Part shown: positions 1 through 64,000 of the stretch, in pieces
Layout: each line of letters starts with the position of its first letter
How positions within the stretch are numbered: position 1 is the first letter of the stretch
DNA from: a virus
Length of the DNA: 64,000 nucleotides
Virus record (IMG/VR): IMGVR_UViG_3300021364_000009
Location: 32,572 to 96,571 of that record
Direction: 5' to 3' (one strand)
The notes under the pieces: generated by a model
Told to the model about the DNA's origin: nothing
What the model saw: the letters and a program-made list of their open reading frames with translations, nothing else
The model's database searches: none
Position numbers and translations under genes: made by a program

Positions 1-65
1 ATTCCAACTCCTTTAGTATGTTTATGACGCTCTTATTTTGTTATATGGTCTACAGGAGAAAACTA

Positions 66-413
66 ATGTCTAATTTTTGGATAAACAAAGAAGGTGTCAA
101 CACTCTGAAGGGGACACACACTAATCCTCTAAATAAGATATATCTTCCAGACTATCTTATTGCAGAATTTCTAGTCCAACACCCACATAGTCGAAAAGAC
201 TTTTTAAGTTTGTTTGATACTATGCTTCCAGAGGAGCAGTTTCGGCTCCAAGAAATACTCGATTCTTATCCCGGACTCTTCAAAGATCGAGAACACGACC
301 AAGAAATAGAAGACAACTTTCAGTCGAGAGCAAATAAGTCAAGAGTCAACACGATTTCAAAGATCAAACCAAAACAAGAGAAGGTTAAGAAAACTTTGAG
401 GGTAAATAGATAG
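66..413 (+). CDS. hypothetical protein
   Basis: ORF 18..413; ATG at 66 (MSNFW...) follows an AGGAG SD, so it is the likely start; no recognisable domain. Confidence 0.7.
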   Translation: MSNFWINKEGVNTLKGTHTNPLNKIYLPDYLIAEFLVQHPHSRKDFLSLFDTMLPEEQFRLQEILDSYPGLFKDREHDQEIEDNFQSRANKSRVNTISKIKPKQEKVKKTLRVNR

Positions 414-422
414 TTTATTTAT
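410..422 (+). promoter_or_regulatory. putative late promoter motif ATA-N5-TTTAT
   Basis: ATAGTTTATTTAT, 40 nt before ATG 462; identical 13-mer at 15710. Confidence 0.55.
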
Positions 423-461
423 GTGTTCGAGTTTTAAATCCTCAAATCTAGGAGCACTCTC

Positions 462-827
462 ATGAGCAATGAAAAACCTCAAGACCCAACACAGTTTGAT
501 AAACTACCTCTCAAGAGCAAGAAGTTTTTAGCGTACTTGCTCGCAGACCTTGGGTGGAAATTCCTTATGTTTTATGTGATCTGGGAATATCAGACTAAGA
601 TTGAGCATTATGCTTTCATGGTGCTTGTAACCATGATCGTTACGAGTGGCTTCATTCAGATTGGCTACATCTTAGGTCAAGCGGCACTCGACAAGTACAC
701 TCACGTTGCCGTTTCAGCTTTAGATAAAGATAAAAGCCCTAGTTCCCCAACCCCTTCTCCATCTCAGAAAAAGCAGAAGCCTTTAGGCGAATTAGAAGAC
801 GGTGAAGACTTTGACGGGACGCTATAA
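462..827 (+). CDS. two-TM membrane protein, holin-like
   Basis: GGAG SD; LKSKKFLA N-terminal motif reminiscent of phage holins, two hydrophobic helices, charged C-tail. Confidence 0.5.
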   Translation: MSNEKPQDPTQFDKLPLKSKKFLAYLLADLGWKFLMFYVIWEYQTKIEHYAFMVLVTMIVTSGFIQIGYILGQAALDKYTHVAVSALDKDKSPSSPTPSPSQKKQKPLGELEDGEDFDGTL

Positions 828-829
828 TC

Positions 830-1342
830 ATGGGTGGTAGTTCCGCAGAGAGAGTGGCAAAGAAATACGCTTCTTCTATTAAGAATAAGAAGTTTTCTTT
901 ACCTATCTCATATGAAGAATATTATGAGAGAAGTAGCTTTGGTAGGCACTTATCTCTTCAGCTTCAATATGAGGGTTCTGATGTCGGAAATATCTCGGGC
1001 ATCTTAGTTGAGACAAAAGACTTATCTTCTTATCAATGCAAGTCTGATATTCAAGCACTAGCAGAGAGCCACTCAACTACCTCTACAATCAGAGGTGATG
1101 TTCGGATTCTTACTCTAAATGAGTCTGACTTGTCCGAGAGCTTTCGTGGTGTAGGTCTTGGGCTTCAAATGTACACTGAGTTTCTTCGTATTTTTTGGGA
1201 TAAGGTGAAGAAGCCTTTTATTTTTATTCCTGATGCTTGTGAAGTGGGGCGTACATCACAAGATGCTAGAAGAGTTTGGAACTCACTTGCGAGAAATAAA
1301 CCTTCTTCTAATCTTTGTATCGCAATATTAGAGAGACCTTAA
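830..1342 (+). CDS. GNAT-like acetyltransferase-fold protein (paralog of 5755..6309)
   Basis: FRGVGLG matches the R/QxxGxG acetyl-CoA loop; shares TSxDAxRVWNSLAR with the paralog. Confidence 0.55.
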   Translation: MGGSSAERVAKKYASSIKNKKFSLPISYEEYYERSSFGRHLSLQLQYEGSDVGNISGILVETKDLSSYQCKSDIQALAESHSTTSTIRGDVRILTLNESDLSESFRGVGLGLQMYTEFLRIFWDKVKKPFIFIPDACEVGRTSQDARRVWNSLARNKPSSNLCIAILERP

Positions 1343-1354
1343 GGAGAAATAGTC

Positions 1355-2710
1355 ATGCCAAAATATGTGTTAAATGCAGTACAGCAAAAAGAACAAGCGA
1401 GGCATGTTTCTCAGGCACTACGCTCTTACACTAGATTAGCTAGAGAAGTTAAGAGTATAGCGACAACAGCTAAAGCAGATCGAAGTCCTGCAAGGAAATT
1501 TGTTCAGTTAGCTAAAGCAAGCTCTCAAGTGTCGTCATTTTTAAATGCTTTTGTGGGTCAGCCTACGGACTATAGTGTCGCATATAGTTTTCGAGAGAAG
1601 TGTATCTACGCCTTGAGAGATCATCTCTTAGGTGCAAAGACGGCGACAGAGGCGAAAGAAATAATAAAAAACAACGTAGAGAAAGCATACATTCAGATTA
1701 CTATTTCTAATGCACAGCAAAATCTACGGAGTCTGTTGCCTCCTGAAATCAAAGCGTTCTTGCCAGATAACATTGTGATCGAGACAGATGACGATGGCTC
1801 TATCCGTAACATGACGGATATTTTTGGTAATGAAAGAGATACGCTTCAGAATAAAGTGAACCTTGTTCGCAAGATTGTAGAGAAGTACAACACTATCGTG
1901 CAACAGGTTAAAAAAGACTTGAAGAGTTCAAACGAGAGAACAAAGTTCAAGGCTATTGTCACTTCTATTCTTATGGAAACAGGAATCCGTCCCGGACGTG
2001 AAGGTAACGCATCTAGTGTTGCAGGAGTTCAGGTAGAGACTTTTGGTGCAGTTACCCTCGCACCCGAACACATTACGTTTGTTAAGTCGAACTTTGCCGA
2101 ACTTCAGTTTATCGGAAAAAAAGGCACTTTAAATGTAGCTTCCCTAAGAGACAGTGTAGTGATTAAAGAACTGAAGTCCTACGCAAAGAAAGCACTGAAG
2201 GGTAAACTTAACCGAGTATTTGTAGATAGGAATGGTATCCCTTTATCTCATGTTGAGATAAACTACTATTTCCAAGAGTATTTTGGAGAGATCAGACCTT
2301 CAGACTTGAGGAAATACAAAGCTACTGAGCAGATGTTTGAAGCCTTGAAAGAGGAACAAAAGTCTTTGCAGGCCAAAATACTAGAGTTTGTGGAAGATGA
2401 GGTAGAAGACCTTAAACCTAGAGTTGTCCAAGAAATAGTAAACACGCTAAATGTGGCTACAGAAAGAGCAAGAAGTTCTTTGAGCCATCTTTCCGGCTCA
2501 GACACTATTAGTTATTATGTCAATCCTGATGTAGTCTTAACTTTTCTCTCTCAAGGTTTTGTGGAAGAAGACTTGAAAAGTGCAATCATAAGAAACCAAC
2601 GTGTGCTTTCTTTTGACGTTGATGTTTTTGTTGATCACGCCATGTCTAAGAGAGGCTCATCGAACGAGTCTTTGCTTTCTATTTATACAGACCTCTCAAA
2701 AATGTTTTAA
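1355..2710 (+). CDS. DNA topoisomerase IB (bacterial/poxvirus-like)
   Basis: Catalytic pentad in order: R (ETGIRPG), K (FIGKKG), R (SDLRKY), H (SLSH), Y (SYYVNP); also the ETFGAVTL..H segment. Confidence 0.85.
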   Translation: MPKYVLNAVQQKEQARHVSQALRSYTRLAREVKSIATTAKADRSPARKFVQLAKASSQVSSFLNAFVGQPTDYSVAYSFREKCIYALRDHLLGAKTATEAKEIIKNNVEKAYIQITISNAQQNLRSLLPPEIKAFLPDNIVIETDDDGSIRNMTDIFGNERDTLQNKVNLVRKIVEKYNTIVQQVKKDLKSSNERTKFKAIVTSILMETGIRPGREGNASSVAGVQVETFGAVTLAPEHITFVKSNFAELQFIGKKGTLNVASLRDSVVIKELKSYAKKALKGKLNRVFVDRNGIPLSHVEINYYFQEYFGEIRPSDLRKYKATEQMFEALKEEQKSLQAKILEFVEDEVEDLKPRVVQEIVNTLNVATERARSSLSHLSGSDTISYYVNPDVVLTFLSQGFVEEDLKSAIIRNQRVLSFDVDVFVDHAMSKRGSSNESLLSIYTDLSKMF

Positions 2711-2756
2711 TGGTCGGTATTCTCCTTTATAGTGAAACACAACAAGGAGGTGTGCT

Positions 2757-2945
2757 TTGAGAGTTTCTTTTTTTTACTTGGTCTTAATTCTTACTTTTAT
2801 TTTTGCTTTGTCTTCTGAAGCTGTTTCTTTCGTCTCTGTGGGAGACGTACCTTCCGTAGAAGGCGAAGAAGGTGGGAATATGTTGGACTCAGATGTTCCG
2901 CAGAAATACGACGAAGAAGAATTTGAAGAAGACTATGGGTGCTAA
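2757..2945 (+). CDS. small protein with N-terminal signal/TM helix and acidic tail
   Basis: AAGGAGG SD before TTG; hydrophobic first 24 aa. Confidence 0.6.
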   Translation: MRVSFFYLVLILTFIFALSSEAVSFVSVGDVPSVEGEEGGNMLDSDVPQKYDEEEFEEDYGC

Positions 2946-2947
2946 AA

Positions 2948-3553
2948 ATGAAAGATAAGAATGATTTTGGTGGGGGAAATAAGAACTCTCTTTACATCCC
3001 AATGTCGGAGATTGAGCAAGAATTCCTACAACGTCTTGTAGAGTCCAAAAGTTTCAGATTGATCATACATGAGTGGGGCTATGTAGATGAGCCAAGAGTG
3101 ACGTTTGGAGATAAAAACCTCCATGTGTTCTTTAAGCTCACTTTCGATAAGCCTGAGACACCAATGCCTGTTCATTATTTCGATTTGGAGCTTCAAACAA
3201 GATCGGGGATTACTCTATCGAAGCAAAGAATGAGCACTGAGTACGGAGGACAGCCAATCTTAGTGGCACAAGGCTTATCTCTCGATATGGTTTGGGACAT
3301 TGCTATTAAGCATATTGACCCTAAACTCTTAAAGTCTTTAATGCCTAGTGTTACAGGGCTTACTTCACGTCTTCAAGACCGTGACAACCATGAGTTTACG
3401 GTCTTTGGGAACATGAGGCTGAACCGAGACCTTAAAGATAAAGCTCTTGCTCTGCATAAGGCAGAGATTAAGCTCAAAGAAACAGAGAAGATTATCCGAG
3501 AAGAAGCGAGGAAAAACCCTCGAAACATGTTTGAAGATTATCCGAAAAAGTGA
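2948..3553 (+). CDS. hypothetical protein
   Basis: ORF 2939..3553; ATG at 2948 right after the upstream stop. Confidence 0.7.
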   Translation: MKDKNDFGGGNKNSLYIPMSEIEQEFLQRLVESKSFRLIIHEWGYVDEPRVTFGDKNLHVFFKLTFDKPETPMPVHYFDLELQTRSGITLSKQRMSTEYGGQPILVAQGLSLDMVWDIAIKHIDPKLLKSLMPSVTGLTSRLQDRDNHEFTVFGNMRLNRDLKDKALALHKAEIKLKETEKIIREEARKNPRNMFEDYPKK

Positions 3554-3807
3554 TTCTTTTCTCGCTCTATTTTGTCTCTTATCACTCCCATAAGAGAATA
3601 GACTGCTTCAGACTTTCGCTTGTTTAAATAGAACTCAGGTATCCACCATCTGTCAAATCTGCGATTGCCTTCATGCAGTAACGTGGCGAGTGCATTTCTG
3701 TATTTCTCTTTTTCATTGTCGTCTTCAACATGGTCGATCATCTTTTTTGTAGTATGCAAGATGACGATAAAACGTGTTTTGTATTTGTGGTTAAAGAAGT
3801 CGAGCAT
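3538..3807 (-). CDS. hypothetical protein
   Basis: ORF 3538..3879; likely start MLDFF at 3807 just after the ClpP stop; ends KNHFFG. Confidence 0.6.
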   Translation of the reverse strand: MLDFFNHKYKTRFIVILHTTKKMIDHVEDDNEKEKYRNALATLLHEGNRRFDRWWIPEFYLNKRKSEAVYSLMGVIRDKIEREKNHFFG

Positions 3808-3809
3808 TC

Positions 3810-4445
3810 TTAATTTCTCTCGTAATGTATGATCTCGTCTACGACACCATGCTGTAGACATTGTTCTGCATTTAGCCAAAGGTCTCTTTTTAAGAGTTTC
3901 TTTAGCTCTTTTTTCTTCATTTTAGTGTGCTTCAAATAAATGGACTCTATCATCTCCATAAGAGAGTCCATACTTTCTTTTTCGTCTTTTAAGTTTTCGT
4001 AAGTCCCCCAAACTCCAGTTGAAACTTGGTGCATAAGGAAGAAGGAGTGCTCAGTGATATATCTTTTAGCCCCTACTACAGAGAGCATTGTCCCAGCGGA
4101 AGCGACACTGCCTTCTACATATGTGATGACAGGAACTTGGCTATTCAGAATGTGGCTTGCACCTGCAAGACCCGCAAAAGCGTCTCCACCATAAGAGTTG
4201 ATATGGAGGTGGATTGGAGGGGCTGTACTCAAACCTAAGTTTTGAGATACTTGGATAATCTGATCGTTTAGGTTTTGGATAGCAATCCCTAGAAGCATAA
4301 CAGACTTGGGGTTTACAGACTCGTAGAAATAAATATGGTTCTCTACGGTAGTGACTGCCCCTTGAGGGCTATGGCTATCGTCCATATAAACGCTCTCTGT
4401 GTTGCTGTTTCTTACGACTCTTCGATTAAAGGGTGTATTGATCAT
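3810..4445 (-). CDS. clpP: ClpP-like (S14) serine protease subunit
   Basis: IHLHINSYGG, VASAGT (catalytic Ser), LMHQ (His), RDLWLNAEQCLQHGVVDEI (Asp region); ATG 4445 overlaps the upstream stop (alternative start 4478). Confidence 0.85.
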   Translation of the reverse strand: MINTPFNRRVVRNSNTESVYMDDSHSPQGAVTTVENHIYFYESVNPKSVMLLGIAIQNLNDQIIQVSQNLGLSTAPPIHLHINSYGGDAFAGLAGASHILNSQVPVITYVEGSVASAGTMLSVVGAKRYITEHSFFLMHQVSTGVWGTYENLKDEKESMDSLMEMIESIYLKHTKMKKKELKKLLKRDLWLNAEQCLQHGVVDEIIHYERN

Positions 4446-4858
4446 ATCACTCTCACAATGTGGTAATTGTCTCTCCAAGCAGAGATCAGTATATGGTTTA
4501 AATTAGATTCTTCCATAGAAAAACAATCAGGCATTTTCTTATGTTCGATCTGGCAGTATTTCTTGTGATAGGAGGCACAGCTTTTATAGCTAGAGCAAGT
4601 TTTATTTACAGGTGCTTTTTTTAAACATCCTTGCGGTTCTCTGACTTCTCGCATTAGAGGTGTCGCATCTCCATGTAAAGCACGATCCAATATATCTTCA
4701 GAAATACTTGGTATGAGGCTTTCCCACTCAGTCCCCTTGAGTTCAGCGTATTCGCCCCAAGAGTCTCCATCTACAGGCATTATTCTGGCTATTTTAGGGT
4801 TCTGCCAGATTTTGCTTTGGATAGACATAAAGACTATCCCGTTTCTTTTATAGATCAA
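4442..4858 (-). CDS. hypothetical Cys-rich protein
   Basis: Tiles between its neighbours with 4-nt overlaps; several Cys in the C-terminal half; start may be 4828. Confidence 0.65.
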   Translation of the reverse strand: MIYKRNGIVFMSIQSKIWQNPKIARIMPVDGDSWGEYAELKGTEWESLIPSISEDILDRALHGDATPLMREVREPQGCLKKAPVNKTCSSYKSCASYHKKYCQIEHKKMPDCFSMEESNLNHILISAWRDNYHIVRVI

Positions 4859-5172
4859 TGGTACACCCCTCTAGTGTTCTTTATTTCTTTGAGCACAATG
4901 TCTATTATCTCATCTGTCATAACTTCTTCTGAGCTGAAGAATTCTACTATTTCTTCAGAAGGAGAGCCGACTAAAGCTACCATTTCTTTAGTACCATCTT
5001 CGTCAGAGTGTACGACCACTTTTAAGTGTGGAAAGTAAAAATTCACACCCAACTTTGTCCCTATATTAATCCAAATGCTTATAAGCTCTTCTGGACTTTT
5101 AGCTTCCTCCATTAGAGTCTGCATAGTGCTATCGAATATGGCTTTTAGCTCTTCCTTAGAAAACAATGACAT
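4855..5172 (-). CDS. hypothetical acidic protein
   Basis: AAGGAG SD, fits the operon. Confidence 0.7.
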   Translation of the reverse strand: MSLFSKEELKAIFDSTMQTLMEEAKSPEELISIWINIGTKLGVNFYFPHLKVVVHSDEDGTKEMVALVGSPSEEIVEFFSSEEVMTDEIIDIVLKEIKNTRGVYH

Positions 5173-5182
5173 TGGTATCTCC

Positions 5183-5695
5183 TTATGTGAGTTTGCTATA
5201 TAACTTCTGCCATTGTTCCAAAGATTGAAGTTCTAGTGAACTTATGAAGTCATATGCTTCCCACATTCTTATTGCTTGAGATAACTCTATTTCTCTATTG
5301 TCGGTTTTGTTTTTCAACAGCGTATATACTCGCTTGGAGAGCACTTCTATTTCGGAAGGGTTTGTGTTTTTTTCAGAGTACACGTCCTTCTTTTTTTTGA
5401 AGACCCACTCACTAAGTCCGTATTTCTTCTCCAAAACGGAGCAAGAGTCATTGAAAGAGAGTCCTTCTTTTTCCACTACGGTAGAAATAGCATCTCTGCT
5501 TTTTCCACATGCAAAGCAAAACCAACTATTCGTTTGAGGATAGACTCTAGCTGAGGGTGCATTATCTGAACCGTCACCATGCAAGTCACATCGGAATTGT
5601 TGTTCTCCACCGTCTACATGGACATCGTAGCCGTACTCTTGTAGTACGGCTTCTATGTTTATTTGCTCTTTGATTCTTAAAGCACGTTTGTTCAA
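5183..5695 (-). CDS. stand-alone DnaG-type CHC2 zinc-finger (primase Zn-binding domain) protein
   Basis: CDLH...PSARVY...WFCFACG...DAI..V...EGLSF pattern; no TOPRIM domain; AAGGAGG SD before TTG. Confidence 0.8.
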   Translation of the reverse strand: MNKRALRIKEQINIEAVLQEYGYDVHVDGGEQQFRCDLHGDGSDNAPSARVYPQTNSWFCFACGKSRDAISTVVEKEGLSFNDSCSVLEKKYGLSEWVFKKKKDVYSEKNTNPSEIEVLSKRVYTLLKNKTDNREIELSQAIRMWEAYDFISSLELQSLEQWQKLYSKLT

Positions 5696-5709
5696 CTTGT
5701 ACCTCCTTT

Positions 5710-5722
5710 ATATCTTCTTTAT
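5710..5722 (+). promoter_or_regulatory. putative late promoter motif
   Basis: ATATCTTCTTTAT upstream of an isolated plus-strand gene. Confidence 0.55.
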
Positions 5723-5754
5723 ATGTTTTGATTATTAAAGTTAAAGGAGAAGCT

Positions 5755-6309
5755 ATGAGAAAGAAAATTGCGAACGATCTGCTTAAGCCCTTAGAGACAT
5801 ATGGCAAGTATGAAGGTGTTTTAGAGTATGACACATACACTCTTGGCGATGACTTGGGTGTCACCTTCTATGGTAATGGAGAACAGATCGGATATATTCG
5901 AGGACAGAAGCTTGACTATAAGAACTTCCAATCTTTGCAGAAAGTTAGAGATTGTTATCCCGATGTTGTGAACTTAGCAGAGATGGGTGGTAGTGATGTG
6001 TGTGACAGGAAAAAAGGAGTCTCCTGTCTTTTACCTAGAGTTTTCATGATTACAGACTCAGATTTAGATACGAACGACAATCAAGGAACCTCGCTAAGAG
6101 GCACAGGCATTGGTCGGATGATGTATGAAGCTATCTTCACAGAGTTTTATGAAGACCAAAAAAATAAGGATTTCATAGCTGTACCTATGAAATGTATTTT
6201 TGGTCGAAGCAGTACTTCTTCAGATGCTCAGAGAGTGTGGAACTCTCTTGCTAGGACATTAGAGTCTTCTAATGATCTTGTTCTTGTAGACAGACCTTTG
6301 ATCTTTTAG
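5755..6309 (+). CDS. GNAT-like acetyltransferase-fold protein (paralog of 830..1342)
   Basis: LRGTGIGRMMY loop; TSSDAQRVWNSLAR; AAGGAG SD before ATG 5755. Confidence 0.55.
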   Translation: MRKKIANDLLKPLETYGKYEGVLEYDTYTLGDDLGVTFYGNGEQIGYIRGQKLDYKNFQSLQKVRDCYPDVVNLAEMGGSDVCDRKKGVSCLLPRVFMITDSDLDTNDNQGTSLRGTGIGRMMYEAIFTEFYEDQKNKDFIAVPMKCIFGRSSTSSDAQRVWNSLARTLESSNDLVLVDRPLIF

Positions 6310-6650
6310 TTTTTTTCCCACCAATCGTCAAAACCCCCAAATGGGATGAGGTCATATATTTCTACAGGAATACTACCCACACAGTCATAACTGAACCATT
6401 CTCCTGAACCTCTCCACTCTTTGAGTTCTTCGTGGAGTTCTTTCTCTCTCCACCCCAAACCCTCTAAAGATGCAACTATTCTCAGAGTATTGGGGTTTCC
6501 TGTCTGTAAGTTTTTGAGTCTTCTTTCAGGATGTTTAGACCTCCCTATCTTTATTTCTCCCGTGTTAGAAGATTGGATGAAATAAAGATAGTCGCCTTTC
6601 CTTTCGAGCTTCCTTGCTCTGTAGTTTTTCACTAGCTCTTCATATTTCAT
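6306..6650 (-). CDS. GIY-YIG superfamily (T5orf172/MUG113-like) protein
   Basis: YLYFIQ...IKIGRSKHPERRLKNLQTGNP...EKELH...GEWF. Confidence 0.85.
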   Translation of the reverse strand: MKYEELVKNYRARKLERKGDYLYFIQSSNTGEIKIGRSKHPERRLKNLQTGNPNTLRIVASLEGLGWREKELHEELKEWRGSGEWFSYDCVGSIPVEIYDLIPFGGFDDWWEKN

Positions 6651-6652
6651 TC

Positions 6653-7882
6653 TTAGACTCCAAAGAAATTCTCTTTAGCCCATTTAGGTTCAGGAGCTTC
6701 TCCTTTGCTCCAAACCCAAATAGGCTCACCATAAACAGAACCACCTACTTCTCCCATCCTATCGCCAGGTCTTTTGTTCATCCTATACCCGATAACACCT
6801 TCATACGTTGCTCCTATTGACTCCATATAACTCAACATAGGTTCACAGATAGAAGCATTTACATCGGTTCTTGAGTGTCCCTTATCTGCGATGTTGATTG
6901 CAATTCTCCCCCCTTGGACTAAGCTCTCCCAAGCTAGTTTTAAACTAGGTAGAAAAAACAGATCGAGCCATTCTTGGTTGGTTTTATATCGTTTCCAACT
7001 TTGTGTCTCTTCTTCAGAGTATTTCTCAATGTTGAAATAAGGGGGAGAGGTAAATACAAAGTCGAACTTACGATCTCCAAGATCAGCATCTTCAGCGGGA
7101 GAGCAAATAAACTCTGTTTTCTTTCCTGTGTTGCAGAATTCAGAAATAGAGTTGTAGTGTGGGTGGAGCTTTGAGTTAGGGTCAATACCTACATAGCTCT
7201 CTGCGTTGGAAGCGTGGAACCCAACGAGTCTGTCACCCCAACCTGCGGAGAAGTCGATCACATTTTTAGCGTCAAAGAAATCGTAAAGTGTTTTTGCACA
7301 TGAAGGTTTGAACTGAGACGCCATGTAGTTTCCTAATCTCAGACAATCTCTAAGTTGCTTATTTCCGACACCATTTTTCAAAGCGTCTTTCTCGGAAAGC
7401 GTCCAAAGAACTCTTAATACATATCGAGTCTTTGATTTGCATCCGTCTCTAGTCCATTCTCTCATCGGGCTTTTGTGCTCAAAATGAGCACACTTCATTC
7501 TTTCAATGTGTGTGTGCTGATCTGACACTTTTAAACCATGAGATGAAGATTGGAAGTAACACGGCTTATCTAAATATGTAGTGGGCACATCAGGGATGGT
7601 TCTTAGACAAACCCAATCTCCAATCTCTATTTCTTTGCTCTCTTGTTTCAGACTATTAAAGTCTTTGTTTAGCTTATTGTGTGTGTATTTTCTTTCGGGG
7701 AAAGGTAGGTTATTTTCTTCTATCAGACTAGAAAGATGTTCGATTATTTCCTTCTTCTCGAAGTTATGTTTTATTTCACTCCAAATATGAGGGGGGATTG
7801 AAATCTCGTCTTTTTCTATAAGACTGTAGTCTGAGAGCTTTTTTGTTGTTTCTTTTTCTGCACTTAAATCAAATAATTCCAT
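6653..7882 (-). CDS. DNA amino-methyltransferase (m4C/m6A), array copy 1
   Basis: Motif I DFSAGWGDRL, motif IV FTSPPYF. Confidence 0.9.
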   Translation of the reverse strand: MELFDLSAEKETTKKLSDYSLIEKDEISIPPHIWSEIKHNFEKKEIIEHLSSLIEENNLPFPERKYTHNKLNKDFNSLKQESKEIEIGDWVCLRTIPDVPTTYLDKPCYFQSSSHGLKVSDQHTHIERMKCAHFEHKSPMREWTRDGCKSKTRYVLRVLWTLSEKDALKNGVGNKQLRDCLRLGNYMASQFKPSCAKTLYDFFDAKNVIDFSAGWGDRLVGFHASNAESYVGIDPNSKLHPHYNSISEFCNTGKKTEFICSPAEDADLGDRKFDFVFTSPPYFNIEKYSEEETQSWKRYKTNQEWLDLFFLPSLKLAWESLVQGGRIAINIADKGHSRTDVNASICEPMLSYMESIGATYEGVIGYRMNKRPGDRMGEVGGSVYGEPIWVWSKGEAPEPKWAKENFFGV

Positions 7883-7884
7883 TT

Positions 7885-9063
7885 TTAAACTCCGAAGAAA
7901 TTATCTTGTGACCATTTAGGTTCGGGGGCTTCTCCCTTACTCCATATCCAAATAGGTTCAGCAAAAGGCTTTTCTGTTTTCTGGCCGCCTCGTTGATAAA
8001 GTTCATATCCAATCGCACCTTCGTAGTGGGCGTTCAGTTTTTCCATGTGTTTGAGCATAGGCTCACATAAGTTTATGTTCTTTTTGTCATTGATATTAAC
8101 ACATACTCTCCCACCCTCAGATAAATGATTCCAACATTTCGTTAGAGTTGGAAGCAAGAACCCCTCTAACCATTTTTCAGGTGTTGCGTATCGCTTCCAA
8201 CTCTGTGTTTCTTCTTCAGAGTATTTCTCAATGTTGAAATAAGGTGGAGAGGTGAACACAAAGTCGAATACTCTATCTTCAAGATCAGCATCTTCAGCAG
8301 GAGAGCAGATAAACTCTGTTTTCTTTCCTGTGTTGCAGAATTCAGAAATAGCGTTGTAGTGTGGGTGGAGTTTAGTGTTTGGGTCTACTCCCACATAAGA
8401 AATAGCATTTGAGGCGTGGAAGCCAACGAGTCGATCTCCCCAACCTGCTGAGAAATCGAGTACATTTTTAGCGTCAAAGAAATCGTATAGCCATTTTGCA
8501 ACCACAGGTCTAAACTGTTGAGCCATATAAGAGTGGCTCATGATTGCTCTCCTTAAAGTTTGACTATTGATGCCACCTCTAGTGTAAGGTTCATCGCTCC
8601 TAAAACCAAAGAAGCCTCTGAGGAAGTTATTCTTTTTATCTGGATTTTGCCATTCATAGATAGGGGACTTACTCGAATGATACCCACAGTTCATTCTTAC
8701 TATTTGAGTGTATTGGTCTGAGATAGTTTTTCCCCTATTATTTCCTGAAAATAATAGGTGTTGGTCTAAGTATTTATTCTCTAAGCCTCTTACTTGTCTT
8801 GGATTTTCCCACTCTATTTCTTTCAGCTCTATTTCTGACTGTTTTAGTTTCAACCAGTCTTTTTTAACTTCGCTTAGTTCATACTCTCGTAGAGGAAAAG
8901 GTAGCTTCTTTATTTCTTCTGATAGGTGTGCTTTTATTTCTTCTTCAGAGAAATAATGGAGCAAGTTATCCCATTCTTTTGTAGAGATATAAAGACGGTT
9001 CTCTATTACGGTAGAGTACTCTTCTATCGGTTTTTTGGGTTCTCGTTCTAAATCAAACAGCAT
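7885..9063 (-). CDS. DNA amino-methyltransferase (m4C/m6A), array copy 2
   Basis: DFSAGWGDRL and FTSPPYF. Confidence 0.9.
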   Translation of the reverse strand: MLFDLEREPKKPIEEYSTVIENRLYISTKEWDNLLHYFSEEEIKAHLSEEIKKLPFPLREYELSEVKKDWLKLKQSEIELKEIEWENPRQVRGLENKYLDQHLLFSGNNRGKTISDQYTQIVRMNCGYHSSKSPIYEWQNPDKKNNFLRGFFGFRSDEPYTRGGINSQTLRRAIMSHSYMAQQFRPVVAKWLYDFFDAKNVLDFSAGWGDRLVGFHASNAISYVGVDPNTKLHPHYNAISEFCNTGKKTEFICSPAEDADLEDRVFDFVFTSPPYFNIEKYSEEETQSWKRYATPEKWLEGFLLPTLTKCWNHLSEGGRVCVNINDKKNINLCEPMLKHMEKLNAHYEGAIGYELYQRGGQKTEKPFAEPIWIWSKGEAPEPKWSQDNFFGV

Positions 9064-10236
9064 TTAGACTCCAAAAAAGTTTTCTAATTTAAACTTAGGT
9101 TCGGGGGCTTCACCTTTACTCCATATCCAAATAGGTTCACAGAAAGTTCCGATTAAACCAATACCATTCCTCTTGTTGAGCTTGTAGCCAACTACACCCT
9201 CATAAGTAGCTCCCAACGACTCCATATGTTTCAACATAGGAGTACATATATCTTCACCTTTTTTATCTGCTATATTGATCGCTATTCGACCCCCTTCAAC
9301 GAGACAACCCCAAGACTTACTAAGCATGGGAAATAGAAAGCCCTCTAACCATTTATCTGTAGTAGGATAACGCTTCCAACTCTGAGTGTCTTCTTCACTA
9401 TATCTCTCTATGTCAAAGTAAGGTGGGGAAGTGAATACAAAGTCCACTTCAACCCCTGTAAGATCAGCATCTTCAGCGGGAGAGCAGATAAACTTAGTCT
9501 CTTTACCTGTATTACAGAAATTGCTGATCTCTTCGTAGGGTTGGTGTAGCTCAGAGTTAGGGTCTATCCCTATGTAGCTGATCGCATTAGAAGCGTGGAA
9601 GCCTACAAGTCGATCTCCCCAACCTGCTGAAGTATCTAACACTCTTTTCGCACCAAAGAAATCGTAGATAGTCTTAGCACATGAGGGCTTGAACTGACTC
9701 GCCATGTAGGTGTGCATTTTTAATGCTCGATAAAGAGTGCTTTGGTCTATGCCTTTAGAGGCTAACTCGCTCTTGAGTATGCCGAACAAACACCTTAGAA
9801 ATGAATTTTTTTTGTCGCAGTTCTCCCATTCAAATACAGGAGCTTTCCCTGAGTGGTAGCCACATTTCATACGCATAATCTGAGAGTGTTGGTTAGACAC
9901 TTTCAGACCATAATTACCACAGGTGAACACTACAGGCTCACCTCTATAGAGTAAGGGTGTTTCTTTACTTTGTCGGGGGGCTAACCATGACTCTTTTGCG
10001 TAGCTTATTTCTTCTGCCTTTAGTTTTGCCCAGTCAGACTTAACCTCTTGTTCTGTGTATTCTCTAACAGGGAAAGGCAAGCCTTTGATTGCTTCGGCTA
10101 GTTGAGGCTTTATTTCTTGTTTCGAGTAATGGTCTAGCATAGCCAACCATTGGCTAGGGGGGATTACTAGCTTGTCTCCTATTATTTTTATGTACTCTTG
10201 GAGAGGTTTCTTTTCAGTGGTGTAATCAAATAACAT
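9064..10236 (-). CDS. DNA amino-methyltransferase (m4C/m6A), array copy 3
   Basis: DTSAGWGDRL and FTSPPYF. Confidence 0.9.
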   Translation of the reverse strand: MLFDYTTEKKPLQEYIKIIGDKLVIPPSQWLAMLDHYSKQEIKPQLAEAIKGLPFPVREYTEQEVKSDWAKLKAEEISYAKESWLAPRQSKETPLLYRGEPVVFTCGNYGLKVSNQHSQIMRMKCGYHSGKAPVFEWENCDKKNSFLRCLFGILKSELASKGIDQSTLYRALKMHTYMASQFKPSCAKTIYDFFGAKRVLDTSAGWGDRLVGFHASNAISYIGIDPNSELHQPYEEISNFCNTGKETKFICSPAEDADLTGVEVDFVFTSPPYFDIERYSEEDTQSWKRYPTTDKWLEGFLFPMLSKSWGCLVEGGRIAINIADKKGEDICTPMLKHMESLGATYEGVVGYKLNKRNGIGLIGTFCEPIWIWSKGEAPEPKFKLENFFGV

Positions 10237-10311
10237 CTCTTAAACTCCAAAAAAGTTTTCTAATTTAAACTTAGGTTCGGGGGCTTCACCTTTACTCCAT
10301 ATCCAAATAGG
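9068..10311. repeat. 68-bp exact direct repeat (9068..9135 = 10244..10311) at the 3' ends of MTase copies 3 and 4
   Basis: actccaaaaaagttttctaatttaaacttaggttcgggggcttcacctttactccatatccaaatagg at both positions. Confidence 0.95.
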
Positions 10312-11436
10312 CTCACAAAACATAAGACTTGTGTCTCCCATGTTTTTTCCTGGTCTCGCACCCATCTCATATCCGATAACACCTTCATATGTAGCCCCTA
10401 GTGTTTCCATGTGTTTTAACATAGGCTCACATATTTCTTCTCTCTGACCCTGTGTATATGCGTCTGCAATGTTGACACAAATACGCCCACCTTCAGATAA
10501 ATGATTCCAACATTTCGTTAGAGTTGGAAATAAGAAACCCTCTAACCATTTTTCCATTTTGGGGTATCGCTTCCAACTTTGTGTCTCTTCTTTAGAATAT
10601 CTCTCCAAAGTGAAATAAGGTGGAGAGGTAAATACAAAGTCGAATACTCTATCTTCTAAATCAACGTCTTCTGCGGGAGAACAGATAAACTCTGTTTTCT
10701 TTCCTGTGTCACAGAATTCAGAAATAGCTTCATATTTTGGATGGAGTTTTGAGTTAGGATCAACACCCACATAGCTCTCTGCATTTGAGGCGTGGAAACC
10801 AACAAGGCGATCACCCCAACCTGCTGAGAAATCGAGCACATTTTTAGCGTCAAAGAAATCGTAGATTACTTTTGCAGACTGAGGTTTGAACTGAGAAGCG
10901 ATGTAGCTTCTCATAGCTAAAGCACTCTTCAATGCTTTTGGTGTGACATCCTTATTGAACATCACAGGATTAAGTAAGAATTTGAGGAAAGACTTCTTTT
11001 CACTTGTCCATGCAGACCACGGTGAGCGAAACCTCTCATGCCCTACTTCCATTCTCTCTTCTTGTGTGAAAAAATCAGAAACAGAAGCCCCTATTCTCAG
11101 AGCTTGTGGCACATATAAAGATAGCTCTTTATACTGAGTAGGTATTTCTTCAGAGATACGCTTGCACGACCAACTTCCTTCTTGGACAGAGGCGTCTTTG
11201 CTTTGAAGTAAACTAAACTCGTTTCTTATTTCTTCAAGGTTATATTCTCGGTATGGGAATTTGATTTTCCCTTCATCAATTAAAACGATCATTCTTTTCA
11301 TTATTTCTTCGTTGCTGTACGAAGAAATAATGTTTTGCCACAGACCTCTAGGTATGAATATTTTTTGGTCTATGCCAAATATTTCATTTTCATCTAAGAG
11401 GTTTGGTTTTTTTATTTCTAAGTCTTCAAATAGCAT
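10240..11436 (-). CDS. DNA amino-methyltransferase (m4C/m6A), array copy 4
   Basis: DFSAGWGDRL and FTSPPYF. Confidence 0.9.
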   Translation of the reverse strand: MLFEDLEIKKPNLLDENEIFGIDQKIFIPRGLWQNIISSYSNEEIMKRMIVLIDEGKIKFPYREYNLEEIRNEFSLLQSKDASVQEGSWSCKRISEEIPTQYKELSLYVPQALRIGASVSDFFTQEERMEVGHERFRSPWSAWTSEKKSFLKFLLNPVMFNKDVTPKALKSALAMRSYIASQFKPQSAKVIYDFFDAKNVLDFSAGWGDRLVGFHASNAESYVGVDPNSKLHPKYEAISEFCDTGKKTEFICSPAEDVDLEDRVFDFVFTSPPYFTLERYSKEETQSWKRYPKMEKWLEGFLFPTLTKCWNHLSEGGRICVNIADAYTQGQREEICEPMLKHMETLGATYEGVIGYEMGARPGKNMGDTSLMFCEPIWIWSKGEAPEPKFKLENFFGV

Positions 11437-12951
11437 TTATCCGTCCAAAACATCAGCTAATGGGTCTTTTTTCTGCTCTCCCTTTTTCCCTTGATATGTG
11501 GGGATAGAGTGCATGGGGATATTGAGGATTCTACCAGAAGGCCAAGCAGGTTTAGCTTCAAAAGGCTCAAACCCTCCACCCTGTCTGACTTTCAGACATT
11601 GATATTTGATCGCTCCTTTTTCTCTCATGTCATCTCCGTACCAACAGGAAATAACAACGTCAGAAGAACGCTCTGCTTCGTTAGCATAAGAGAGGTGTGT
11701 AAGATTGTAAGAGCCTCCATTTTTCTCAGCGGCTCTAAATCCTTCACGGGAAATCTGAAATAAACAGAGAAGAGGGATGCCTTCACCTCTGTTAAAGGAG
11801 AGAGCTAGTTTCTTTAAGTCTCGTATGACCTCATTTAGTCTCTCTGTAGTACTAGCCACCCATCTTCTTGATGAAACTAAGAGAGCGTGATCTACAACCA
11901 AGACTTTTGCAGGTCTTCTTTGATGTAACACTTCAGCCTTAGTCTTAATATCTTCGACTGTAATGTCCATCGCATCGGGGTCTGCTATTTCAAATTGAAT
12001 AGACCCATACTCTCCACTCTCTACACCTTCTCTTAAGTCCTTAACGACATCCTTCAGCAAGTCGATTTCGTCTTCTGTGAGTGTGCCATTCTTAATAGAG
12101 TCAGGGTCAATCCCCACGTCAGGTGTTTGTTGTTTTTGGATACCTAACGCTATTCTCTTATCTCTAAACTTCTTGTGCATAGAGTGGAAAGCATAAATAG
12201 TCTCTCTGCACTGCTCATAGTGCATTTCTAGCTGAAAATAAATGCTGTTTAGACCTTGATAGACAGCTTGGTTGTATATCCAATTCATCGTAGTCTTGGA
12301 TTTCATGTGTGCGGTAAACCCTGCCACCATATAAAGCTCTTTTTTACGGAACCCTCCGATAGCATCGTCTATGCACTTCAGACCTGTCTTAGGGAGTACG
12401 CCAACATCTGTATCTACAGTTTTCTGATAATGCTCCCAAAAAGCGTCTTCGTCGTTGAGTACATCCCCACCTAACTTCGCCCCAAAGGTTGGGGTGAGTA
12501 GATCAGAAAGCTCTTTAGAGAGGAACTTTGTAGCATCTCTGACTCCTTTCAGAGTAAAAGTGTTCCGCCCTTCTTTTATTTCTAGTCCTTGTCTTGCAAT
12601 CGTTTTAGCAGAAGATATTGCCTCTGCTAATGCCATGTGTCGTGCGTCCTCTACACTCTTTTCAATCTCAAGAATAAAGTCGCCACGATATATGACAGGA
12701 GTGCTAGAAATCTGTCGGATGCGATCTGCTTCATCAAAGTCATTGTTAGAGTCAAAATATTGTATGACAACATCTTGCTCAGGCAGATGTCCGTGAGTAG
12801 ACGCAAAAGTCTTAATAAAGTCATAGATTTTTACGTCAGTGGGTTGGTCGAATTGAAAAATACTCTCTCGAAGAGAAATATAATTCTGAAACATCAAGTC
12901 GTCTTTGTCGCCAACTCTAGTGTCGGGGAGTATTGCTCTTAATATCTTCAT
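11437..12951 (-). CDS. dnaB: DnaB-like replicative helicase (SF4)
   Basis: TGL..ID..IGGF, Walker A variant GFTAHMKS, FQLEM, VVDH, LFQISRE, ERSSDVVI, KVRQG. Confidence 0.85.
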   Translation of the reverse strand: MKILRAILPDTRVGDKDDLMFQNYISLRESIFQFDQPTDVKIYDFIKTFASTHGHLPEQDVVIQYFDSNNDFDEADRIRQISSTPVIYRGDFILEIEKSVEDARHMALAEAISSAKTIARQGLEIKEGRNTFTLKGVRDATKFLSKELSDLLTPTFGAKLGGDVLNDEDAFWEHYQKTVDTDVGVLPKTGLKCIDDAIGGFRKKELYMVAGFTAHMKSKTTMNWIYNQAVYQGLNSIYFQLEMHYEQCRETIYAFHSMHKKFRDKRIALGIQKQQTPDVGIDPDSIKNGTLTEDEIDLLKDVVKDLREGVESGEYGSIQFEIADPDAMDITVEDIKTKAEVLHQRRPAKVLVVDHALLVSSRRWVASTTERLNEVIRDLKKLALSFNRGEGIPLLCLFQISREGFRAAEKNGGSYNLTHLSYANEAERSSDVVISCWYGDDMREKGAIKYQCLKVRQGGGFEPFEAKPAWPSGRILNIPMHSIPTYQGKKGEQKKDPLADVLDG

Positions 12952-13619
12952 AGCTTCATACTCCTACGTTTTGGTTGTGTGCTAGTTTCAGTCTTTCTTC
13001 CCATGAGATTTATTCTTTCCCAACCTTCAATAGACTCGTCTACTGCTCTCGACCAAGAAATATGTCCTTCTTGTAAAGGGCGGTTTGGCTCTTCTACAAT
13101 CCATGTAGGTTTAGAGAGATGCTCTCTAAGTTCTATTGTCTCTACGAGTACTTCAGGCATGGCACTATTTCTTGCCATTTTGACTCCAAGTCTCACGATT
13201 AAGAGTGAGGGAGACTCTGCTAAGTCTTCAAGAGATTGGACACGAATGTTTCTTTGGAAATCGGGGTCTATTATTTCTGACTGAGCTAGTTGAAGATTAC
13301 TGAGCCAAGCACTCATGAGCGTTGCATCTGAAACTACTTTAACAAACTCTTCGGGCTTTTTTCGGTGTGCAAGAGCACTCCTCAGATTGAGCATCAATGA
13401 GCTTTTGTCACCAACAATGACAACATTGTCCTCCATCTTTCCTTTTAAAGAAGATGCTTTTGTTAGCCTAGTATCCGTTAAGCCTTTCCAAGCTCTCTCC
13501 GCTTGGATATTTAAGGCTTTTTTTACAGCACAACTACAGGGTATTGCGTATGGCATACCCATGTAGCCATCGTCTTTTTGGAGATACCCTGCACCTCCAC
13601 ATTTTTTACACATAGACAT
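12948..13619 (-). CDS. DnaC/DnaI-like helicase-loader homolog, degenerate ATPase
   Basis: N-terminal CxxCxGxGY...CxC Zn motif, C-terminal IELR....KPTWIV, adjacent to DnaB; GGAGG SD before ATG 13619; no Walker A visible. Confidence 0.55.
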   Translation of the reverse strand: MSMCKKCGGAGYLQKDDGYMGMPYAIPCSCAVKKALNIQAERAWKGLTDTRLTKASSLKGKMEDNVVIVGDKSSLMLNLRSALAHRKKPEEFVKVVSDATLMSAWLSNLQLAQSEIIDPDFQRNIRVQSLEDLAESPSLLIVRLGVKMARNSAMPEVLVETIELREHLSKPTWIVEEPNRPLQEGHISWSRAVDESIEGWERINLMGRKTETSTQPKRRSMKL

Positions 13620-15201
13620 TACGAGCGTCCTCCAATAGTCCGTCAAATAGTTCAGCAACTTCGCTTGTACCGACTTCTACTATATCGGAATCTTCGTCGT
13701 TTTTGAGTCTCTTGCCTAAAACACTCTCAATTAAGTTCATCTTATTTCTCAGAGTTTTCATTACTCTATCGTCAATCGTTTTAGGGGCTACCATATGGTA
13801 GGCAAACACCTTGTCGTGAATACTACCGATGCGGATCATCCTACCTACAATTTGAAGATAATCTCCCGCTGACCAAGGCGTGTCATAGAAGATAACCGCT
13901 TTAGCTAGTTGAAGATTGACGCCTTCAGCCGCCGCCATTGTAATAAGACAGACTTTAACTTCAGACTTTTCGTCTTGGAAAGATTTCTGAGAGGCAAGTC
14001 TTTCTTCACCGCTCTCGGCTCCTGTGATACGGCAAGTCTTGATCCCCTTGCCTTCTATTTCTGCTTCTAAAATATCGACCATCGCTCTAAAGCGAGAGAA
14101 AATAATTACTTTCTCACCCTCCAAGTCTGTAGAAATAGTCTCAATCAGAGCTTCGAGTTTCCCACTGTCTCCATCAAAGTCGAGTAAAGCAGGGTGATTT
14201 ACGATTTGTTGGCAGATCGTCACCGCTGTCAGCTTTGTCACTTCACGCTCAACTAACTCGCCAGTTTCGGGGTCTATACACTCTAAGAATCCTTCCAAGG
14301 CTTCTTTGTATTTAGTCTTTTGAGGCTTGGTTAAGTCACACTTGATTACTTTGGTGGTCAAAGGGGGTAGTTCTTTCGCTACTTCATGTTTAGGTCGCCC
14401 TAAGAAATAGGGGTCTATTATCTTTCTAAACTCCTCTATGTCTGATTTCCTATGTCCCACCACTACGGGGATTCTACGCCTACCTCCCGGAAGGATTTGA
14501 TCTCTTGTAATACAGAAATGTCGCATAAATGCGTTCTTTGTAGTGAACAGGCCGGGGACTGTGACTTTATATATTGCCCACGCTTCCATGAGCCTGTTCT
14601 TAATGATCGTGGCGGAAAGACTCCAAACTCGCTCTGCTGAACCTGCGAGATGCTTACAGACCTGATGGACTTGAGACTTATCATTCTTAAAGGCAGTAGC
14701 CTCGTCAAAGACCATTACATGACCTGTAATATTTCTGAGGGTATCAAAGTCCATACACGCAGTCCTGTACCCCATGACAATCGCTTTAGGTCCTGCGTTG
14801 TAACTTTGAAATTCTGCGTGTATTTTTTCTCTCTTCTTTTTTGTCCCTAAACACTTGAATATCTTCACTCCATTAGTGAAGCGATCAAACTCTGCTTCCC
14901 ACTGACCTACCGCAGACTTAGTAGTAAGAATGATCGCAGGAACATCGGGACGCTTATCCCAAAGATAAGAGAGAGTTGCTATTACTTGGAGCGTTTTTCC
15001 AAGTCCCGTGTCGTCACCTAGAACAAAACGAGGCATCGCTAATAAATGGAGAACCCCCTGAACTTGATATTGTCTCAGAGTTAGCGGAACACCTTGTTTT
15101 ATTTCTGACTTGAGTATCTTACTTGGAGGAGCTTTAAGGTCGCTTTTAGTCCTTACTTTCCTCAGTTTTTCAATCGTTTTGATCAGTTTTTCTTCATTCA
15201 T
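13606..15201 (-). CDS. SNF2-family (SF2) helicase/translocase
   Basis: LRQYQ, LGDDTGLGKT, FDEAT, LSAT, EKVIIFSRF, EGVNLQ, QIVGRMIRIG. Confidence 0.92.
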   Translation of the reverse strand: MNEEKLIKTIEKLRKVRTKSDLKAPPSKILKSEIKQGVPLTLRQYQVQGVLHLLAMPRFVLGDDTGLGKTLQVIATLSYLWDKRPDVPAIILTTKSAVGQWEAEFDRFTNGVKIFKCLGTKKKREKIHAEFQSYNAGPKAIVMGYRTACMDFDTLRNITGHVMVFDEATAFKNDKSQVHQVCKHLAGSAERVWSLSATIIKNRLMEAWAIYKVTVPGLFTTKNAFMRHFCITRDQILPGGRRRIPVVVGHRKSDIEEFRKIIDPYFLGRPKHEVAKELPPLTTKVIKCDLTKPQKTKYKEALEGFLECIDPETGELVEREVTKLTAVTICQQIVNHPALLDFDGDSGKLEALIETISTDLEGEKVIIFSRFRAMVDILEAEIEGKGIKTCRITGAESGEERLASQKSFQDEKSEVKVCLITMAAAEGVNLQLAKAVIFYDTPWSAGDYLQIVGRMIRIGSIHDKVFAYHMVAPKTIDDRVMKTLRNKMNLIESVLGKRLKNDEDSDIVEVGTSEVAELFDGLLEDARNVYV

Positions 15202-15232
15202 ATGTCCTCCATTTCAGCATAGAGGACATATA
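15199..15232 (-). promoter_or_regulatory. RNA hairpin sequestering the SD and AUG of the SNF2 gene
   Basis: Perfect 10-bp inverted repeat 15200..15209/15222..15231, extendable to 14 bp with two G-U pairs on the minus-strand RNA; the 3' arm contains GGAGG and the start codon. Confidence 0.7.
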
Positions 15233-15237
15233 TAATA

Positions 15238-15711
15238 TTAAGGGAGGTTTTTGATGAAGATTTTGATCAGTTTCCTATAGGGTATACCGTTGGTGAGCTT
15301 TAGGTACTTGTGCTTTAAGAGATCGAAAGCCACGTTATCTAGTTCATTCTTGTCTTTTGTCTGCATATATAACTTTGCAGAAATAACGGGACTCCAATGA
15401 AGATAGACCCAGAGGGCCGCTCTTTTGTGGAGCCTGTTTATTTCTAGCTTTTGCTCTGTAGTTAATGTGCTCTCTAAGTCTCTTGAGTAAGATTTATCTT
15501 TGCTTTGATTGTGGTAGATAGTCCCAAGATGAAAAAACTCACTGCTAATTCTTAGGAGCCTTGAGGAGATGCCATAGCCATTCTTCCACCTTCGGATAGC
15601 GATTATCCTGACTAAAGGGTCTTTAGTGTCCGAAAGAGTGTTGAGTATTTCTAAGATAGCTAAATTACAAGAATGCTCTAGCAGTTTCACAATTTTTCTT
15701 GTGTTGCTCAT
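15238..15711 (-). CDS. hypothetical protein
   Basis: AAGGA SD, 157 aa, heads the minus-strand replication cluster. Confidence 0.7.
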   Translation of the reverse strand: MSNTRKIVKLLEHSCNLAILEILNTLSDTKDPLVRIIAIRRWKNGYGISSRLLRISSEFFHLGTIYHNQSKDKSYSRDLESTLTTEQKLEINRLHKRAALWVYLHWSPVISAKLYMQTKDKNELDNVAFDLLKHKYLKLTNGIPYRKLIKIFIKNLP

Positions 15712-15722
15712 AGTTTATTTAT
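15710..15722 (+). promoter_or_regulatory. putative late promoter motif
   Basis: ATAGTTTATTTAT upstream of 15789. Confidence 0.55.
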
Positions 15723-15788
15723 CCTTTTTCTATTCTTAGTCCGTTACCTGCTACCTAGTACAACTATAAACTTACTATTGGAGTCCTT

Positions 15789-16163
15789 ATGTTTAGAGAC
15801 GTAAAACCTATCTTTGTAGAGAATTCAAAAGTCCCTGTCTTTCTCAGTCGGTTTGCACCGATAGAAATAAATGCGATCACTCTTTTCTTTCTCGTTTTCT
15901 CAAAGGGAGAAATATCTGAAGAAACAAGAAGACATGAGACGATCCATTTTCAGCAGTACTTAGAGACTTTTGTGGTGGGCTTCTTGTTGATTTATATTTT
16001 TGAATATCTTTACTCTGCACTTATCAAGAAGAAAGGTTTTAGTCGAGACTCATACCTAGCCATAAGATTTGAGCAAGAAGCGTGGACTCAAGATAAAGAT
16101 GTAGACTACTTAAAAACACGGAAGCGTTTTTCTTGGTTGAATTACCCTCTCGGTGGAGAATAA
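15789..16163 (+). CDS. small HExxH zincin-like protein with TM segment
   Basis: RHETIHFQQY plus downstream FEQEA; GGAG SD. Confidence 0.65.
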   Translation: MFRDVKPIFVENSKVPVFLSRFAPIEINAITLFFLVFSKGEISEETRRHETIHFQQYLETFVVGFLLIYIFEYLYSALIKKKGFSRDSYLAIRFEQEAWTQDKDVDYLKTRKRFSWLNYPLGGE

Positions 16164-16166
16164 TCT

Positions 16167-16289
16167 TTGAGTAGATATTATATCTTCCTGAAAGCTTCTG
16201 AGTCTTCAGACTTTACCTCCTTTTACTTGTTGGGCGTTTTGGTCTTAGTCATGGTGGCTCTAATTCTTTTAAATTTAAGAACAAAGTAA
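16167..16289 (+). CDS. 40-aa single-pass membrane protein (not in the ORF track)
   Basis: GGAG at 16155..16158, TTG start; MSRYYIFLKASESSDFTSFYLLGVLVLVMVALILLNLRTK; fills the gap between neighbours. Confidence 0.55.
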   Translation: MSRYYIFLKASESSDFTSFYLLGVLVLVMVALILLNLRTK

Positions 16290-16309
16290 GTATTCTTCTT
16301 ACCCCTTTA

Positions 16310-16660
16310 CTAAGCTAAGAAATATTTTAGAGAGCGGTAGTCCTTTGGGTGTATTTCTAAGTCAAAAACTTCAGAAATACTAACCCAAGCCCAATCTATA
16401 CTCTCTTCATTTATTTCAGGCGTAAACGGCTCTTCTAAAATCCCATAGAAGAGTGTGTATGTTTTAGTGTTGTGGTGGTCTACTATTTTCAGAGTTTCGG
16501 GCACGTTGACTATTTCTTCGTTCATCTCTCTTATGGCAGTTTGGAATCTGCTCTCTCCCTTTTCTGTAGAACCTCCAGCACAGTTCCACATATGGTCTTT
16601 AGATCGCTTTAGAAGAAGAACTCTATTTTTACATGTGATCATGACACCAGCACCCATCAT
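16310..16660 (-). CDS. Nudix hydrolase
   Basis: Nudix box GGSTEKGESRFQTAIREMNEE; AAGGAG SD. Confidence 0.9.
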   Translation of the reverse strand: MMGAGVMITCKNRVLLLKRSKDHMWNCAGGSTEKGESRFQTAIREMNEEIVNVPETLKIVDHHNTKTYTLFYGILEEPFTPEINEESIDWAWVSISEVFDLEIHPKDYRSLKYFLA

Positions 16661-16663
16661 CTT

Positions 16664-16676
16664 ATACTCCTTTTAT
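16664..16676 (+). promoter_or_regulatory. putative late promoter motif
   Basis: ATACTCCTTTTAT upstream of 16762 (overlaps the SD of the divergent Nudix gene). Confidence 0.45.
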
Positions 16677-16761
16677 AGTTTATTGGGATAGAAACCCACA
16701 CAGATCAAAGGCATAAAAAATGTACGACAAAAAAGCAGATAACTTTTCGGGGAGAAATAAA

Positions 16762-17610
16762 ATGTTAGAGAATACATCTACTGAACTACTTAGAGATTTA
16801 GAAATAAGGGTCGCATCTTTAGAGAGAGAAGCCTTGTTTGGGTTCAACCTTAAAGATATGGGAGTTGGTATTGTCAAAGAAAAAATTACTGAGTTCCTAA
16901 GTAAGATTCCTTACTTCAGAGAAATCGAGAGATTCTTTAAGCAGATTTTCAAAGGCATCCGTGATTTTGGAGACGCTAAGAAGAGAGCTAAAGAGGTTTT
17001 AGATTTTGGCAAAAGAAATAAAGAAGCTAAGAAATATCTCGACTTGGTATATAAAGAAGAGTCTTCTCTAAAAGGTCGGCTAAAACTTATTCTTTCTCAT
17101 ATAAAAGACTCGGAAGCACGTTCTAGTTTTATGCGTTCTGCAGCAGATACACTAGGACAAATGTTTGGCTATATGCTCTTAGCTTGGGCAATCCTAGAGA
17201 TTCTTAGCAGTATTTGCGTCAAGTTGGGGATTGTGAATTATGTTCTAGGTTTCTTAGGTGCAGGTGCGATTATTTTTGTAGTCGCATTTATACTTCTTTT
17301 CATGGTCGATTGGAGAGGGGCTGAAAAAGAGATTTCAGAAATTGACGCTGAAAGAAAAAAGAGAGAAATCCCAGAGGGCTATGAAGACCTTTTTGATGAA
17401 TACGGTGATCTACTCCCCGGAATGACCTCCGAACTCCACAGAAGACAAGACGAAGATAGAATCAAAAGAGAGAGAAATAACCCTTTCTTTAGATCGGCAA
17501 CGAGTCAAACAGCTAATCTTAAAAAGAGGGCTAGTTTTATACTCGATTATTGTCTTTCCGAGGAGCAAAAGAGAGCGAACCGTGTAGCCTCAAGATACCT
17601 TCTATCTTAA
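16762..17610 (+). CDS. hypothetical protein with two TM helices, putative virion/ejected protein
   Basis: GGGGAG SD before ATG 16762; central hydrophobic hairpin; RVASLE near the N-terminus and RVASRY at the C-terminus. Confidence 0.7.
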   Translation: MLENTSTELLRDLEIRVASLEREALFGFNLKDMGVGIVKEKITEFLSKIPYFREIERFFKQIFKGIRDFGDAKKRAKEVLDFGKRNKEAKKYLDLVYKEESSLKGRLKLILSHIKDSEARSSFMRSAADTLGQMFGYMLLAWAILEILSSICVKLGIVNYVLGFLGAGAIIFVVAFILLFMVDWRGAEKEISEIDAERKKREIPEGYEDLFDEYGDLLPGMTSELHRRQDEDRIKRERNNPFFRSATSQTANLKKRASFILDYCLSEEQKRANRVASRYLLS

Positions 17611-17656
17611 TTTTAACGCATCTATCGGTCTTTAATCTACTAGGAGAGATATTATT

Positions 17657-18889
17657 ATGGCTACTATTTCTAAACTAATACTCACGCACACAGGTCTTGG
17701 TCCACTTGACCCAAGAACTCAGACTAACCTTCAAGCAACAGATGGCTTTTCGGTCTATTTCACAGACGTTGTGGGCGATCTTGATAACTCTCAGAACACT
17801 CGCTCTCAAGCACAACCCACACAGCTTACTTATAGAGTAGGTGGGGATAATACAGTCACTCTTGAGATGACTGATCTTGTAGAGAAATCTTACAACACAG
17901 GAGCTATTTCTAAGCTCATCGCAAGTGGACACCTAACGGCTACTCTTGAGGGTGCTGTAAACTCGGTTGATGGTGAGTCTTTATTTGCCGTTGACCCTAG
18001 TGGTCGAGGACTAGATGACGCTGACCCTAACGATCAAGGAATAAGAATTAAGGGTAAAGAGGGTAATGGCTATGTTGATCTGTTCTATGACAACGGAAAT
18101 AACGCATTAAGAGTTATCAGCCACCCTCCGACCAATCTTGTAAATGACGCTGATGACGCTGATATGTACTTTATGACATCAGCAGGGTATGAAGTTGGAA
18201 ATGACAGAACAGGAGGTGGTGAGTTCATTGTCAATACTGGTAAGGGATTTGACTCCAATGTCGTAGATGAAGATGGGCTTAGTGGTGGAAACATTACTTT
18301 CTACACAGGTGATGGTGGTTTGTTTGGTGGAGGTGGGGGTGACTTCACAGTAGAGTTGGGTAGGGGGCACAAATCTAGTGGGGGTCGAATAGAGCTTAGG
18401 GCAGGGGACTCGGCTCTCGACTCAGATGGAGGCAACATCTTCTTAAATGCAGGTCGAGGTGATGGTAATGGCAACAGAGGTGGGGACATAGAGCTTGTCG
18501 TTGGGACAGGTGCTAATGGTGCAACAGCAGGTGATCTTATCATTGATCACTTAGGGAATGGTGTTCTTCACATGGACGGTGGTGTTGTTAAGAGTACAGG
18601 CTCTGACTTTGCCCCTAACTTCTATCAAGGCAAAGAAATCTTTAATGCCCCTGGAGGACAGACTACAAGTATCACAGTAACAGTTCCCGTTGCAGGTCTT
18701 GTTAATGGTGGTAGCTCAATCGTTGTAAGTCTTATGTTCGTAGGTGGTGTTGGTGGTCAGTTTACTGTTGCACAGACACCTTGGGTTTCAGAGATTGACG
18801 GTGCAAACAATCAATTCACAGTCTCACTCGACATCACAAATAATGGAAATGCTACCGACATTGCTATTGCATACAGTATCAAGGGATAA
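17657..18889 (+). CDS. glycine-rich fibre/decoration-like structural protein
   Basis: Repeats GGxIx(F/L)xxGxG typical of beta-helical fibres; AGGAG SD. Confidence 0.6.
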   Translation: MATISKLILTHTGLGPLDPRTQTNLQATDGFSVYFTDVVGDLDNSQNTRSQAQPTQLTYRVGGDNTVTLEMTDLVEKSYNTGAISKLIASGHLTATLEGAVNSVDGESLFAVDPSGRGLDDADPNDQGIRIKGKEGNGYVDLFYDNGNNALRVISHPPTNLVNDADDADMYFMTSAGYEVGNDRTGGGEFIVNTGKGFDSNVVDEDGLSGGNITFYTGDGGLFGGGGGDFTVELGRGHKSSGGRIELRAGDSALDSDGGNIFLNAGRGDGNGNRGGDIELVVGTGANGATAGDLIIDHLGNGVLHMDGGVVKSTGSDFAPNFYQGKEIFNAPGGQTTSITVTVPVAGLVNGGSSIVVSLMFVGGVGGQFTVAQTPWVSEIDGANNQFTVSLDITNNGNATDIAIAYSIKG

Positions 18890-18895
18890 TGAAAC

Positions 18896-19267
18896 ATGAG
18901 TCTTAATTTATACCATTACAAAGCAGAGGTCATTTCTGTATATGACGGAGACACCATTACAGTTATGATCGACCAAGGCATGAAGCACTTTGCTCGTGTC
19001 AAGGTTCGCATGATTGGTATCAACACACCAGAGCTACGAACCAAAGACTTAGAAGAAAAAGCTAGGGGTTATGAAGCTAAGAATTACCTCAAATCTCGTA
19101 TCGAGGGTAAGACCGTTGTCATCAACACAGTTAAGAAGGGCAAGTTTGGTCGCTGGTTAGGTGTCATCTGGCTCTATGAGGAGGGCATGGAAGAACTAGG
19201 TGAGTCTCTCAATGATGAGATGATCCGAATGGGTCATGCAGTAGCTTACGATGGTGGTAAGAGATAA
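18896..19267 (+). CDS. thermonuclease (SNase-like)
   Basis: VYDGDTI, VRMIGINTPE, KGKFGRWLG, LNDEMIRMGHA. Confidence 0.92.
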   Translation: MSLNLYHYKAEVISVYDGDTITVMIDQGMKHFARVKVRMIGINTPELRTKDLEEKARGYEAKNYLKSRIEGKTVVINTVKKGKFGRWLGVIWLYEEGMEELGESLNDEMIRMGHAVAYDGGKR

Positions 19268-19272
19268 ACCTC

Positions 19273-20133
19273 TTACATAGAGAGGTTTTCTCTCAAAGCC
19301 TTTTTCATCTGTGCCTTGTGCTTACGGAGGTCTTTGAGAGGGATACCGAACAAATCTGCCCACTCGGAGTCTGAGTGTTTCTTAATGTTACACACCTTGT
19401 CTTGAATGAAGGCGTCTAACAGCTCTGACCAAATGGCGTATTTCTCGTCATCCCCCAAACAGGACTTCTTTACAATGTCCTCCATAGACTCAATGAGAGT
19501 CTTTAAATTTAACTCTTCTTCTGCTGTGGTCTGACAAGGATCATACAGCTCCTTCTCGAACACTCCTTCTTCTACTTCAACAGAAGCATAAGAATGTGGT
19601 GTGGGGGTTTGGTAGCTGTCTTCTCCTTTTTTAATGTCTCGTAGGGTCTTATTTCTCTTGTCAGTCCTACAGTCTGCGAGCTTTCCTAGTTTCTGACGCT
19701 GTTGAGTCATCCATTGGCTGAACATGGTGTGCTTGACGTAGTTGAACCTTCGCTCTTCACAGTACCCTCCTAGCTTATTCTTATAGGCGAGTTCTGTTAG
19801 GAAGCTGTGAGCGAGATCGAGAGCTTCTTCTTTGATCTGATATTTTGGCTTGTAGTCTAAACCGCTCACATATTTTTTACGGATGGCTTGACGTTGGAGT
19901 TTCTTTGCCCATGCGTAAAAAATGCGACAGTCGTCTTTGAACAAGAAGAGTCGTGTTTCATCCGATGATGGGGGGTGCTGTTCCTCTAATTCTTTGAAGA
20001 GCAGATCAAAGTCTTCTTCAGAAATAGAATCTGGATAGATACAATCCAAGTTGTCGAGTAGTTGGTCTAGTCCTTCAGTGCTTGAGGTGGGTTGAGATGG
20101 TGTGAGTATGTCACAAATCACATTGTCTTTCAT
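19273..20133 (-). CDS. hypothetical protein, divergent sigma-factor-like
   Basis: AGGAG SD before ATG 20133; EEALDLAHSFL resembles sigma region 2, and the C-terminal SEWADLFGIPLKDLRKHKAQMKKALR resembles the region 4 HTH. Confidence 0.45.
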   Translation of the reverse strand: MKDNVICDILTPSQPTSSTEGLDQLLDNLDCIYPDSISEEDFDLLFKELEEQHPPSSDETRLFLFKDDCRIFYAWAKKLQRQAIRKKYVSGLDYKPKYQIKEEALDLAHSFLTELAYKNKLGGYCEERRFNYVKHTMFSQWMTQQRQKLGKLADCRTDKRNKTLRDIKKGEDSYQTPTPHSYASVEVEEGVFEKELYDPCQTTAEEELNLKTLIESMEDIVKKSCLGDDEKYAIWSELLDAFIQDKVCNIKKHSDSEWADLFGIPLKDLRKHKAQMKKALRENLSM

Positions 20134-20331
20134 GAAGACTCCTGTTGTTGTTACGCCCGAAATCGGGGTTTGAAGTTGAGAAGCTCTGTGTGACAGTATC
20201 GGTCTTCGAGAGCTGTGGTTACTTTTCTCACAAACACCCACCCTGTGCAAGTACTTTTTTTATTTTTTTATCTTTTATGCTGTGGGTATTCTAGTGAGGC
20301 AGACACTAACGAACATATTGGAGAAAAAAAC

Positions 20332-23300
20332 ATGAACACTGAGGCTATTTTACAACTTTGCGTGGATAGAGCTACGAATCTCTATCTCTTGCACATCATG
20401 GGCATCCGTCTTGAGGCTATTCAAGGAGCAAATAGACAGAGAATTGTGGAAACAGAAAGCTCTAAGCTCTTTGCCAAGCTTTGTGCAAGCATACACCACC
20501 AAGGTGAAGAAGGTTTTGTGTTAATGGACGATCTTTTCAGATTGTGTGTTTGTCCTACTTTCAACACTTATGAAGATGTCAAAGAATACAACGCACTAGC
20601 GTCTGACAAAGAAAAGAAAGAGCTTATTTCTTCACGAAATATTTTAGTGCGTAGAAATAAGCAGGTTAAGTTCCTAGAGCAGTTGCACCGTACTGTTCGA
20701 GGTTACTTTAATTCTTACTTCAATAAGGCGATTGGGACTTTAATAAAGCAAGACATCACTCAAATCCAAGGTGTCCCCTCAGACGAGTATTTCGTAGGTA
20801 AGATTTTAGAGTTGGTTTCTGTCGGCAAGAGAGATGAGATTTTAGAGATTAGTTATGCACAAGAGTTTCTCCGAGAGCTTCCTGAGCTTCAGGGTGCATT
20901 AAAAGCAGACCTTCTTAAGAAATTACGTTTTAAAGGTAGGTCTACGCTCTACGCAAAAACATATGTCTTCTACAACAATAGAAGAATGAGAGGGACTCAA
21001 TTCCAAGGCATCAAAGGTCTTAGAATGAGAATCCTCAAAGATGCCAAATACTTTAATAATCAGATTAAGATGTATGCACAGGCAGAGCTTTCTAAGTATG
21101 TAGATCGTAGCTTCATCGGTGAGAACATGGAGCGAGAGATCACGGATGCTAACGAAGACCAACAGCTTTATAAGAGCGTGTTGAAGAAAACAGACGGCAT
21201 TTTTGACTTGATTGAAGGCAGAGAAGAGTCTGTAGAGAGATACAAAGAGGTCAAGAGAAATAAAGCTGATCTTGCGAGGACAGACATCACTAGAGAGACT
21301 ACGCTTGAAGAGCGTAAAGAAATACTAGACGCTCGCTCAGACTTTATAGAAGCCGTTGTTTCTGCGGTAAAGCATAAAGACGTTGCGAAAACTGACTTGC
21401 AGTTTATTTCAAGACAGCTTTTGAGAGATACTGCTTCTTCTTTGGGTGGGATCACAGATAATGATCGAAGAGCATTTCAAGAGTATGTAGGTTTCCTCCA
21501 AGACAAAGACACCATGATGGACGTTGTTGGAGACGCAGATGAACTAGAAGAACTACAGGGCATCTTGGAGAACATCTTAGTTCAAAATCCAGACTCTACT
21601 CAGATTATTTCTGACTTCATCGGTGCTATTTCTAAAGTCAATAAAGCTACAAAGAAAGCGATGGCTGAGGTTGGGGAGCATCTTGAGATCATTAATAAGG
21701 TGATCGAGCAATCTTCGGATCAGTTTAGTCCTTCAGAGTTTGATAGCGTTAGAGAACTCTTGTATCAGAGAAGACTGAACAAAGGTGATCTTTCTACTCC
21801 AGAAATACTCGATTTGTCTGATTCTGATCGTAGGGCTTATCTTTCAGGTTTAGCGACAGGCTATGCCAACGATTTCGTTAAGAATGAGGAAGATGTAGAG
21901 CGGTTTGTTATGGGTCGTCTCGGTAACGTAGAGAAGTTAGACGAGTGGAGGAGGCTCTATAAGTCTTCAGACCCTTCGGAGAAAGCGAAAGCAGAAGAAA
22001 TGCTTTCAGATTTTAGGGGGAGACTAGAGGCTGATCTTCGACCTCAAAGAAGAAGAGGGAGACAGAACAAGTCACGCCAAGATGTTCGTCTCAGTGCCTC
22101 ACAGACTCTTCTTGCACCTACAAACTCTTGGGTTTCTTCAAGAGAGAAGGACAAGAGCAGTAAATTCCCATACGCTGAAGCGACTGTTCCTCCACTCGAT
22201 GTACTCAAAGATGCAATTTCAGAGGTTCGTACTGATTTGTCATCAAGAGAAGTTACAAAGTTAGCGAAGGAAGCCCTCAGTGAGAACGAGAGCGTGTTTT
22301 TGATTGGTGGTCTTATTTCTGACTCTGACGGTAAGAAAAAGATTAAGACCGCTCTCGACAGCATGAAGATCATAGATCGTGACTCTTGGTTTAAAAAGAG
22401 AGACGCACTCTTAAAGAAGATCAAGATGGACGCAGTGAAAGAAATGGCGTTGTTGCGTTCTATAGAGGAGTTGTTGAATACAGACGCTGAGAATATCTTA
22501 ACTACAGAAGGCGTGGCAACAGAGCAAGACTTCTCAGACATGAGAGTCCTTACTGTTGAGAGAAATATTGATGCTTACACAGGAAGCGTACCTAAGAGTG
22601 AGCTAGTGAAAGCAAAAGAAGAAGCGTTCCGCCAACGTGCGGTTGCGTATTCAGCTTCGGACTTTGACCGTGATCTTTTTGAGTACGACAATGATCCTAA
22701 GAACAACTACGAGTCTGCCAAGAAAGCTTGGAAAGACGAAGTTGAAGATAAGCTCAAAGACGCACTTAAAATCTTGAAGGCGATGGGCGTTCAAGTTGAC
22801 GGTGACGAGCTTGAGTTGATGGTAGACAACAAAGAAGTTCCACCTCAATCTGAAACTAGCTTAGACGATCAGAAATATGCGGTAGCTCAAAGAAAGCTGT
22901 CTGCAATTTATGTCGCTTTGCAGAACTTAGATATAGACAGCGGAACTGACCGACTCGTACAAGAGTACAAGAGTGCCGCTAGTGCTAGAAGGACATTTGT
23001 AGATGGTCTTAAAGCTAAGTACAAAGAGAGCAGTGCGGCAGAAGAAATAGAGCAAGAGCTTTCAGATAAAGAGATGGAGACTCGAAATGAGCTTTCTCAG
23101 GGAATACAGCAAGCTCTTGAGAATCTACTAGAGAGCCGAGACAAGAACGAGTTTACGGGTGCTCGAAAGCGTAAGATGCAAAGAGCACAGGCAATTCGTA
23201 GTAAAATATATGAAGACCTCAACGCAAAAGTCACCGAAGCGGAGCGTAACCTTGGCTTTAAGAATGTCAACGATGTTCTCAGAAGTGCTAAGGTTATGGA

Positions 23301-24180
23301 CATGTCTCTAGCTTCTTTGAACAGTTTGCTTGATCTTTCAGAGTGTCTGCCTACAGCACCAGACCCTAAAGCGAATAAGATACTGATGAAGATGTATTTT
23401 AAAGCAGTAGATCAGGGTCTAAGCATTTTTGCAGACTTTAGCACAGGCGTCTATCAGTCAAGTGACTTGAAGTTCCCCAATGATTTCTTAAACGCTCAAA
23501 TTGGTCTTGATCTTATCAAGAGCTTCAGAAGAGGTTTACGTTCTAAGTATAGTCCTAGAATGGCAGACCATATGGATTTCTTTGGTATAGATAACAAAGA
23601 CAATACTATGGTTATGCCCGACAATACTTTCGGTGTCGATGCACTCGACAATGTGCTTCGAGTGAATAAGAGTATTGATGGGAGCATTGGTTCTATTCCA
23701 GAGTCTTTCTTTACAGGTGCTTATGCTCCTATTTTGGAGATCGTTCAGTTCTCACAAGATCGAGTCAATGTCGCAATAAAAGGTGACAAAATGACTTACA
23801 CTAATGAGGACGGGGTAAAGCTAACCCACTCTATTTCTCAAATTCAGAACGACATGAAGGCTCTTATGGTAGAGCGACTTGCTTCAGACTTTGGTATTTC
23901 TTCGGCAGACGCCACTACGATTATTGATGGTTTCCAAAACGTGATCGAGAAAGAAGACCAAGGGATCAGAATTGCACGATCTCGTCTTATGCTAGAGTGG
24001 TTTAGATCAGCAGTCATGGACTTGGCTTATCTTTCCTCTGTTTGGGCTTTAGAGTCTATTACAGGCGATCTTGCAGACCCTGATATTTCTGATGAGTGCC
24101 TTGACTTCATGGATAGTCTTGCCACAGATGCAGATAAGCGAAAGACGGCAAAGAAAGTACAAAAAGCTCTCGGGAACTGA
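20332..24180 (+). CDS. large charged alpha-helical hypothetical protein
   Basis: GGAG SD before ATG 20332 (in frame with ORF 20215); D/E/K/R-rich, coiled-coil-like. Confidence 0.75.
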   Translation: MNTEAILQLCVDRATNLYLLHIMGIRLEAIQGANRQRIVETESSKLFAKLCASIHHQGEEGFVLMDDLFRLCVCPTFNTYEDVKEYNALASDKEKKELISSRNILVRRNKQVKFLEQLHRTVRGYFNSYFNKAIGTLIKQDITQIQGVPSDEYFVGKILELVSVGKRDEILEISYAQEFLRELPELQGALKADLLKKLRFKGRSTLYAKTYVFYNNRRMRGTQFQGIKGLRMRILKDAKYFNNQIKMYAQAELSKYVDRSFIGENMEREITDANEDQQLYKSVLKKTDGIFDLIEGREESVERYKEVKRNKADLARTDITRETTLEERKEILDARSDFIEAVVSAVKHKDVAKTDLQFISRQLLRDTASSLGGITDNDRRAFQEYVGFLQDKDTMMDVVGDADELEELQGILENILVQNPDSTQIISDFIGAISKVNKATKKAMAEVGEHLEIINKVIEQSSDQFSPSEFDSVRELLYQRRLNKGDLSTPEILDLSDSDRRAYLSGLATGYANDFVKNEEDVERFVMGRLGNVEKLDEWRRLYKSSDPSEKAKAEEMLSDFRGRLEADLRPQRRRGRQNKSRQDVRLSASQTLLAPTNSWVSSREKDKSSKFPYAEATVPPLDVLKDAISEVRTDLSSREVTKLAKEALSENESVFLIGGLISDSDGKKKIKTALDSMKIIDRDSWFKKRDALLKKIKMDAVKEMALLRSIEELLNTDAENILTTEGVATEQDFSDMRVLTVERNIDAYTGSVPKSELVKAKEEAFRQRAVAYSASDFDRDLFEYDNDPKNNYESAKKAWKDEVEDKLKDALKILKAMGVQVDGDELELMVDNKEVPPQSETSLDDQKYAVAQRKLSAIYVALQNLDIDSGTDRLVQEYKSAASARRTFVDGLKAKYKESSAAEEIEQELSDKEMETRNELSQGIQQALENLLESRDKNEFTGARKRKMQRAQAIRSKIYEDLNAKVTEAERNLGFKNVNDVLRSAKVMDMSLASLNSLLDLSECLPTAPDPKANKILMKMYFKAVDQGLSIFADFSTGVYQSSDLKFPNDFLNAQIGLDLIKSFRRGLRSKYSPRMADHMDFFGIDNKDNTMVMPDNTFGVDALDNVLRVNKSIDGSIGSIPESFFTGAYAPILEIVQFSQDRVNVAIKGDKMTYTNEDGVKLTHSISQIQNDMKALMVERLASDFGISSADATTIIDGFQNVIEKEDQGIRIARSRLMLEWFRSAVMDLAYLSSVWALESITGDLADPDISDECLDFMDSLATDADKRKTAKKVQKALGN

Positions 24181-24187
24181 GTTTTTA

Positions 24188-24200
24188 ATACTTAGTTTAT
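24188..24200 (+). promoter_or_regulatory. putative late promoter motif
   Basis: ATACTTAGTTTAT overlapping the 5' arm of the RBS hairpin. Confidence 0.55.
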
Positions 24201-24251
24201 TCTCCTAGAATGTTGTGAGAGAAGATTTAACAACATTCTAGGAGAGTAAAC
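24195..24251 (+). promoter_or_regulatory. 22-bp stem hairpin occluding the SD of the first baseplate gene
   Basis: gtttattctcctagaatgttgt (24195..24216) pairs with acaacattctaggagagtaaac (24230..24251), one G-U. Confidence 0.85.
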
Positions 24252-25295
24252 ATGAGCGAAGATGCTTTGTTAGCACACGCTTGTCCTCACCATATAAGGT
24301 ATGAGAGGGCAACGATTATGGGGGGTAGAGAAATAACCACCCAATCTCCTATTTCTTCCACTAATCTTCTCGTTTTAAGATTTAATGGGGAAGAAATACC
24401 CAAAGAAGGTTTAGTGCTGGCATCTGAGACTGTGTTCCCTTCTTCAGCTCCTTATCGTTTTACCTCAAGCACAAATACGCTCTTAGTCTTATCTGACGGC
24501 AAAGAAAGAAACATACAGTTCCCAACAAACCTCCTATTTACTCAGAAAGAGATAGTTTCCTTCTTAAATAAAGAGCTTCCCTTTCCCGTGTATGCCGAAC
24601 CTTACGAGTCTTCTGTAAAACTGACTAACCAAAAGAATAGTGAGAGCTTGTCTCTTAAAGGTACAGCTTTGGCAAAACTAGGGTATGCTTCTACTAAGGT
24701 TTTCGTAAGAAATAAGAAAAAGATTGGGGAGTGGGGTTTACAGAAGCGTTTTGGAGGTGGATATAAGATATTCTTCAAGAAAGAAGAACATTTTGACGGG
24801 ATTGTGGATATTTCTTACCTCACAGAAAAGAATTTTTGCAGAAGGTGTGCAACTACAGGAGTTGAGAACGACTTCAGATTTGATGAGAGAGGCGGGATAA
24901 AGACGATTTCAGACCATAACCTGCTTTATCAGTCTCTTTCTAAAGTTCTTCTTACAGAGATTACCTCAAACCCATACCATAATTGGTATGGCTCTAACGC
25001 TATGACTTTAATTGGTCGTAAAGTTAGTGCTTCTGTAGTTCAGTCCCTTCGTGCGTCTGTTCGTGATGCTCTTACTACTTTTAAGAATGTCCAAGATCAG
25101 CAAGCCTCTATCCAAGATATGTCTTTGAAAGAAAGATTGCGTAGGGTGGTAAGTATAGATGTTTCTACTATTGGAGAAGATGAAACCTCTTATTTGGTTT
25201 CTATTGTGGCAGAGAGTATGTCTAGTGAACAAGTAAGCATCAACCTTGTATTTGCTGTTCCTGGTTCGTTTTCATTAGATGGAGATTTGACATGA
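24252..25295 (+). CDS. baseplate wedge protein with C-terminal gp25/GPW-like domain
   Basis: DFRFD...LYQSLSKVLLTEITSNPYHNWYGS pattern of gp25-like proteins; precedes the J-like gene. Confidence 0.7.
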   Translation: MSEDALLAHACPHHIRYERATIMGGREITTQSPISSTNLLVLRFNGEEIPKEGLVLASETVFPSSAPYRFTSSTNTLLVLSDGKERNIQFPTNLLFTQKEIVSFLNKELPFPVYAEPYESSVKLTNQKNSESLSLKGTALAKLGYASTKVFVRNKKKIGEWGLQKRFGGGYKIFFKKEEHFDGIVDISYLTEKNFCRRCATTGVENDFRFDERGGIKTISDHNLLYQSLSKVLLTEITSNPYHNWYGSNAMTLIGRKVSASVVQSLRASVRDALTTFKNVQDQQASIQDMSLKERLRRVVSIDVSTIGEDETSYLVSIVAESMSSEQVSINLVFAVPGSFSLDGDLT

Positions 25296-28200
25296 TTAAG
25301 ATTATTAAGCCCGATGGGAATACCGTAGAAACACCTGTCCACTATAGTACAAGCCTACAAACAGTTTATATACGAGGTCTAGTGCCAGTAGAAGTTAATC
25401 GCATAGAAATAGAATATGCGAATACGAGGTTTTCTCCCGAAGACGTATATGTAAACAACGGACAATTTACTTTCCCTAATCCAAATGTATTCTCAGAAGG
25501 TATTGATCTTTCTACAGGTCAAAATAACTTTAAGATTAATGCTTTCAATAATAACATTTCGTATGGGATGTTAGAGCTGAATGTCATTTTCTCTTCTGAC
25601 GTAGTAGGCTTGGCAACTCCTCCAAGTGGGTTGAAAGTCAACCGCTCTAATAACTTCGTAGAAATATCTTTCGACCATATAGACGAGAGTGTTTCTTACT
25701 ATAATATCTATGCGAGTAGTGTTTCAGGTGGTGTTCTTAGTAACTATTTTAAAATAAACTTCGAGCCACTTAGTCCTAGCAAATATGGGAAGAGAGAAGA
25801 AATCTCTAGTCCGATCAAAGAAATCTCTTCAGACATGAGTGTTGAGCCTGTAGACCCTCTTTTCTTAGAATTGTCCGTACAACAAAAAGACGTTTCTGAC
25901 GTAACTCTCTCTAACAATGTTCTTGATGCGTTTGAAGTGCCTGAGACTGTGAGTCGAGTTCGTATTTCGTCTTCTTTTCAGAGTGTCGCTTTAAAGACCC
26001 GTGTTTCTTTTAATCACTTTAGAAATGCAGAGCCAACCTCTATCCCCCCTACCATACCTGTGGGTGTTCTTAGCTCTACTCCTTTAGATAAGCCTCTCTA
26101 CTATGTGGCGACTTCCGTTAAGGTTATCGGAGGTGTAGAAGTAGAGAGTGCTATTTCTAGTGAAGTTTCGGGGATGCCAATACAAGTGACAAACACCACA
26201 CTCTCCCTACCTGTTGTAGGGAGAGATCAAATGGCTACGGATATGATTCAGAGTATATTTCTAGCCCAACCTAACATTGCGGTGCAAGCAGGTTCGGTGG
26301 TCAGAGATGTGATCATAGACCCCTTCTTGTCAGAAATGGAGCGAGTTCGTTTCCTTTTAGATTTCTGTTATCGTTCTTCTTCTTTTTCGGGGTTGCTCAG
26401 TATTGACGACCCTCTAAATGAAGGGGCTTCTATTCCGGTAGAGGATAGTCAATATAAAACTGTCTTAACCCAAGCTCTTTTTACAACGGAAGACCAAGTT
26501 CAGTATTTCATAGACTCGGCATTTGAAAAACTTGCCTCTAATTTTGGAGTGAGCAGAAGTATAGGAAAACAAGCTTCTGGTGAAGTTGAGTTCTTTACTA
26601 CCACAACACCTACTTCTTCTATTTCTATACCGACAGGCACTGTGGTTTCTTCTTCCACTTCGGATTTCATCACCACCCTCTCTGTTGTGATGAACGTAGA
26701 TCAGCTAAGTCAGTATTACAACCCTACCACTAAGAAATACTCGATCACGGTTCCAGTCCAAGCTTTAGAAGCAGGTCTAAATGGTAATTTGACCTCTGAC
26801 CAAATAAATCAAGGAGCACCTTTTGGGCTGAAAGTGACGAACTCAGCCCCTACTTTTGGAGGGACAGAGACTGAGACCAACTCAGAGTTAGCTTCAAGAG
26901 CTTTAGCTACTTTATCCTCAGTCGATGTAGGTACGAAGGCCGGCTTAGAGCGTGTTTCAAGAAGTATTGCAGGAGTAGTTAACAGCTTTGTAGTGGACAG
27001 CGAAAGTCCTTTCATGCAAAGAGATGAGGGTCTTGGTGGGAAGGTAGACGTGTGGGTAAGAGGCGAGAGTTTAGCTACTGTTTCAGATATTTATGCTCCG
27101 AGCTACCAATCTCATTTTGAGAGCAGATTCATTCCTATTTCTACAGGCTATGTTTTCAGAAATATGGAAGCTACTGTAGAGTCTCCTATTTCTCAGATGA
27201 TAGACCGAGGAAATCTAGGCTTTGGGTTGAGAAACCTAAGTACCTCTACAGTATTTGATCTTACAAACGTGACGGTTTTAGACTACAGGACGATACAGCT
27301 CGACAACACCATCCCCCAACCAACCTACAATGTGGCAGACAACATTGTGGGAGATTGGAGATCGAACGTCTCAAGTAAAATCGTTTTAAAGAGACAACCG
27401 GTAAGAGAAATTAAAGCGATAAGCTACGCTGAAGGTACAGAAATCTCAGATTTTGTTTTTGTAGACAAAGAGGACGCTCTTAGATTGGGACGTTCTTCAA
27501 AGTCTTCTGACCATGTTTTGATCACGAATGACACCACAAGAAATAAGATTATTTCCATTACGGGAGAGGCACATACTGTAGTTGGGTTCTACCCTGAAAG
27601 GCTTGGAAATCTTGGAGTCGATCAGCTTTCTATAGTTGTGTCGGATGTTGCAGGGACGACAATATACAAAAGCCCGTTTTTGAACGACTCTCCTGACTAT
27701 ACTATTTCAAGAGACTCTAATGACATTACTTACATACAGAGAACTTCAGACAGTGCCATAAAAGACGGAGACGTGGTTCATGTTTCTTACGAGCACTTGG
27801 AGAATATTGTTGTTAGTTACGTTACAAATCTAGTCGTATCAAACGCACAAAACAGCATCGACAATAGTAAGAATATCTTTGCCGATATTGTAGTGAAAGA
27901 AGCTATCGGTTGTTTTGTTGATATAAAAGCTACCGTAGTTTTAGATCGTGGAGTTCGGTCTACGCTTGTAGATTCAGAAATACGCTATGCTCTGACTTCC
28001 TTCATCAATGAATCTTCTCTTGGGGGTTCAATAAGACATTCAGAAGTAGTCACCGTTTTGAATAGCGTAGATGGCGTAAATCATGTGGTGTTGCCTTTAA
28101 CTCAAATGTCCTTCGCACACGACACCTATATCCTAAGAGAGGGTATTTCTCTTGGGTCTAGTGGCTTCAATCGTGTGCCTTCTCTCTCGAATTCAAGAGT

Positions 28201-28564
28201 ATCTGTGTGGGCAATAGACTCAGAACTTTTAAATAAGACACAAGACTTAGGTGGGGCTAGAGGTCGAGTCTTTATCGAGAAAGAAGAAATGAGGATGTTG
28301 GACACTTTGGAGAGGGTGAACTCGCCTTCTTGGGAACATAAAACCTGTACCATCGTAAATGATGTTGGCTTAGGTATAGAGGGTATAAAGACCAACAACA
28401 GAATTTTGATTGCTTTAAATATAGGGGAGAGTCCTTCAGAGTATTCTTACTATGTAGACTACAATGTTGAAGGACAAATAGAGACAGTTTCGGAACTCAA
28501 GCTAAACAACTTCTCTTTCTTTAGAACAGGTGATCTGAATTTCACATATGAAGAGGTACAGTAA
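25292..28564 (+). CDS. baseplate J-like (gp6-like) wedge protein
   Basis: GSVVRD, LASNFGVSR...ASGEVEF, IPTGTVV, VQALEAGLNGN, GGTETETNSEL, GKVDVWV. Confidence 0.85.
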   Translation: MIKIIKPDGNTVETPVHYSTSLQTVYIRGLVPVEVNRIEIEYANTRFSPEDVYVNNGQFTFPNPNVFSEGIDLSTGQNNFKINAFNNNISYGMLELNVIFSSDVVGLATPPSGLKVNRSNNFVEISFDHIDESVSYYNIYASSVSGGVLSNYFKINFEPLSPSKYGKREEISSPIKEISSDMSVEPVDPLFLELSVQQKDVSDVTLSNNVLDAFEVPETVSRVRISSSFQSVALKTRVSFNHFRNAEPTSIPPTIPVGVLSSTPLDKPLYYVATSVKVIGGVEVESAISSEVSGMPIQVTNTTLSLPVVGRDQMATDMIQSIFLAQPNIAVQAGSVVRDVIIDPFLSEMERVRFLLDFCYRSSSFSGLLSIDDPLNEGASIPVEDSQYKTVLTQALFTTEDQVQYFIDSAFEKLASNFGVSRSIGKQASGEVEFFTTTTPTSSISIPTGTVVSSSTSDFITTLSVVMNVDQLSQYYNPTTKKYSITVPVQALEAGLNGNLTSDQINQGAPFGLKVTNSAPTFGGTETETNSELASRALATLSSVDVGTKAGLERVSRSIAGVVNSFVVDSESPFMQRDEGLGGKVDVWVRGESLATVSDIYAPSYQSHFESRFIPISTGYVFRNMEATVESPISQMIDRGNLGFGLRNLSTSTVFDLTNVTVLDYRTIQLDNTIPQPTYNVADNIVGDWRSNVSSKIVLKRQPVREIKAISYAEGTEISDFVFVDKEDALRLGRSSKSSDHVLITNDTTRNKIISITGEAHTVVGFYPERLGNLGVDQLSIVVSDVAGTTIYKSPFLNDSPDYTISRDSNDITYIQRTSDSAIKDGDVVHVSYEHLENIVVSYVTNLVVSNAQNSIDNSKNIFADIVVKEAIGCFVDIKATVVLDRGVRSTLVDSEIRYALTSFINESSLGGSIRHSEVVTVLNSVDGVNHVVLPLTQMSFAHDTYILREGISLGSSGFNRVPSLSNSRVSVWAIDSELLNKTQDLGGARGRVFIEKEEMRMLDTLERVNSPSWEHKTCTIVNDVGLGIEGIKTNNRILIALNIGESPSEYSYYVDYNVEGQIETVSELKLNNFSFFRTGDLNFTYEEVQ

Positions 28565-31500
28565 TGAAGTTTATCCCTGATCTTCGAGAAGACAAAGACC
28601 CTCTAGGGTCGTCGTCTCAAAACAAAAAGAAATTTGTCGATTATATTTCAGAGCAAGTCACTCTAAACTTAGCTAATTCGACAGCTTCTAACTATAACTT
28701 CCAAAACTACGGCTCAAATCAGAGGATTATTTTTGAGTCTGTAGCGAAGATCATTGCAGAAATATTTGTAGACATTTCAGACTTTGAAGACGATATTTCT
28801 TTTTCTAACTTAAGATCGGAGTTTATAGCCAACAAGCTCCTAAGCTTGGTTTTTGAAGAAGAAAACATCCCAAACATAAAAGACACAGAGAATTTAAGAT
28901 ACCTCTGCCAAGAGGTAGTTCAAAGTCTTCTCTTGGGTTCTACCGAAGAAAGCATACTAAAAGCTTTAGAGAGCACTAAAGATGGTGACTTAATTGAGCT
29001 AAGGCAGATTAGTCAGCATGTTATTTCTATATATTCTTCGACCCTTAAATACACAAGCAACCCTTTAGATACGACAACCCCAATGCACCGACATGTAGTG
29101 TTCGCTAAGTCGAATGGTGTCGGGGCGACTTCTGCACCTATCGGTAAGAATTGGGGAGAAGAGCTTCACTACCACGAAGTTGTAGATGGGGTGGTTCAAC
29201 CTTATAACGGGCATACACATGATGTAGAGCTAGGTATTTCTTCCACTTCTCTTGAAGAACAAGAAAATCTGAGAAAGGTGTTGCGTACCACTAAGCCGGC
29301 TCACCTAAAGATCGGAGAAGTGTCTTCTGTTTTAGCTGAGAGAATTCAGCCTCCTTCAGGTTCGACCGTGAACTTTAAAAAAGAAGGTGGGGTTATTTCT
29401 GTAGTTAACCCTGAAAAGGAAGAAGACTTCATCTTCTCACTTGGAGGCTCTTACCAAGAAAATATGAGAAAGGTAAGGGTTGGTACATGGGAGAATGTAG
29501 TCTTCGGATACTATAAAGACCAAAAGATCAGAGTTTCTAATGCTCTTGTAAGTCCTCTCGACAACATCTCTGTAGGTGGAAAAATCAGAAAAGTGTCGGA
29601 GGTTGTGGAAGTCTCTGTTGCAGACGGAGAATATGTTGCAAACCTTCTAAGACACAACAAAACTTTAACTGTGAATGTGTTAAATGGGTTTATTTCTGTA
29701 GATGAAACAATAGGAAACAACGAAGTTTTTGTAATAGAAGGAGAGTGTTATTTTGCAGAGAAAAGGGCAAAAGGAGTTTCGTATCTTAAAGCTATAGAAA
29801 TAAGATTAGCTTCTTCTGTAGATGTCGGAGAAGGTCTAAATGAAGTTTCTTTCTTAGATTTAAGCTGGTATTCACCCACCACACTTAAATACCGAAAAGC
29901 TGTTATCCGAGTTAGAGAACACGGGGGTTTTTTCTACGCAGAGTTGAATGTGCCTCAAAGAAAAACATTTAGAGGGCTACCTGTTCTTAAAGAAGATTTT
30001 ATTATAGACCCACAATATGTTCTTTTAGAGTACTATCCTTATTTCTTGTCTATAGCAGGTCTCTCTAACAAGATTGTCTTGAAATTTGAGAACACCAACC
30101 TAACTGAAGGGCAAGAAATAGAAATACTATGTCCACTAGGTGAAGACGATCTTATCAACTTCACGGAACTCAACTCAGAACAATTCGTTTTAAATGCTTC
30201 GAGAAAAACAAGAAGGAGCGAGAAAGTACCTAGCCCGTCAAAGATCGCAACTCAGAGTAAATACAACTCTAGTTCTTCGCCTACAGTCGGGTTGTACCCA
30301 ACTCTTCCAACACAGCCGTTTAACTTTGAGACATTCAAAGCAGACTCTACTTCTTTAGGTACTTTTGGCTTAAACACATATGATCCGACAGACATTACAA
30401 ACTCACAGAAGAACCAACTTCTCGTAGGTTTGAACTCTAAGTATAATTCTTATACGCACTTCACATTAAACACATACAACAAAGTCTCCTCTAATGTTTC
30501 TGATATAAAAGACTATGCAAGAAAGACTTTAAGTGTTTTTGGAGGCGTTGTATCTTTCAACGCTCTAGGCTTCAGACCTGACTTTATCGTTTCGGTTTTA
30601 GATTCAGACTTGAGAGAGTATCAATATGAGATCACGCCTAGAGGGTTGAAGGTTTTTGGAGCGGAAGAAGGTCTTGAAGTTACAGTCACTTCGATTTCTA
30701 CCAATCCGTACAAGAAATCTACTTGGGCAAAAGGAAATGTCCTCAGCGAAGGACAAGCTCCTTTTGATTTCCCTGAGAAGAGTATTCGAGAAACTACGTC
30801 TTTCCCCGAAGACATCATGCGAAATCCACAAGGGAGAGTGCTAGACTCTTCAGATTTTGCGGAAGACAAACAAAGACTAGACTTATATCACAAAGAAATA
30901 ACATCTGAAGGGGTGGTGGCAGAGGAGATTTTCTACGAAGACGATCTGACTCGGTTAGAAATAAAAGGACACCCCTTTATTAGAAATATAAAAGCGATTA
31001 AGCCCACAGTTAAAGTAGTTCGTCCCTCTCTGATGACAAATACGTCTAACACTCTTATTGGGATACGAAGTGTTCTAAACAGACGTGAAGTGCTTGAAAG
31101 TGAAGGGCTAAGAATAAAACTGATCCCCAAGGAAGACATTGATCTTCTTTCACGTTTCTTTTTCGGTGTGTTCTTGGAAGATCAAGTCAATATCAATGAT
31201 GCCGACCAAGAAATACCTCTTATTTCTTTCAAAGACCATCAAGATGTCGGTGATGTGTTAAATATCAATGACGATGGTGTTTCTTTAGAGTTTAACCTTT
31301 CTCTCGAAGACGAAGTTCCTCTAATCCGAGACAACCCTTTAGTGATAGGTGGGGATTTCCTTTTAGAGGAAAACCTCGAAGATGGCGTATCCATCTCAGA
31401 TTTAGACCCTCTCGACACTGTGTATTTGCTAACGCCTTCCAACGAGGATGTATTGGACACGGTTTTAGTTTCTGATGAGCTTATCGACACTGAGTTTACC

Positions 31501-33297
31501 TTCACGATTTCTGAAAACCTCGAAGATGGTGTCTCAATCTCAGACATAGAGCCTCTTGGCACTGAGTATATATATACTCCTTCCGACGAGGATGTGTTAG
31601 ACATAGTATCCAACACAGATGAACCCGTTGAGACGGACTATAGATTCGCAACAGATGAAACCTTCACGGATACTGTAGTTATTTCTGATGTGATGAATGA
31701 GAGCGATTTGGTTTCTTACCAATTCAACCCCATCTCAGAAACAGACACTGTAGTTATTTCTGATGTGATGAATGAGAGCGATTTGGTTTCTTATCAATTC
31801 AATCCTGTCTCAGAAAACGATAATATTGATGTTTCAGATGAAGGTGTCAACACACAATTACAATTCTTACCTGTTCCAGACTCTGCCACAGATGACATTG
31901 TAAGTCTCCAAGATGACGCTGTTAATACACAACTTGGTTTCACATTAGATGTAGGGGACGAGATTTCGGATGTGACCTCAGTCACAGACCAAGAAATAGA
32001 TTTGGATTACGCACCAACTCTTATTCTTTCAGTCCAAGTGGACGAGAGGATGGCAGATTACGATTTTACTATCACGATATACAGGGTTCCTGAAGAACAA
32101 AACCTTAACGGACCATACTACAAACTTGATTACCCTGAAATTGTGGCTTCGGGACAAACTTCTTCTTCTAATCAAACCCCTTCTTTTGAGATACGAAATC
32201 CAACTTGGTCTTCCACTATTGGTAATGACTTTAAGCTCTCTTCTATAGGGGGAGATGAAGTTATAGAATCTGGAAGCGGTGCAAATGTTTATACCAATGC
32301 AGACGCTGTGTACGATAATCATGTGATAGATTTGTATGTAGGAAATGACTCTTCAAGCCCAATACTACTCAACGAAACCTATTACATGATTATTACTTCT
32401 CAAGGGGAGAATAAGACAGACTATAACTTTAATAACCTACCCATGAACTTCAGAGTTTCCATGCAGATGGTGTTTAAGTCGCCTAGCTCTTTCAACTTAG
32501 GTACGAGCGATACTCAAGACAACATGGGTGAGTTGAGAGGTAACTATGTAGAATTGTGGGAGTCTACGACAAACACCACTCAATTTATAATGAGTGGTGT
32601 TGGTACTAACCAATTTAATTTCCCTGAAGCAGAAACAAGAGTTTGGAAGTTTGAAACTACACCACATTACGACACAAGAATAAATGGAGTTGCAACTTCC
32701 TTACCTGTCTTTAACCCTTACAATAATGGTCCTGCAAGGCTACCTATGGTGGAAGTTACAAACTTAGCTAATGCTCCTATAGACCATACTCAGATTTTCC
32801 CGCTTATCCCCGCTTATGCAACAAATGGTGGAGGCTCCGCTACTTTGTTATATATGGCTCTATTTGTTAGTTGGGACTCTACCAGCAACGAGTCTATTTC
32901 TATAGAAGAAAGAATTGCAACATCGAGCACCACATACAATGTGTCCTCGTCGAGTAGCGAGCTATACCCCCATTCAGAAAACGGCTATCTTTCTAGCGAC
33001 TTCCCAGTCACAGCTTCTTCAGGAACCTATACAATAGCTCTTAAGAGTACTCTTTCTCCTTTCACAGATCACAACTACCCGTTAGAGTTTTGGATTCACA
33101 CCCATAAACACTACCACATTACAGTGTCAGACCCATCTAAGATTTCTATCCACTTAGAGACACGATGGCTTAATGATTCGTATACGACGTATACGTCGAG
33201 CAACCCACCCCCTGTAGTCAACTTCAACACGCTAACTAACAACACCAATTCTTTCCTATTCTATATCCGATCTGATGGTAAGATATACATTAAGTGA
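28564..33297 (+). CDS. baseplate/tail protein with HxH motifs and an acidic repeat region
   Basis: Follows the J-like gene; KPAH motif typical of gp7/P2-I-like wedge proteins; HRH, HYH and HTH motifs; D-x-V-x-I-x-D repeats. Confidence 0.65.
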   Translation: MKFIPDLREDKDPLGSSSQNKKKFVDYISEQVTLNLANSTASNYNFQNYGSNQRIIFESVAKIIAEIFVDISDFEDDISFSNLRSEFIANKLLSLVFEEENIPNIKDTENLRYLCQEVVQSLLLGSTEESILKALESTKDGDLIELRQISQHVISIYSSTLKYTSNPLDTTTPMHRHVVFAKSNGVGATSAPIGKNWGEELHYHEVVDGVVQPYNGHTHDVELGISSTSLEEQENLRKVLRTTKPAHLKIGEVSSVLAERIQPPSGSTVNFKKEGGVISVVNPEKEEDFIFSLGGSYQENMRKVRVGTWENVVFGYYKDQKIRVSNALVSPLDNISVGGKIRKVSEVVEVSVADGEYVANLLRHNKTLTVNVLNGFISVDETIGNNEVFVIEGECYFAEKRAKGVSYLKAIEIRLASSVDVGEGLNEVSFLDLSWYSPTTLKYRKAVIRVREHGGFFYAELNVPQRKTFRGLPVLKEDFIIDPQYVLLEYYPYFLSIAGLSNKIVLKFENTNLTEGQEIEILCPLGEDDLINFTELNSEQFVLNASRKTRRSEKVPSPSKIATQSKYNSSSSPTVGLYPTLPTQPFNFETFKADSTSLGTFGLNTYDPTDITNSQKNQLLVGLNSKYNSYTHFTLNTYNKVSSNVSDIKDYARKTLSVFGGVVSFNALGFRPDFIVSVLDSDLREYQYEITPRGLKVFGAEEGLEVTVTSISTNPYKKSTWAKGNVLSEGQAPFDFPEKSIRETTSFPEDIMRNPQGRVLDSSDFAEDKQRLDLYHKEITSEGVVAEEIFYEDDLTRLEIKGHPFIRNIKAIKPTVKVVRPSLMTNTSNTLIGIRSVLNRREVLESEGLRIKLIPKEDIDLLSRFFFGVFLEDQVNINDADQEIPLISFKDHQDVGDVLNINDDGVSLEFNLSLEDEVPLIRDNPLVIGGDFLLEENLEDGVSISDLDPLDTVYLLTPSNEDVLDTVLVSDELIDTEFTFTISENLEDGVSISDIEPLGTEYIYTPSDEDVLDIVSNTDEPVETDYRFATDETFTDTVVISDVMNESDLVSYQFNPISETDTVVISDVMNESDLVSYQFNPVSENDNIDVSDEGVNTQLQFLPVPDSATDDIVSLQDDAVNTQLGFTLDVGDEISDVTSVTDQEIDLDYAPTLILSVQVDERMADYDFTITIYRVPEEQNLNGPYYKLDYPEIVASGQTSSSNQTPSFEIRNPTWSSTIGNDFKLSSIGGDEVIESGSGANVYTNADAVYDNHVIDLYVGNDSSSPILLNETYYMIITSQGENKTDYNFNNLPMNFRVSMQMVFKSPSSFNLGTSDTQDNMGELRGNYVELWESTTNTTQFIMSGVGTNQFNFPEAETRVWKFETTPHYDTRINGVATSLPVFNPYNNGPARLPMVEVTNLANAPIDHTQIFPLIPAYATNGGGSATLLYMALFVSWDSTSNESISIEERIATSSTTYNVSSSSSELYPHSENGYLSSDFPVTASSGTYTIALKSTLSPFTDHNYPLEFWIHTHKHYHITVSDPSKISIHLETRWLNDSYTTYTSSNPPPVVNFNTLTNNTNSFLFYIRSDGKIYIK
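31369..31818 (+). repeat. intragenic coding tandem repeats (144-bp pair at 31369/31513; 75-bp pair at 31669/31744)
   Basis: ENLEDGVSISD..PL twice; DTVVISDVMNESDLVSYQFNP(I/V)SE twice, with near-identical DNA. Confidence 0.9.
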
Positions 33298-33342
33298 TTT
33301 TTTAATCTTTTATACTCATTTCATTCCCAAAAGGAGATTGTT

Positions 33343-34098
33343 ATGTTGAAAATCAAAGGCTATGTTAAATGTGTTCTCCGAAATAGAGAAGGAGAGATTG
33401 TTCAAATCGAAGAAGGTGAGAACTCGCTCACAGAGATGAGTAATAACATTCTTATGGACTGTCTCTCACCTATGGTTGGGACTAATCAAACCCCTTTTTC
33501 AGCTCCTGATAGAGGTGCTCTACGACCTACAACCGACAGTAGAAATTATACTGATGACTCTGCTTATCCCACAGGCTTTGACTATATGGGTCCTGTAGGC
33601 TCTTCGGGGCTGTCAAACATAAATCAGAGTAATCATATTAATATGATTGGTTGGATTGCAGTTGGGACAAACACAGGCACAGATGGACAAGGTGGAGCAC
33701 ACCCCAATGCTAACCAAGATGTGGCTGAACCTACATACCAATACACGATGGTTGATTCTTCATTTGACCCCCTTCAAGCAGGGGACGATGGTGCAAACGA
33801 TGCTAAGTATTGCAGGAAGATCGACTCTTTCGATTATACAGAGGCTAAGAAACTTAAGTTCACGACTACGTTCGGTACGGGTGAAGGTAACATTGAAATT
33901 TCAGAAATAGCTCTTTGGACAGCAGGTCAGAACATTGACGCAAATGGTTTTGTAGCTAACACAAACACAGCGTCAAGAAACTACCCACATTCTACAACAA
34001 ACATGAGAATGTTTGCTCGTAGAGTCTTAGCTAACACTATTTCTAAGACCAATGACGGTACTTTAGAGGTGTCTTACACAATTACCTTTGGGACTTAA
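33343..34098 (+). CDS. tail collar/baseplate-associated protein
   Basis: IAVG...FTTTF...ISEIAL...MFARRV...ISK...LEVSYTITF pattern; similar fold to the next gene. Confidence 0.65.
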   Translation: MLKIKGYVKCVLRNREGEIVQIEEGENSLTEMSNNILMDCLSPMVGTNQTPFSAPDRGALRPTTDSRNYTDDSAYPTGFDYMGPVGSSGLSNINQSNHINMIGWIAVGTNTGTDGQGGAHPNANQDVAEPTYQYTMVDSSFDPLQAGDDGANDAKYCRKIDSFDYTEAKKLKFTTTFGTGEGNIEISEIALWTAGQNIDANGFVANTNTASRNYPHSTTNMRMFARRVLANTISKTNDGTLEVSYTITFGT

Positions 34099-34104
34099 AA
34101 TGTA

Positions 34105-34117
34105 ATAGTCTTTCTAT
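34105..34117 (+). promoter_or_regulatory. putative late promoter motif
   Basis: ATAGTCTTTCTAT immediately before the RBS hairpin. Confidence 0.5.
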
Positions 34118-34182
34118 TCTTTCTTGTTGTTGATTTATGTGTTGGTAAAATAAACTCCAACACATAACCCCGATAAGGAGGA
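34118..34182 (+). promoter_or_regulatory. long imperfect hairpin occluding the SD of the gene at 34187
   Basis: Perfect 11-bp inner stem 34135..34145/34157..34167; 12-bp outer stem 34118..34129/34171..34182 (four G-U) covering AAGGAGG. Confidence 0.7.
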
Positions 34183-34186
34183 CTAG

Positions 34187-34798
34187 ATGAAAAATAAAGA
34201 CTTTATTTCTGCACCTGCTACAACAGGGCTAGGTTTTGGGTTTAACTTCAGAGAAACGGGTGTCTCTGTATTGGGGGAAGTGAAGGCTACGCTTTCATAT
34301 GCAGACGGCAGAGAAGAAATAGTCGTAGATAAAAAAAACATCTATACTCTTGATGGTGGTGTTTTAGCGGCGATGCTTTTTAAGGGTGAAGCAGGTGTGG
34401 GTGGTCTAAAGAAGTTAGCTGTAGGAAATGGAGCTAACGGAGACGCTAGTTCTCCCGATATTGCTACAGACAAACAAAGACGCTTGAATGTCGAAGTGGA
34501 AAGAAAAGACTTCTCCGCTGTAGTTTACCGAAAGCCAGATGGCTCTGTGTCCGACGTTCCGACCAATGTTATTGATTTTACTACAGTTTTCTCAGAGAAT
34601 GAGGCTAACAGCGGTTTGAATGAGATGGGTCTAGTATCTCCCTCTTCTCCTTCTGTGATTAATGACCAAGACCCTCAAGATCGAGACACAGAAAGAGACT
34701 TGAGAGCTTACGATATTCTCGTTAATTACTTGACGTTTCCAGTAATCAATAAGCCACAGGGTTCAGTGCTTGCGATAACTTGGCGTTTGACTTTTTAA
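34187..34798 (+). CDS. tail collar/baseplate-associated protein
   Basis: LAVGNG...FTTVF...EAN..LNEMGL...YLTFPVINK...ITWRLTF pattern. Confidence 0.7.
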   Translation: MKNKDFISAPATTGLGFGFNFRETGVSVLGEVKATLSYADGREEIVVDKKNIYTLDGGVLAAMLFKGEAGVGGLKKLAVGNGANGDASSPDIATDKQRRLNVEVERKDFSAVVYRKPDGSVSDVPTNVIDFTTVFSENEANSGLNEMGLVSPSSPSVINDQDPQDRDTERDLRAYDILVNYLTFPVINKPQGSVLAITWRLTF

Positions 34799-34810
34799 GG
34801 AGGTGTGTAA

Positions 34811-37800
34811 ATGTCTGTCAAATATTTACCCTCAACGACGAGAAGTTTGCCTGTTTTAGATCGTTCTTGGGACAGTGTTGTATTTCAAGATGGAAAGCCT
34901 GTTTTAGATAGCGAACTTAATCTTAGCCAAGACATATCTAAAGGTGTCAAATACAACACGACAGCTTCGGGGGTAGTGTCTGTCTACCCTAGAGAACCTT
35001 CAGAGTTTAATTTTGTTTTCGGTGAGACACCAAACACTTTCTCAATCAAGTCTTTTTCTGCGTATGTATCAGGAGAAGAAATCGTTGTAACAGGCTCCAA
35101 TTCTACTACCACTTCTAATGTGATTACTTTGCCTGCCCCTACAGTTAATGGATCACCGCCTGACTCTAAAAGAACAGACTTCGTATTTCTTGAGGTGTGG
35201 AAACAATTAGTTTCTCCTAGTTCTCCTGCAACTGCGATGTTAAGATTAATGTCTAATAGTGTAGGTGACATTTACTTCGATGGAACCTCAAATGTTGGTG
35301 GTGGGTTTGTAACTTTAGCTGTAGGTGTAGATTTTCAAATAGGAGCAACCATCCCCGAAACGGCAAGAAGTATTAGAGATGCGATCAATCAGCAAAGCAC
35401 GTCTAATACGCTTGGTCTGCCTATAGAAGCAGAGACAAACGGAACAGAGTTCATCTTCATAACTATTGGTGGAGGTGCTTCTTCTAATAATGTTGTCATC
35501 ACCACAGCTGGAGACGTTAATATAAAACCCCCCTCAGGAGGTACGAATGGGCAGGGTATGCCAAACCCTACAAGTCTGTACCCAAATGGCAACACCCAAG
35601 CAGACCCGACTCTTTATTTAGCTTCAGATATTCTCGATAGCTTCGTAGCGGAAGAAACTACGAAAAGAGTTCAGATACAATATCGCTTCAGAGTGTTTTC
35701 TTTGGACTATAACGGAGAAGGGCAGTCCCACCCCGATGGTATCAACCCAAAGACTCAGTTCTATGGGTTTGATAACATCAATGTCTTAGCTCAAGGGGGT
35801 AAGACAGCACCACAAGCTGGCTACTATTTCTCCAAGGCAAATGGGACAGACATTGTTAGAGCAGATGGGGAGACAAACTCTTATCCTTTTGTTGACTCTG
35901 GTCTATTTTACTGTGGAGATGGAACTGAAGAAAGCTCCACTGCTTTAGGTACTGTAGATGGTTATGTCTACGCTATTCCTATTTGTTATGTGTTCCGAAG
36001 AACTCAAGGTGCTTTTGATCCTGAGCACTATGCGAACAACGCTTTGTTGTCTACCCATACTGGTACTTCTAACAATGCTTTAATTTCAGACACGATTATT
36101 TCAGTTGGTGCAGGTATTTCAGATAGACCTGATGGTCAGTTTAGTGACCTTATTTATCCTCAAGATATTTTAGATTTGAGGACTACGGTATTCCCACATG
36201 GTTTTGACTATGCTTCAGAGTTAGTGAGGCAGTTTCAACTTCTTTTAGACAACAGGAACGAGACTTGGGCTATAGATTCCTCTGATTTCAGACCGCTCGC
36301 CAATGCAAGTGGGGGTATTTCTACAAAACCCATCGTGTGTGAAGAAATAGGGAGGTCTGTTGCGAATGGAGGCGTAGGAGATACGACTCAAAGAGGCACA
36401 TACATAAGAGACTTCGACCATATTTCTAGGAGATTTAGTAACACACCTTCTTTAGAGCGTGTTATTTTTGAGATTAAGTATGATGTGTCTCAAAATTACA
36501 GTGGAGTTCTATCTGTAACTAAGAACGGTTTAAATGGTTGGCATGATGGTGATGTTATTTCTTTCGATCTAACTTCGTTAGAAGCCAGCTCAAAGTTCAG
36601 ATATTGGGACGCACCTTCAAGACCTGGTTTGAGCTTTGCAGACTGTGCTCCTACAGGGACATATGTTATAGATGTTTTGGAGTGTTGGCACGACGATGGG
36701 AACAGTGCTTCAGAAATAGACACTAGCGTCCAAATAAAAAGAGTCTCAGGGTTAGGCACTGACAATATTTCTATTATTTTAGACAGAAATAACACTGCCA
36801 TAGACTTAGGGACTACAGGCACTCAGATTGTTGGAAATACGAATGACGGTGATCTAGGTTCAGATCGAAGCCTTTTTGTCACACTTCTTGTGGAGTACCC
36901 TGCTAAACAAGGGACTTCTGCGACACCTTTAGGTGAAGCAATCCAAGGAGATACAACAGTCTACCCTACAGGACCGGTATTAGAATATAGGAGAGACCAA
37001 AAGCAAATAGACGCATTTCATGTAGATCGTCCTCCTGAGATTTTCTATAGAGAAGGAAGTCGTGAGGTTGGAGTTGAGCTAGTGGGGGAGCTTATTACTT
37101 CAGAGTTTATTTCTGAAAGTATATTTGGAGTTCGTCTTCCTTGGAGAGTACACTTTTCAAATGGTTTTGAACCTACCGTGACTCGTCTCAGCGATAACTT
37201 TGTGATCCCCTTAGATTTAAACTCCTCTAAGTTTGGTTCTAGTGACACATACTTAAAGTTTTTGAACCCAATCGCACAAACTGCGTTAGTTGAGGTGGCT
37301 TCTTATCCTAGAATGCCTGTTTCTAACTACGGGGCTAGTGGTTATCAGATCGCTTGCTACTACCGCTCCGTTTCACCTCAGACCTGTGGGTCAAAAGCCA
37401 CACCTACCAATGCTGATCTTAGTTTAGAAATACAACCAATCATTATTTCAGATAAAGTATGGTCGATCACTAAAGGTGCATCTTCTACAGAAGATGCGTA
37501 CCCCTTTTTAGCTCCTTTTGAGCAGATCGGTGTAAATCCTGACTTGGTATTTTCAGAAGCGGATTTGCTTGGGAGCTGTTTTATTTCTTTAGAAGACTTC
37601 GATGTTAACACAGGACTCTTAAATCAGAATGCACTCGTCCCTATGGATCAAACAGACGTGTTTTTGTTTGAGGGCGTTCAAATGGATATGGGTAAGAGAG
37701 TGGTGTATCGGAGAGTACAATCAAACTCTTACATGCCGAGCACTTACGCTAGAAAGCTTGGCGATAATATTAGGCACAAGAATGCTACTTGTTTATTGGG

Positions 37801-38026
37801 GTTGGTGAAAGCATCTTCTAGTGGTCACTTCAATAGAGGAGAAGTAGTTCTAGTCGTTATTTCAAGAGTATCTGAGGCTCTTGATACAGGTATCTCTGAC
37901 CCTTCTCGTTCTAACTATGTCGCACTTTTAGACAGTGACGATGACACTGTGGCTTGTGTGTATAGAACGCAAGGAAGAGTATTAAATAAGCAAAGAAAAA
38001 TATCAACGATTGATGTGCAGTCGTAA
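34811..38026 (+). CDS. tail/baseplate structural protein (DUF4815/DUF6519-like N-terminus), paralog of 55767..60938
   Basis: VVFQDGKPVLDSELNL.Q, RTDFVFLEVW, ETTKRVQIQYR, VDGYVYAIP, DILDLR. Confidence 0.7.
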   Translation: MSVKYLPSTTRSLPVLDRSWDSVVFQDGKPVLDSELNLSQDISKGVKYNTTASGVVSVYPREPSEFNFVFGETPNTFSIKSFSAYVSGEEIVVTGSNSTTTSNVITLPAPTVNGSPPDSKRTDFVFLEVWKQLVSPSSPATAMLRLMSNSVGDIYFDGTSNVGGGFVTLAVGVDFQIGATIPETARSIRDAINQQSTSNTLGLPIEAETNGTEFIFITIGGGASSNNVVITTAGDVNIKPPSGGTNGQGMPNPTSLYPNGNTQADPTLYLASDILDSFVAEETTKRVQIQYRFRVFSLDYNGEGQSHPDGINPKTQFYGFDNINVLAQGGKTAPQAGYYFSKANGTDIVRADGETNSYPFVDSGLFYCGDGTEESSTALGTVDGYVYAIPICYVFRRTQGAFDPEHYANNALLSTHTGTSNNALISDTIISVGAGISDRPDGQFSDLIYPQDILDLRTTVFPHGFDYASELVRQFQLLLDNRNETWAIDSSDFRPLANASGGISTKPIVCEEIGRSVANGGVGDTTQRGTYIRDFDHISRRFSNTPSLERVIFEIKYDVSQNYSGVLSVTKNGLNGWHDGDVISFDLTSLEASSKFRYWDAPSRPGLSFADCAPTGTYVIDVLECWHDDGNSASEIDTSVQIKRVSGLGTDNISIILDRNNTAIDLGTTGTQIVGNTNDGDLGSDRSLFVTLLVEYPAKQGTSATPLGEAIQGDTTVYPTGPVLEYRRDQKQIDAFHVDRPPEIFYREGSREVGVELVGELITSEFISESIFGVRLPWRVHFSNGFEPTVTRLSDNFVIPLDLNSSKFGSSDTYLKFLNPIAQTALVEVASYPRMPVSNYGASGYQIACYYRSVSPQTCGSKATPTNADLSLEIQPIIISDKVWSITKGASSTEDAYPFLAPFEQIGVNPDLVFSEADLLGSCFISLEDFDVNTGLLNQNALVPMDQTDVFLFEGVQMDMGKRVVYRRVQSNSYMPSTYARKLGDNIRHKNATCLLGLVKASSSGHFNRGEVVLVVISRVSEALDTGISDPSRSNYVALLDSDDDTVACVYRTQGRVLNKQRKISTIDVQS

Positions 38027-38039
38027 GGAGTAGTCCAAG

Positions 38040-41000
38040 ATGCCTAGTAAGAATAATCCAAAATCGGTTATAAAAATAGGAGAAGGTAGTTCCGTCTGCC
38101 AAGATGGTTCTAAAGGTAATCTTTCTACTCAAGTCCAAATGGCTCAAGACGCCTATGATGCGGAGCAGATTTCTGCTGAAAACCCTTTTGAGACATATCT
38201 CGGAGATGAAGTACAGTCACACCTAGACGATCTAGCTTCACAAGTAAAAGTGAAGCCTCCATACCTTGGAGAAGGTGCTAAGAGTTATAGCTATGGTGGT
38301 AATACAAAAACTATCTCAGGGACTCCCGATTGGGGGGTTCTAAAGCAAGCCGACAACACAGTATGGGATAGAAACAGTACGGTAACGGTTGGCTTTCTTC
38401 CTTTAGATAGCACTTATTTTAGAAATACAAATGTTGAAACCTTATTATATTCTTACAATAAGCCCACGCCAAATGGTTCAGAAGGTGCTGACCCAAGTAC
38501 GGATTTGACCTTTAACTATGATCACACAAAGTTACTAGGGGGCGGAGAAGGTGCTTCTTTCCTAGCTTCAGCGAGAGAGCAAGTAAACGAGCCTTTCAGA
38601 CATTGTAGAGTAACTTATCAGGGGGCTTCTTCAACCACTTCCGAAGGTTTTACTATTTCAGGTTTCTTATTTCCTGCGGATAGGGGGACTGTCGCTCTTT
38701 TATATTGGGCTACAGGTGTGCCTAATTTCTCTTATACTACAGCCACTTCAGTTTCAGAAATATCTCAAAGGGTTATTTCTGCAATCAACTTAGGGGAAGG
38801 ACGACTAAACAAAGAAAGTTCGCCTTCGATCTTCAATGAAGGTACAGATCAGTTTGTTTTTCCTAGCAAGCTCACAGGTCAGTATGACTTAAGAGAAATG
38901 CAAACAGGGCTTATTAGAAATGATTTGGCAGATGCAGGTCTTCCTGTTTCTTTTACAGATTTTGTTGCAGACCCTAATTTAGGATCAGTGCGTCTGTTAA
39001 AAGAGCCGGGAGCTTGTTTCTTTGGTGTAGGACAGCCTACAGTAGACCCTAGAGGAAATATTCCTGTTCTTTTTGGTGCTTATTCTTGGGATGAGAAAGT
39101 AGCCTCTGATTGGGTAGAAAACGACACGAACTTTTTGGCGTATCGTCTACCTGCGTTACAAGATTACTCTCCTTCTGGCTTAAAAACTCCAAATGAGCAC
39201 CGAGAGCGTTTCTTTCAAGTAATACAACCTGCTTCTGTTTCTTCAGACTTTGATACAGCGGGTGACTATGTGACTTTCGGAGACGACTATTACACTTACC
39301 AAGTAGCCCGATACAGACATGTCGTTTCTTACGAAGAGTTAGACCTTACAGCAACCTCGAAAGGTTCTTTTGCTCTAGTGCATTTCAAAAAAGAGGATAC
39401 TTTTGAGAGACTTGTGCGAGATGGTATTTCTCCTTCAGAAGATGATCTTTATTCTGTCAGCTTTTTCAACCTTCTTGAAGGTGAAGACGTGGCTAATATC
39501 GTTTCAGACGGAGAAGACTATAATGAGTATGGGATTCCAGTACTCGCACCTAAGAATAAAGATGCCTCTTCTAACACAATTTTAAAACCTAACGTGTTCG
39601 TCAGAAGCAGAAGCAGTGCTGACAAGCTACAAGGCTCAACATCAAGAACACACATTACGCACAAGAATGAAGATGCTGATTCTAGTGCAGACTTGAGATT
39701 TAAAGTTGGAGATGCGTATTTCACCACTATTTCTGGTGTCAAATATATTCTGCCAACTAGAGACAAATCCAAGAAAAGCTCGGATGTTGTATTTCTTTCA
39801 GAGTCTTATAATAAGATACTGAACAAAGTTTCTTTGGTAGGAGACGTACACCTTTCTGATTTTTCTATCCCAAGGTATTTCTCTAGCAAAACAAGTGCTT
39901 CAAAGAAATATAACGAGCCTTCATCTCCGTTCGTTTTAAATTTTTCGGCATATTCTTCAGACTCTAACTTGTTTGTAGAAGAGCCTAGTCTCAAAGAAAT
40001 CTCTACAGGTAAACAGCTCGTCACTTTGGGGTGGGACGATATTAAGGCGGATATGAGTGCCTACAACCCCACGGTTGCAGGGACTTATTTTGATGTAAAT
40101 GTGATACCTCAAGGAGATACGGGTCTCTGTACTTTTACAACCCAAGGAAATATCTCTGTGATGTATAAGAGTCCTCTATACCATTATGATGGTTTGGGGT
40201 ATGCAGATGTCTTACAGCCCTCATATACCCCTAGTAATCTAAATGATGGACATCAGACCTCTAATTTCTTATATCACTCTTCAAGACTCGTCTCTTTAAT
40301 TCAAAACGCAAATACAAGTCTGTTTTATTTCCACTTCTCTTATCTTGCAGGAGCTAGAAATGCAGACCAAGCTTTTGCGATCTTCAGGTATGACCCTGAA
40401 GGTTTCAGAGTTTATATTAGTTTAGACCTGACAGACGACAGAATAGAACTCTGCTCGGGTGAAAACAAAATAGGAGGTGGGGGTGCTTTTCCTTCGTACC
40501 CTATATATCGGCCTAAAATAAATACAGAAGCACCTCAGAGAAACGCCTTTGGAAGCGAAGACGCAACTGCACTTTTAGTAGGTGGGGAGACGTATTATGT
40601 TGAAGCACAGTCTGGTTTCGCTGCTAATCTTTTCGACTATTCTGTAGTGGGAACCTCCTATGATGTAGATTACGCTACAGATGTAGCTACTAACTTCTCA
40701 GGAGCCTATGGGAACTCTGCTGAGTTTAATAACAGGTCAGCAGGGTATGGTATCAGTGCGATTCTTACTACAGAAAGCGGAAGTGCATCCATCGACCCCA
40801 ACATAATACTTGATACTAGGTCAAAACTGCATCATGGGTACGATTTACATGAAGTCTCTAAGGATGTAGACCCTAGTCTCCCTACTTATGGGAATTTTAC
40901 ACAGAACCAAAGAGGCATTATTTCTGCCATGTCTCTAGGCACATCTCCCGTACTTTCAAATATGTTGATTTTCCCCAATGACGTAGCTCCTCTGACGACT

Positions 41001-42077
41001 TTATTTACCCCAAGAAAAGACACACAAGAAAGATTTCTTGACGAATCTTACAGGTTGAGCGTCTTGTTTGAAGGTATTGAAGACCAACAAAATATTCAAG
41101 GTCCGGGACTTCCTCAAGGTTCAAGGGTGAACCTCTTAAGAGTAAGAGATGATGTGTTTGCTACATCAGTCCACGGAGGTGCAGGCTATTTAAGGAACTC
41201 ACACCATTGGGACTGGTGTGTATTCACAAATAATTCACCTTTCTATGATGGTAATGGGAATCTATATAACAAAGAAGGTGAAGCACAAGTATCGGGCTTA
41301 CCTTCTTTAGCTTTGGCTCCATTAAATGGAGGAGAATACGGGGTTCCCCGTAGAGGTTTATTAAGACTTCCAATACTTAATTACCAAGTAGATACTTATT
41401 TCCCCAACGAGACTTATGATCCAAGCTGGACTACTGGTGCTATGGGAGAAGTTGGATTGTATTACAGACAGCCAGACTACAATCACGGGGTAGGAGGCAC
41501 ATATTACAATAGGGAATTTTCTTACAGCAGAGCTTTTGACGTAGAGTTTAGTCGTAGTGGTACTGTTGAAAATATGAAAGGGACTTCTCGCTTTCAAATG
41601 AGAGTCCTTGGCTTAAGTTTTTCAGATTTCGCATTCAAATCAGACCGTGGAGTTTCAATCTATGTGAAAATTCCAGGCTTGACTGCATGGCTGGATGTTG
41701 GAAGGGCAAATAATCAGGGCGTAAGTAAACAGCATATTTCCAAAGATGGCTCAGGGTGTCTTATTTCTGAGAGAGAAGGTTTCACTGTTAAAGAGAATGT
41801 CTACTTTACTGATCTTACTTTGGAGTTAGGGCCTTTAGCCACCTTTGCAAAGAATTCTACGGGCGAGTGTCCTGTTCTTGTGAAAGTTTCTTTCAAGGGC
41901 TTGGGGATGGAAGGTTACGATAATAGTATGAAGTTGGATTTTGAACCTGGAGTTAACCCTCCTGCTATGTCTACAGAGTATTATCCTGTAGTTCTAAGGA
42001 GAGGTTTGGTAGGCTTAGAAATACTAAGAATGTCAAATGGTAAAAACTACGATGAGGATGAAGTAGTTTACGTTTGA
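38040..42077 (+). CDS. large virion structural protein (hypothetical)
   Basis: AAGGAG SD; S/T/G/Y/F-rich; inside the tail block; ERFLDESYRL motif. Confidence 0.7.
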   Translation: MPSKNNPKSVIKIGEGSSVCQDGSKGNLSTQVQMAQDAYDAEQISAENPFETYLGDEVQSHLDDLASQVKVKPPYLGEGAKSYSYGGNTKTISGTPDWGVLKQADNTVWDRNSTVTVGFLPLDSTYFRNTNVETLLYSYNKPTPNGSEGADPSTDLTFNYDHTKLLGGGEGASFLASAREQVNEPFRHCRVTYQGASSTTSEGFTISGFLFPADRGTVALLYWATGVPNFSYTTATSVSEISQRVISAINLGEGRLNKESSPSIFNEGTDQFVFPSKLTGQYDLREMQTGLIRNDLADAGLPVSFTDFVADPNLGSVRLLKEPGACFFGVGQPTVDPRGNIPVLFGAYSWDEKVASDWVENDTNFLAYRLPALQDYSPSGLKTPNEHRERFFQVIQPASVSSDFDTAGDYVTFGDDYYTYQVARYRHVVSYEELDLTATSKGSFALVHFKKEDTFERLVRDGISPSEDDLYSVSFFNLLEGEDVANIVSDGEDYNEYGIPVLAPKNKDASSNTILKPNVFVRSRSSADKLQGSTSRTHITHKNEDADSSADLRFKVGDAYFTTISGVKYILPTRDKSKKSSDVVFLSESYNKILNKVSLVGDVHLSDFSIPRYFSSKTSASKKYNEPSSPFVLNFSAYSSDSNLFVEEPSLKEISTGKQLVTLGWDDIKADMSAYNPTVAGTYFDVNVIPQGDTGLCTFTTQGNISVMYKSPLYHYDGLGYADVLQPSYTPSNLNDGHQTSNFLYHSSRLVSLIQNANTSLFYFHFSYLAGARNADQAFAIFRYDPEGFRVYISLDLTDDRIELCSGENKIGGGGAFPSYPIYRPKINTEAPQRNAFGSEDATALLVGGETYYVEAQSGFAANLFDYSVVGTSYDVDYATDVATNFSGAYGNSAEFNNRSAGYGISAILTTESGSASIDPNIILDTRSKLHHGYDLHEVSKDVDPSLPTYGNFTQNQRGIISAMSLGTSPVLSNMLIFPNDVAPLTTLFTPRKDTQERFLDESYRLSVLFEGIEDQQNIQGPGLPQGSRVNLLRVRDDVFATSVHGGAGYLRNSHHWDWCVFTNNSPFYDGNGNLYNKEGEAQVSGLPSLALAPLNGGEYGVPRRGLLRLPILNYQVDTYFPNETYDPSWTTGAMGEVGLYYRQPDYNHGVGGTYYNREFSYSRAFDVEFSRSGTVENMKGTSRFQMRVLGLSFSDFAFKSDRGVSIYVKIPGLTAWLDVGRANNQGVSKQHISKDGSGCLISEREGFTVKENVYFTDLTLELGPLATFAKNSTGECPVLVKVSFKGLGMEGYDNSMKLDFEPGVNPPAMSTEYYPVVLRRGLVGLEILRMSNGKNYDEDEVVYV

Positions 42078-42145
42078 TTGTTCTTTAATACTCTCAGAGT
42101 ATCACAACATTGTAGGTGTAAAATATTTAAAGCGAGGTTCTAAAC

Positions 42146-45100
42146 ATGGCTTCTGATTTAGATCGTTTGAAGAAGGCTTCTCTAAACACACAGGCTACGA
42201 ATAACACGGAGTCAGAGCATTACTCAAGAAATAGGACGGTTCGTTCAGAAGAAATCAAATCCGGATTGTCTAGGTTTGAAGGTTCTTGGGCGAGCGATTT
42301 TTCTTTTGGAGTCAGCAATAAAAAAGACACACATCCTCTCCCTAGTATAAAGACAGGTCTAGGTCTGCAAGGTTATGGGGATATAGATTTTATCCCATAT
42401 GTGGAAAACACAAATAGAATAGGACTGGAGGGAGAAGCGACATTAGGCTCTCCTATTTCTTTTGAAGTGATAGGGCCTACTCTTAAGTCCCCTCTTGTGG
42501 ATTGGACTTGGCAGATCGCAAGATACTCAGATGGTGAGTATTTAATCCTTTGGGATGCAGGTAGTGGCACAATCCCTAGTCTCTATGGGATTAATGATAA
42601 TAGTAATCTAGCATACCCCTACTCTAACATCTCAGACGATGAAGGTCTTTATGTTATTCTCCGCAGTTTCGGTAGAGACCTTGATTATTTGGATGGTGAT
42701 CGTGAAAGAACCCCCTATCACATTTTTAAAGTAGCTGAAAATGGTGTATTGGACTATAGCGTAAAAATATCTAGCGACACTCCTATTTCTGACGTTTTAG
42801 ATTATTCGACGGATAACACAATAGCGGGGGTTACTTTTGTACGAAAAGTAGCTTCACGCATGTTCTGTGTCCCTTCAAGTAATCGCCAGACTTTCTTTGT
42901 CATGCCACCTGAAAAATCGCTTTCATTAGACATTGAGCCACCTTTCGAGGCGTGGCTTGATGGTTCTTTTGACGGTCTTGGCAAGTCAGGTAGTGTAGAA
43001 ACCTACGGAAATAGATCAAATCTTCCTGTACTAAGCCCCTTACAATATGAAGGTGTAGAAATATTTAATGGGATCATCCTTAATGTTTCAACTCCTGCTG
43101 TCTCTACTTTTAAGATTTATGTAGACGATGAATTTTCAAAAGGGTCAAATATTTTAGACGGAAAAACGGGACTAGAAACTCAGCAACTCTTAGGGACTCT
43201 ATTTAAAGTTGGTTATGTAATTAGAGTTGTATCTATTGAAGAGGAAGCTTCAAATCGTTATCTAGGTTACTTTGAAATTACAGATATTCAGTTGTCGGGT
43301 GGTTCAGCGTCGGGACGCTCTCCTCTCGAATTGACCTTGAAAGGTGTGACGACACAAAACCACATTTCAGGAAATATCAGTTGGGATATTGCTTCTGCGG
43401 ATTCACAATATGATATAAAATTTACAGTCCATGAGAGCGTTTCAGACTTACTTAGTAAGAGCAACCCACAGCCACACGAAATTGATTCTACAAGAATAAA
43501 GTCTCTTATTTCTCCACTACACTCAGATCGTTCTTCTAACGTAAGACCTACGATGATGAGAGCAAATGACTGTACTTGGGGAGAGGGTGAGATTTCTAAT
43601 CTTCTTGATCTTGGGTTTAAAGCCGTTATCTATAACCCCAAATTGCAAGGTTCCAATCTTGTTGCGGATTTCAACAGCCCTGTAGACTCAAACTTATACG
43701 AAATAGACTATGAAGGTGCTACAATCTATTTCCACGAAGAGGTTGTACAAGAAGATAAGTATTTAAACCATGCACAAAACCCAACAGGTAGTCCGGTCTT
43801 ATTTATTTCTTGTGTTCCCCTAAGTCAAAATGCTTCCTTCGGAAATAGATTTACAGCGAAAGAAGAGGGGATCGTAAAGGGTGCGTTTAAGACACCTACT
43901 ATTAAGAATATCCTAAGCGGAGACACAGCAACCTTTGGCAAAACGCTGTCAGAAATCCCAGATTTCCCTTCTTCGGTTTATTTACCAGGTATTTCTTTGG
44001 GTGAGATACCAAGTACAGGTGCAATCGAGTTCCGAAAAGATTTAAGTCAGTTTGGTACTGAAAATGTGGAGTATGTTACTGCTACCTACAACTTAGTAAC
44101 TTCACATCTTGAAGGAGTAGTTCTTAAAATATCTTCCACGACACAAATTGGAGATTCGATGGGGACTTATGGTCTTTCAAATCCCCTTCACATCGAGTTT
44201 GTAAGAAACCCCTCTGTTTCATTCAGAGAATCTATATATGCGGGATTAAGCCTCCGAACGGAAGAAGTTACTTTTGCACATGGTCTTATTTCTTTAGATG
44301 AGCGTGGGAATCAGACTCTTGAAGTAAGTGGCTTATCTACTGAAGAGTCTTCTATTCTCTATGATAGTTCAGAGAATAAATGGGAAATATCCGGAGACTA
44401 CAATGTAAATCTCTCTGTAACTAGAGGAGACCTTGTAGCTTCCAATGTCGTTGAGTTTGATAATTCCGATTTAACTATTGCTCCGTATTCTCAGTCTTTG
44501 AAGATTTCTTCTTCGACATCTTTTAATGAGCCGGGATGTAGTTTTACTTTTACGACTGAAGATGGTTTCGGAAACCACGAAGATTTGAGAGGTTATTATC
44601 TTAACACAGAAGCTGTAACCATAATCACAAAAGAAACCCTATCTATACCTCCAAACAATAGGATTGTTTTTGGTTTAGATTATATCCCTGATTGCCACAA
44701 CCCTTTTGCATCTGAATGGTACAAGTCCGAACTTCATGTAGAGGTAGTAGGTTCTGAAGAGGTTGGGGATTTCCTGAAGTCTGCACTTCCTTCAGAAAAA
44801 CAGCCTGCCATTTCTTACGACGCAAGTGATGTTAATGATGGACATGTTTCGATTACAGGCAGAAACGCCTGTATCTATCCTGCATATGCACTTGTAGAAA
44901 CAGCTCAGATTTATGAAATCTCGGCAGAGATTCATGCTCAATTAGGAGGCACTTATACCCTACCTGCATCAAGATATTTACTTTCCTTAGAGAGCACCGA
45001 GCCGGGCTTAGAAGATCGTTGGGTCAGCTTAGTTGTAAACAATGAAGCAATAAGCTTTGACACAGACGATTATGTGGACGTTGTGTCCATGCTTGAGTAT

Positions 45101-48100
45101 ATCGCAGAAAAGCTAAACAAAGACCTTTATTTTGGACACTCCGCACGACTCTTAGATCGTGCTGGTTTCTATGACAGCCAAGGTCAAGATTGGGATGGTA
45201 CAAATTATACGTCAAATGGTGGACTAGATGCCAGCATTAAAGGTACGGCAGGGGATCAGTATGGTGAGCGTCAGATTCTTTGGGTCTCTCCTTCAGATGT
45301 ACGTCACCCAAAGTTTTCAGAGTTTAGTCTTACAAACTATGCTTCACATACTTTAGCACTTATTTGTACGGGTAGAGGTGCAAGCAAGAGCTTAAATGGT
45401 ACACTTGATGAGATGAAAGAGCAGTCTATTCTCCAAGAGAATAGACTCATAAATGTCATTGCCTCTATCGGTGAGATAGATCAATCTTTCATGTGGTACA
45501 TCTTTAAAGATGGGCTTACCAAGTTCAACCGTATTGGCTACTACCATAGAGAAGAAACTCTTGCAGATAACACTACGGCTACAGGAAATCCCACAGTAAT
45601 GGGACAGACAGGAAACCTTGCTTTAGGTTTCCCTAGTGAAGGTATTCTTCCTTTAGGTAGGCTTCTTGGTGAATCTTTCAGAATAAAAGCACAAAACACC
45701 ACTTATGATGGTCGTTGTGATTTTGAGGTTGGTTTTGTAGATGACCCTACAGGCAGACCTGCCTACTACCCTATAAGAAGCAATCTTACACTATCTTATG
45801 ACAGCACATACCTAACATCAGGACTACCAGATAAAGCGTCAGAAAGTTCAGATTTTGCAATACAGAACAGCTGGCTCGACAATCAGAGCTTTGCTTTTGA
45901 AGGAAGCTCTTATGAAACTCCCGATTTCAGAAATTACGCTTGGGTGTCGAGAGATTATTTCTCTAAGCTGATTTATGATGGTGCTACTCCCTACAACCAA
46001 GACCCTTCTGTGGGCGGTTATGTCGAAATACATGCAACTTTCTCTGCGACTCCAAAAGAGAGAAGTTATTTTTACGGAAGTTATTTAGGTGACAATGATA
46101 ACAATCTTGGACATGAAGACTATGTTGCTAAGATTGACTCCTCTAAATTTATCACCCCTCTTATCGACAGAAGTGTTCTCCAAAAAGGAGACCTGTTCTA
46201 CATAGCAGGCTCTGACTCCCAACCTTCCCACCATAAAGCAACGATAATAAGTGTTGTAAATGAAAGTGTTTATTCAGAGAACACGAAGATTTCTTTAAGA
46301 GTTTTAATGCAAGCAGTGGGGAGTCAATTTGGAGGTTTCAGTCAGATCAAGCCTAGCTTCAGACCTTCTGTTTCTGAGATTGTCCTCGAAGATGGGAAAT
46401 TTAGACCAAACTATCTTAACTTCACATATAAATCCGCATCTCTTGTAGTTGGGAATAATGTCCTTTGGAATGAAGGGAACATTAAAAGTCTGCTGAACAC
46501 ACAGTCTGTCGCAGATTATGCCTCACCTAACAACACTGAGAGAAGTTCTTCAGCGGTAGATGGTGGGTTTGGTACATTTGGCTCTCAATCTGCCACTCTT
46601 ATATCTGGAGGTCGAGTAGGTTTATTTACAGGACTCCCTTTATCTCAGACAGGTATTTCTTTTGCCTCTATCACAGGAGGACACACTTCGGGTCAATATA
46701 TAGAAGTAGACCCTACCTACAGCAATTATGAGAAAAAAAGCTACAGAGTCTTCGAGACTTTCTTGGATCATGGTGTATTTCCTTTTGTAAGTCTTCCTTC
46801 AGGTTCAGGTTCAGACAATGTGGGTACGCTAGGTCATCTTTCTAGCGACAGCACAAAGAAATCGAATTACAAAGGTGCTGTGTTCGGAGGAACTGCGGGT
46901 CTTCGTGTTTCGGGGGACATACAACTCTATGTTAAGAATGCTCGTCCTTTTGGGACAGATAGATACACAGCGTTTATTGTACATTCAGACAATGCTCCTG
47001 CCACCACCACAGACTATTTAATCGGAAACAGTAGAGTAACTGAATCTATTAACGAATATTGGAAAGACTGGGAGCCTTCTACCACAGGCTCCATTGGCTA
47101 TTTCTCACAAAACGGAAGAAACAGTCAGCAAAGAGGTGCAGGAGCACATATGCCTGCTGGCGTAGGTCTGTTTGGCTACAACAACACTTTTGGTGGCGTC
47201 AATGGAGCTAATGCTTCTGTAAGAAGAACTGCTACAGTCTCTTTAGGACTTACAATCGCAGATTTGAAGGGTATTTCTGCAAGTTTAGGTCAAAACCTAG
47301 TTGATCAAATGGAAGACCAAGGAAAGTTAAACCCCTTTATTGGTGAAAACAATGATCGGTCTGCTTCCAAGACGGGTGAAACATTATTTGAAATAGGTCA
47401 GTCTTCAGTTTCAGACTTTAATACCATGACTCTACCTGCATTGAGAGGTAGTTATCTTTACTTGGAAAGTAAAGGTCTTGATCAGTCTGACGGCTATTAC
47501 AAGATCATAGACGTTCCTGTTATTTCTCCCATAGATGCTTCCTCTCAAGAATCTAAGTTCGGAAGTGAAAATACATTACACGGCTATATTTCTGACTATA
47601 ACTCAAAAGTCAGAAATAGTCTTTCAGCTATCGTGGCGAATGTTACTGTCAGAGTAGAATCTAACAGATACCTTTCAGAAATACCCAACGAATCAAACAA
47701 TAGTCGTATAACCCGTGTAGATCAGATCACTCCTCCACAGAATAAGATTAGAGATACTTACGACAACTTAACTAATTCTTATAAGTGGAGAATTTTACAC
47801 CACGCAGGTAACGCTGCTGGTACAAATTTTCAGCAGGTATACGTTTTTGACGTTGAGAATAGCGGAGGTTCACCAACTTCTTCTTCTTCAGACTTACAGG
47901 GTATAGAGATCAGCCCAAGAGCACTCGGCAAGCAATCTCTACCTGCTGAGTTAATTCCTCTAGCGACATCAGACAGTCCTTCTGACACCCCCACAGAGCT
48001 GACCACCCCCAATAATCTCTCACCTCTTTCTTATGACCCTAAAAACTTTACGATGCGACTCTTAGGTGTACATCGTAATATGGACATGAGAGGTAAGACA

Positions 48101-51100
48101 AGCTCAGTCGCATTTGTTTGTCTTGAAGATGAGGCTTCATACGACTTCTTCCAAGGTGATGCAGGAGGAGAAGAAATAAGGACTCAAACTCCTATCTCTG
48201 ATCTCGTTGAAGTAGTTGGAAACACACCTGCACGTCTTGTAGTTTATTCTTCAGAAAGATCAGACAGGCTTGACGAGTCTTACGCAATTACCACCAAAAG
48301 AAGATTTGAAAGTGGAGAGTCTGGTTTTGTTTCTCTAGGATACCCTGAGAGAATGGGTCTTGGCATTGTCCTTGATGGTGGATTGGGTGTCGTGAGTGGA
48401 AATGCAGTAAGAGTCCACCCACAAAAAGGAAGCACAGACTCACTAGGTGCTCTTTTACTTTATTCTTTCCCTTATGCAGACCCTAGAGATGATGTCAGAG
48501 ATGGGGACGCTGTTTCACTCCCCTCAAGATTTAATCGAACTGAATTCTATGGGGACGTGGTTGTCGCAGGATATAACTCAGATATAGTTATTGAAGACTC
48601 TCGTTCCGCTGAAGGTTCCTTTGCTAGAATAAATGAGAACGAAGCGTCTGCTTCTACTGTAAGAAACCAACAGTCTTTGACGATTAGTTATGCAAGCCTC
48701 TCTAATCAGATGAGAGTCACCCACCAAAATAAAAATGACTTCCTTACTGATGGGAGTTTCTCAGAGTATATAGATTTCTTCTTAGACTCAGAAATCGGAA
48801 ACTATTTCAGGAAATTAGATTTAGGAAATGGTAATTTTTATAATTACATAGAGTCTAACTTGTTTAGAAATATTCCAGCCCCTCCTCTTCCAAACGACAC
48901 TTTATTTCCTTGGACTAACGTGGGGGTTAGAGTTAAGAGTAGTGGCGGATTGGTTTACGAGAGAGCTTTCAGACCTCAAGACGCTACAGGTTCTGACGTT
49001 GTTGTTTCTCACAGTAAAGGAGCAAAGTCTGACCGTGGTATTAAGGGGCTAGAAATACCTGCATTTGGAGAGTGCTTGCTTCTTCCAAAAGGACCGCCAA
49101 CTCTAGGTGGTAGAGTCCTCGAAAACAGCGAGGGAGCTAAAATAAGAATAGGGAATACACCTACCGACTTACCGCTATACGAGTTCTATAATGGTCCGAC
49201 TAGGTTAAACTATGGGGGTACTCACGCTATTTCTATAGGAAATGTACTTCAAGAACATGGAGTTTATGGAAGACCTGGATTCCCCACCACAGAAAATGAG
49301 AAACAGCTTCTTTTTGCCCCTAAAGGAAATAATTCTCAGAGTGACCCAATCGAATACGATCCAGGAATCTTATCTCAAGCATACCACCATTCAAGATCAA
49401 ATGGTTCTGATGAGTGGGGTGGTCGTAAAGAAATCTTAACTCCAAAGAGCAATAAGCTTTATGGTTATCTTGCTCTCTTGAAATTCTCAGGTGGATCTTT
49501 TAACTTTACGAATGCTCCAAGTGGCAGACCTTATTATTTCGATCAGTATTTCTCTTTGTTTTATGTTTATCGAGGCAAAGTCGTATATATTGAGTTAGAT
49601 TTGATTGAGGATGCTTTTCAACCTCTTCCGATAGAGCGTAGAACAGGAGATAAACCTGAGTATCAATATGTAAATACAGGGAATAACACGCAGTCTTCTG
49701 TAATTGGGAGAGATGTGTATGGTTCGCATACAAGTGATGTTTCAAGAACAATAGAGCCAAACTTCTCTTTCTATGTTCCGGATGGTATCCAACACGTTTT
49801 TGTGGAAGTGAAAGGTCGAAATGACAATCCTCTTTCAGCTAATCAGAATACAGGGTGGAATATCTATTCCGCACACGGTCTATTACTTAGTACGAAGAGT
49901 AGTGTAACTCTTACATTACCCCCTGAAAATACATCTAATGCTCTAGTGTCGGGGGCTAATGCTCTCGACTATTGGGAATATATAAGCCCTCATAACCATA
50001 ACCTCGGCTCTCTCGCCACTTCTGTAGAACATAAATTCTTAGACTACTCTGGTCGTGCGTGGTTCTACGCCCCTAATGGTTCAATCTCCAATTTTGAAGA
50101 GATTTTACATTCGATTAATTGGACTGCGAACAATTTTGCCCCTGTATTATCTGGCAAAGCTGCTCTTAAATATTCGTATGTAAGAATATTAGGGAGCTAT
50201 ACACAACTGAACGATCTCTGTTATGGTACTAATACAGGTATTACTCCTTTTGCAGATAATAATGAGGTTTTCGACCGTGTGTTTGAAGTGCCTGATTCAG
50301 ATGTTAATAGTGAAGTGTATGAAGAAGGTTCAGAAAGAGTTAATTCAAACCTACAAGTGCGTCTTCTTGACGGCATGGTTTTAGAAGATGTGACGACAGG
50401 GACTTTTTACACAGTAGGAGAAATAGGAAGATACAGAGGTTGGCACTCTCATATGAAGCCAACTTCTCAAGTGGGTGACTATGTTCACTACGAGCATGGT
50501 ATGCACCTTCTTGATCAAACTCAACATACGCCTGAGATGGAAGAAATATACGGAAGCCCTTTAATTCGTAATGCTAATTTTGGGTCTATTATTTCTAGTA
50601 ACGGACATTCTTCTCCTGAGATTCTTACTGATCTTTCAAGTCACTTCAACTATGAGCGATCTATGTATGGGTATTTAAATGAAGACTCTTATCCTACTAC
50701 TCAAAGGAAGAATGGTTTTGGAGACATTGTAGACAATGGTTATGTTCGTAGACCTTTGTTAGGTCATAAGTTCAGAGTTGTACCTAATGTCGAGTTTGTT
50801 CCTGTTCTTGGTTATCGCTCGGTAAGAGGTGGTCTTTGTGTGCCATATGACCCAAGCACTAGTTACCAAGGATACATTAAGAATGCGGATGCAGTTCTTT
50901 TTGATGCGAACTATTCTTTCTTAAAAACAGATATAGGGAAGAAAATCTATATTTGTGGGACATATGAGTACGGCTATGTGGGTTGGTGGGTTGTCACAGA
51001 TGTGATCTCAAATTATGTTATCAATCCTACAATGACAGGTAGTTCTGAAACCTTTGAGGTTGCAGTTGTTAGAAAGATTAAGAGGTCTGGTGAATACCTA

Positions 51101-54100
51101 AGTAATCCTGATGTAGAGGATGATAAGATTTTACCTATGCGACCACAATCTCCAATCTTAGAGATGACTGTGGACGCTAACTCAAATGGAAAAAACATCC
51201 TTAGCGGAAATAACCAATACAATATAGACTCTCATCTTGGAGACTCCTTCATAACGGATTCATCTTATAACTCCCATGCAAGGAGCATCTATTTTGGAGA
51301 GTACTCAGGAGTCAGATATGACTCTGAACATCACACCAATATTTGGATGGCTCTCCAATACTTAGATGATGACAAAAATCTAAAATGGATGGGCTGGTGT
51401 CTTGACTCTAGTTCTTTGAGTTTATTTAATGACCTGAGTAAAGGCTTAGGTGTTTTTGGACTTGTAACGGCTTTAAGAGCCAACCCTGTCTACAATGGTA
51501 GAGTATTAGGTAAGTATTTCCACGACATAGGATTAAGTGCTTGGGCAGATAACTATGATGTTCAGTTCTTAAAGTGGGAGCCGAAAACTTCCTATTACGA
51601 CGGTTACTCTAAGTACACCATTCCGACGAATATCACCACCGCAGAAACAGGCTCTAGGGTTAATTGTGGTGTTTCTTGTACCATTGATACAAGTGTTTTG
51701 ACGAAAGACCAAATTGAGACTGTTCTTGGTCGAGGTACATTCTTAAATGTAGACCTTCTTTTCAATAATCAAGGTTATTTCGGAGATGATTTCTCAAGTG
51801 TGAATTTCCCCGACTTAGAAACCATAGATACTTTTGGTGCTCAGTTTGAGCAGAACTTTATTTTATATAAAGGGCTATATTACCGTAGAGGCGTCAACAC
51901 TAATGTGTGTGTTTCTCATTTAGACAAGAACAGTTATTTCCCTAACGTACTCACAGCACCGACTTCAAAGTACGTTGTGAGAAATAGTACGTCAGCAGAC
52001 TTTGCTACGGACATATATACTCTTAATGATGGGTCGAGGTCTTCAGACTCAGCTACTGGAGGTATAAGGTGGGTCTTCTCAAGTCCTCTCTTAGAAGAAA
52101 ATGTAGGTTCATATCTGCATCTTACAAAGCAAAGACCGTATCGCTTTGGAACCCCAACCTTCTCTCAGAAAAATGCGTTAAATTCTCACCGAAATCGTCA
52201 AACAGGTGCAACTGAGAGTACGCTTGTAAATCCTTTTGGTTGGACTTCAGGTTATCAGAACGAAGCAGACATTCTTAACGGAGAACAGCTTGATCTCTCT
52301 ACAGACATCTTCAGAATAAACAGATGTCCGACTACAGGAGATATACTCGTTGGGGGGGACTGTGAGTCCTATGCGGTGGAAGATATTCTTTGCAGAAGCC
52401 GAAAAGGGTTTACTAAGAAAGGGCTAGAAATATCTTATTCTCCCCTTTCTGTAGGAGGAAATTGGCCAGACTCAGTGACACAAAACCTGCCAGATACGGG
52501 TTCTTTGAACTATCCAATCATGTACGCTCTACAGCCTATTGCGAGAGAAAGAATTGTTACGATCAATCCGAGCAGTGCTAACTCTTCAATAGTCTTAGCG
52601 AGAGGTCAGCATGGTACTGCACCTATGGTAATCCCTGCGAACCCCTTAGCGATTGAGACAGATGGTGCTCTTTCTCTTACAGGTGTAGGTAGTTTCTCAA
52701 ACCCAAGCGGGGACTTCTCACTTAGTAATCATGACGGGGAATATTATGTATCAGACCCTTCAACTACGGGCATTTCTGTTTCTTTGTCAACTAATGGATT
52801 GAACGTAGACGAGTACGGTAAAGACTATCATTGGGGTGAGAAGATTCTTATGGATGTTTCTCGACCTTGGTTGTTGCTTGGTAGAGAAAACGCCATGCAA
52901 ACGCATGACCAATACTTTATTTCTCCTACAGTAGCGGAATCCACAGAAGGAAACCCACAAGACTTGCCTGTAAATGTTTTTGGTGAGTATAACAACAGTG
53001 CAGACCTTTACAAAATAGAACAAGGGAACGCTGAGGATGGGTCACAAGAGCTTTATACGATAAATAGCTATTTCCCTTCGAGTGCAATATATACTTGGTG
53101 TCCGGCTGGAGAGTGGTGGCAGATTCAGACGCCTCTTTATTCTTATGCTCAGTCTGATATTGACGGCTACGCCAAGAGGAAAACCCCTATTTCTCCAACC
53201 ACACCCCCACCTACTTTAAGAATTGATCTAACAGAAGCATTTACACAGTCTGTTTCAGCAGGTAGTGGTTTGAACACCCCTTACGCAGGGAAGGCTCCAA
53301 GAGGATCAAGGCTTAATAGAATTTGGGTGAATTTTGGGTTGGATGGTGACGCATCTCCTTTACCAGGATCACCATTTAACAAAGACCATGAAGAGTATAT
53401 AGAGAATACAGGAGGGACTAACTTAAATGACACAGTATTAGGAAATACTGAGGTCAAAAAAACCATTAAAACATTAAGTGATGGCGTTGGTGAATTGTCT
53501 GAATCTATGTTTAGGTCTCTTAACAAAAAAGCAACAAACCGATCTATTACTTTTAATCTTGTAGTCGAATTACCCGGTTCAGTTGCATCTTCTCAGGAAG
53601 ATTTTGAATTTGGATATACCTCACAATTAGATGTCGGGGTGAGATATAACCAAGACTGGAAAGATTTCATCGGAGAAGACTATGAGTTTAGTAGTATAGG
53701 TGGCTCTAACGGAAGTACATTTGGAGGCAGACTACCCACAGGGGCATACAGCCATTCAAACAATTCTGAAGATAAGAGGGTAAAGCATGATGATTACTCA
53801 AACCATATCCCAACAAATCAGTCTCAGTACTTCGGAGGTACAATCGTAGTTCCTCTCTATATAAATAGAGAAGCGGGGGACATGATGCCCAATATTATGG
53901 AGAGGTTTGTAAACGTAGGTCCTGCTCGATTTAAGGATGTAAACTCTTCCTCCCCTATTCCTTTCTCACTCAATCAGAATAAGCACCTCTACCATTCAGA
54001 CTGGTCTATAGGAGATTGGTACAGAGGACTCGGCACAACACCAATGGATACGAACGCATATCTTTACGATAAGAATGTGCATTATACGCAATTTTCTGAT

Positions 54101-55036
54101 AGTGAATTTTTGTATCCTTTTGGAGGTCAAGGTACGAGACTAGAGATGGAGATTAATTCTATAACTCCTGTGGTTTGGGGTTCTCAGAATTTCTATTCAA
54201 GCTCTAATGAAGATTTCTACACCCCTCGCACCCAGGGCGACATACTCGAATCGAATACTAAAACCAATAAGGGTATCACCAATTCCTCTTACATGACTTT
54301 CTCAGATATACGTTCAGCAGGTGTCCTAGCTTCTTCAATGCCTAGAAGCTCTAGGATGGGGGGTGGAGTAACCTCTTCCTTCACCTCGGGACTGATTCCA
54401 GACACTCGATTGTTTGATCCTTTTGCATCTTTTGTCCCCTCACCACTTGCAATACATGCACCGGCTACCACAGGTATTACGATTGCACATGGTGGTGCAT
54501 CGTCTTTAAATTCATCCTCTAACAGAATTGATAACTACTCCACTAACGGAGTAGATGGCATAACACCTGCGAACACAAAAACAAGCTCTTCTCACAACTC
54601 ATTTACAGTGGCTTTGACTCCTGTGGGAGATAGCTTCAAAGCTCCAACAGGATATATAAATATGCCATCTATTACAGGTGGGGAGAACAGATTCGCAGGT
54701 TATTTTTACAAAGATTTCGCCAATGTAGATCATTGGGATTTCGGAAGGTATGGGAGAACCTTAGAGACAAATACAGGTACAGAACCTAAAGACCGAAGAT
54801 TTAAGGTAGGTAATTGGCTAGATAATATTTTGAGAGCGTATGGAATTCCAGCCCAAAGTGGTTCAATGCTACCGCCAGGTGCGAGAGTATTCTTAGAAGC
54901 AACTGTGCCTTGGTCACATAAAAACACAGATACCAACAATGGAACTTGGATTTCTTCAGTAAAATGTTCATTTGAAGTAGAAACCGCAGATGGTACTGCG
55001 TGGACTCAAGACGTGAACACTATGGGAGAAGATTAA
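42146..55036 (+). CDS. giant 4296-aa putative tail/fibre structural protein
   Basis: Uninterrupted 12.9-kb ORF, GAGG SD, S/G/T/N-rich beta-type composition, inside the tail block. Confidence 0.75.
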   Translation: MASDLDRLKKASLNTQATNNTESEHYSRNRTVRSEEIKSGLSRFEGSWASDFSFGVSNKKDTHPLPSIKTGLGLQGYGDIDFIPYVENTNRIGLEGEATLGSPISFEVIGPTLKSPLVDWTWQIARYSDGEYLILWDAGSGTIPSLYGINDNSNLAYPYSNISDDEGLYVILRSFGRDLDYLDGDRERTPYHIFKVAENGVLDYSVKISSDTPISDVLDYSTDNTIAGVTFVRKVASRMFCVPSSNRQTFFVMPPEKSLSLDIEPPFEAWLDGSFDGLGKSGSVETYGNRSNLPVLSPLQYEGVEIFNGIILNVSTPAVSTFKIYVDDEFSKGSNILDGKTGLETQQLLGTLFKVGYVIRVVSIEEEASNRYLGYFEITDIQLSGGSASGRSPLELTLKGVTTQNHISGNISWDIASADSQYDIKFTVHESVSDLLSKSNPQPHEIDSTRIKSLISPLHSDRSSNVRPTMMRANDCTWGEGEISNLLDLGFKAVIYNPKLQGSNLVADFNSPVDSNLYEIDYEGATIYFHEEVVQEDKYLNHAQNPTGSPVLFISCVPLSQNASFGNRFTAKEEGIVKGAFKTPTIKNILSGDTATFGKTLSEIPDFPSSVYLPGISLGEIPSTGAIEFRKDLSQFGTENVEYVTATYNLVTSHLEGVVLKISSTTQIGDSMGTYGLSNPLHIEFVRNPSVSFRESIYAGLSLRTEEVTFAHGLISLDERGNQTLEVSGLSTEESSILYDSSENKWEISGDYNVNLSVTRGDLVASNVVEFDNSDLTIAPYSQSLKISSSTSFNEPGCSFTFTTEDGFGNHEDLRGYYLNTEAVTIITKETLSIPPNNRIVFGLDYIPDCHNPFASEWYKSELHVEVVGSEEVGDFLKSALPSEKQPAISYDASDVNDGHVSITGRNACIYPAYALVETAQIYEISAEIHAQLGGTYTLPASRYLLSLESTEPGLEDRWVSLVVNNEAISFDTDDYVDVVSMLEYIAEKLNKDLYFGHSARLLDRAGFYDSQGQDWDGTNYTSNGGLDASIKGTAGDQYGERQILWVSPSDVRHPKFSEFSLTNYASHTLALICTGRGASKSLNGTLDEMKEQSILQENRLINVIASIGEIDQSFMWYIFKDGLTKFNRIGYYHREETLADNTTATGNPTVMGQTGNLALGFPSEGILPLGRLLGESFRIKAQNTTYDGRCDFEVGFVDDPTGRPAYYPIRSNLTLSYDSTYLTSGLPDKASESSDFAIQNSWLDNQSFAFEGSSYETPDFRNYAWVSRDYFSKLIYDGATPYNQDPSVGGYVEIHATFSATPKERSYFYGSYLGDNDNNLGHEDYVAKIDSSKFITPLIDRSVLQKGDLFYIAGSDSQPSHHKATIISVVNESVYSENTKISLRVLMQAVGSQFGGFSQIKPSFRPSVSEIVLEDGKFRPNYLNFTYKSASLVVGNNVLWNEGNIKSLLNTQSVADYASPNNTERSSSAVDGGFGTFGSQSATLISGGRVGLFTGLPLSQTGISFASITGGHTSGQYIEVDPTYSNYEKKSYRVFETFLDHGVFPFVSLPSGSGSDNVGTLGHLSSDSTKKSNYKGAVFGGTAGLRVSGDIQLYVKNARPFGTDRYTAFIVHSDNAPATTTDYLIGNSRVTESINEYWKDWEPSTTGSIGYFSQNGRNSQQRGAGAHMPAGVGLFGYNNTFGGVNGANASVRRTATVSLGLTIADLKGISASLGQNLVDQMEDQGKLNPFIGENNDRSASKTGETLFEIGQSSVSDFNTMTLPALRGSYLYLESKGLDQSDGYYKIIDVPVISPIDASSQESKFGSENTLHGYISDYNSKVRNSLSAIVANVTVRVESNRYLSEIPNESNNSRITRVDQITPPQNKIRDTYDNLTNSYKWRILHHAGNAAGTNFQQVYVFDVENSGGSPTSSSSDLQGIEISPRALGKQSLPAELIPLATSDSPSDTPTELTTPNNLSPLSYDPKNFTMRLLGVHRNMDMRGKTSSVAFVCLEDEASYDFFQGDAGGEEIRTQTPISDLVEVVGNTPARLVVYSSERSDRLDESYAITTKRRFESGESGFVSLGYPERMGLGIVLDGGLGVVSGNAVRVHPQKGSTDSLGALLLYSFPYADPRDDVRDGDAVSLPSRFNRTEFYGDVVVAGYNSDIVIEDSRSAEGSFARINENEASASTVRNQQSLTISYASLSNQMRVTHQNKNDFLTDGSFSEYIDFFLDSEIGNYFRKLDLGNGNFYNYIESNLFRNIPAPPLPNDTLFPWTNVGVRVKSSGGLVYERAFRPQDATGSDVVVSHSKGAKSDRGIKGLEIPAFGECLLLPKGPPTLGGRVLENSEGAKIRIGNTPTDLPLYEFYNGPTRLNYGGTHAISIGNVLQEHGVYGRPGFPTTENEKQLLFAPKGNNSQSDPIEYDPGILSQAYHHSRSNGSDEWGGRKEILTPKSNKLYGYLALLKFSGGSFNFTNAPSGRPYYFDQYFSLFYVYRGKVVYIELDLIEDAFQPLPIERRTGDKPEYQYVNTGNNTQSSVIGRDVYGSHTSDVSRTIEPNFSFYVPDGIQHVFVEVKGRNDNPLSANQNTGWNIYSAHGLLLSTKSSVTLTLPPENTSNALVSGANALDYWEYISPHNHNLGSLATSVEHKFLDYSGRAWFYAPNGSISNFEEILHSINWTANNFAPVLSGKAALKYSYVRILGSYTQLNDLCYGTNTGITPFADNNEVFDRVFEVPDSDVNSEVYEEGSERVNSNLQVRLLDGMVLEDVTTGTFYTVGEIGRYRGWHSHMKPTSQVGDYVHYEHGMHLLDQTQHTPEMEEIYGSPLIRNANFGSIISSNGHSSPEILTDLSSHFNYERSMYGYLNEDSYPTTQRKNGFGDIVDNGYVRRPLLGHKFRVVPNVEFVPVLGYRSVRGGLCVPYDPSTSYQGYIKNADAVLFDANYSFLKTDIGKKIYICGTYEYGYVGWWVVTDVISNYVINPTMTGSSETFEVAVVRKIKRSGEYLSNPDVEDDKILPMRPQSPILEMTVDANSNGKNILSGNNQYNIDSHLGDSFITDSSYNSHARSIYFGEYSGVRYDSEHHTNIWMALQYLDDDKNLKWMGWCLDSSSLSLFNDLSKGLGVFGLVTALRANPVYNGRVLGKYFHDIGLSAWADNYDVQFLKWEPKTSYYDGYSKYTIPTNITTAETGSRVNCGVSCTIDTSVLTKDQIETVLGRGTFLNVDLLFNNQGYFGDDFSSVNFPDLETIDTFGAQFEQNFILYKGLYYRRGVNTNVCVSHLDKNSYFPNVLTAPTSKYVVRNSTSADFATDIYTLNDGSRSSDSATGGIRWVFSSPLLEENVGSYLHLTKQRPYRFGTPTFSQKNALNSHRNRQTGATESTLVNPFGWTSGYQNEADILNGEQLDLSTDIFRINRCPTTGDILVGGDCESYAVEDILCRSRKGFTKKGLEISYSPLSVGGNWPDSVTQNLPDTGSLNYPIMYALQPIARERIVTINPSSANSSIVLARGQHGTAPMVIPANPLAIETDGALSLTGVGSFSNPSGDFSLSNHDGEYYVSDPSTTGISVSLSTNGLNVDEYGKDYHWGEKILMDVSRPWLLLGRENAMQTHDQYFISPTVAESTEGNPQDLPVNVFGEYNNSADLYKIEQGNAEDGSQELYTINSYFPSSAIYTWCPAGEWWQIQTPLYSYAQSDIDGYAKRKTPISPTTPPPTLRIDLTEAFTQSVSAGSGLNTPYAGKAPRGSRLNRIWVNFGLDGDASPLPGSPFNKDHEEYIENTGGTNLNDTVLGNTEVKKTIKTLSDGVGELSESMFRSLNKKATNRSITFNLVVELPGSVASSQEDFEFGYTSQLDVGVRYNQDWKDFIGEDYEFSSIGGSNGSTFGGRLPTGAYSHSNNSEDKRVKHDDYSNHIPTNQSQYFGGTIVVPLYINREAGDMMPNIMERFVNVGPARFKDVNSSSPIPFSLNQNKHLYHSDWSIGDWYRGLGTTPMDTNAYLYDKNVHYTQFSDSEFLYPFGGQGTRLEMEINSITPVVWGSQNFYSSSNEDFYTPRTQGDILESNTKTNKGITNSSYMTFSDIRSAGVLASSMPRSSRMGGGVTSSFTSGLIPDTRLFDPFASFVPSPLAIHAPATTGITIAHGGASSLNSSSNRIDNYSTNGVDGITPANTKTSSSHNSFTVALTPVGDSFKAPTGYINMPSITGGENRFAGYFYKDFANVDHWDFGRYGRTLETNTGTEPKDRRFKVGNWLDNILRAYGIPAQSGSMLPPGARVFLEATVPWSHKNTDTNNGTWISSVKCSFEVETADGTAWTQDVNTMGED

Positions 55037-55752
55037 TGATTATTTTTACTAGGTCTGACAATAAACCTGTTCAGACTACTCGACACTTAAACGAAAACAT
55101 TGAGATGAATGGGAAATACGTTGTGGATTTTCCCGACTGTATCAGAGTAGATAGGCTTGATGGGACGCCATTGGAAATAGTGTCGAGAGAGGTGGAGCCT
55201 CAGTTTTTAAAGCAGTATCCTTCCTACGACCACGTTATCTATAACCCTATCATTCACAACTATGCCTTTTTAGACAGTTCTCAGAATTTCCCATTCTCCA
55301 CAGGGCAGACAGCTTCAAGATATAAGATAGGGGAGACACCTAACTCTTTTGCAGTGTTACCCGTGAATACGAGCACCTCTTGGAAAGGTGTTGCAGTAAC
55401 TCAGAGTATAAACATTTCTGCACAGACCGACGACGGATTGGGAAGAGAAACCTTTCTTCTTTATTGGAGAGCGGTAAGAAAAATAGTAACACACGATCAG
55501 TCACCGCTTTCTCCCGAACCTTCTGTGAGTTTTCTTGGCAAAGAAAACAACCCTTCTCGAATGAAATATGTCGAAGCAGAAGAAGATTCTCAATACTCAG
55601 TTTATATTTCTAACAATGACGGCAACACATACGAATTAGCAAAGAGGCTTACTCCCGTAAGTTTTGAAGAAAGAGCAGAAAATATAAGAATCGCTTTTGT
55701 GAATCACTCTTCTGAAGACATCTTCTTTCTCTCGTATGCCCTTATGTTTTAA
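55036..55752 (+). CDS. hypothetical structural protein
   Basis: ATG overlaps the upstream TAA (TAATG); GGGAG SD. Confidence 0.7.
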   Translation: MIIFTRSDNKPVQTTRHLNENIEMNGKYVVDFPDCIRVDRLDGTPLEIVSREVEPQFLKQYPSYDHVIYNPIIHNYAFLDSSQNFPFSTGQTASRYKIGETPNSFAVLPVNTSTSWKGVAVTQSINISAQTDDGLGRETFLLYWRAVRKIVTHDQSPLSPEPSVSFLGKENNPSRMKYVEAEEDSQYSVYISNNDGNTYELAKRLTPVSFEERAENIRIAFVNHSSEDIFFLSYALMF

Positions 55753-55766
55753 GGAGAATATGTAAA

Positions 55767-58700
55767 ATGGCTGAGAACTACGGAAATAATGTATCTAATG
55801 TATTAGAGACTCTTAAATATAACTTCTCCAATGTAGTTTGGCAGGCAGGTAAGCCTCCACTCGATAGTGAATTGAACTTAGTTGGTCAGGTAAATTGGGA
55901 AAACCAAGCAGAGCATCTAAGAAATACGACACATAGTGGATTTCTTTTAGACCCTTTAAGAGCACAAGAAGACTTCTTCTTCTATGAAGAATCCTCGAAT
56001 TATTTTGAGATCAACAGAGGGTTAGACAACCCTCTTGTAGCTCTCGTAAATGGTTGGGTAGTTCCTGTTATTGGGTGTAACTCTTCAGACGGAGTTAAGA
56101 ATGTCATCACACTGCCACCCCCTCCGACTACAGAAGCAAGGACAGATGTAGTATTTCTTGAGGTTTGGAGAGCGGTTGTCTCTCCTAATGATAGTACAAA
56201 TAAGCCAGAAGAAAATGCTATTTATCCATATGGGAATGTTCAATATACACATTCTTCTTTAGCAGACGAAATGGTAGATGCAAACGTAGGTTTTGAGACA
56301 ACCAAGCGAGTGCAAGTACAATACAGACTCAGAGTTACAGAAGGAAATAACTCAATAGAAGAATACCTAGAAGGACTCGGAGCCTCTGATCTTTATGCAC
56401 AAGGGGCTTCTAATCTTCCTGTTATGGGGTACACCTTCTCTAATATGGGAGAAGAGCTTGGGGATGTAGGGTTGTGGAGAGCAGGTTCGGGAGATGCTCA
56501 GAGTAAAACAGATTTAGGGTCTGTAGACGGATATGTGTATTCCATACCTGTTTGTGCTGTCTTCCGTAGAAATAGTGGAGGATATACAGCGGTAGAGTTA
56601 AATAGTCTTCACCCTAGCCATAACGGTTCTGTTACAAGAACTCCAAGTGGGACAAAAGGCTTATTACAAAACATAACTCTTTTGAACACATTAGGTGCTT
56701 CTGACATTGGGAATATCCAAGTTCAGAATTTAATCGGCTCAGGTTTTGACGACGTACTTTTCTTTGAAGGCGGAGACACTCTCTTTGCAAAAATCGGAGA
56801 AGGGCTACAAGAAGAAATAGTAAAGCTAGACGGTATTTCTACCGCAAACTCGACTATTTCTATCGTGTCAAGAGGACATGGCGGTACACAAGCCAAGCCC
56901 CACCAAGCAGGCACTTCCGTTAAGAGATTTATAGAGCGTTCAGACAACTTATACGCAGATCAAGTACATCAAGATGATCTTCTTGATCTGCGTCATGCTG
57001 TAAATATAGGTAGTTGGGACTATACTCAACTCTTAAACAATGCTGTTTCTGATCTTCTTACTAACAATCTTAGAACGACAATGAAGCAAGCAGGTACAGG
57101 CAGTTTCTCCAAGGGTACAGTCATAGAAGAAGTTTCCGTTTTCTCTACAGACAACACCTTTACTTATTGTACTGTCCGAGACCAAGCAAATGCCGTCCGT
57201 ACTGTTTGGTCTGATGCCTCTGCTTTTCAGAGTGACATCACCTGTTTAATTGATCTATCAAACAGTAACCCCCTAGATGCACAGGGTCTTGACGTAAATA
57301 GAAAGCTCACTTGGACAATCGGTGCAGATTTTCAGCCTAGAGGTTTTTTTACAACAGGAAGAACAAACGGCACATGTTTATTCTTTAAGATCGGTGGAGA
57401 GAGTGGGACAGGTGGACTAAGATACGGAATTAACCAAAATCAGTCTACGGTTCGTTTTGTCTCTCCTAGAGAAATGGAAGGAAGATTTAATCCTTTTAAG
57501 ATTTTCTTCCCTGATTATAACAGACCTAATGCAGAGACTGAGGCTGGAGACCAAGGTCTTTATACCTCTCCAACAAAAGAAAGCGACTTTGAAGAACCCT
57601 TCATCGTTTTAGGTGGTTCTTTTCTCCCTAACACCACCTCTGCTGTGTTGGGTACTCAGATTTTCAATAGTACATTTAATGGGGAGAAAATTTGGGTTAT
57701 TAAAACCAACACTAATTATACAAACGTCAAAGACAACTTGGTGCTAAATGGGTCAACTACGTTAAGCCGACTTATTACAGATGAAGGTAAATATCCTTCG
57801 GGTTTTTATTCACAAGCTTATCTTGTAGCATACGGCGACGATGACCAAGAGACGAACAACGGGTGTTTTAAGATTATCGGAGCCTCTGATATTACGCCTA
57901 TCAATTCTTCTTTAGACGCACCGATGGCGGATGTGGATTTACCTTTCTGCTTATTTCTGAAGAGAGTAGGCTCTTCAAACGCAGACTTCGCAAACAGTAC
58001 TGCTACTCTTTCTTTAGAGATGAGAACTCAGAGATTAGACTCAAGAGACAACGATAGTTGTATTGTGTTTACTTCTGTTGAGGATGTTGACACCAACCAC
58101 AACTTCCCCGACAGTGCCGACAGAGAAGTGGATATGGTTCTGTCTACTTCTGTACTGTGGCCTCCTGCACATGGGGCTATGTCTCGAACTTTAGACTCTA
58201 TTTCTAGGGTGGGCATAAAAAATATTTCTCAGAGTTTTGTCCGAAACGCTCCAGCAGGTTTAGATCAGGACACCGCATTTAATTTTTATCCTGAGAACGA
58301 AATATATCTCCCAACGGAAAACCATATTTCTACATGGAGTCGTTTATCTTCTGAAGGAATGATTTCAGGTGAAGGTGGAAGTGCAAACTACGGTGGAAAT
58401 ATCGTTAATGGGGAAATAGATAAGGAAGCAGAAGCTTTCTATGACTTAGGTTCTAAGACTTTAGTTCTCAGACCTATCTCATATCAATCTATGAAGATTT
58501 ACCGACACGATCTGGCTACCGTGGATGCTACAGGCTCTGCGTATGCAGGTTGGTCTTCAAACCCCAATCCGCCACTCTTAGACAATAAGGTCTATTTAGT
58601 ACCCCATGAGGTCATGCCTAGATTTGGAAGGCAAGATATTCCTTACCATGTAAAAACAGGTGCTACAGACCTCTTCATGGAAGGTATTAACCACCTTTTC

Positions 58701-60938
58701 TCAGACACTAGAAATAATAACGCTAACAACGTGTTTAATATTATTGGTGGACAAGACAATGGTGGACAGTCTGTTATCAATCCAATCTTTTTCTCTACAA
58801 ACCATACATATGGAAACTTGGCAGATATTTCTACAGGAAATATCAACACTAAAGCATATGGTGCTGAGAAAGCAGAGATCGTCAATCTTCCCACTACAGA
58901 CTTTGGGACAGTTCTTAGAGGTGTGAAACTTCCACCATTCTTTGGTATTGCGAGAGTCTACGGAGTTTATGAGTTGAACGATCTAATCAGCTCTGCGACA
59001 AACTTTAATGGTTCGTGCTTTGAGTCTGACAGAGAAACTTTCAAGTCTACTATTTCTGCTAAAAACCTTCTTAGAAAAGACGCTGACTCATATACACTCT
59101 ATATTCAGAAGGGTGGTGGAGACGCACTAACAGGGGAAGAAGACTGTCATACATATATTCTAACAGAACATGCTATCGACATTTCTTTAATCCCTACATA
59201 CACGCCATCAAACAAGTTCTCAGACTTTAACTATGTTGTTGAATGTGTTGTGTTTGGTTTTGGACGTGGTTTCATCAACAAGAATAATTTTGTGCTCTCT
59301 CGTAGATATGCGGGGGATGGTTCAGATATTTCTGCCGACCCTTCGCACCTCAATCAAGTCCCAATGGTTGTACCTTCTGCGGTAGATCAGTCAGAAATAG
59401 TTTATGTAAGTGGTAGAAGAACAGTCTACCAAGGAGACCCCTTCTATACGATTGGCGGTTCAAATATTGAAATATCAGACTCTCCGTATAGAGAAGGACA
59501 AGTATTGTCCTCCAACTCTTACTACTTAAGCGAGCGTAGAGATCAATTAGATAGTGCAGGTGCTTCTGCGATAGATATTCCTAACCGCAGAACGTATGAG
59601 GTGCTTGCGTCTCTTGATTTCTACACCACCTTCGGTTCTGGCTCCATAGGTGGGTCACTCTACAAGAACACTGTTGTAGATGTAGGGTACTCAAGCAAGA
59701 TTGGTCAAATACCTTCTTCTAATGCAGAGAGTATCCCTCAGAATAACTCAGGGCTATTTACTCAGTCTAACGTAGAACTTAGCAAATCTAAATGCTCGCT
59801 TATTTTAAAGCAGAGCTACTTGGGGTTGTACTCTAATTTAGGCGAGCAACAGAAAAAACTAGTTATTCAAATGACCGAGAGTGGGGTCGTCTACGAGTTT
59901 AGTTTCAGTGCAGGAACAGAGAACACTTTAAATGATTATGTAGATGAGATAGTCGATTATTTCAAAAATCTGAGTGTCTCTGTGGAGAAAGTACAAGTTG
60001 TACGAAATGAAACTACTCCTAGTGATGAGGTGATCGCACTTATTTTCACAAGTAACTTAAACGGAGAAGAAGGTAACGCTTCTACTCTTGAAGTTTACAT
60101 AGCAGATGTTGCTGGAAATCGACTACTAGAAGGTTGGTATGCGACTCGTCTTTATAGTGGAAGAAATATTTCTACTTTTGGAGATGTCTCCACTCCACAA
60201 AAAGTAAATTTTGCGGGAGGTGCTTCTCTCCCTGCAAATGGTGGTGTGGGAAACAACGATATTTCTTTAGTGGGTATGACTTCAAGACTCCCTCTTGGAG
60301 TTCTTGTTTCTGATCATGATTTCTTGTGTGAAGACCCACTTAGAGATGGCTCTAAGTCTCTTCAGACTTTAAGCTCTAAGCTCACTTCCTTACCTTCTAC
60401 TGTGGGTGTTTCTCCAACAGGTGCTCCTTATACAAAAATAGTTGGGGCGACAGGAGAGCTTCTTCAAGCTGGGGATGGTGATGTCGAGAATTGGATTGCG
60501 TTCAATGTTTCAGACAATCCTACAGGCACAAGGAAATACAGAATACACAGAGGGGGTGGGGCAGTATTCGGAGCTTCTGGAAATGTCCCTGGAGCACCTT
60601 TAAGTTGGCTCAACGATTCCTTTGGAGAAGATTCCCGACCTATTCTTAAAGGTGGTATTCTTTCTTGTCGTGCTATGCTTGTCCGTAACTTTAAAGAGAC
60701 TGCGTTTTCAGGTTCGCCAAAAGATCGCACTTACGGTGACGAAGTACAAATGCTCATTGTTACTCAAGGTGTTTTCAAAAACGGCAAGGATGTAAGAATT
60801 GCAGGAGAAATCTCACCTAGTGGCTTTGGTGAGGGTTACGCTTCTTCCGACAGATATAGGATCAGTGGAAGACCTTTGGTTAAGGGTAATAGTCCAGACA
60901 TAAGTCCTGTAAGCCCTGCTGAATACAATAAAGGCTGA
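55767..60938 (+). CDS. tail/baseplate structural protein, paralog of 34811..38026
   Basis: VVWQAGKPPLDSELNL, RTDVVFLEVW, ETTKRVQVQYR, VDGYVYSIP, DLLDLR. Confidence 0.7.
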   Translation: MAENYGNNVSNVLETLKYNFSNVVWQAGKPPLDSELNLVGQVNWENQAEHLRNTTHSGFLLDPLRAQEDFFFYEESSNYFEINRGLDNPLVALVNGWVVPVIGCNSSDGVKNVITLPPPPTTEARTDVVFLEVWRAVVSPNDSTNKPEENAIYPYGNVQYTHSSLADEMVDANVGFETTKRVQVQYRLRVTEGNNSIEEYLEGLGASDLYAQGASNLPVMGYTFSNMGEELGDVGLWRAGSGDAQSKTDLGSVDGYVYSIPVCAVFRRNSGGYTAVELNSLHPSHNGSVTRTPSGTKGLLQNITLLNTLGASDIGNIQVQNLIGSGFDDVLFFEGGDTLFAKIGEGLQEEIVKLDGISTANSTISIVSRGHGGTQAKPHQAGTSVKRFIERSDNLYADQVHQDDLLDLRHAVNIGSWDYTQLLNNAVSDLLTNNLRTTMKQAGTGSFSKGTVIEEVSVFSTDNTFTYCTVRDQANAVRTVWSDASAFQSDITCLIDLSNSNPLDAQGLDVNRKLTWTIGADFQPRGFFTTGRTNGTCLFFKIGGESGTGGLRYGINQNQSTVRFVSPREMEGRFNPFKIFFPDYNRPNAETEAGDQGLYTSPTKESDFEEPFIVLGGSFLPNTTSAVLGTQIFNSTFNGEKIWVIKTNTNYTNVKDNLVLNGSTTLSRLITDEGKYPSGFYSQAYLVAYGDDDQETNNGCFKIIGASDITPINSSLDAPMADVDLPFCLFLKRVGSSNADFANSTATLSLEMRTQRLDSRDNDSCIVFTSVEDVDTNHNFPDSADREVDMVLSTSVLWPPAHGAMSRTLDSISRVGIKNISQSFVRNAPAGLDQDTAFNFYPENEIYLPTENHISTWSRLSSEGMISGEGGSANYGGNIVNGEIDKEAEAFYDLGSKTLVLRPISYQSMKIYRHDLATVDATGSAYAGWSSNPNPPLLDNKVYLVPHEVMPRFGRQDIPYHVKTGATDLFMEGINHLFSDTRNNNANNVFNIIGGQDNGGQSVINPIFFSTNHTYGNLADISTGNINTKAYGAEKAEIVNLPTTDFGTVLRGVKLPPFFGIARVYGVYELNDLISSATNFNGSCFESDRETFKSTISAKNLLRKDADSYTLYIQKGGGDALTGEEDCHTYILTEHAIDISLIPTYTPSNKFSDFNYVVECVVFGFGRGFINKNNFVLSRRYAGDGSDISADPSHLNQVPMVVPSAVDQSEIVYVSGRRTVYQGDPFYTIGGSNIEISDSPYREGQVLSSNSYYLSERRDQLDSAGASAIDIPNRRTYEVLASLDFYTTFGSGSIGGSLYKNTVVDVGYSSKIGQIPSSNAESIPQNNSGLFTQSNVELSKSKCSLILKQSYLGLYSNLGEQQKKLVIQMTESGVVYEFSFSAGTENTLNDYVDEIVDYFKNLSVSVEKVQVVRNETTPSDEVIALIFTSNLNGEEGNASTLEVYIADVAGNRLLEGWYATRLYSGRNISTFGDVSTPQKVNFAGGASLPANGGVGNNDISLVGMTSRLPLGVLVSDHDFLCEDPLRDGSKSLQTLSSKLTSLPSTVGVSPTGAPYTKIVGATGELLQAGDGDVENWIAFNVSDNPTGTRKYRIHRGGGAVFGASGNVPGAPLSWLNDSFGEDSRPILKGGILSCRAMLVRNFKETAFSGSPKDRTYGDEVQMLIVTQGVFKNGKDVRIAGEISPSGFGEGYASSDRYRISGRPLVKGNSPDISPVSPAEYNKG

Positions 60939-60941
60939 TCT

Positions 60942-61244
60942 ATGACTTCAGAAGAAATAGAAGCTATCAAAAGTCTTTTCGATCTGCCTTTAGGTTCTTT
61001 TCCTAGAGGCGGGATAGCTTCTTCTCTGAAAGTAAAAGTGATTAGTATGCCTAATGCACTTACTTTAAGAAATAAATCAGGCAGTTCCTTTTCAATAACG
61101 AAAGAAAATCAGAACTACCTTGTTTGTATTGAAAGGTCAGGAGTGGTTGAGCGGTTTGAGACTTCAGATTTTGTAGAAGCCGTCAAACACCTCACTACTC
61201 CCATCCTTATAGAAGAAATAGTGTCTAAGTGTCAGAGTCTTTGA
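60942..61244 (+). CDS. hypothetical protein
   Basis: Starts 3 nt after the upstream stop; last gene of the plus-strand block. Confidence 0.6.
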   Translation: MTSEEIEAIKSLFDLPLGSFPRGGIASSLKVKVISMPNALTLRNKSGSSFSITKENQNYLVCIERSGVVERFETSDFVEAVKHLTTPILIEEIVSKCQSL

Positions 61245-61401
61245 TTGAAGGCATTTTCTTTATATCTTTGTAAGCAACCTTCCAAGCTCTTTGAATTAGC
61301 CAAGAGGCAGAGCGATCTAGTCGTTCTTTTTCATTTTTAAGCTGTTCTAGTATTTCTTTTGGAAGGTAGATGCTTACTTTGTTTTTCTTGTGGTCAGCCA
61401 T
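61225..61401 (-). CDS. ribbon-helix-helix protein resembling the myxobacterial MXAN_4361/4362 (TIGR04563) family
   Basis: MADHKKNKVSIYLPKEILEQLKNEKERLDRSASWLIQRAWKVAYKDIKKMPS; AAGGAG SD before ATG 61401. Confidence 0.75.
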   Translation of the reverse strand: MADHKKNKVSIYLPKEILEQLKNEKERLDRSASWLIQRAWKVAYKDIKKMPSIKDSDT

Positions 61402-61403
61402 TC

Positions 61404-61838
61404 TTATTTCTCCTTCATTGCTTTTTGTCTTTGTCGGTAAGCCCAACGATTATCTCTTTTCCTACAAATCTCTGAACAATGTCTTTCTTTGTTGGGGGCA
61501 ACAGGTAAATCACAATCTTTCCAAGCACATATCTTTATTAGGGCTTTCTCTTTTGCGATCTTTTCTTTTTGTCTTTGTCGGTAAGCCCATCGGTTATCTC
61601 TTTTCCTACAAACTTCAGAACAATGTCTTTCTTTGTTGGGGGCAACTCTGTTGATGCAGTCTTTCCAAGCACATATCTTTATTGGTGGCTTTCTTCCGGG
61701 GCATTTATAGTGGTAGCACTTCTCAGAAGTCATTCTGAATTCTACCGCAGAGCACATGAGGTATTTCCCACACCTCCACCTACGCTCTCCCTGACTGTCA
61801 GTATAATATCTAACAATACACTGATTATGGCTCGACAT
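61404..61838 (-). CDS. Cys-rich zinc-finger protein with a duplicated CGNR-like finger
   Basis: Two copies of KICAWKDC..VAPNKERHCSE.CRKRDNRWAYRQRQK. Confidence 0.75.
   Translation of the reverse strand: MSSHNQCIVRYYTDSQGERRWRCGKYLMCSAVEFRMTSEKCYHYKCPGRKPPIKICAWKDCINRVAPNKERHCSEVCRKRDNRWAYRQRQKEKIAKEKALIKICAWKDCDLPVAPNKERHCSEICRKRDNRWAYRQRQKAMKEK
61421..61681. repeat. intragenic direct repeat, ~117 bp x2, 144-bp period
   Basis: 61421..61537 is similar to 61565..61681. Confidence 0.9.
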
Positions 61839-62490
61839 TTTCCTCTTCTCTCTTTAACGGTTCGAGTCCCATACTCAAAACAGACAAATCTGAAGTATAG
61901 TCTTCTCCTGCGAAGAACTTTTTCATTATCATGATTTCGTCTTTTTCTTGGTCGTACTCTATTTCTCTTAATACAAGATAAGCTGAACCCTCTTCTACGG
62001 GGTTTGGTGACGAAGAGATAATGCAACTAGCTAAAGGCTTAAAGCCTTCTTCATCTTCTTCAGGGCATAAGAGAAAGTTAAAACAGTTTAGTTGCATCTC
62101 TTCGATGCTAGGATCGTATATTTCTCGAACATAATCGCCTACGGTTGGGTTCTCAGACTTAGGTCTCCAAGAAATAGGGGGGCTTATTTTCAACCCTTCA
62201 TTCGATAGGTAAGCTCTCATACCTGAATTGAAGTTAAACCCTCTTCCTTGGCTTTCGATGAAGCTCTTTTTATTAGGTGTTTCTTCGTTTTCAAAGTAAG
62301 AGTTGATCCCTTCTGCAAAAGTTGCAAAGGACAAGTCCACGACTTGCTCAAGAGGTAAAGGATTAACTTTCACAGGAGAGTCCTTAGCTTGTCCTTTATA
62401 TTTATAGGCTTCCCTCTTTTTTTTATTCTTTGCATTTTTTCGTAAGTGTCTCTTTTGAACATCACGCTTTTTTGTGCTTTTCTTTGTCAT
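61825..62490 (-). CDS. hypothetical protein with a very basic N-terminus
   Basis: ORF 61825..62547; likely start MTKKSTKK at 62490 after AAGGA. Confidence 0.65.
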   Translation of the reverse strand: MTKKSTKKRDVQKRHLRKNAKNKKKREAYKYKGQAKDSPVKVNPLPLEQVVDLSFATFAEGINSYFENEETPNKKSFIESQGRGFNFNSGMRAYLSNEGLKISPPISWRPKSENPTVGDYVREIYDPSIEEMQLNCFNFLLCPEEDEEGFKPLASCIISSSPNPVEEGSAYLVLREIEYDQEKDEIMIMKKFFAGEDYTSDLSVLSMGLEPLKREEENVEP

Positions 62491-63325
62491 TTTGGAACTG
62501 TCCTTTCTTTCCCTTACTAATACCGACCTTGCTGTATTTTTTAGCACAGGCTTGTTTTGTACGACCTAGAGTTTCTGCGATACTTAAGTATGTCGCACCT
62601 TTATTTCTTTGTTCGACAAGGTACTGTATATCTTCTTCGCTCCAAATATAGTTCACTTCGAGCATACAGCCTCTCATCTTTGTTCGTACTGACTCGATAC
62701 TTCGCCCGATTTCTTCAGACATTTGTCTTACTGTAAAGCCCTTTGAATGGAGTTCGTAGAGCTTGTCCGTCTGTTCTTGGCTCCAAGGGTTCTTCTCAAG
62801 AGTAAGCCCTAATCGTGTGGCTTTTTGCTTCACTGAAAGACGAGTGCGATTTAGCTTTTTAGCTATTTCTATAGAGGATTTAATTCCAGCATTGTTTTTT
62901 AAATACCGTATTTCTCTTTTAGTCCAAGCATTAGGTTTCTTTTTGTCCGTGATGTATCCACGAATATCTCGGACTTTTATGCCCATAGCTCTCAACTTAG
63001 AACTTAAACTCTTCTCAGACTTACCTATTTCTTCCGCTACGTCAGCTATCGTTCTTTTTAAGACTTGAGCTTTGACGTACTCTTCCCTCTCTTCTGTCCA
63101 AAAAGTATTTTTGGGTCTTTTCTTGAGAAGATTTCCATCTCTCTCTTTAGAGACGGATATGCCTAAGTCTCTGATCTTCGATCTGACAGAGCTTTCAGAT
63201 CGACCTAGCCTTTCAGCTAGGTCTTCTATTGTGAAGTATTTTACGCCATATCGAATTACGAGAGTGTCTTCATAAGTCCACTTCTTTTTGTGGTTCTCAG
63301 TCTTCGATTTCGTAGACATACTCAA
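62462..63325 (-). CDS. multi-HTH repeat DNA-binding protein (5 Myb/GcrA-like W(T/S)xE repeats)
   Basis: Five repeats of W(T/S)...IA..LGR(S/T)..SV..K. Confidence 0.8.
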   Translation of the reverse strand: MSMSTKSKTENHKKKWTYEDTLVIRYGVKYFTIEDLAERLGRSESSVRSKIRDLGISVSKERDGNLLKKRPKNTFWTEEREEYVKAQVLKRTIADVAEEIGKSEKSLSSKLRAMGIKVRDIRGYITDKKKPNAWTKREIRYLKNNAGIKSSIEIAKKLNRTRLSVKQKATRLGLTLEKNPWSQEQTDKLYELHSKGFTVRQMSEEIGRSIESVRTKMRGCMLEVNYIWSEEDIQYLVEQRNKGATYLSIAETLGRTKQACAKKYSKVGISKGKKGQFQNDKEKHKKA

Positions 63326-63536
63326 ACTTTGCTCCCTCGATTAAAAAGCCGTATTCTTCTGTAAGTGCTTCAAGGATAGCTTCTTGATCTATGTCTTCTT
63401 CAGAGGCTCCTTCTTGGAGTACCATCTCTACTGTTTTTGGAAGTTCTTCTTCAGAGTAATCTTGAAACTCAAGCTCCTCATCATCCAAGTCCGTGTCCCA
63501 AGTGATACTTATTTTTAGAATTGTTTTTAGTGCCAA
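63297..63536 (-). CDS. small highly acidic protein
   Basis: GGGAG SD before TTG; D/E-rich. Confidence 0.65.
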   Translation of the reverse strand: MALKTILKISITWDTDLDDEELEFQDYSEEELPKTVEMVLQEGASEEDIDQEAILEALTEEYGFLIEGAKFEYVYEIED

Positions 63537-64000
63537 TTTATTTCTCCCAAAAGTTGTCTCATTTTAAATAACCCTTGCTCTTTTTTCTTACACTCCAACA
63601 TAACGTCAAAGTTGTGCCCATAAGTGTTTATGGGTGTCCAATAAGAATCGGAATGAGCTTGTGGTTTTATTTTAGTGTCTTTCCCCTCTTCGGATCGACT
63701 TTGCGAGTAGTGTACTACAGGTAGTACATTATTCCAAGTAGACAATGCCATCTCTAGTGCTTCTTTTTCCGAAAGCCCACCATCACAAAACTTATGATGA
63801 TGGTAGTCGAAAACGATAGGGGCTGAAGTATTCTTATGGATAAGATCGTAAAGAAGAACGGTACTCCACATACTTTTCTTATCGTCGTTCTCAACTGTTA
63901 TCCTATTTCTACAAACAGGTGAGAGATTGAAGTAGTTTTCAACCCAACGCTGTGCAGTCCCCTCGAAGTCTCCTCCATATGAGCCTCCAACATGGATATT
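63527..64000 (-). CDS. uvsE: UV-damage endonuclease UvsE/UvdE, 5' part outside the window
   Basis: Frame is open to the window end: NIHVGG...RITVENDDK, then FDYHHH, HYSQS, AHSD, DVMLECKKKE. Confidence 0.92.
   Translation of the reverse strand, partial: NIHVGGSYGGDFEGTAQRWVENYFNLSPVCRNRITVENDDKKSMWSTVLLYDLIHKNTSAPIVFDYHHHKFCDGGLSEKEALEMALSTWNNVLPVVHYSQSRSEEGKDTKIKPQAHSDSYWTPINTYGHNFDVMLECKKKEQGLFKMRQLLGEINWH

Follow-up and report, generated by a model that had tools for sequence, protein, structure and literature searches.

A conserved promoter-like motif upstream of virion genes in an uncultured marine jumbo phage clade

Introduction

An earlier note described a promoter-like pattern, DTA-N5-TYTAT, before nearly every plus-strand unit of the DNA analysed here, a stretch of 64,000 nt referred to as the window, and proposed that it is a phage-specific late promoter. 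The question raised by this locus is whether the pattern is a genuine signal and, if so, which genes it would serve and what would read it. The contig covers ~31% of a roughly 375-kb jumbo phage genome. Among its relatives, the best sampled was the complete genome G001 (375,691 bp).

Results

Motif statistics in the window

The checks suggested in the earlier note included a de novo motif search split by strand, comparison with shuffled sequence, and inspection of related phages. The observation held. The pattern DTA-N5-TYTAT occurred 38 times in the window, compared with 21.0 ± 4.3 times in dinucleotide shuffles, and none of 100 shuffles reached 38. Non-coding DNA makes up 2.6% of the window, yet it held 13 of the 38 matches (binomial p 8e-12), 12 of which had a same-strand start codon 20–95 nt downstream; the other 25 lay in coding DNA. 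When regions upstream of plus-strand genes were subjected to an unsupervised EM search, the top motif was aTACTtttTTTATttT, and upstream of minus-strand genes the search returned the Shine-Dalgarno sequence alone. Five plus-strand units start at a strand switch (at 66, 5755, 15789, 16762 and 20332), and the motif precedes each of them. Matches resembling sigma-70 promoters were not enriched in the window (23 vs 38.8 ± 5.5, and 32 vs 36.2 in a second count).

The informative consensus is narrower than the one first given: for this lineage it is TA[G/C]Y-N3-TYTAT, and for a relative TTnrTAGTTTNTTTAT. The heptamer TATTTCT was also over-represented, by 12-fold, and is unrelated to the promoter motif.

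Sites in the window

The following copies and candidate copies were recorded (window coordinates).

13..25, plus strand: motif copy TTAGTATGTTTAT, 40 nt before gene 66-413
410..422, plus strand: canonical copy ATAGTTTATTTAT, 39 nt before gene 462-827
5699..5722, plus strand: overlapping matches GTACCTCCTTTAT and ATATCTTCTTTAT before gene 5755-6309, in a 59-nt divergent gap
15710..15722, plus strand: canonical copy ATAGTTTATTTAT within a divergent gap of 77 nt; gene 15789-16163 follows after 66 nt
15766..15778, minus strand: copy ATAGTAAGTTTAT, 54 nt before minus gene 15238-15711
16664..16676, plus strand: ATACTCCTTTTAT, 85 nt before gene 16762-17610
16713..16725, minus strand: candidate copy GTACATTTTTTAT, fourth base off consensus, 52 nt before the NUDIX gene 16310-16660
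17613..17625, plus strand: weak copy TTAACGCATCTAT, 31 nt before gene 17657-18889
20251..20263, plus strand: GTACTTTTTTTAT within a divergent gap of 198 nt; gene 20332-24180 (1282 aa) follows after 68 nt
24188..24200 (feature 24188..24251), plus strand: ATACTTAGTTTAT, before the baseplate operon starting at 24252
33301..33313, plus strand: weak copy TTTAATCTTTTAT before gene 33343-34098, not fitting the consensus
34105..34117, plus strand: ATAGTCTTTCTAT, 69 nt before gene 34187-34798
42077..42089, plus strand: weak variant ATTGTTCTTTAAT, unsupported, upstream of gene 42146-55036 (4296 aa)

At the nine main sites (13, 410, 5710, 15710, 16664, 17613, 20251, 24188 and 34105), letters and coordinates were exactly as claimed in the earlier note, and the copy at 20251..20263 had the highest score with the de novo matrix (17.5 bits). 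The copy at 13..25 sits within a 63-nt divergent gap adjoining the DNA polymerase gene, the copy at 410..422 overlaps the stop codon of the upstream gene, and the 13-mer ATAGTCTTTCTAT recurs before contig gene 6647-7471, beyond the window.

Three or four sites from the earlier note's list are either weak or confounded. Site 17613 is present as quoted but fits the refined consensus poorly, and the "weaker variants" reported at 2717, 33301 and 42077 do not fit it; the last of these, matching neither DTA-N5-TYTAT nor the refined pattern, found no support as a motif copy. Sites 5699 and 16664 are ambiguous because both overlap CTCC, the reverse-complement ribosome-binding site of a divergent minus gene: gene 5183-5695 for the first match at 5699, and gene 16310-16660 for 16664..16676, where TATACT also scores as a sigma-70-like -10 element. 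Orthologue comparison gave no confirming copy for 5699..5722, which is thus rated a probable, though partly confounded, copy. The word ATACTCCTTTTAT occurs identically in G004, upstream of gene 73220-73591, in the gene order 71364-71765 (aligned with 15789-16163), 71899-72741, 73220-73591; 73220-73591 gave no orthologue match to 16762-17610.

Restriction of the motif to the plus strand was too narrow a claim, since a minus-strand copy exists at 15766..15778. Equating the plus strand with late genes was likewise an oversimplification. In the window, one motif copy stands before a minus-strand gene that lies just upstream of the helicase operon, which counts against the late-promoter reading.

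Conservation in relatives

In G001, TAGTTTNTTTAT (consensus TTnr-TAGTTTNTTTAT) was observed in 41 copies against 0.4 expected. Thirty-nine of these were intergenic, with non-coding DNA amounting to 10.7% of the genome, and 38 were correctly oriented 10–120 nt before a start codon, on both strands and mostly at 29–56 nt. A reversed-pattern control gave 3 matches compared with 52 for the true pattern. Among 45 motif-bearing upstream regions, 27 lay between co-directional genes and 18 at divergent junctions, where ~10–20 nt separate the block from the start of the neighbouring gene; at these junctions a promoter must exist, and in short divergent intergenic regions the motif was the sole conserved element. 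When sites were aligned from -40 to +70, the positions conserved beyond the block were T at -4, T at -3 and a purine at -1, with neither a conserved -35 element nor an extended -10 TG in that interval. The base following the block was mostly a purine. About 16 of 57 G001 sites precede genes with one common N-terminal tag and leader, so these copies may be duplications and not independent evidence.

Orthologous genes of G000, G001 and G004 carried the motif at similar distances despite 40–50% protein identity. For gene 66-413, the orthologues had ATAGTTCCTTTAT in G001 (31 nt before the start) and ATATTGCTTCTAT in G004, and for gene 462-827 the G004 motif was identical, 41 nt before the start. 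The minus-strand copy was also conserved, with an identical ATAGTAAGTTTAT 48 nt before the G004 orthologue of 15238-15711. Canonical copies replaced weak ones in two cases: TAGTTTCTTTAT or ATAGCTCTTTTAT stood in the same place in G001, L009 and L006 before orthologues of 17657-18889 (product glycine-rich, 410 aa), and ATACTTTATTTAT stood 46 nt before the G001 orthologue of 33343-34098.

Hairpins after the motif

At the baseplate operon, whose downstream genes gave Pfam Sheath_initiator and PHROG baseplate wedge matches, a long hairpin (z -9.4) lies directly 3' of motif 24188-24200 and buries the ribosome-binding site. In four other lineages, a hairpin that differs in sequence (z -3.8 to -8.1) follows either the motif or its TTTAT core at the orthologous site; the G001 site reads TTAGTTTATTTAT. 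In five lineages this hairpin pairs with the last 3–6 bases of the motif, so that a start site within or upstream of the block would fit better than one 6–8 nt downstream. The hairpin after 34105..34117 likewise covers the ribosome-binding site (MFE -25.0 kcal/mol, z -4.3), and in 44 of 73 leaders a hairpin starts 0–2 nt past the block.

Two motif classes

Units headed by the TAGTTTNTTTAT motif in G001 (class B) encode the major head protein, portal, head protease, tail fibre, minor tail and virion proteins, together with a few non-structural genes (a dehydrogenase, a DprA-like protein and homing endonucleases). A second, 17-nt block, GTAACCCCTTATCTATA (class A), precedes units with a helicase, the RNR small subunit, DNA-binding proteins and regulators. 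Class A and class B alike consist of a single block, equal in length and without a -35 element; they have the 3' core TTATYTAT in common and differ in the 5' half, and therefore resemble a single recognition scheme in which one half is specific to the class. The class-A block starts with GTAA and ends with CTATA, followed by a purine, and is flanked by a weak TTGTAA-N16-TAGTGT arrangement.

Candidate reader proteins

No known RNA polymerase family was detected. Searches with Pfam PF00940, by motif, and by phmmer with T7 RNAP, N4 RNAPII and N4 vRNAP yielded no T7-type or N4-type polymerase, where PF00940 gave no match in control genomes either and its sensitivity is unverified. Beta/beta' domains were not found in the complete relative G001. 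These genomes encode many giant proteins of up to 4296 aa with no assigned function, which have no Pfam, PHROG or PDB match and no DxDGD motif, and whose genes vary greatly in size between relatives.

Relatives within the clade encode an ECF-like sigma factor, a 201-aa protein whose gene is absent from this ~31% fragment. It matched Pfam Sigma70_r2 (E 8e-4) and a PHROG sigma factor family (E 1e-3), its family profile matched sigma-H in the PDB (3mzy, E 3.5e-8), and several homologues are labelled "sigma24 family" by JGI. The best 50 Foldseek matches to its AF2 model (pLDDT 79) were nearly all sigma-factor chains, with ECF types first. In jumbo phages, a sigma factor is the usual sign of dependence on the host polymerase (PMC7598289). 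Two points count against this protein as the reader: it carries a region-4-like domain, whose normal target is a -35 element, and no -35 element is conserved; and it has no specific tie to the class-B motif over class A.

A further regulator is encoded in the window.

62462..63319, minus strand: repeated helix-turn-helix protein, 285 aa, with PHROG and Pfam matches

It matched PHROG 323 ("transcriptional regulator, D5-like", E 1.4e-48) as well as Pfam Sigma70_r4_2 and Myb-like domains, and a class-A unit of G001 includes a protein of this PHROG family. The window protein may act in trans on one of the two promoter classes.

Discussion

We lean, with slightly more than even confidence, towards the motif being the late (virion-gene) promoter of this uncultured marine clade, at which the host RNA polymerase core would be redirected by phage-encoded factors. 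The proposal of a phage-specific late promoter, neither sigma-70-like nor a T4 box, is supported by orientation, fixed distance to the start codon, conservation at orthologues, association with virion-gene units, and the ECF-like sigma of the relatives. What the comparisons establish is that the motif exists, how it is oriented and placed, that it is conserved and that it divides by gene class; promoter activity as such, the reading protein, the start-site position and late timing are inferred. One conserved block of ~12–17 bp without a -35 partner, at the upstream edge of short intergenic gaps, 30–85 nt before the start codon and pointing to the gene it would serve, would most likely be read by the host core once phage factors have redirected it. 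The prime candidate factor would be the ECF-like sigma, and a helper such as the repeated helix-turn-helix protein may contribute. The class-A block would drive replication and regulatory genes in the relative. Against the late-promoter reading stand the start-site position favoured by the baseplate hairpins, the few non-structural genes in class-B units and the possible duplicates among the G001 sites.

The block could instead be the promoter of a phage-encoded RNA polymerase beyond current profiles, with the single-subunit (T7-type) layout of a binding half and an initiation half ending in TATA or TTAT and a start right after the block. The single blocks of equal length without a -35 element, the purine mostly following class B, the hairpins starting 0–2 nt past the block, and the many matchless giant proteins are in keeping with this, as is the class-A end, which resembles the CTATA in which T7 and SP6 promoters end. 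This reading nevertheless appears doubtful: the profile, motif and phmmer searches (with the stated reservation on PF00940), the beta/beta' search and the DxDGD search were all negative, a sigma factor is present, and the size variation of the giant genes suits fibres or adhesins better than a polymerase. It is unlikely that the block is a site for a phage activator, for example the D5-like protein, that recruits host sigma-70 holoenzyme to weak promoters, the block itself not being read by sigma. The window does encode a strongly matching regulator of this multi-HTH kind, TAGTTT fits the minimal -10 pattern TAnnnT with a purine 6–7 nt downstream, and class A has its weak TTGTAA-N16-TAGTGT flanks. 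However, a -35 element and an extended -10 TG are not conserved, sigma-70-like matches are depleted or at chance, and conservation peaks within the block and not in hexamers with sigma-70 spacing.

An RNA-level role, either as an AU-rich processing site (RNase E type) or as the leader edge of a stabilising hairpin that masks the ribosome-binding site on polycistronic late transcripts, is very improbable. The word is U-rich and single-stranded, stable hairpins follow directly and pair with its last bases, and 27 of the 45 G001 sites lie between co-directional genes. At the 18 divergent junctions, however, with ~10–20 nt to the neighbour's start, there is no upstream transcript to process; 41 exact copies of an 11-base word are far above known RNase E specificity, a class-specific 5' half joined to a common core points to DNA recognition, and no Rfam family matched. 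That AT-rich intergenic DNA and reverse-complement ribosome-binding sites of divergent genes produced the motif by chance has a negligible probability. It would account for the CTCC at 5699 and 16664 and for the 25 of 38 coding matches to the loose initial pattern, but it is refuted by the G001 enrichment with its strict orientation and spacing, the reversed-pattern control, the non-coding concentration in the window, and the conservation at orthologous positions. Many sites, moreover, have co-directional genes on both sides, so that a divergent ribosome-binding site is absent there.

As a late promoter, the motif would be a new sequence but a familiar kind of signal. Promoters of T7-family single-subunit polymerases are blocks of 17–23 bp from -17 to +6. 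They are similar in having one ~17 bp block, two classes differing in the upstream half, and, for class A, the CTATA end followed by a purine; they differ in that no single-subunit polymerase gene was found here by any search run. T4 late promoters have TATAAATA as their -10 element, which gp55 reads together with gp33 and the gp45 clamp. They are likewise single AT-rich elements without a -35 partner, restricted to late genes and compact in short gaps, and the core TnTYTATA matches TATAAATA at 5–6 of 8 positions. The motif described here is, however, longer and otherwise different in sequence, and the phage is not T4-like, with almost no structural matches in PHROGs.

Jumbo phages that encode RNA polymerases also have class-specific conserved promoters predictable from sequence, such as the AT-rich early block and late TATG of phiKZ and the late AACA-N6-TW of AR9 (PMC7598289). 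Their motifs are unrelated to the present ones, beta/beta'-like genes were undetected in G001, and their late promoters could not be predicted from sequence (PMC7598289), whereas the late class here is as sharp as the early one. In Salmonella phage 7-11, late promoters (GTAAtg-N16-aCTA) are served by phage sigma gp47 (PMC8948821). A phage sigma with the host core polymerase drives late genes there, as proposed here, and GTAA also opens the class-A block of G001; in contrast, that promoter is bipartite with a 16-nt non-conserved spacer, a spacing that does not fit the continuous block. In phiEco32, the middle and late promoters are recognised by host RNA polymerase with phage sigma gp36, with the consensus tAATGTAtA (PMC8948821). 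The differences are a block of 9 nt instead of 12–17 nt and of another sequence, the lack of region 4 homology in gp36 compared with the region-4-like domain of the clade sigma, a 77-kb podovirus genome against roughly 375 kb, and the second class with a common 3' core found here. Both systems nonetheless have a phage-encoded ECF-like sigma and a single highly conserved AT-rich block without a -35 element, placed upstream of late structural genes and findable by sequence analysis.

Genome context and relatives

The window corresponds to bases 32572–96571 of a 96,571-bp source record whose completeness was rated by CheckV at about 31%. Its GC content is about 40%, and its genes carry strong Shine-Dalgarno sites. 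Gene boundaries were set with a simple caller combining open reading frames and ribosome sites, not with a trained gene finder. Its recognizable genes fall into these groups.

Minus strand: family-A DNA polymerase, SNF2-type and DnaB-type helicases, primase zinc ribbon
Minus strand: four methyltransferases in tandem, a NUDIX enzyme and a ClpP-like protease
Plus strand: baseplate wedge, hub and sheath-initiator-like proteins
Plus strand: a run of giant proteins (1071–4296 aa) without a database match

Close phage relatives were not found in GenBank by megablast or tblastn, and the sole GenBank relative by DNA polymerase was LR745208.1, a 485-kb uncultured phage. Relatives of the contig were located in IMG/VR and marine metagenomes by an alignment query; a single-protein query of viral contigs found nothing. 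The relative G001 (375,691 bp, completeness rating 100%) was analyzed whole. The relative G004 (84 kb) is closer to the contig than G001, with protein identities of 65–92%.

Two stretches of the contig outside the window, 8138–9058 and 25692–26666 (L001:8138-9058 and L002:5692-6666), each of about 0.9 kb, hold no called gene of at least 60 aa. In G001, a 935-aa protein (L013:3255-6062, minus strand) carries an intein with a LAGLIDADG domain (Pfam Intein_splicing, E 5e-9).

The late motif in the window

The earlier note had proposed a phage-specific late promoter of the loose pattern DTA-N5-TYTAT before plus-strand units, and every coordinate and sequence that it quoted was correct on re-reading. 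The pattern matched 38 times in the window, compared with 21.0 ± 4.3 in shuffled sequence. Non-coding DNA makes up only 2.6% of the window, yet it holds 13 of these matches (p 8e-12), and 12 of the 13 lie 20–95 nt 5' of a start codon on the same strand. Blind EM on plus-strand upstream regions recovered aTACTtttTTTATttT; upstream of minus-strand genes the same procedure returned the ribosome-binding site only. All five plus-strand units that start at a strand switch have a copy of the motif, in gaps of 59–198 nt. In the lineage of the window, the informative consensus is TA[G/C]Y-N3-TYTAT.

The association with plus-strand units was borne out, but its restriction to that strand was not, as a minus-strand copy lies at 15766–15778 and possibly another at 16713–16725. 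The sites that the earlier note listed as weaker variants (near 2717, 33301 and 42077) did not fit the consensus. For the weak sites 17613 and 33301, canonical copies were found before the orthologues in relatives. Copies 5699 and 16664 overlap CTCC, the complement of the ribosome-binding site of the divergent gene.

A good match, ATACTCAGTTTAT, was also observed on the plus strand at 55593–55605, within gene 55036–55752 and 161 nt 5' of the gene for a 1723-aa protein; it may be a candidate internal promoter.

Conservation in relatives

The exact word TAGTTTNTTTAT is present 41 times in G001, where 0.4 copies would be expected; chance is a barely credible source of the block. Non-coding DNA accounts for 10.7% of that genome; 39 of the 41 copies are intergenic, and 38 are oriented, on either strand, to a start codon 10–120 nt away (mostly 29–56 nt). 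A slightly looser pattern gave 52 matches, compared with 3 for the reversed-pattern control. The logo extends to TTnr-TAGTTTNTTTAT (late class: TTnrTAGTTTNTTTAT).

Across 48 G001 sites, no conserved position was found outside the block between -40 and +70, and the motif therefore lacks a -35 element. Of the 45 motif-bearing upstream regions, 18 are divergent junctions, where the block stands only 10–20 nt from the ribosome-binding site of the neighboring gene; this spacing leaves the block as the only candidate promoter element there.

Conservation in related phage contigs, suggested earlier as a check, was confirmed: orthologues in the window's own contig, G001 and G004 have the motif at similar distances. 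Orthologous proteins of the contig and G001 are 40–50% identical and the gaps are unalignable, and the motif is nonetheless kept. In the more distant LR745208.1 (485 kb) the motif is lacking, with 5 matches versus 16 for the control. The late motif is very probably a promoter.

About 16 of 57 G001 sites head genes with a common N-terminal tag, MRRSASE(I/V)I..LE.R, and these genes have a conserved leader (…TTAACCCTTAACC…ATGGAGAA) 3' of the late motif. They look like a promoter–leader–tag cassette joined to varied proteins. Because such sites are possibly duplicated cassettes, the number of independent G001 sites is put at about 40. Examples of tag-bearing late genes in G001 are:

L013:1440-1817
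L017:15435-15779
L020:5303-5884

A second motif class and gene content

G001 contains a second motif, tGTAACCCCTTAtCTATa, here termed class A, an early/middle block of 17 nt written GTAACCCCTTATCTATA. Its first 11 bases, GTAACCCCTTA, occur in 62 exact copies, and the shorter core AACCCCTTA in 67, of which 59 are intergenic. Copies point toward small genes, with the highest density at 334–362 kb. Examples are:

L030 and L031 (pieces of G001, within L013–L031)
Also L007:1076-1264, beyond the G001 pieces

When aligned at their 3' ends, both classes are 17-mers sharing T at position 2 and the core TTATYTAT(A). Positions 5–8 set them apart, reading CCCC in class A and TAGT in the late class.

Transcription units of G001 were built 3' of each motif and scanned against PHROGs. 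Late-motif units encode the major head protein (E 2e-51), portal (4e-32) and head maturation protease (2e-43), as well as tail fibre, minor tail and virion structural proteins. Second-motif units encode a DNA helicase (1e-91), the ribonucleotide reductase small subunit (2e-79), DNA-binding proteins and regulators; their median gene size is 125 aa versus 212 aa in late-motif units. The partition of gene classes is good, not absolute, and the label "late" derives mainly from it.

In its exact G001 form, class A is absent from the window's own contig (G000) and from the genomes G002, G003 and G004, and the searches of G000 and G004 recovered no class-A-like motif. The 5' half may drift from lineage to lineage, or else the early region is missing from the fragments.

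Leader hairpins and the start position

Directly 3' of many motif copies lies a hairpin with CTCC in its 5' arm and the GGAG ribosome-binding site in its 3' arm, and pairing begins 0–2 nt past the block in 44 of the 73 leaders. In two long hairpins of the window, pairing begins inside or right after the motif and sequesters the ribosome-binding site, reaching as far as the start codon:

24195–24251: hairpin at the head of the baseplate operon
34118–34182: hairpin before gene 34187–34798

At the head of the baseplate operon, such a hairpin is found in five lineages (z -3.8 to -9.4) with unrelated stem sequences, beginning within the TTTAT core and finishing 2–4 nt 5' of the ATG. The five orthologous leaders were folded singly, since their hairpins share no sequence homology and defeat consensus folding. 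No Rfam family matched.

Hairpins that start in the block suggest that the RNA would include the block end, that is, that transcription would start at or inside the block, as in T7-type promoters. Alternatively, the hairpin works on read-through transcripts. The averaged pairing profile around the motif was flat and did not place the 5' end. An intrinsic terminator was rejected, as the block precedes the hairpin and the hairpins run to the ribosome-binding site and start codon; the sole terminator-like hairpin 5' of a motif is a small one at 24169–24181.

Candidates for reading the motif

Searches of the complete relative G001 turned up no RNA polymerase belonging to a known family. The T7-type profile PF00940 had no match in the five genomes, although its controls were silent too, and a motif search for a T7-like polymerase returned the DNA polymerase only. 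Nothing below E 0.1 was obtained by phmmer with T7 RNAP, N4 RNAPII and N4 vRNAP. PF00562 and PF00623, for beta/beta'-like subunits, had no match at E ≤ 0.1 in G000–G004, while their controls matched in all 14 genomes; very divergent subunits could escape these profiles. The DxDGD motif of two-barrel polymerases is absent from the giant proteins, and searches for a polymerase by Pfam, PHROGs, PDB and regular expressions for T7 motifs A, B and C were all negative.

One 201-aa ECF-like sigma factor, conserved in the clade, was found in each of the two relatives, its gene adjoining that for thymidine kinase. A candidate regulator lies in the window itself.

G001 L023:18172-18777, minus strand: ECF-like sigma factor
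G004 2996–3655, minus strand: ECF-like sigma factor
Window 62462–63319, minus strand: repeated-HTH protein of 285 aa, PHROG 323 "transcriptional regulator, D5-like" (E 1e-48), with sigma region-4 and Myb-like matches

The sigma factor matched Pfam region 2 (E 8e-4) and a PHROG sigma factor (E 1e-3), and its family profile retrieved sigma-H 3mzy from the PDB (E 3.5e-8). Its AlphaFold model had a pLDDT of 79, and sigma-factor chains, led by ECF types, made up nearly all of the top 50 Foldseek matches. Homologues are common in ocean metagenomes (82 clusters), several under the JGI name "sigma24 family". No paralogue was found, nor was a sigma gene on the window's contig, which covers about 31% of the genome. 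A member of the PHROG 323 family was also noted in an early/middle-type unit of G001.

According to a published review, a jumbo phage that lacks a polymerase of its own usually carries sigma-factor genes (PMC7598289). Given this precedent, the presence of the sigma factor and the failure to find a known-family polymerase, we favor a reading in which host core polymerase with a phage sigma, possibly plus a helper, would recognize the late motif. That the 201-aa protein itself reads this class is a tentative assignment, a little short of evenly balanced; it is awkward that the protein has a region-4-like domain while no -35 element is conserved, and that the block is longer than a -10 element. 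The repeated-HTH regulator could supply the class-specific half.

A phage polymerase of a kind that the profiles miss is an unlikely reader of the late motif, and it is slightly less likely still that such an enzyme reads both 17-nt classes; the giant proteins that lack annotation might include it. Similarly doubtful is an activator site for the sigma-70 holoenzyme: TAGTTT fits TAnnnT with a purine 6–7 nt downstream, but there is neither a -35 element nor TG, and sigma-70-like matches are depleted (23 versus 38.8 ± 5.5 in shuffled sequence for window 1–20000; 32 versus 36.2 ± 6.2 in another count). The deficit in window 1–20000 may reflect avoidance of host-type promoters. An RNA processing site is a distinctly improbable explanation: both the exactness with which the word recurs and its occurrence at divergent junctions speak against it.

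Comparison with known promoters

The closest known systems are the phage-sigma late promoters of phiEco32 and phage 7-11; the T4 late box is another close comparator. The phiEco32 late promoter is a single, phage-sigma-dependent element, tAATGTAtA, with the start 6–8 bp downstream; that of phage 7-11, GTAAtg-N16-aCTA, is likewise phage-sigma-dependent (PMC8948821). As in the phiEco32 type, the late motif is a single block without -35, with structural genes behind it and replication genes behind class A.

The motif is not a sigma-70-type promoter (TTGACA and TATAAT, 16–18 bp apart), since positions -40 to -5 are unconserved in the 48 G001 sites. Nor is it of T4 type, where the box TATAAATA lies at -10; the consensus here resembles that box only through its 3' core, at 5–6 of 8 positions. 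Its length fits the continuous block of about 17–23 bp of the T7 family, which ends at the start site. That type also requires a T7-like or N4-like polymerase of the phage's own, for which the searches described above were negative. The phiKZ/AR9 type was set aside as well, split beta/beta'-like subunits not being detected in G000–G004. The kind of signal is already known; its novelty lies in the sequence, in the clade and in being paired with a second class of common core.

The late motif offers a ready map of late transcription units in an abundant marine jumbo-phage group that is wholly uncultured and barely annotated, and with both classes together, unknown genes can be sorted into early/middle and late by sequence alone. 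The 201-aa sigma and the two related 17-nt promoters form a testable pair, which could show how a region-4-bearing sigma uses promoters without -35. If the promoters are not read by the sigma, the pair would point to an unknown polymerase, and if a phage polymerase is the reader of both classes, a widespread marine jumbo-phage clade would combine T7-like promoter logic with an unknown transcription enzyme. The promoter-plus-hairpin cassettes are candidate compact expression parts.

The heptamer TATTTCT

TATTTCT/AGAAATA was the most over-represented 7-mer of the contig, with 319 copies versus about 26 expected (12-fold). The copies are spread evenly over both strands of the whole 96.5-kb contig, including window 1–64000, and have no flanking consensus. 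Since TYTAT followed by TTCT contains the heptamer, it contaminates promoter matrix scans.

G004 (L034–L038) has 284 copies in the same pattern and G001 has 69, the chance level. The methyltransferase array was rejected as the cause, because it is present in all three lineages and so does not explain a lineage-specific heptamer. Within genes of the contig, 303 copies were counted against 60.8 ± 6.6 after per-gene synonymous-codon shuffling; the heptamer is a lineage-specific word at the DNA level.

Follow-up and report, generated by a model that had tools for sequence, protein, structure and literature searches.

Anti-restriction repertoires of several methylases in one virus have precedents, i.e., the chlorovirus methylase sets and the multispecific C5 methylases of Bacillus phages SPbeta/phi3T. 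DNA N4-cytosine enzymes typically have Ser as the first residue of motif IV. In marine metaepigenomes, Myoviridae-like viral genomes contain 0 to 6 methylase genes and several m4C motifs in varying combinations (PMC8919816). No description of the methyltransferase family and array reported below was found in literature searches.

The array lies in a window of 64,000 nucleotides (the whole stretch of DNA that was analysed), which belongs to a 96.5-kb record (31% complete) of an uncultured jumbo phage. It represents one state of a variable island of DNA-modification genes, with a DnaB gene at one border and a conserved GIY-YIG gene at the other. The island, the sharing of its slot with other enzymes, the gene conversion and the heavy restriction-site avoidance are additions to an earlier, sequence-only reading of the same DNA.

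Organization of the locus

The features of the locus are the following:

6306..6650, minus strand: GIY-YIG (T5orf172/MUG113) protein, 114 aa, right border of the island (Pfam MUG113 8e-10, T5orf172 4.5e-9)
6653..7882, minus strand: methyltransferase M1 (P0001), 409 aa, N-domain at ~7319-7882
7885..9063, minus strand: methyltransferase M2 (P0002), 392 aa, N-domain at ~8521-9063
9064..10236, minus strand: methyltransferase M3 (P0003), 390 aa, N-domain at ~9700-10236
10240..11436, minus strand: methyltransferase M4 (P0004), 398 aa, N-domain at ~10897-11436, catalytic core at 10258-10896, C-terminal tail and stop at 10240-10257
11437..12951, minus strand: DnaB-like replicative helicase, left border of the island (Pfam DnaB_C 7e-17, PHROG 19 1e-34)
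12948..13658, minus strand: conserved 236-aa protein between SNF2 and DnaB
13606..15201, minus strand: SNF2-family helicase, which frames the module upstream (Pfam SNF2-rel_dom 3e-38, Helicase_C 2.5e-22; PHROG 62 1.7e-98)

The four methyltransferase ORFs are intact, with no internal stop. They are separated by 2, 0 and 3 nt, and M4 by 0 nt from the DnaB gene, whose stop codon abuts the M4 start codon. ORF coordinates and gaps agree with the sequence-only reading, i.e., a tandem array of four paralogues spaced by 0-3 nt and located 3' of DnaB. Full-length pairwise identity is 52-55%. It amounts to 68-78% from ~residue 180 on (catalytic half) and to just 27-47% across the N-terminal ~175 aa, which bears out the similar C-terminal part and divergent N-terminus noticed earlier. 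With E-values reaching 1e-128, the similarity of the four paralogues is far above chance.

The frame of the island is conserved. The SNF2 helicase is syntenic in five loci of related phages (L012, L007, L011, L016 and L002; 76-90% identity) and the DnaB gene in 8 loci. The 236-aa protein, which has no match in Pfam, PHROG or NCBIfam, occupies the same position in 8 loci (51-82% identity). The GIY-YIG gene directly follows the last island gene in L012, L002/L006, L016 and L011/L014 (61-82% identity). It was also considered as a stray homing endonuclease; this was rejected on account of its synteny and identity across relatives. The presence of the GIY-YIG protein does not track the methylase types. 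As the sequence-only reading had it, no recognisable restriction enzyme adjoins the array. Its neighbours are DnaB and the GIY-YIG protein, and no S-subunit gene was found adjacent to it.

Catalytic core

As modelled, M1-M4 are class I SAM-dependent methyltransferases with a Rossmann-like fold. The AlphaFold model of M4 (pLDDT 92.6) contains a seven-stranded sheet (beta1-beta7), and its core matches more than 470 PDB chains at Z >=8, with a best Z of 16.4. M1-M4 retain every residue that does not vary among 79 homologues, i.e., motif I (D-x-S-A-G-W-G-D-R), the acidic residues of motifs II/III and motif IV (SPPY). SPPY has the form characteristic of exocyclic amino-methyltransferases (N6-A, N4-C, N2-G), a (D/N/S)PP(Y/F/W) motif IV after beta4. 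In M4, motif I (residues ~202-210) precedes SPPY (271-274), and motif X is preceded by a distinct region (residues 1-176) that is modelled with confidence. From sequence and AlphaFold model, the linear order is: extra N-terminal domain, motifs X-I-II-III, then IV-VIII. This is the zeta-type order of the older permutation nomenclature (an extra N-terminal domain before a contiguous I-to-IV core), and that earlier assignment stands.

The four copies match Pfam PF01555 (N6_N4_Mtase) with E-values of 8e-7 to 4e-4 and bit scores of 23.9, 26.3, 20.8 and 29.6, versus a gathering cut-off of 26.7. Three of the four are below this threshold and ~70 of the 221 profile positions are aligned, within positions 1-80; membership of PF01555, which takes the threshold over most of the profile, does not apply. 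Other DNA-methylase matches are the Eco57I and N6_Mtase profiles (both weak), PHROGs 498/67/6025 (annotated as DNA methyltransferase) and, in the PDB, the putative modification methylase 2zie. The closest structural neighbours of the core are aTrm11 (Z 16.4), TrmN (16.2), Trm14 and METTL5 (15.4-15.5), with ~175-190 residues aligned; PrmC is found at Z 14.0. The top 50 structural matches include no DNA methylase, in a list that is flat (Z 13.4 at rank 50). Sub-threshold NCBIfam matches to CmoB/UbiE over the cofactor half were set aside as generic. Some members of the family are named RsmD-like by JGI.

N-terminal domain and type-specific loops

The N-domain has no Pfam model. Folded alone (pLDDT 88), it gave no match at E <=0.001 in a Foldseek search of the PDB; VIA-align against 48,161 chains gave a best Z of 3.0, with no THUMP entry listed. 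No similarity to any DNA-binding fold was detected in these fold searches. In a profile search of 1.84 billion representatives, the domain was found N-terminal to this methylase core, with few exceptions (LAGLIDADG-containing or longer forms). There is thus no independent context from which a function could be borrowed.

The anchors FP.R.Y, RM and SP...W noticed earlier are invariant or near-invariant alignment columns, and, whatever the type, aromatic and Arg residues of the domain are found that do not vary. The second variable loop, reported before EPIW, corresponds to the beta6-beta7 loop of the AlphaFold model (pLDDT 55). A third variable loop, after beta5, is additional to those listed earlier. 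Both loops are conserved within an N-domain type and differ between types. The N-domain and these two loops of the catalytic domain probably constitute a sequence-recognition module. It must be noticed that between orthologues the N-domain changes faster than the core (65% vs. 91% identity), so that part of its divergence may reflect weak constraint.

Distribution of the family

The family is viral: Atlas clusters are 77-100% Viruses and IMG/VR contains at least 584 loci, versus 51 loci only, all weak, in 185,579 prokaryote species genomes. A distant relative of 581 aa occurs in Legionella chromosomes, outside any restriction-modification context. Thousands of family proteins are found in a set of 5.8 billion proteins. 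Megablast of positions 5000-16000 against 50,697 phage records gave no match; tblastn matches (Vibrio, Staphylococcus/Mammaliicoccus, Bacteroides and uncultured huge phages) have at most 35% identity and 58% query coverage.

The copy number, proposed earlier as a check in related contigs, ranges from 1 to 7 per phage and relatives hold different subsets of conserved types, in keeping with an expandable array. At least 10 paralogues are present in an NCBI/Tara contig of 86,648 nt. Other phages contain orthologues of each paralogue of the window, as seen in the N-domain tree and in that of the C-half: L015_10252 and L001_9965 for M1, L012_12619 for M2, L003_9977 for M3 (N-domain 86%, C-half 91% identical), L012_10001 (83% identity) and L007_5058 for M4. 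Types kept as orthologues with type-specific loops are the pattern expected of distinct specificities, and different specificities among the four copies are plausible on sequence grounds.

Variable content of the island, tails and gene conversion

In the closest relative (L012; DnaB 92% identical), the slot contains an M4 orthologue, a Dam-like D12 methylase, a beta-class PF01555 methylase (2e-41), an M2 orthologue and a P-loop+GNAT enzyme. In other words, a Dam-like and a beta-class DNA methylase stand there in place of two copies of the family. In relatives, the family is interleaved with genes of hypermodification type, i.e., thymidylate-synthase-like, PP-loop, PLP, QueC-like plus hydroxylase, and P-loop+GNAT. 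The island of the window consists of the four methylases alone, with no hypermodification gene; thymidylate synthase (PF00303), taken as a sign of hypermodification, was not found in the 96.5-kb record, which is 31% complete.

The consensus tail of the family is Q-D-N-F-F-G-V; M2 has QDNFF and M1, M3 and M4 have KENFF or LENFF. The tail residues have a low pLDDT (59) in the AlphaFold model. A Q-x-x-[FL]-F tail is common to unrelated island enzymes and absent from DnaB, SNF2 and GIY-YIG; a distant subfamily, from other viral contigs that are mostly shorter, lacks it. It is unlikely that these common tails are mere recombination remnants, the Dam-like and beta-class tails matching at the motif level only. 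Since slot and tail are shared with known classes of DNA methylases, DNA is the likely substrate. Models of sliding clamps (PF02768 and PF09116) gave no match in three near-complete relatives (G000-G002).

The junctions between cassettes and the tract shared by M3 and M4 are the following:

9064..9081, minus strand: cassette junction example, N-F-F-G-V tail codons and stop, containing a ribosome-binding site (GGAG) located 5-8 nt ahead of the following ATG
10240-10257, 7885-7902 and 6653-6670, minus strand: equivalent tail/ribosome-binding-site junctions
10244..10311, minus strand: gene-conversion tract of 68 nt, 3' ends of M4 and M3, identical to 9068-9135

The Phe codons of the tail differ among copies, while Gly is encoded by GGA in every case. 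In other phages, the orthologues of M3 and M4 end in different tails; the 68-nt identity thus arose within this genome. The catalytic halves swap sequence by gene conversion.

Restriction-site avoidance

Restriction sites are avoided to an extreme degree: the 96.5-kb record contains no GCGC and no CGCG, and most GC-containing palindromes are already purged from the phage genome. This heavy reliance on site avoidance means that methylation is not the sole or main anti-restriction device, and its protection may be marginal or directed at other site types.

Interpretation

The best explanation, held with slightly more than even confidence, is that the array encodes active paralogous amino-methyltransferases which modify distinct sequences in new phage DNA, from a variable island, with an anti-restriction benefit. 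M1-M4 would be active SAM-dependent enzymes of a virus-only family, made of an N-domain, a Rossmann core and a flexible aromatic tail, and would be translated together with the replication genes. Their targets would be exocyclic amino groups of phage DNA that has just been replicated: N4 of cytosine is favoured because of the Ser in motif IV, N6 of adenine being the other candidate. Each copy would read its own sequence via the N-domain and the two type-specific catalytic loops. Cassettes would be gained, lost and replaced in the hypervariable DnaB/GIY-YIG island, a turnover presumably helped by (i) long identical tracts in the catalytic halves and (ii) the ribosome-binding site for the next gene within the last codons. 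The benefit would be protection from host restriction at those sites still left in the phage genome. What is observed is the gene anatomy, the fold, the range of the family, its varying copy number, the orthology of the types, the gene conversion and the sharing of slot and tail; we infer DNA as the substrate, the base that is modified, the differing specificities, the docking by the tail and the anti-restriction purpose.

Other explanations keep DNA as the substrate. The enzymes may be sequence-specific with a purpose other than defence, e.g., marks by which a phage nuclease (the GIY-YIG protein, for instance) would tell phage from host DNA, or the timing of replication, packaging or late transcription. 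In all close relatives, the GIY-YIG gene indeed adjoins the island constantly, most palindromic sites are already avoided and the methylase genes lie within the replication operon. Nevertheless, the GIY-YIG protein keeps 61-82% identity among close relatives whose sets of methylase types vary, which does not fit a one-to-one pairing of nuclease and methylase, and its 114-aa core has no obvious recognition domain; a non-defence purpose is considered rather unlikely. Slightly less probable again is a set of DNA methylases that do not differ in specificity, the N-domain being structural, regulatory or used for docking to the replisome, i.e., redundant copies, hetero-oligomers or steps of a pathway to a non-canonical or hypermodified base. 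Such a set would agree with the interleaving of hypermodification-type genes in relatives, with the aromatic and Arg residues invariant in every type and with an N-domain that matches no known DNA-recognition fold. It fits less well with the persistence of the types as orthologues with type-specific loops and with an island devoid of hypermodification genes, in a record (96.5 kb, 31% complete) where no thymidylate-synthase homologue was found.

The structural neighbours raise the question of another substrate. RNA enzymes are the closest to the core, and the RsmD-like JGI names and weak NCBIfam CmoB matches over the cofactor-binding half point in the same direction: M1-M4 could be m2G or m6A methyltransferases of tRNA or rRNA (like Trm11, TrmN, Trm14 or METTL5), with N-domains selecting RNAs. 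However, sequence profiles favour DNA methylases, the Ser of motif IV is that of DNA N4-cytosine enzymes, slot and tail are common to Dam-like and beta-class DNA methylases, and the fold searches with the N-domain gave neither a THUMP-like fold nor another one that binds RNA. RNA is regarded as an improbable substrate. Methylation of host or phage proteins, in the manner of HemK/PrmC, is the least probable of all and is given very little credit: the domain order equals that of HemK (N-terminal helical domain, then an (N/S)PPY core), PrmC is among the structural matches (Z 14.0) and the 581-aa Legionella relative lies outside a restriction-modification context, but the similarity to HemK is no more specific than that to other Rossmann methylases, and the island context and shared tail argue for DNA.

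A bolder extension of the preferred reading (distinct specificities on new phage DNA) is possible but rather doubtful: the island would be an integron-like cassette store for replication-coupled DNA modification, made of self-contained docking and recognition units. Each unit would bring a recognition domain of a new type at the N-terminus, a recombination-prone core, a docking tail and the ribosome-binding site for the next unit; the tail would hold the enzyme at the replisome, on a host or phage clamp. If so, phages could quickly reshuffle a methylation « barcode », and this would be the first lineage of DNA amino-methylases with the zeta order and a recognition fold unlike any solved.

Should the four specificities be distinct, the family would offer new DNA methylation specificities in large number and so far unexploited, and its putative recognition module (N-domain and two loops) is without structural precedent and looks naturally swappable. 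The island can also be seen as a natural experiment, in which jumbo phages combine three strategies against restriction, with hypermodification (in relatives) added to methylation and site avoidance. The tail common to the island enzymes suggests that DNA-modifying enzymes may be coupled to replication in a general way.

Comparison with known systems

With the beta-class (PF01555; M.PvuII, M.RsrI, TTHA0409), M1-M4 share the (S/D)PPY motif IV and the same helper segment to motif V/VI, over ~70 residues that constitute the sole significant sequence match; motif I, D-x-x-A-G-x-G, also resembles DPFxGSG, and genuine beta-class genes occupy the same island in relatives. They differ from it by (i) the order, I then IV here, and IV, TRD, then I in the beta-class; (ii) a 175-aa N-terminal domain instead of a TRD inserted between motifs VIII and X. 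The contiguous X-I-II-III-IV-VIII order is that of the gamma-class (M.TaqI, type I HsdM, Eco57I family). In the latter, however, the recognition domain (or S subunit) comes after the core and motif IV is NPPY, whereas here the extra domain is N-terminal, motif IV is SPPY and the chain stops ~15 residues past beta7; the proteins thus fall outside the gamma-class.

THUMP-type m2G enzymes (aTrm11, TrmN, Trm14) and METTL5 have the closest core structures and also an N-terminal domain, substrate-binding in their case, before a (D/N)PP(Y/F/H) core. On the contrary, M1-M4 have no sequence-profile match to them, the fold searches with the N-domain gave no THUMP-like fold, and their context is DNA replication and modification. 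The tail is comparable to the beta-clamp-binding peptide QL[SD]LF in being C-terminal, placed after a Pro-rich linker and predicted flexible; it differs from that of clamp clients by the K or L that replaces Q in three of the four copies of the window, and clamp binding is here a candidate property.

Finally, as in the known multi-methylase viruses, several methylases occur in one virus without cognate nucleases and the repertoire differs between relatives. Orphan phage methylases and multi-methylase viruses being known, the array is not a categorically new biology. Nevertheless, while the C5 enzymes of SPbeta/phi3T bear several TRDs in one protein, the putative specificities are here spread over tandem amino-methylase paralogues, and, unlike known repertoires, these cassettes have gene-conversion tracts in common, end in the same kind of tail and each contain a ribosome-binding site.

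Organization of the gene array

The four paralogous methyltransferase genes (M1 to M4) are localized on the minus strand, directly behind a DnaB-like helicase gene. The features concerned are:

6306-6650, minus strand: 114-aa GIY-YIG (T5orf172) protein
6653-7882, minus strand: M1, 409 aa
7885-9063, minus strand: M2, 392 aa
9064-10236, minus strand: M3, 390 aa
10240-11436, minus strand: M4, 398 aa, start abutting the DnaB stop codon
11437-12951, minus strand: DnaB-like helicase
12948-13658, minus strand: 236-aa protein without family match

The M1/M2, M2/M3 and M3/M4 gaps are 2, 0 and 3 nt; the ORF coordinates thus bear out in every detail the sequence-only reading, i.e., four intact tandem paralogues spaced by 0-3 nt behind DnaB. 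The operon runs SNF2 helicase, 236-aa protein, DnaB, M4, M3, M2, M1, GIY-YIG protein, with a primase zinc-ribbon protein and a ClpP-like prohead protease farther along. In 8 related loci, too, the 236-aa protein lies between SNF2 and DnaB (51-82% identity); one orthologue starts with a Cys-x-x-Cys motif (MSECKKCG). At a CheckV completeness of 31% for the 96.5-kb record, the whole genome would reach about 300 kb, the size of a jumbo phage. Among deposited phages, an uncultured huge phage of 485 kb comes nearest, with 55% identity in the SNF2 protein.

Pairwise identity of M1-M4 is 52-55% over the whole length, i.e., 68-78% past residue ~180 vs. 27-47% in the first ~175 residues (N-domain). The similar C-terminal part and divergent N-terminus noticed from the sequence are therefore confirmed, and the N-terminal anchors proposed with them are real invariant or near-invariant columns in M1-M4 and 79 homologues. 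Neither motif I (D-x-S-A-G-W-G-D-R) nor motif IV (S-P-P-Y) varies in this set.

Protein family and fold

Matches of M1-M4 to Pfam N6_N4_Mtase are weak and partial (20.8-29.6 bits for a cut-off of 26.7) and span only ~70 residues from SPPY onward; the cofactor-binding half also has generic Pfam matches. The top PHROG is family 12517 (function unknown); the next three are «DNA methyltransferase» families. Searched with a profile, the PDB sequences yield a single match, the putative modification methylase TTHA0409, again over these ~70 residues. The literature search found no paper describing this family or array.

The AlphaFold model (79 homologues as input; pLDDT 92.6, pTM 0.90) consists of mostly helical residues 1-176 followed by a complete Rossmann core with the motif order X-I-II-III-IV-V-VI-VII-VIII. 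Confidence is low for the beta6-beta7 loop and the last eight residues. The N-domain folded alone (pLDDT 88) gives no Foldseek match in the PDB, and its best Z against 48,161 chains is only 3.0. Among 1.84 billion representative proteins it is found almost exclusively at the N-terminus of proteins of this architecture. A few family members in that set carry a LAGLIDADG endonuclease module, which indicates that homing elements target the genes of this family; in proteins P0156 and P0169 the module is N-terminal to the N-domain (intein, fusion or read-through).

Full-length structural homologues (TM 0.66-0.75) are found among predicted viral structures (BFVD), including those in metagenomic pithovirus-like bins (annotated as N4-cytosine methylases), in a Satyrvirus protein and in an uncharacterised salmon gill poxvirus protein.

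Distribution and copy number

A set of 5.8 billion proteins gives more than 3,000 family matches, often with several paralogues on one contig; Atlas clusters of the family are 77-100% viral and IMG/VR contains at least 584 family loci. On the contrary, only 51 weak loci are found in 185,579 prokaryotic species genomes, the full-length members being on MAG contigs of phage-like look. A distant 581-aa relative (28-29% identity) adjoins ribonucleotide reductase genes in Legionella quateirensis (L106, 5605-7350; L-numbers denote homologous loci from other genomes), and L. bononiensis (L112) has a similar match.

Full-length copies were counted within 10 kb on either side at 90 loci, some of them overlapping or duplicate.

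Full-length copies per locus
0 copies: 2 loci
1 copy: 57 loci
2 copies: 21 loci
3 copies: 5 loci
4 copies: 4 loci
6 copies: 2 loci

Whole related records contain 3, 4, 4 and 7 full-length copies; the array, suspected from the sequence to be expandable, does differ in copy number (1-7) among relatives.

Paralogue types and gene conversion

The N-domain and C-half trees give the same groups: M1 with L015_10252 and L001_9965, M2 with L012_12619, M3 with L003_9977, M4 with L012_10001 and L007_5058. Each paralogue having orthologues elsewhere in both trees, M1-M4 are old, conserved types, and their subsets differ from phage to phage. Two loops of the catalytic domain (after beta5, and between beta6 and beta7) are type-specific in length and sequence; they hardly differ among members of one type and co-vary with the N-domain.

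The conserved half is a mosaic of high-identity DNA tracts shared by different copy pairs: M1/M2 (97% identity, codon-alignment positions 721-780), M2/M4 (85-87%, positions 901-960) and M3/M4 (68 identical nucleotides, 10244-10311 = 9068-9135). Since the orthologues of M3 and M4 have different tails elsewhere, this last tract arose inside this genome, by gene conversion.

The variable island of related phages

Synteny among relatives extends to SNF2, the 236-aa protein, DnaB and the GIY-YIG protein, while the content between DnaB and GIY-YIG (the island, or slot) varies. L012 is the closest relative (92% identity in DnaB); its slot contains an M4 orthologue, a Dam-like D12 methylase, a beta-class PF01555 methylase (2e-41), an M2 orthologue and a P-loop+GNAT enzyme. 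Other islands mix family members with thymidylate-synthase-like, PP-loop, PLP and QueC-like/hydroxylase fusion proteins. A recurrent trio between family members is composed of thymidylate-synthase-like (235 aa), Asn-synthase/QueC-like PP-loop (303 aa) and PLP-dependent (284 aa) proteins and has the look of a module for base hypermodification. A fusion of a P-loop NTPase with a GNAT acetyltransferase (375-393 aa), absent from the window, recurs in relatives' islands; its start, (M/L)-x-L-F-(D/N)-Y, resembles the M-L/F-F-D/E-Y start of the methylases, and it is a candidate DNA-acylating enzyme.

Gene trio: L011 11195-13605; L001 7542-9964; L016 11210-13620; L015 7831-10251
QueC-like/Asp-Arg-hydroxylase fusion: L002 15557-17620
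P-loop+GNAT: L012 13860-15011; L003 8802-9983; L002 18795-19922

The GIY-YIG protein was considered as a stray homing endonuclease; this was rejected, since in all close relatives it comes right behind the island, in conserved gene order and with 61-82% identity.

C-terminal tails and junctions

In all close family members the C-terminus is formed by a Pro-rich linker followed by a tail of the consensus Q-D-N-F-F-G-V, predicted to be flexible in the model. Several unrelated island enzymes carry such a tail too, i.e., P-loop+GNAT (QDNFF(G/E)V in L012 and L003), Dam-like and beta-class methylases and two further L002 proteins, with the ends QDNFFGV, QDNFFEV, QVDLFGI, QEYFF/QEYLF and TYFGV. Comparison of C-termini shows no such tail on the DnaB, SNF2 and GIY-YIG proteins. 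A distant subfamily, from other and mostly shorter viral contigs, ends right after beta7 without tail. Common to unrelated folds and missing in the distant subfamily, the tail is thus a clade-specific add-on, as expected of a putative docking peptide. Two clamp Pfam models gave no match in near-complete relatives. In L017 (10001-13587), three tandem family members overlap by ~80-100 nt and have variant aromatic tails (TFFDVF, TFFDF, GFFGF).

The F-G-V-stop codons are TTY GGA GTN TAA, so that at each of the four junctions a GGAG ribosome-binding site precedes the following start codon by 5-8 nt. While the Phe codons differ among copies, Gly is encoded by GGA throughout. Each cassette (island gene) thus supplies the translation signal for whatever comes next, which, together with the long identical tracts of the catalytic half, provides an easy way for cassettes to be gained, lost and replaced.

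Restriction-site avoidance

The 96.5-kb record (41% GC) was scored against the expectation from base composition. GCGC and CGCG are never found vs. ~335 expected each (both strands); the observed/expected ratio is 0.23 for GGCC and 0.37 for CCGG; no GGYRCC or GRGCYC word is present. GATC, TTAA, TGCA, AGCT, TCGA and GTAC are near expectation. Absent palindromic hexamers number 33 out of 64; for words expected 10 times or more, 19 of 45 palindromic vs. 6 of 3,700 non-palindromic hexamers are lacking. Most relatives have the same pattern, while L015 and L017, with other methylase sets, show no lack of GCGC and CGCG. Such avoidance shows heavy selection by restriction enzymes and also that methylation is not the sole counter-measure of the phage. 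It hints, short of proof, at coverage of the unpurged sites by the methylases.

Interpretation

On balance we favour, by a modest degree of belief, M1-M4 as predicted active DNA amino-methyltransferases, each with its own sequence and used mainly against host restriction. They would be produced together with the replisome, to which the tail perhaps tethers them; the N-domain and the two loops would direct each enzyme to its sequence, and the product would probably be N4-methylcytosine. Published marine metaepigenomes include Myoviridae-like viral genomes with multiple m4C motifs, variously combined, and with as many as 6 methylase genes (PMC8919816); these motifs, not tied there to the M1-M4 family, fit this reading.

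Among solved structures, the core is nearest to (D/N)PPY amino-methyltransferases acting on RNA: aTrm11 (Z 16.4, rmsd 3.1 Å, 178 residues aligned), TrmN (16.2, 2.4 Å, 172), Trm14 (15.5, 2.9 Å, 177) and METTL5 (15.4, 3.3 Å, 189). The neighbour list is flat (Z 13.4 still at rank 50), thus the fold alone does not settle the substrate. The slot shared with recognised DNA methylases and hypermodification-type enzymes makes family members interchangeable with these, and is the strongest argument for DNA as putative substrate; RNA methyltransferases of the Trm11 kind are accordingly very unlikely. HemK-like protein methyltransferases, for which the domain order of M1-M4 was once hypothesised (a title cited in PMC7544214), face the same argument and are hardly credible. 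With DNA as substrate, marking for another purpose, e.g., self/non-self discrimination for the conserved GIY-YIG nuclease, agrees with the synteny of that gene and with the site avoidance already in place; the methylase types vary among close relatives, however, with the GIY-YIG protein staying 61-82% identical, and this alternative is held unlikely. Methylases without differing specificity, or working within hypermodification pathways, would suit the trio found between family members; considering the type-specific loops, they seem distinctly improbable.

Comparison with known classes

The catalytic segment of M1-M4 is similar to that of beta-class N6/N4 DNA methylases, whose motif order is however the reverse. 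Gamma-class enzymes have a contiguous core like M1-M4 but also a C-terminal recognition domain, missing here. The order N-domain, cofactor subdomain, catalytic subdomain is the zeta type of the old permutation scheme; motif positions in the AlphaFold model uphold, as a linear order, the zeta-like arrangement first read from the sequence. This order was noted only for rare m5C enzymes in a classification preprint (bioRxiv 10.1101/2023.12.13.571470).

Follow-up and report, generated by a model that had tools for sequence, protein, structure and literature searches.

A conserved hairpin that hides the Shine-Dalgarno sequence of a gp25-like gene, and a promoter-like motif at its foot, in uncultured jumbo phages

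Related hairpins in other phages

In phage T4, the e (lysozyme), soc, 49 and I-TevI genes have hairpins that sequester the ribosome binding site, and the DNA specifying the 5′ strand of each inhibitory structure contains a late promoter (Uzan and Miller 2010, PMC3014915). The locus described here, at the start of a baseplate gene, resembles these T4 genes. In both cases the Shine-Dalgarno (SD) sequence or the AUG is paired in long transcripts, the gene has its own promoter (here putative) in the DNA of the 5′ arm, a short RNA would lack this arm and the arrangement is kept in relatives. A preliminary description of the locus had drawn the same parallel, which is as PMC3014915 gives it, and had claimed that the promoter differs from that of T4. 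Indeed, the T4 late promoter (gp55/gp33) sequence TATAAATA is absent at the site, and the octamer is unremarkable in these genomes (5-12 per 100 kb). A recurrent motif, ATA-N5-TTTAT, is present instead.

The two systems also differ in other respects. The gp55 core of the T4 promoter TATAAATA is located at -13 to -6, whereas the core of ATA-N5-TTTAT would be at about -31 to -16. The phages studied here are uncultured jumbo phages, a lineage unrelated to T4. Few T4 genes, embedded in early regions, use the design, whereas about 25-50% of the genes with the motif do so here, including major virion genes. Finally, the source of read-through here is probably another virion gene.

A second T4 gene deserves comparison. 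Gene 25 has a split translation-initiation region (Nivinskas/Malys, cited in PMC3014915), belongs to the same gp25 baseplate wedge family as our gene and likewise has a conserved hairpin at its translation start. However, the T4 hairpin is positioned between the SD and the AUG, joins them and enhances initiation, whereas the SD is within the 3′ arm in our case and the predicted effect is inhibitory. We rejected a split-SD reading like that of T4 gene 25, since there is no SD upstream of the stem.

Two further systems are similar in part. The late gene mom of phage Mu has its SD and start codon hidden in a stable hairpin. This hairpin, which lacks an embedded promoter, is opened by the protein Com, bound next to it; this arrangement matches one of the alternatives weighed below, in which transcription starts directly after the motif, and not the model that we favor. 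RNase III hairpins (intercistronic sites of T7, the lambda N leader) are also long intercistronic stems, and their cleavage can free an occluded ribosome binding site. By contrast with our locus and its relatives, RNase III sites have neither a conserved loop nor a promoter-like motif at the foot, and the relatives' stems are 13-19 bp.

Genomic setting

The stretch of DNA that we analyzed (the window) is the final 64 kb of a single phage contig of 96.6 kb, with 40.8% G+C. The nearest GenBank records are an uncultured 485-kb “huge phage” (LR745208.1), Tunturiibacter phage Tunturi_5 and Bacillus phage G, and a blastn search of the region against GenBank phages revealed no close DNA relatives. 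A scan of metagenomes produced the same relative at 79% protein identity that is discussed below, one distant locus and nothing further. Given that relatives in IMG/VR measure 220-376 kb, the source contig is probably part of a jumbo-phage genome. The following features surround the hairpin:

20215..24180, + strand: upstream co-directional ORF of 1321 aa, with its stop codon at 24178-24180; the real start is probably 20245 (the atlas record starts at residue 11)
24169..24186, + strand: weak terminator-like element spanning this stop codon, found in a consensus scan (5-bp stem CTCGG/CTGAG followed by TTTTT)
24252..25295, + strand: gp25-like baseplate wedge / sheath-initiator gene, 347 aa (phrog_43, phrog_975; PF10934 weak)
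25292..28564, + strand: baseplate J (gp6-like) gene (PF04865, 4.5e-17; phrog_6, 2e-23), which overlaps the gp25-like gene by 4 nt and continues the operon

The start codon of the gp25-like gene can be placed with confidence, since M1 and S2 hardly vary among 23 homologs. The co-directional ORF upstream terminates 71 nt before this ATG, and in relatives a co-directional ORF of 430-1600 aa terminates 52-117 nt 5′ of the baseplate gene. Searches of Pfam, PHROG and the atlas assigned no family to the 1321-aa protein and found no match for the neighboring proteins of 4296 and 1723 aa. The 1321-aa ORF is the likely source of read-through RNA, whose existence we infer. The terminator-like element is not kept in the 79% relative, and so it probably does not terminate transcription efficiently. 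Since the upstream gene is probably another virion gene, the hairpin may insulate adjacent units instead of timing their expression.

We also considered translational coupling to the upstream ORF and rejected it. Given the size of the ribosome footprint, a ribosome terminating at 24178-24180 would reach about 24190, which would leave the stem unopened.

Structure of the hairpin and proposed mechanism

The hairpin and the motif at its foot comprise these elements:

24186..24201, + strand: promoter-like motif TAATACTTAGTTTATT, whose core ATA-N5-TTTAT occupies 24188-24200 (ATACTTAGTTTAT)
24195..24216, + strand: 5′ arm of the hairpin, GTTTATTCTCCTAGAATGTTGT; its first 6 nt (24195-24200) are shared with the end of the motif core
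24202..24205, + strand: anti-SD CTCC, which pairs with GGAG at 24241-24244
24217..24229, + strand: 13-nt loop, GAGAGAAGATTTA
24230..24251, + strand: 3′ arm of the hairpin, ACAACATTCTAGGAGAGTAAAC; the SD AGGAG (24240-24244) is within it, and the ATG follows directly at 24252

Reading the sequence at 23900-24500 directly, we see a stem of 22 pairs with one G-U pair (T24200/G24246). The preliminary description had placed the arms at these coordinates, with one G-U pair and the SD buried up to the base before the ATG, and had put the motif at 24188..24200, overlapping the 5′ arm, with the anti-SD just 3′ of it. All of these statements match the sequence exactly.

The hairpin is the longest inverted repeat of the window. 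RNAfold predicts an MFE of -37.6 kcal/mol (z = -8.0), and none of 200 dinucleotide shuffles, whose mean is -14.4, was as stable. Among Rfam models, only generic microRNA-precursor hairpins scored, at 17-30 bits versus gathering thresholds of 53-160. The SD of the gp25-like gene is at a normal spacing within the 3′ arm. In the long RNA, opening the -15..+3 region of this gene is calculated to cost 25.4 kcal/mol, and half of the motif is itself base-paired.

We consider it reasonably probable that these elements form a translational gate set by the choice of promoter. RNA derived from upstream, from the 1321-aa gene, would carry both arms and fold into the 22-bp hairpin, which would hide the SD up to the ATG and leave the gp25-like gene untranslated. 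The gene's own promoter-like sequence, TAATA-N5-TTTAT at the 5′ foot of the hairpin, would probably be read by the host RNA polymerase together with a sigma-like or helix-turn-helix factor of the phage. Transcription would then start 3′ of the anti-SD, most likely at motif position +16 (24215-24217; positions with a plus sign are counted from the end of the motif), where the loop begins. The resulting short RNA would lack the 5′ arm, its SD would be free and translation would follow. At many genes of this jumbo-phage clade, the spacer of about 15 nt between the promoter core and the start would be the carrier of an anti-SD.

Conservation and covariation of the hairpin

A profile search of viral contigs yielded 49 loci, and we folded the 110 nt before each ATG. 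Homologs of the gp25-like protein form a graded series from 97% to 39% identity. About 15 relatives, the most distant with 40% protein identity, have the hairpin at this gene. In each lineage between 79% and 40% identity, it has 13-22 bp, holds the SD in its 3′ arm and ends 0-7 nt before the ATG. Folds of the gene-start leaders revealed no hairpin in a clade with 37-38% identity, nor in the high-G+C outgroups (LR745208.1, L006-L008, L019 and L064-L066).

The stem sequences are unrelated between lineages; examples are TCTCCTAGAATGTTGT, CTCACACTCTCTTTC, AACCTCAATGTCTGT and TTATCATCGGTAGTCTAGT. MAFFT followed by RNAalifold gave no consensus structure, as the stems differ too much for a sequence-based alignment. 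For this reason, we used a covariance model made from the window and the 79% relative, and it located the element at the gene start in 15 of the 15 relatives searched. In the resulting alignment, which is fitted to the model and so biased towards the structure, 92.3% of cells are paired (shuffled: 59%; slid partners: 40-50%), 22 of 22 pairs have double changes (15.2; 12-17) and the covariation score is 0.61 (0.16; 0.09-0.14). Folds of the individual sequences, which are independent of the model, agree, with 3-5 Watson-Crick pair types per stem position. Covariation in related genomes had been named in the preliminary description as a check on the hairpin, and we thus find compensatory change at all 22 pairs in stems of unrelated sequence.

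Across relatives, the stems have 25 G-U pairs and zero A-C mismatches, and the fold of the + strand is more stable than that of the - strand in 14 of 16 cases. These two observations together indicate a structure selected in the sense RNA. The pairing of the SD is kept even where the anti-SD has diverged: in the 79% relative it is CACA, with two mismatches, yet the SD remains within the helix and opening costs 14-15 kcal/mol.

The loop behaves differently from the stem. Together with 24215-24216, it corresponds to a family-conserved sequence, GTGAGAnAAnATTnA, which is kept in the window and in L024, L025, L057, L028, L030, L031, L043 and L046 despite wholly different stems. The conserved loop sequence recurs nowhere else in the genomes, and the idea that the loop is a second promoter copy or a recurrent motif is not supported. 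GTGAGAnAAnATTnA may be the first sequence to be transcribed, bind a protein or act as a standby site for ribosomes.

The conserved loop is a feature that a gate set by promoter choice does not explain.

A promoter-like motif in non-coding regions

The family consensus of the motif is TWATA-G-TTT-n-TTTAT-A, and the motif is kept at the baseplate gene in all hairpin-bearing relatives. Counted as the exact 13-mer ATACTTAGTTTAT with up to 3 mismatches, it is not over-represented (43 found versus 41 expected). The bipartite form ATA-N5-TTTAT gives a different result. We counted copies on both strands, and fixed the pattern before three further near-complete genomes (G002, G004 and G005) were fetched. 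The phage of the window (G000), of which 3.8% is non-coding, has 12 copies of ATA[GC]N4TTTAT, 8 of them non-coding (expected 0.45, p 2e-9), and the 79% relative (G001) has 10, of which 9 are non-coding (expected 0.63, p 2e-10). ATA-N5-TYTAT is found 73 times in G002 (312 kb, with terminal repeats), 89 times in G004 (376 kb) and 76 times in G005 (297 kb). The non-coding copies number 43 (expected 4.1, p 7e-35), 55 (expected 6.1, p 6e-41) and 51 (expected 4.0, p 1.5e-46), respectively, although only 5-7% of these three genomes is non-coding.

The spacing and orientation of the half-sites are strict. Neither N4 nor N6 is enriched, and the reversed (uncomplemented) pattern shows slight or no enrichment. 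In G002, 40 of the 43 non-coding sites are aimed at a gene start, mostly 27-53 nt off. Sites are sense-directed in tandem gaps and outward-facing in divergent gaps, and convergent gaps have none. ATA-N5-TTTAT is a real genomic element. From its promoter-like position, orientation, spacing and distribution, we infer that it is a promoter. The putative promoter of the preliminary description is hence recovered in bipartite form in the genome of the window and in four further genomes, by its non-coding enrichment, N5 spacing and orientation. Our first guess at the motif, TAGTTTAT, has four non-coding copies, two of which have no conserved counterpart in the 79% relative; it was dropped in favor of ATA-N5-TTTAT, which fits better.

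The motif might instead mark a site of RNA processing, at which an endonuclease (RNase E/Y-like from the host, or one of the phage) cuts polycistronic RNA after the motif, so that the 5′ arm is removed and translation can proceed. This reading predicts the same geometry as the promoter model. RNase E sites are A/U-rich, single-stranded and adjoin stems, and AG/UUUAU is similar. However, the genomic distribution of the motif is that expected of a promoter and counts against a processing site. Outward-facing sites in divergent gaps receive no upstream sense RNA, yet 58 of the 147 motif genes that could be classed as tandem or divergent are divergent. Furthermore, a strict N5 between two half-sites fits recognition of DNA by a protein, and half of the motif would be base-paired in the folded long RNA. 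We therefore regard processing as a very unlikely explanation.

A consensus scan of the + strand over 23554-25841 found no sigma70-type hexamers (TTGACA-17-TATAAT-like). Five near-complete relatives have no detectable Rpb1, Rpb2 or T7-type RNA polymerase domain, the T7-type search having been run without a positive control. As a candidate factor, a conserved ORF of about 205 aa weakly matches phrog_1740, “RNA polymerase sigma factor”. An ORF of about 190 aa has two weak region-4-like helix-turn-helix matches.

Association of the motif with locked gene starts

We define a start as locked if unpairing -15..+3 within the -110..+20 RNA costs at least 12 kcal/mol. Motif genes are locked more often than other genes in G002 (14/33 versus 28/245, p 4e-5), G004 (11/44 versus 46/365, p 0.04) and G005 (24/48 versus 40/263, p 5e-7). 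Pooled, the counts are 49/125 versus 114/759 (OR 4.3, p 2e-11), on crude gene calls and start choices and with genes of related genomes as non-independent samples. The design is thus found at about 25-50% of motif genes, with major virion genes among them.

Locks also depend on the neighboring gene. Motif genes with a same-strand gene upstream are locked in 43 of 89 cases (48%), versus 12 of 58 (21%) for divergent ones (pooled p 9e-4, CMH p 7e-4); in G005 alone this contrast is not significant. Genes that lack the motif exhibit no such difference. A device aimed at read-through RNA is expected to depend in this way on the upstream neighbor, whereas a lock acting in the gene's own mRNA would be independent of context. 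The preliminary description had supposed that read-through RNA is the target of the lock, and this is the pattern we see: motif genes are locked more often, mainly those with a co-directional gene upstream.

The segments that pair with the SD are concentrated between +2 and +15. At many different genes, the SD-pairing strand begins immediately 3′ of TTTAT; these include the gene upstream of the baseplate gene in L051 and a gene at 34187 in the window.

A hairpin between co-directional genes could also be mainly an intercistronic element, such as an RNase III site, a 3′ stabilizer of the upstream mRNA or a terminator, with the burial of the SD and the overlap with the motif as by-products of a compact genome. 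Such an element would likewise occur only between co-directional genes, and the perfect 22-bp stem of the window is long enough for RNase III. In L031, L034 and L043 the stem is followed by 6 to 8 U (counting the last stem base), as in an intrinsic terminator, and these hairpins could also terminate upstream transcription. By contrast, there is no U tract in the window, where ATGAGC follows the 3′ arm, or in most relatives, and the relatives' stems of 13-19 bp are short for RNase III. An intercistronic role would also leave several regularities without a reason: the SD is in the 3′ arm in every case, this arm stops 0-7 nt short of the ATG, the 5′ arm never extends outside the interval from the motif to +16, and the enrichment of locks is specific to motif genes. 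We find it very unlikely that the hairpin is mainly such an element.

Predicted transcription start and release of the lock

If the motif is a promoter, the effect on translation depends on where the RNA begins. For the window, the calculated opening energy is 20.7 kcal/mol with an RNA start at 24201, 14.6 at 24204, 8.5 at 24206, 6.0 at 24208, 2.1 at 24210 and 3.0 at 24213. RNA from 24201 retains a stem of 16 bp that includes CUCC:GGAG, whereas in RNA from 24207 AGGAGA is unpaired and all that remains is a 5′ hairpin of 10 bp. The lock energy falls as the RNA start moves downstream, and thus the offset of the start is decisive. In folds of long and truncated leaders, a check that the preliminary description had suggested, the lock dissolves when the RNA starts after the motif (from 25.4 to 2.1 kcal/mol for a start at 24210).

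The same calculation extends to other genes. Across 55 locked genes, the long RNA has a median opening energy of 15.8 kcal/mol, and starts at +1, +7 and +16 lower the median to 10.8, 7.0 and 3.8 kcal/mol; unlocked genes have a baseline equal to the last of these. With starts at +1, about half of the locked genes remain above 10 kcal/mol. A sigma70-like offset of +7 would release the locks of L046 and the L035 clade only in part, with 10-14 kcal/mol remaining.

Base composition points to one offset in particular. In 149 aligned non-coding sites, there is a purine peak exactly 16 nt after TAT (R 77%, A 56%), while the two positions before it have R at 51% and 42%, and A-rich sequence follows it. 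The peak occurs in every distance class, in every genome and at unlocked sites (82%). The same profile has 50% A at +1, a C/T-rich stretch at +3 to +15 and no -10-like hexamer between the motif and +16. SDs never begin before +15, apart from six outliers, of which four have weaker variants of the motif. In ten relatives, a family-conserved GTGAGA at the baseplate gene has its first base at +15 to +17. In the window, these positions correspond to a candidate site:

24215..24217, + strand: candidate transcription start, where arm and loop meet (motif +15 to +17); assigned from composition

The preliminary description required a start between 24195 and the end of the loop, and predicted it near 24205-24210. 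The candidate site is within the broader interval, but the purine peak and GTGAGA suggest a start at 24215-24217 and not at 24205-24210. A start at the junction of arm and loop would also account for the constant distance between motif and loop.

Alternatively, the motif could be a promoter with a start at +1 to +3. In that case the hairpin would be a 5′-terminal lock or stabilizer of the gene's own mRNA, opened by a loop-binding protein (similar to Com of Mu), a helicase or RNase III. In its favor, the form of the motif is T7-like, one contiguous block that reads TWATAGTTTnTTTAT and then A or R, with A at half of the +1 positions. The 16-bp stem that RNA from 24201 retains is in line with this reading, and a stem at the first bases of the transcript would explain why anti-SDs cluster right after the motif. 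Moreover, the loop is conserved while the stems vary, like that of operator hairpins bound by a protein. On the other hand, locks above 10 kcal/mol would persist in the own mRNA of roughly half of the locked genes, among them major virion genes. The dependence of locks on a same-strand upstream gene is not predicted by this alternative either, nor are the purine peak and switch in composition at +16, and a search for T7-type RNA polymerases, lacking a positive control, detected none. On balance, we judge a start directly after the motif to be unlikely.

A broader reading can be added to the gate set by promoter choice. ATA-N5-TTTAT might represent a new class of phage promoter, with a core at about -31 to -16 and no -10 hexamer, served by phage factors or by a polymerase that escaped detection. 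Its untranscribed spacer of about 15 nt might be a slot for anti-SDs throughout the genome that insulates the translation of each co-directional unit of these 300-kb phages from the unit before it, and GTGAGAnAAnATTnA, where the baseplate mRNA begins, might be a separate regulatory site of the sheath-initiator gene. We put this extended scheme forward tentatively, and doubt that it holds in full.

Implications

The proposed gate follows a logic already known from T4 (e, soc, 49 and I-TevI). The new elements are the lineage (uncultured jumbo phages), a putative promoter with an unusual predicted geometry and the scale, a quarter to half of motif genes, structural genes included. The analysis provides a concrete promoter model for these phages, the first such, in which each genome has some 45-55 sites with a strict bipartite core and transcription is predicted to start at +16. 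This model is useful for delimiting transcription units and annotating gene starts. If the gate operates as proposed, it would also be a compact natural part for insulating genes from read-through. The same device would then have evolved around a different promoter, and promoter-dependent translation would be no peculiarity of T-even phages, but a general design rule in an unrelated clade of jumbo phages.

Motif and hairpin at other genes

The gp25-like baseplate gene has a promoter-like motif (ATA-N5-TTTAT) overlapping the 5′ arm of a hairpin whose 3′ arm holds the Shine-Dalgarno (SD) sequence. Other genes are preceded or overlapped by comparable features:

Window 34105-34186: motif ATAGTCTTTCTAT followed by a two-part hairpin, before the gene at 34187
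L051, 7548-7627: AATCGTTAGTTCGTTTAT, then a 17-bp hairpin, at the start of a 794-aa gene
Window 15200-15231, minus strand: 13-bp hairpin ATATGTCCTCTAT / ATGGAGGACATAT, at an SNF2-helicase gene

The gene at 34187 has the same design as the baseplate gene. The hairpin downstream of its motif covers the AAGGAGG, and the computed cost of opening this ribosome site is 15.8 kcal/mol in the long RNA, falling to 4.6 kcal/mol in an RNA that begins 9 nt past the motif. The same module is also found in the viral-contig locus L051, at the start of a gene upstream of the baseplate gene, where the hairpin contains both the SD and the ATG.

At the SNF2-helicase gene, GGAGGA is buried by the hairpin, with an opening energy of 20.3 kcal/mol. 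This hairpin is not kept in the relative G001. A motif-like match inside it was rejected as a promoter because it is too near the ATG.

Loop sequence and U-run variants

Window 24215-24229: loop sequence GTGAGAnAAnATTnA, at the same place in L024, L025, L057, L028, L030, L031, L043 and L046

At the gp25-like gene, the loop sequence is kept across these lineages, and the stems have no sequence in common. It always starts 15-17 nt past the motif and has no further copy in the genomes.

In L031, L034 and L043, the SD-burying hairpin is followed by six to eight U (counting the last stem base) and then by the gp25-like ATG. There the hairpin as a whole resembles both an intrinsic terminator and an RBS lock.

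Candidate readers of the motif and a host-type -10 element

L072, 5322-5933 and L009, 2999-3613 (both minus strand); also in G005 and G006: conserved ORF of ~205 aa matching phrog_1740
L015, 8421-8530 (genome 28421-28530), minus strand: host-type extended -10 (TGTATAAT) and terminator-like hairpin

With E-values of 1e-5 and 9e-4, the ~205-aa ORF matches phrog_1740, annotated “RNA polymerase sigma factor”; its match to Sigma70_r2 is weak. A separate ORF of ~190 aa (e.g. G004 42581-42724) has two Sigma70_r4-like matches. Both ORFs are candidates for reading the motif. The 96.6-kb contig to which the window belongs contains neither.

The L015 elements lie upstream of a polynucleotide-kinase-like gene, on the strand that carries the replication genes. 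These replication genes may use host sigma instead of the phage motif.

Large ORFs and genome extent

Window 42088-42102: palindrome ATACTCTCAGAGTAT, in the gap preceding a 4296-aa ORF
Window 42146-60938: the 4296-aa ORF, then a 1723-aa ORF

Neither of these large ORFs has any Pfam or PHROG match. The whole contig lacks a terminal repeat, relatives sharing the baseplate gene measure 220-376 kb, and the completeness of G001 is rated at 27%. The 96.6-kb record is thus probably a fragment from a ~300-kb jumbo-phage genome.
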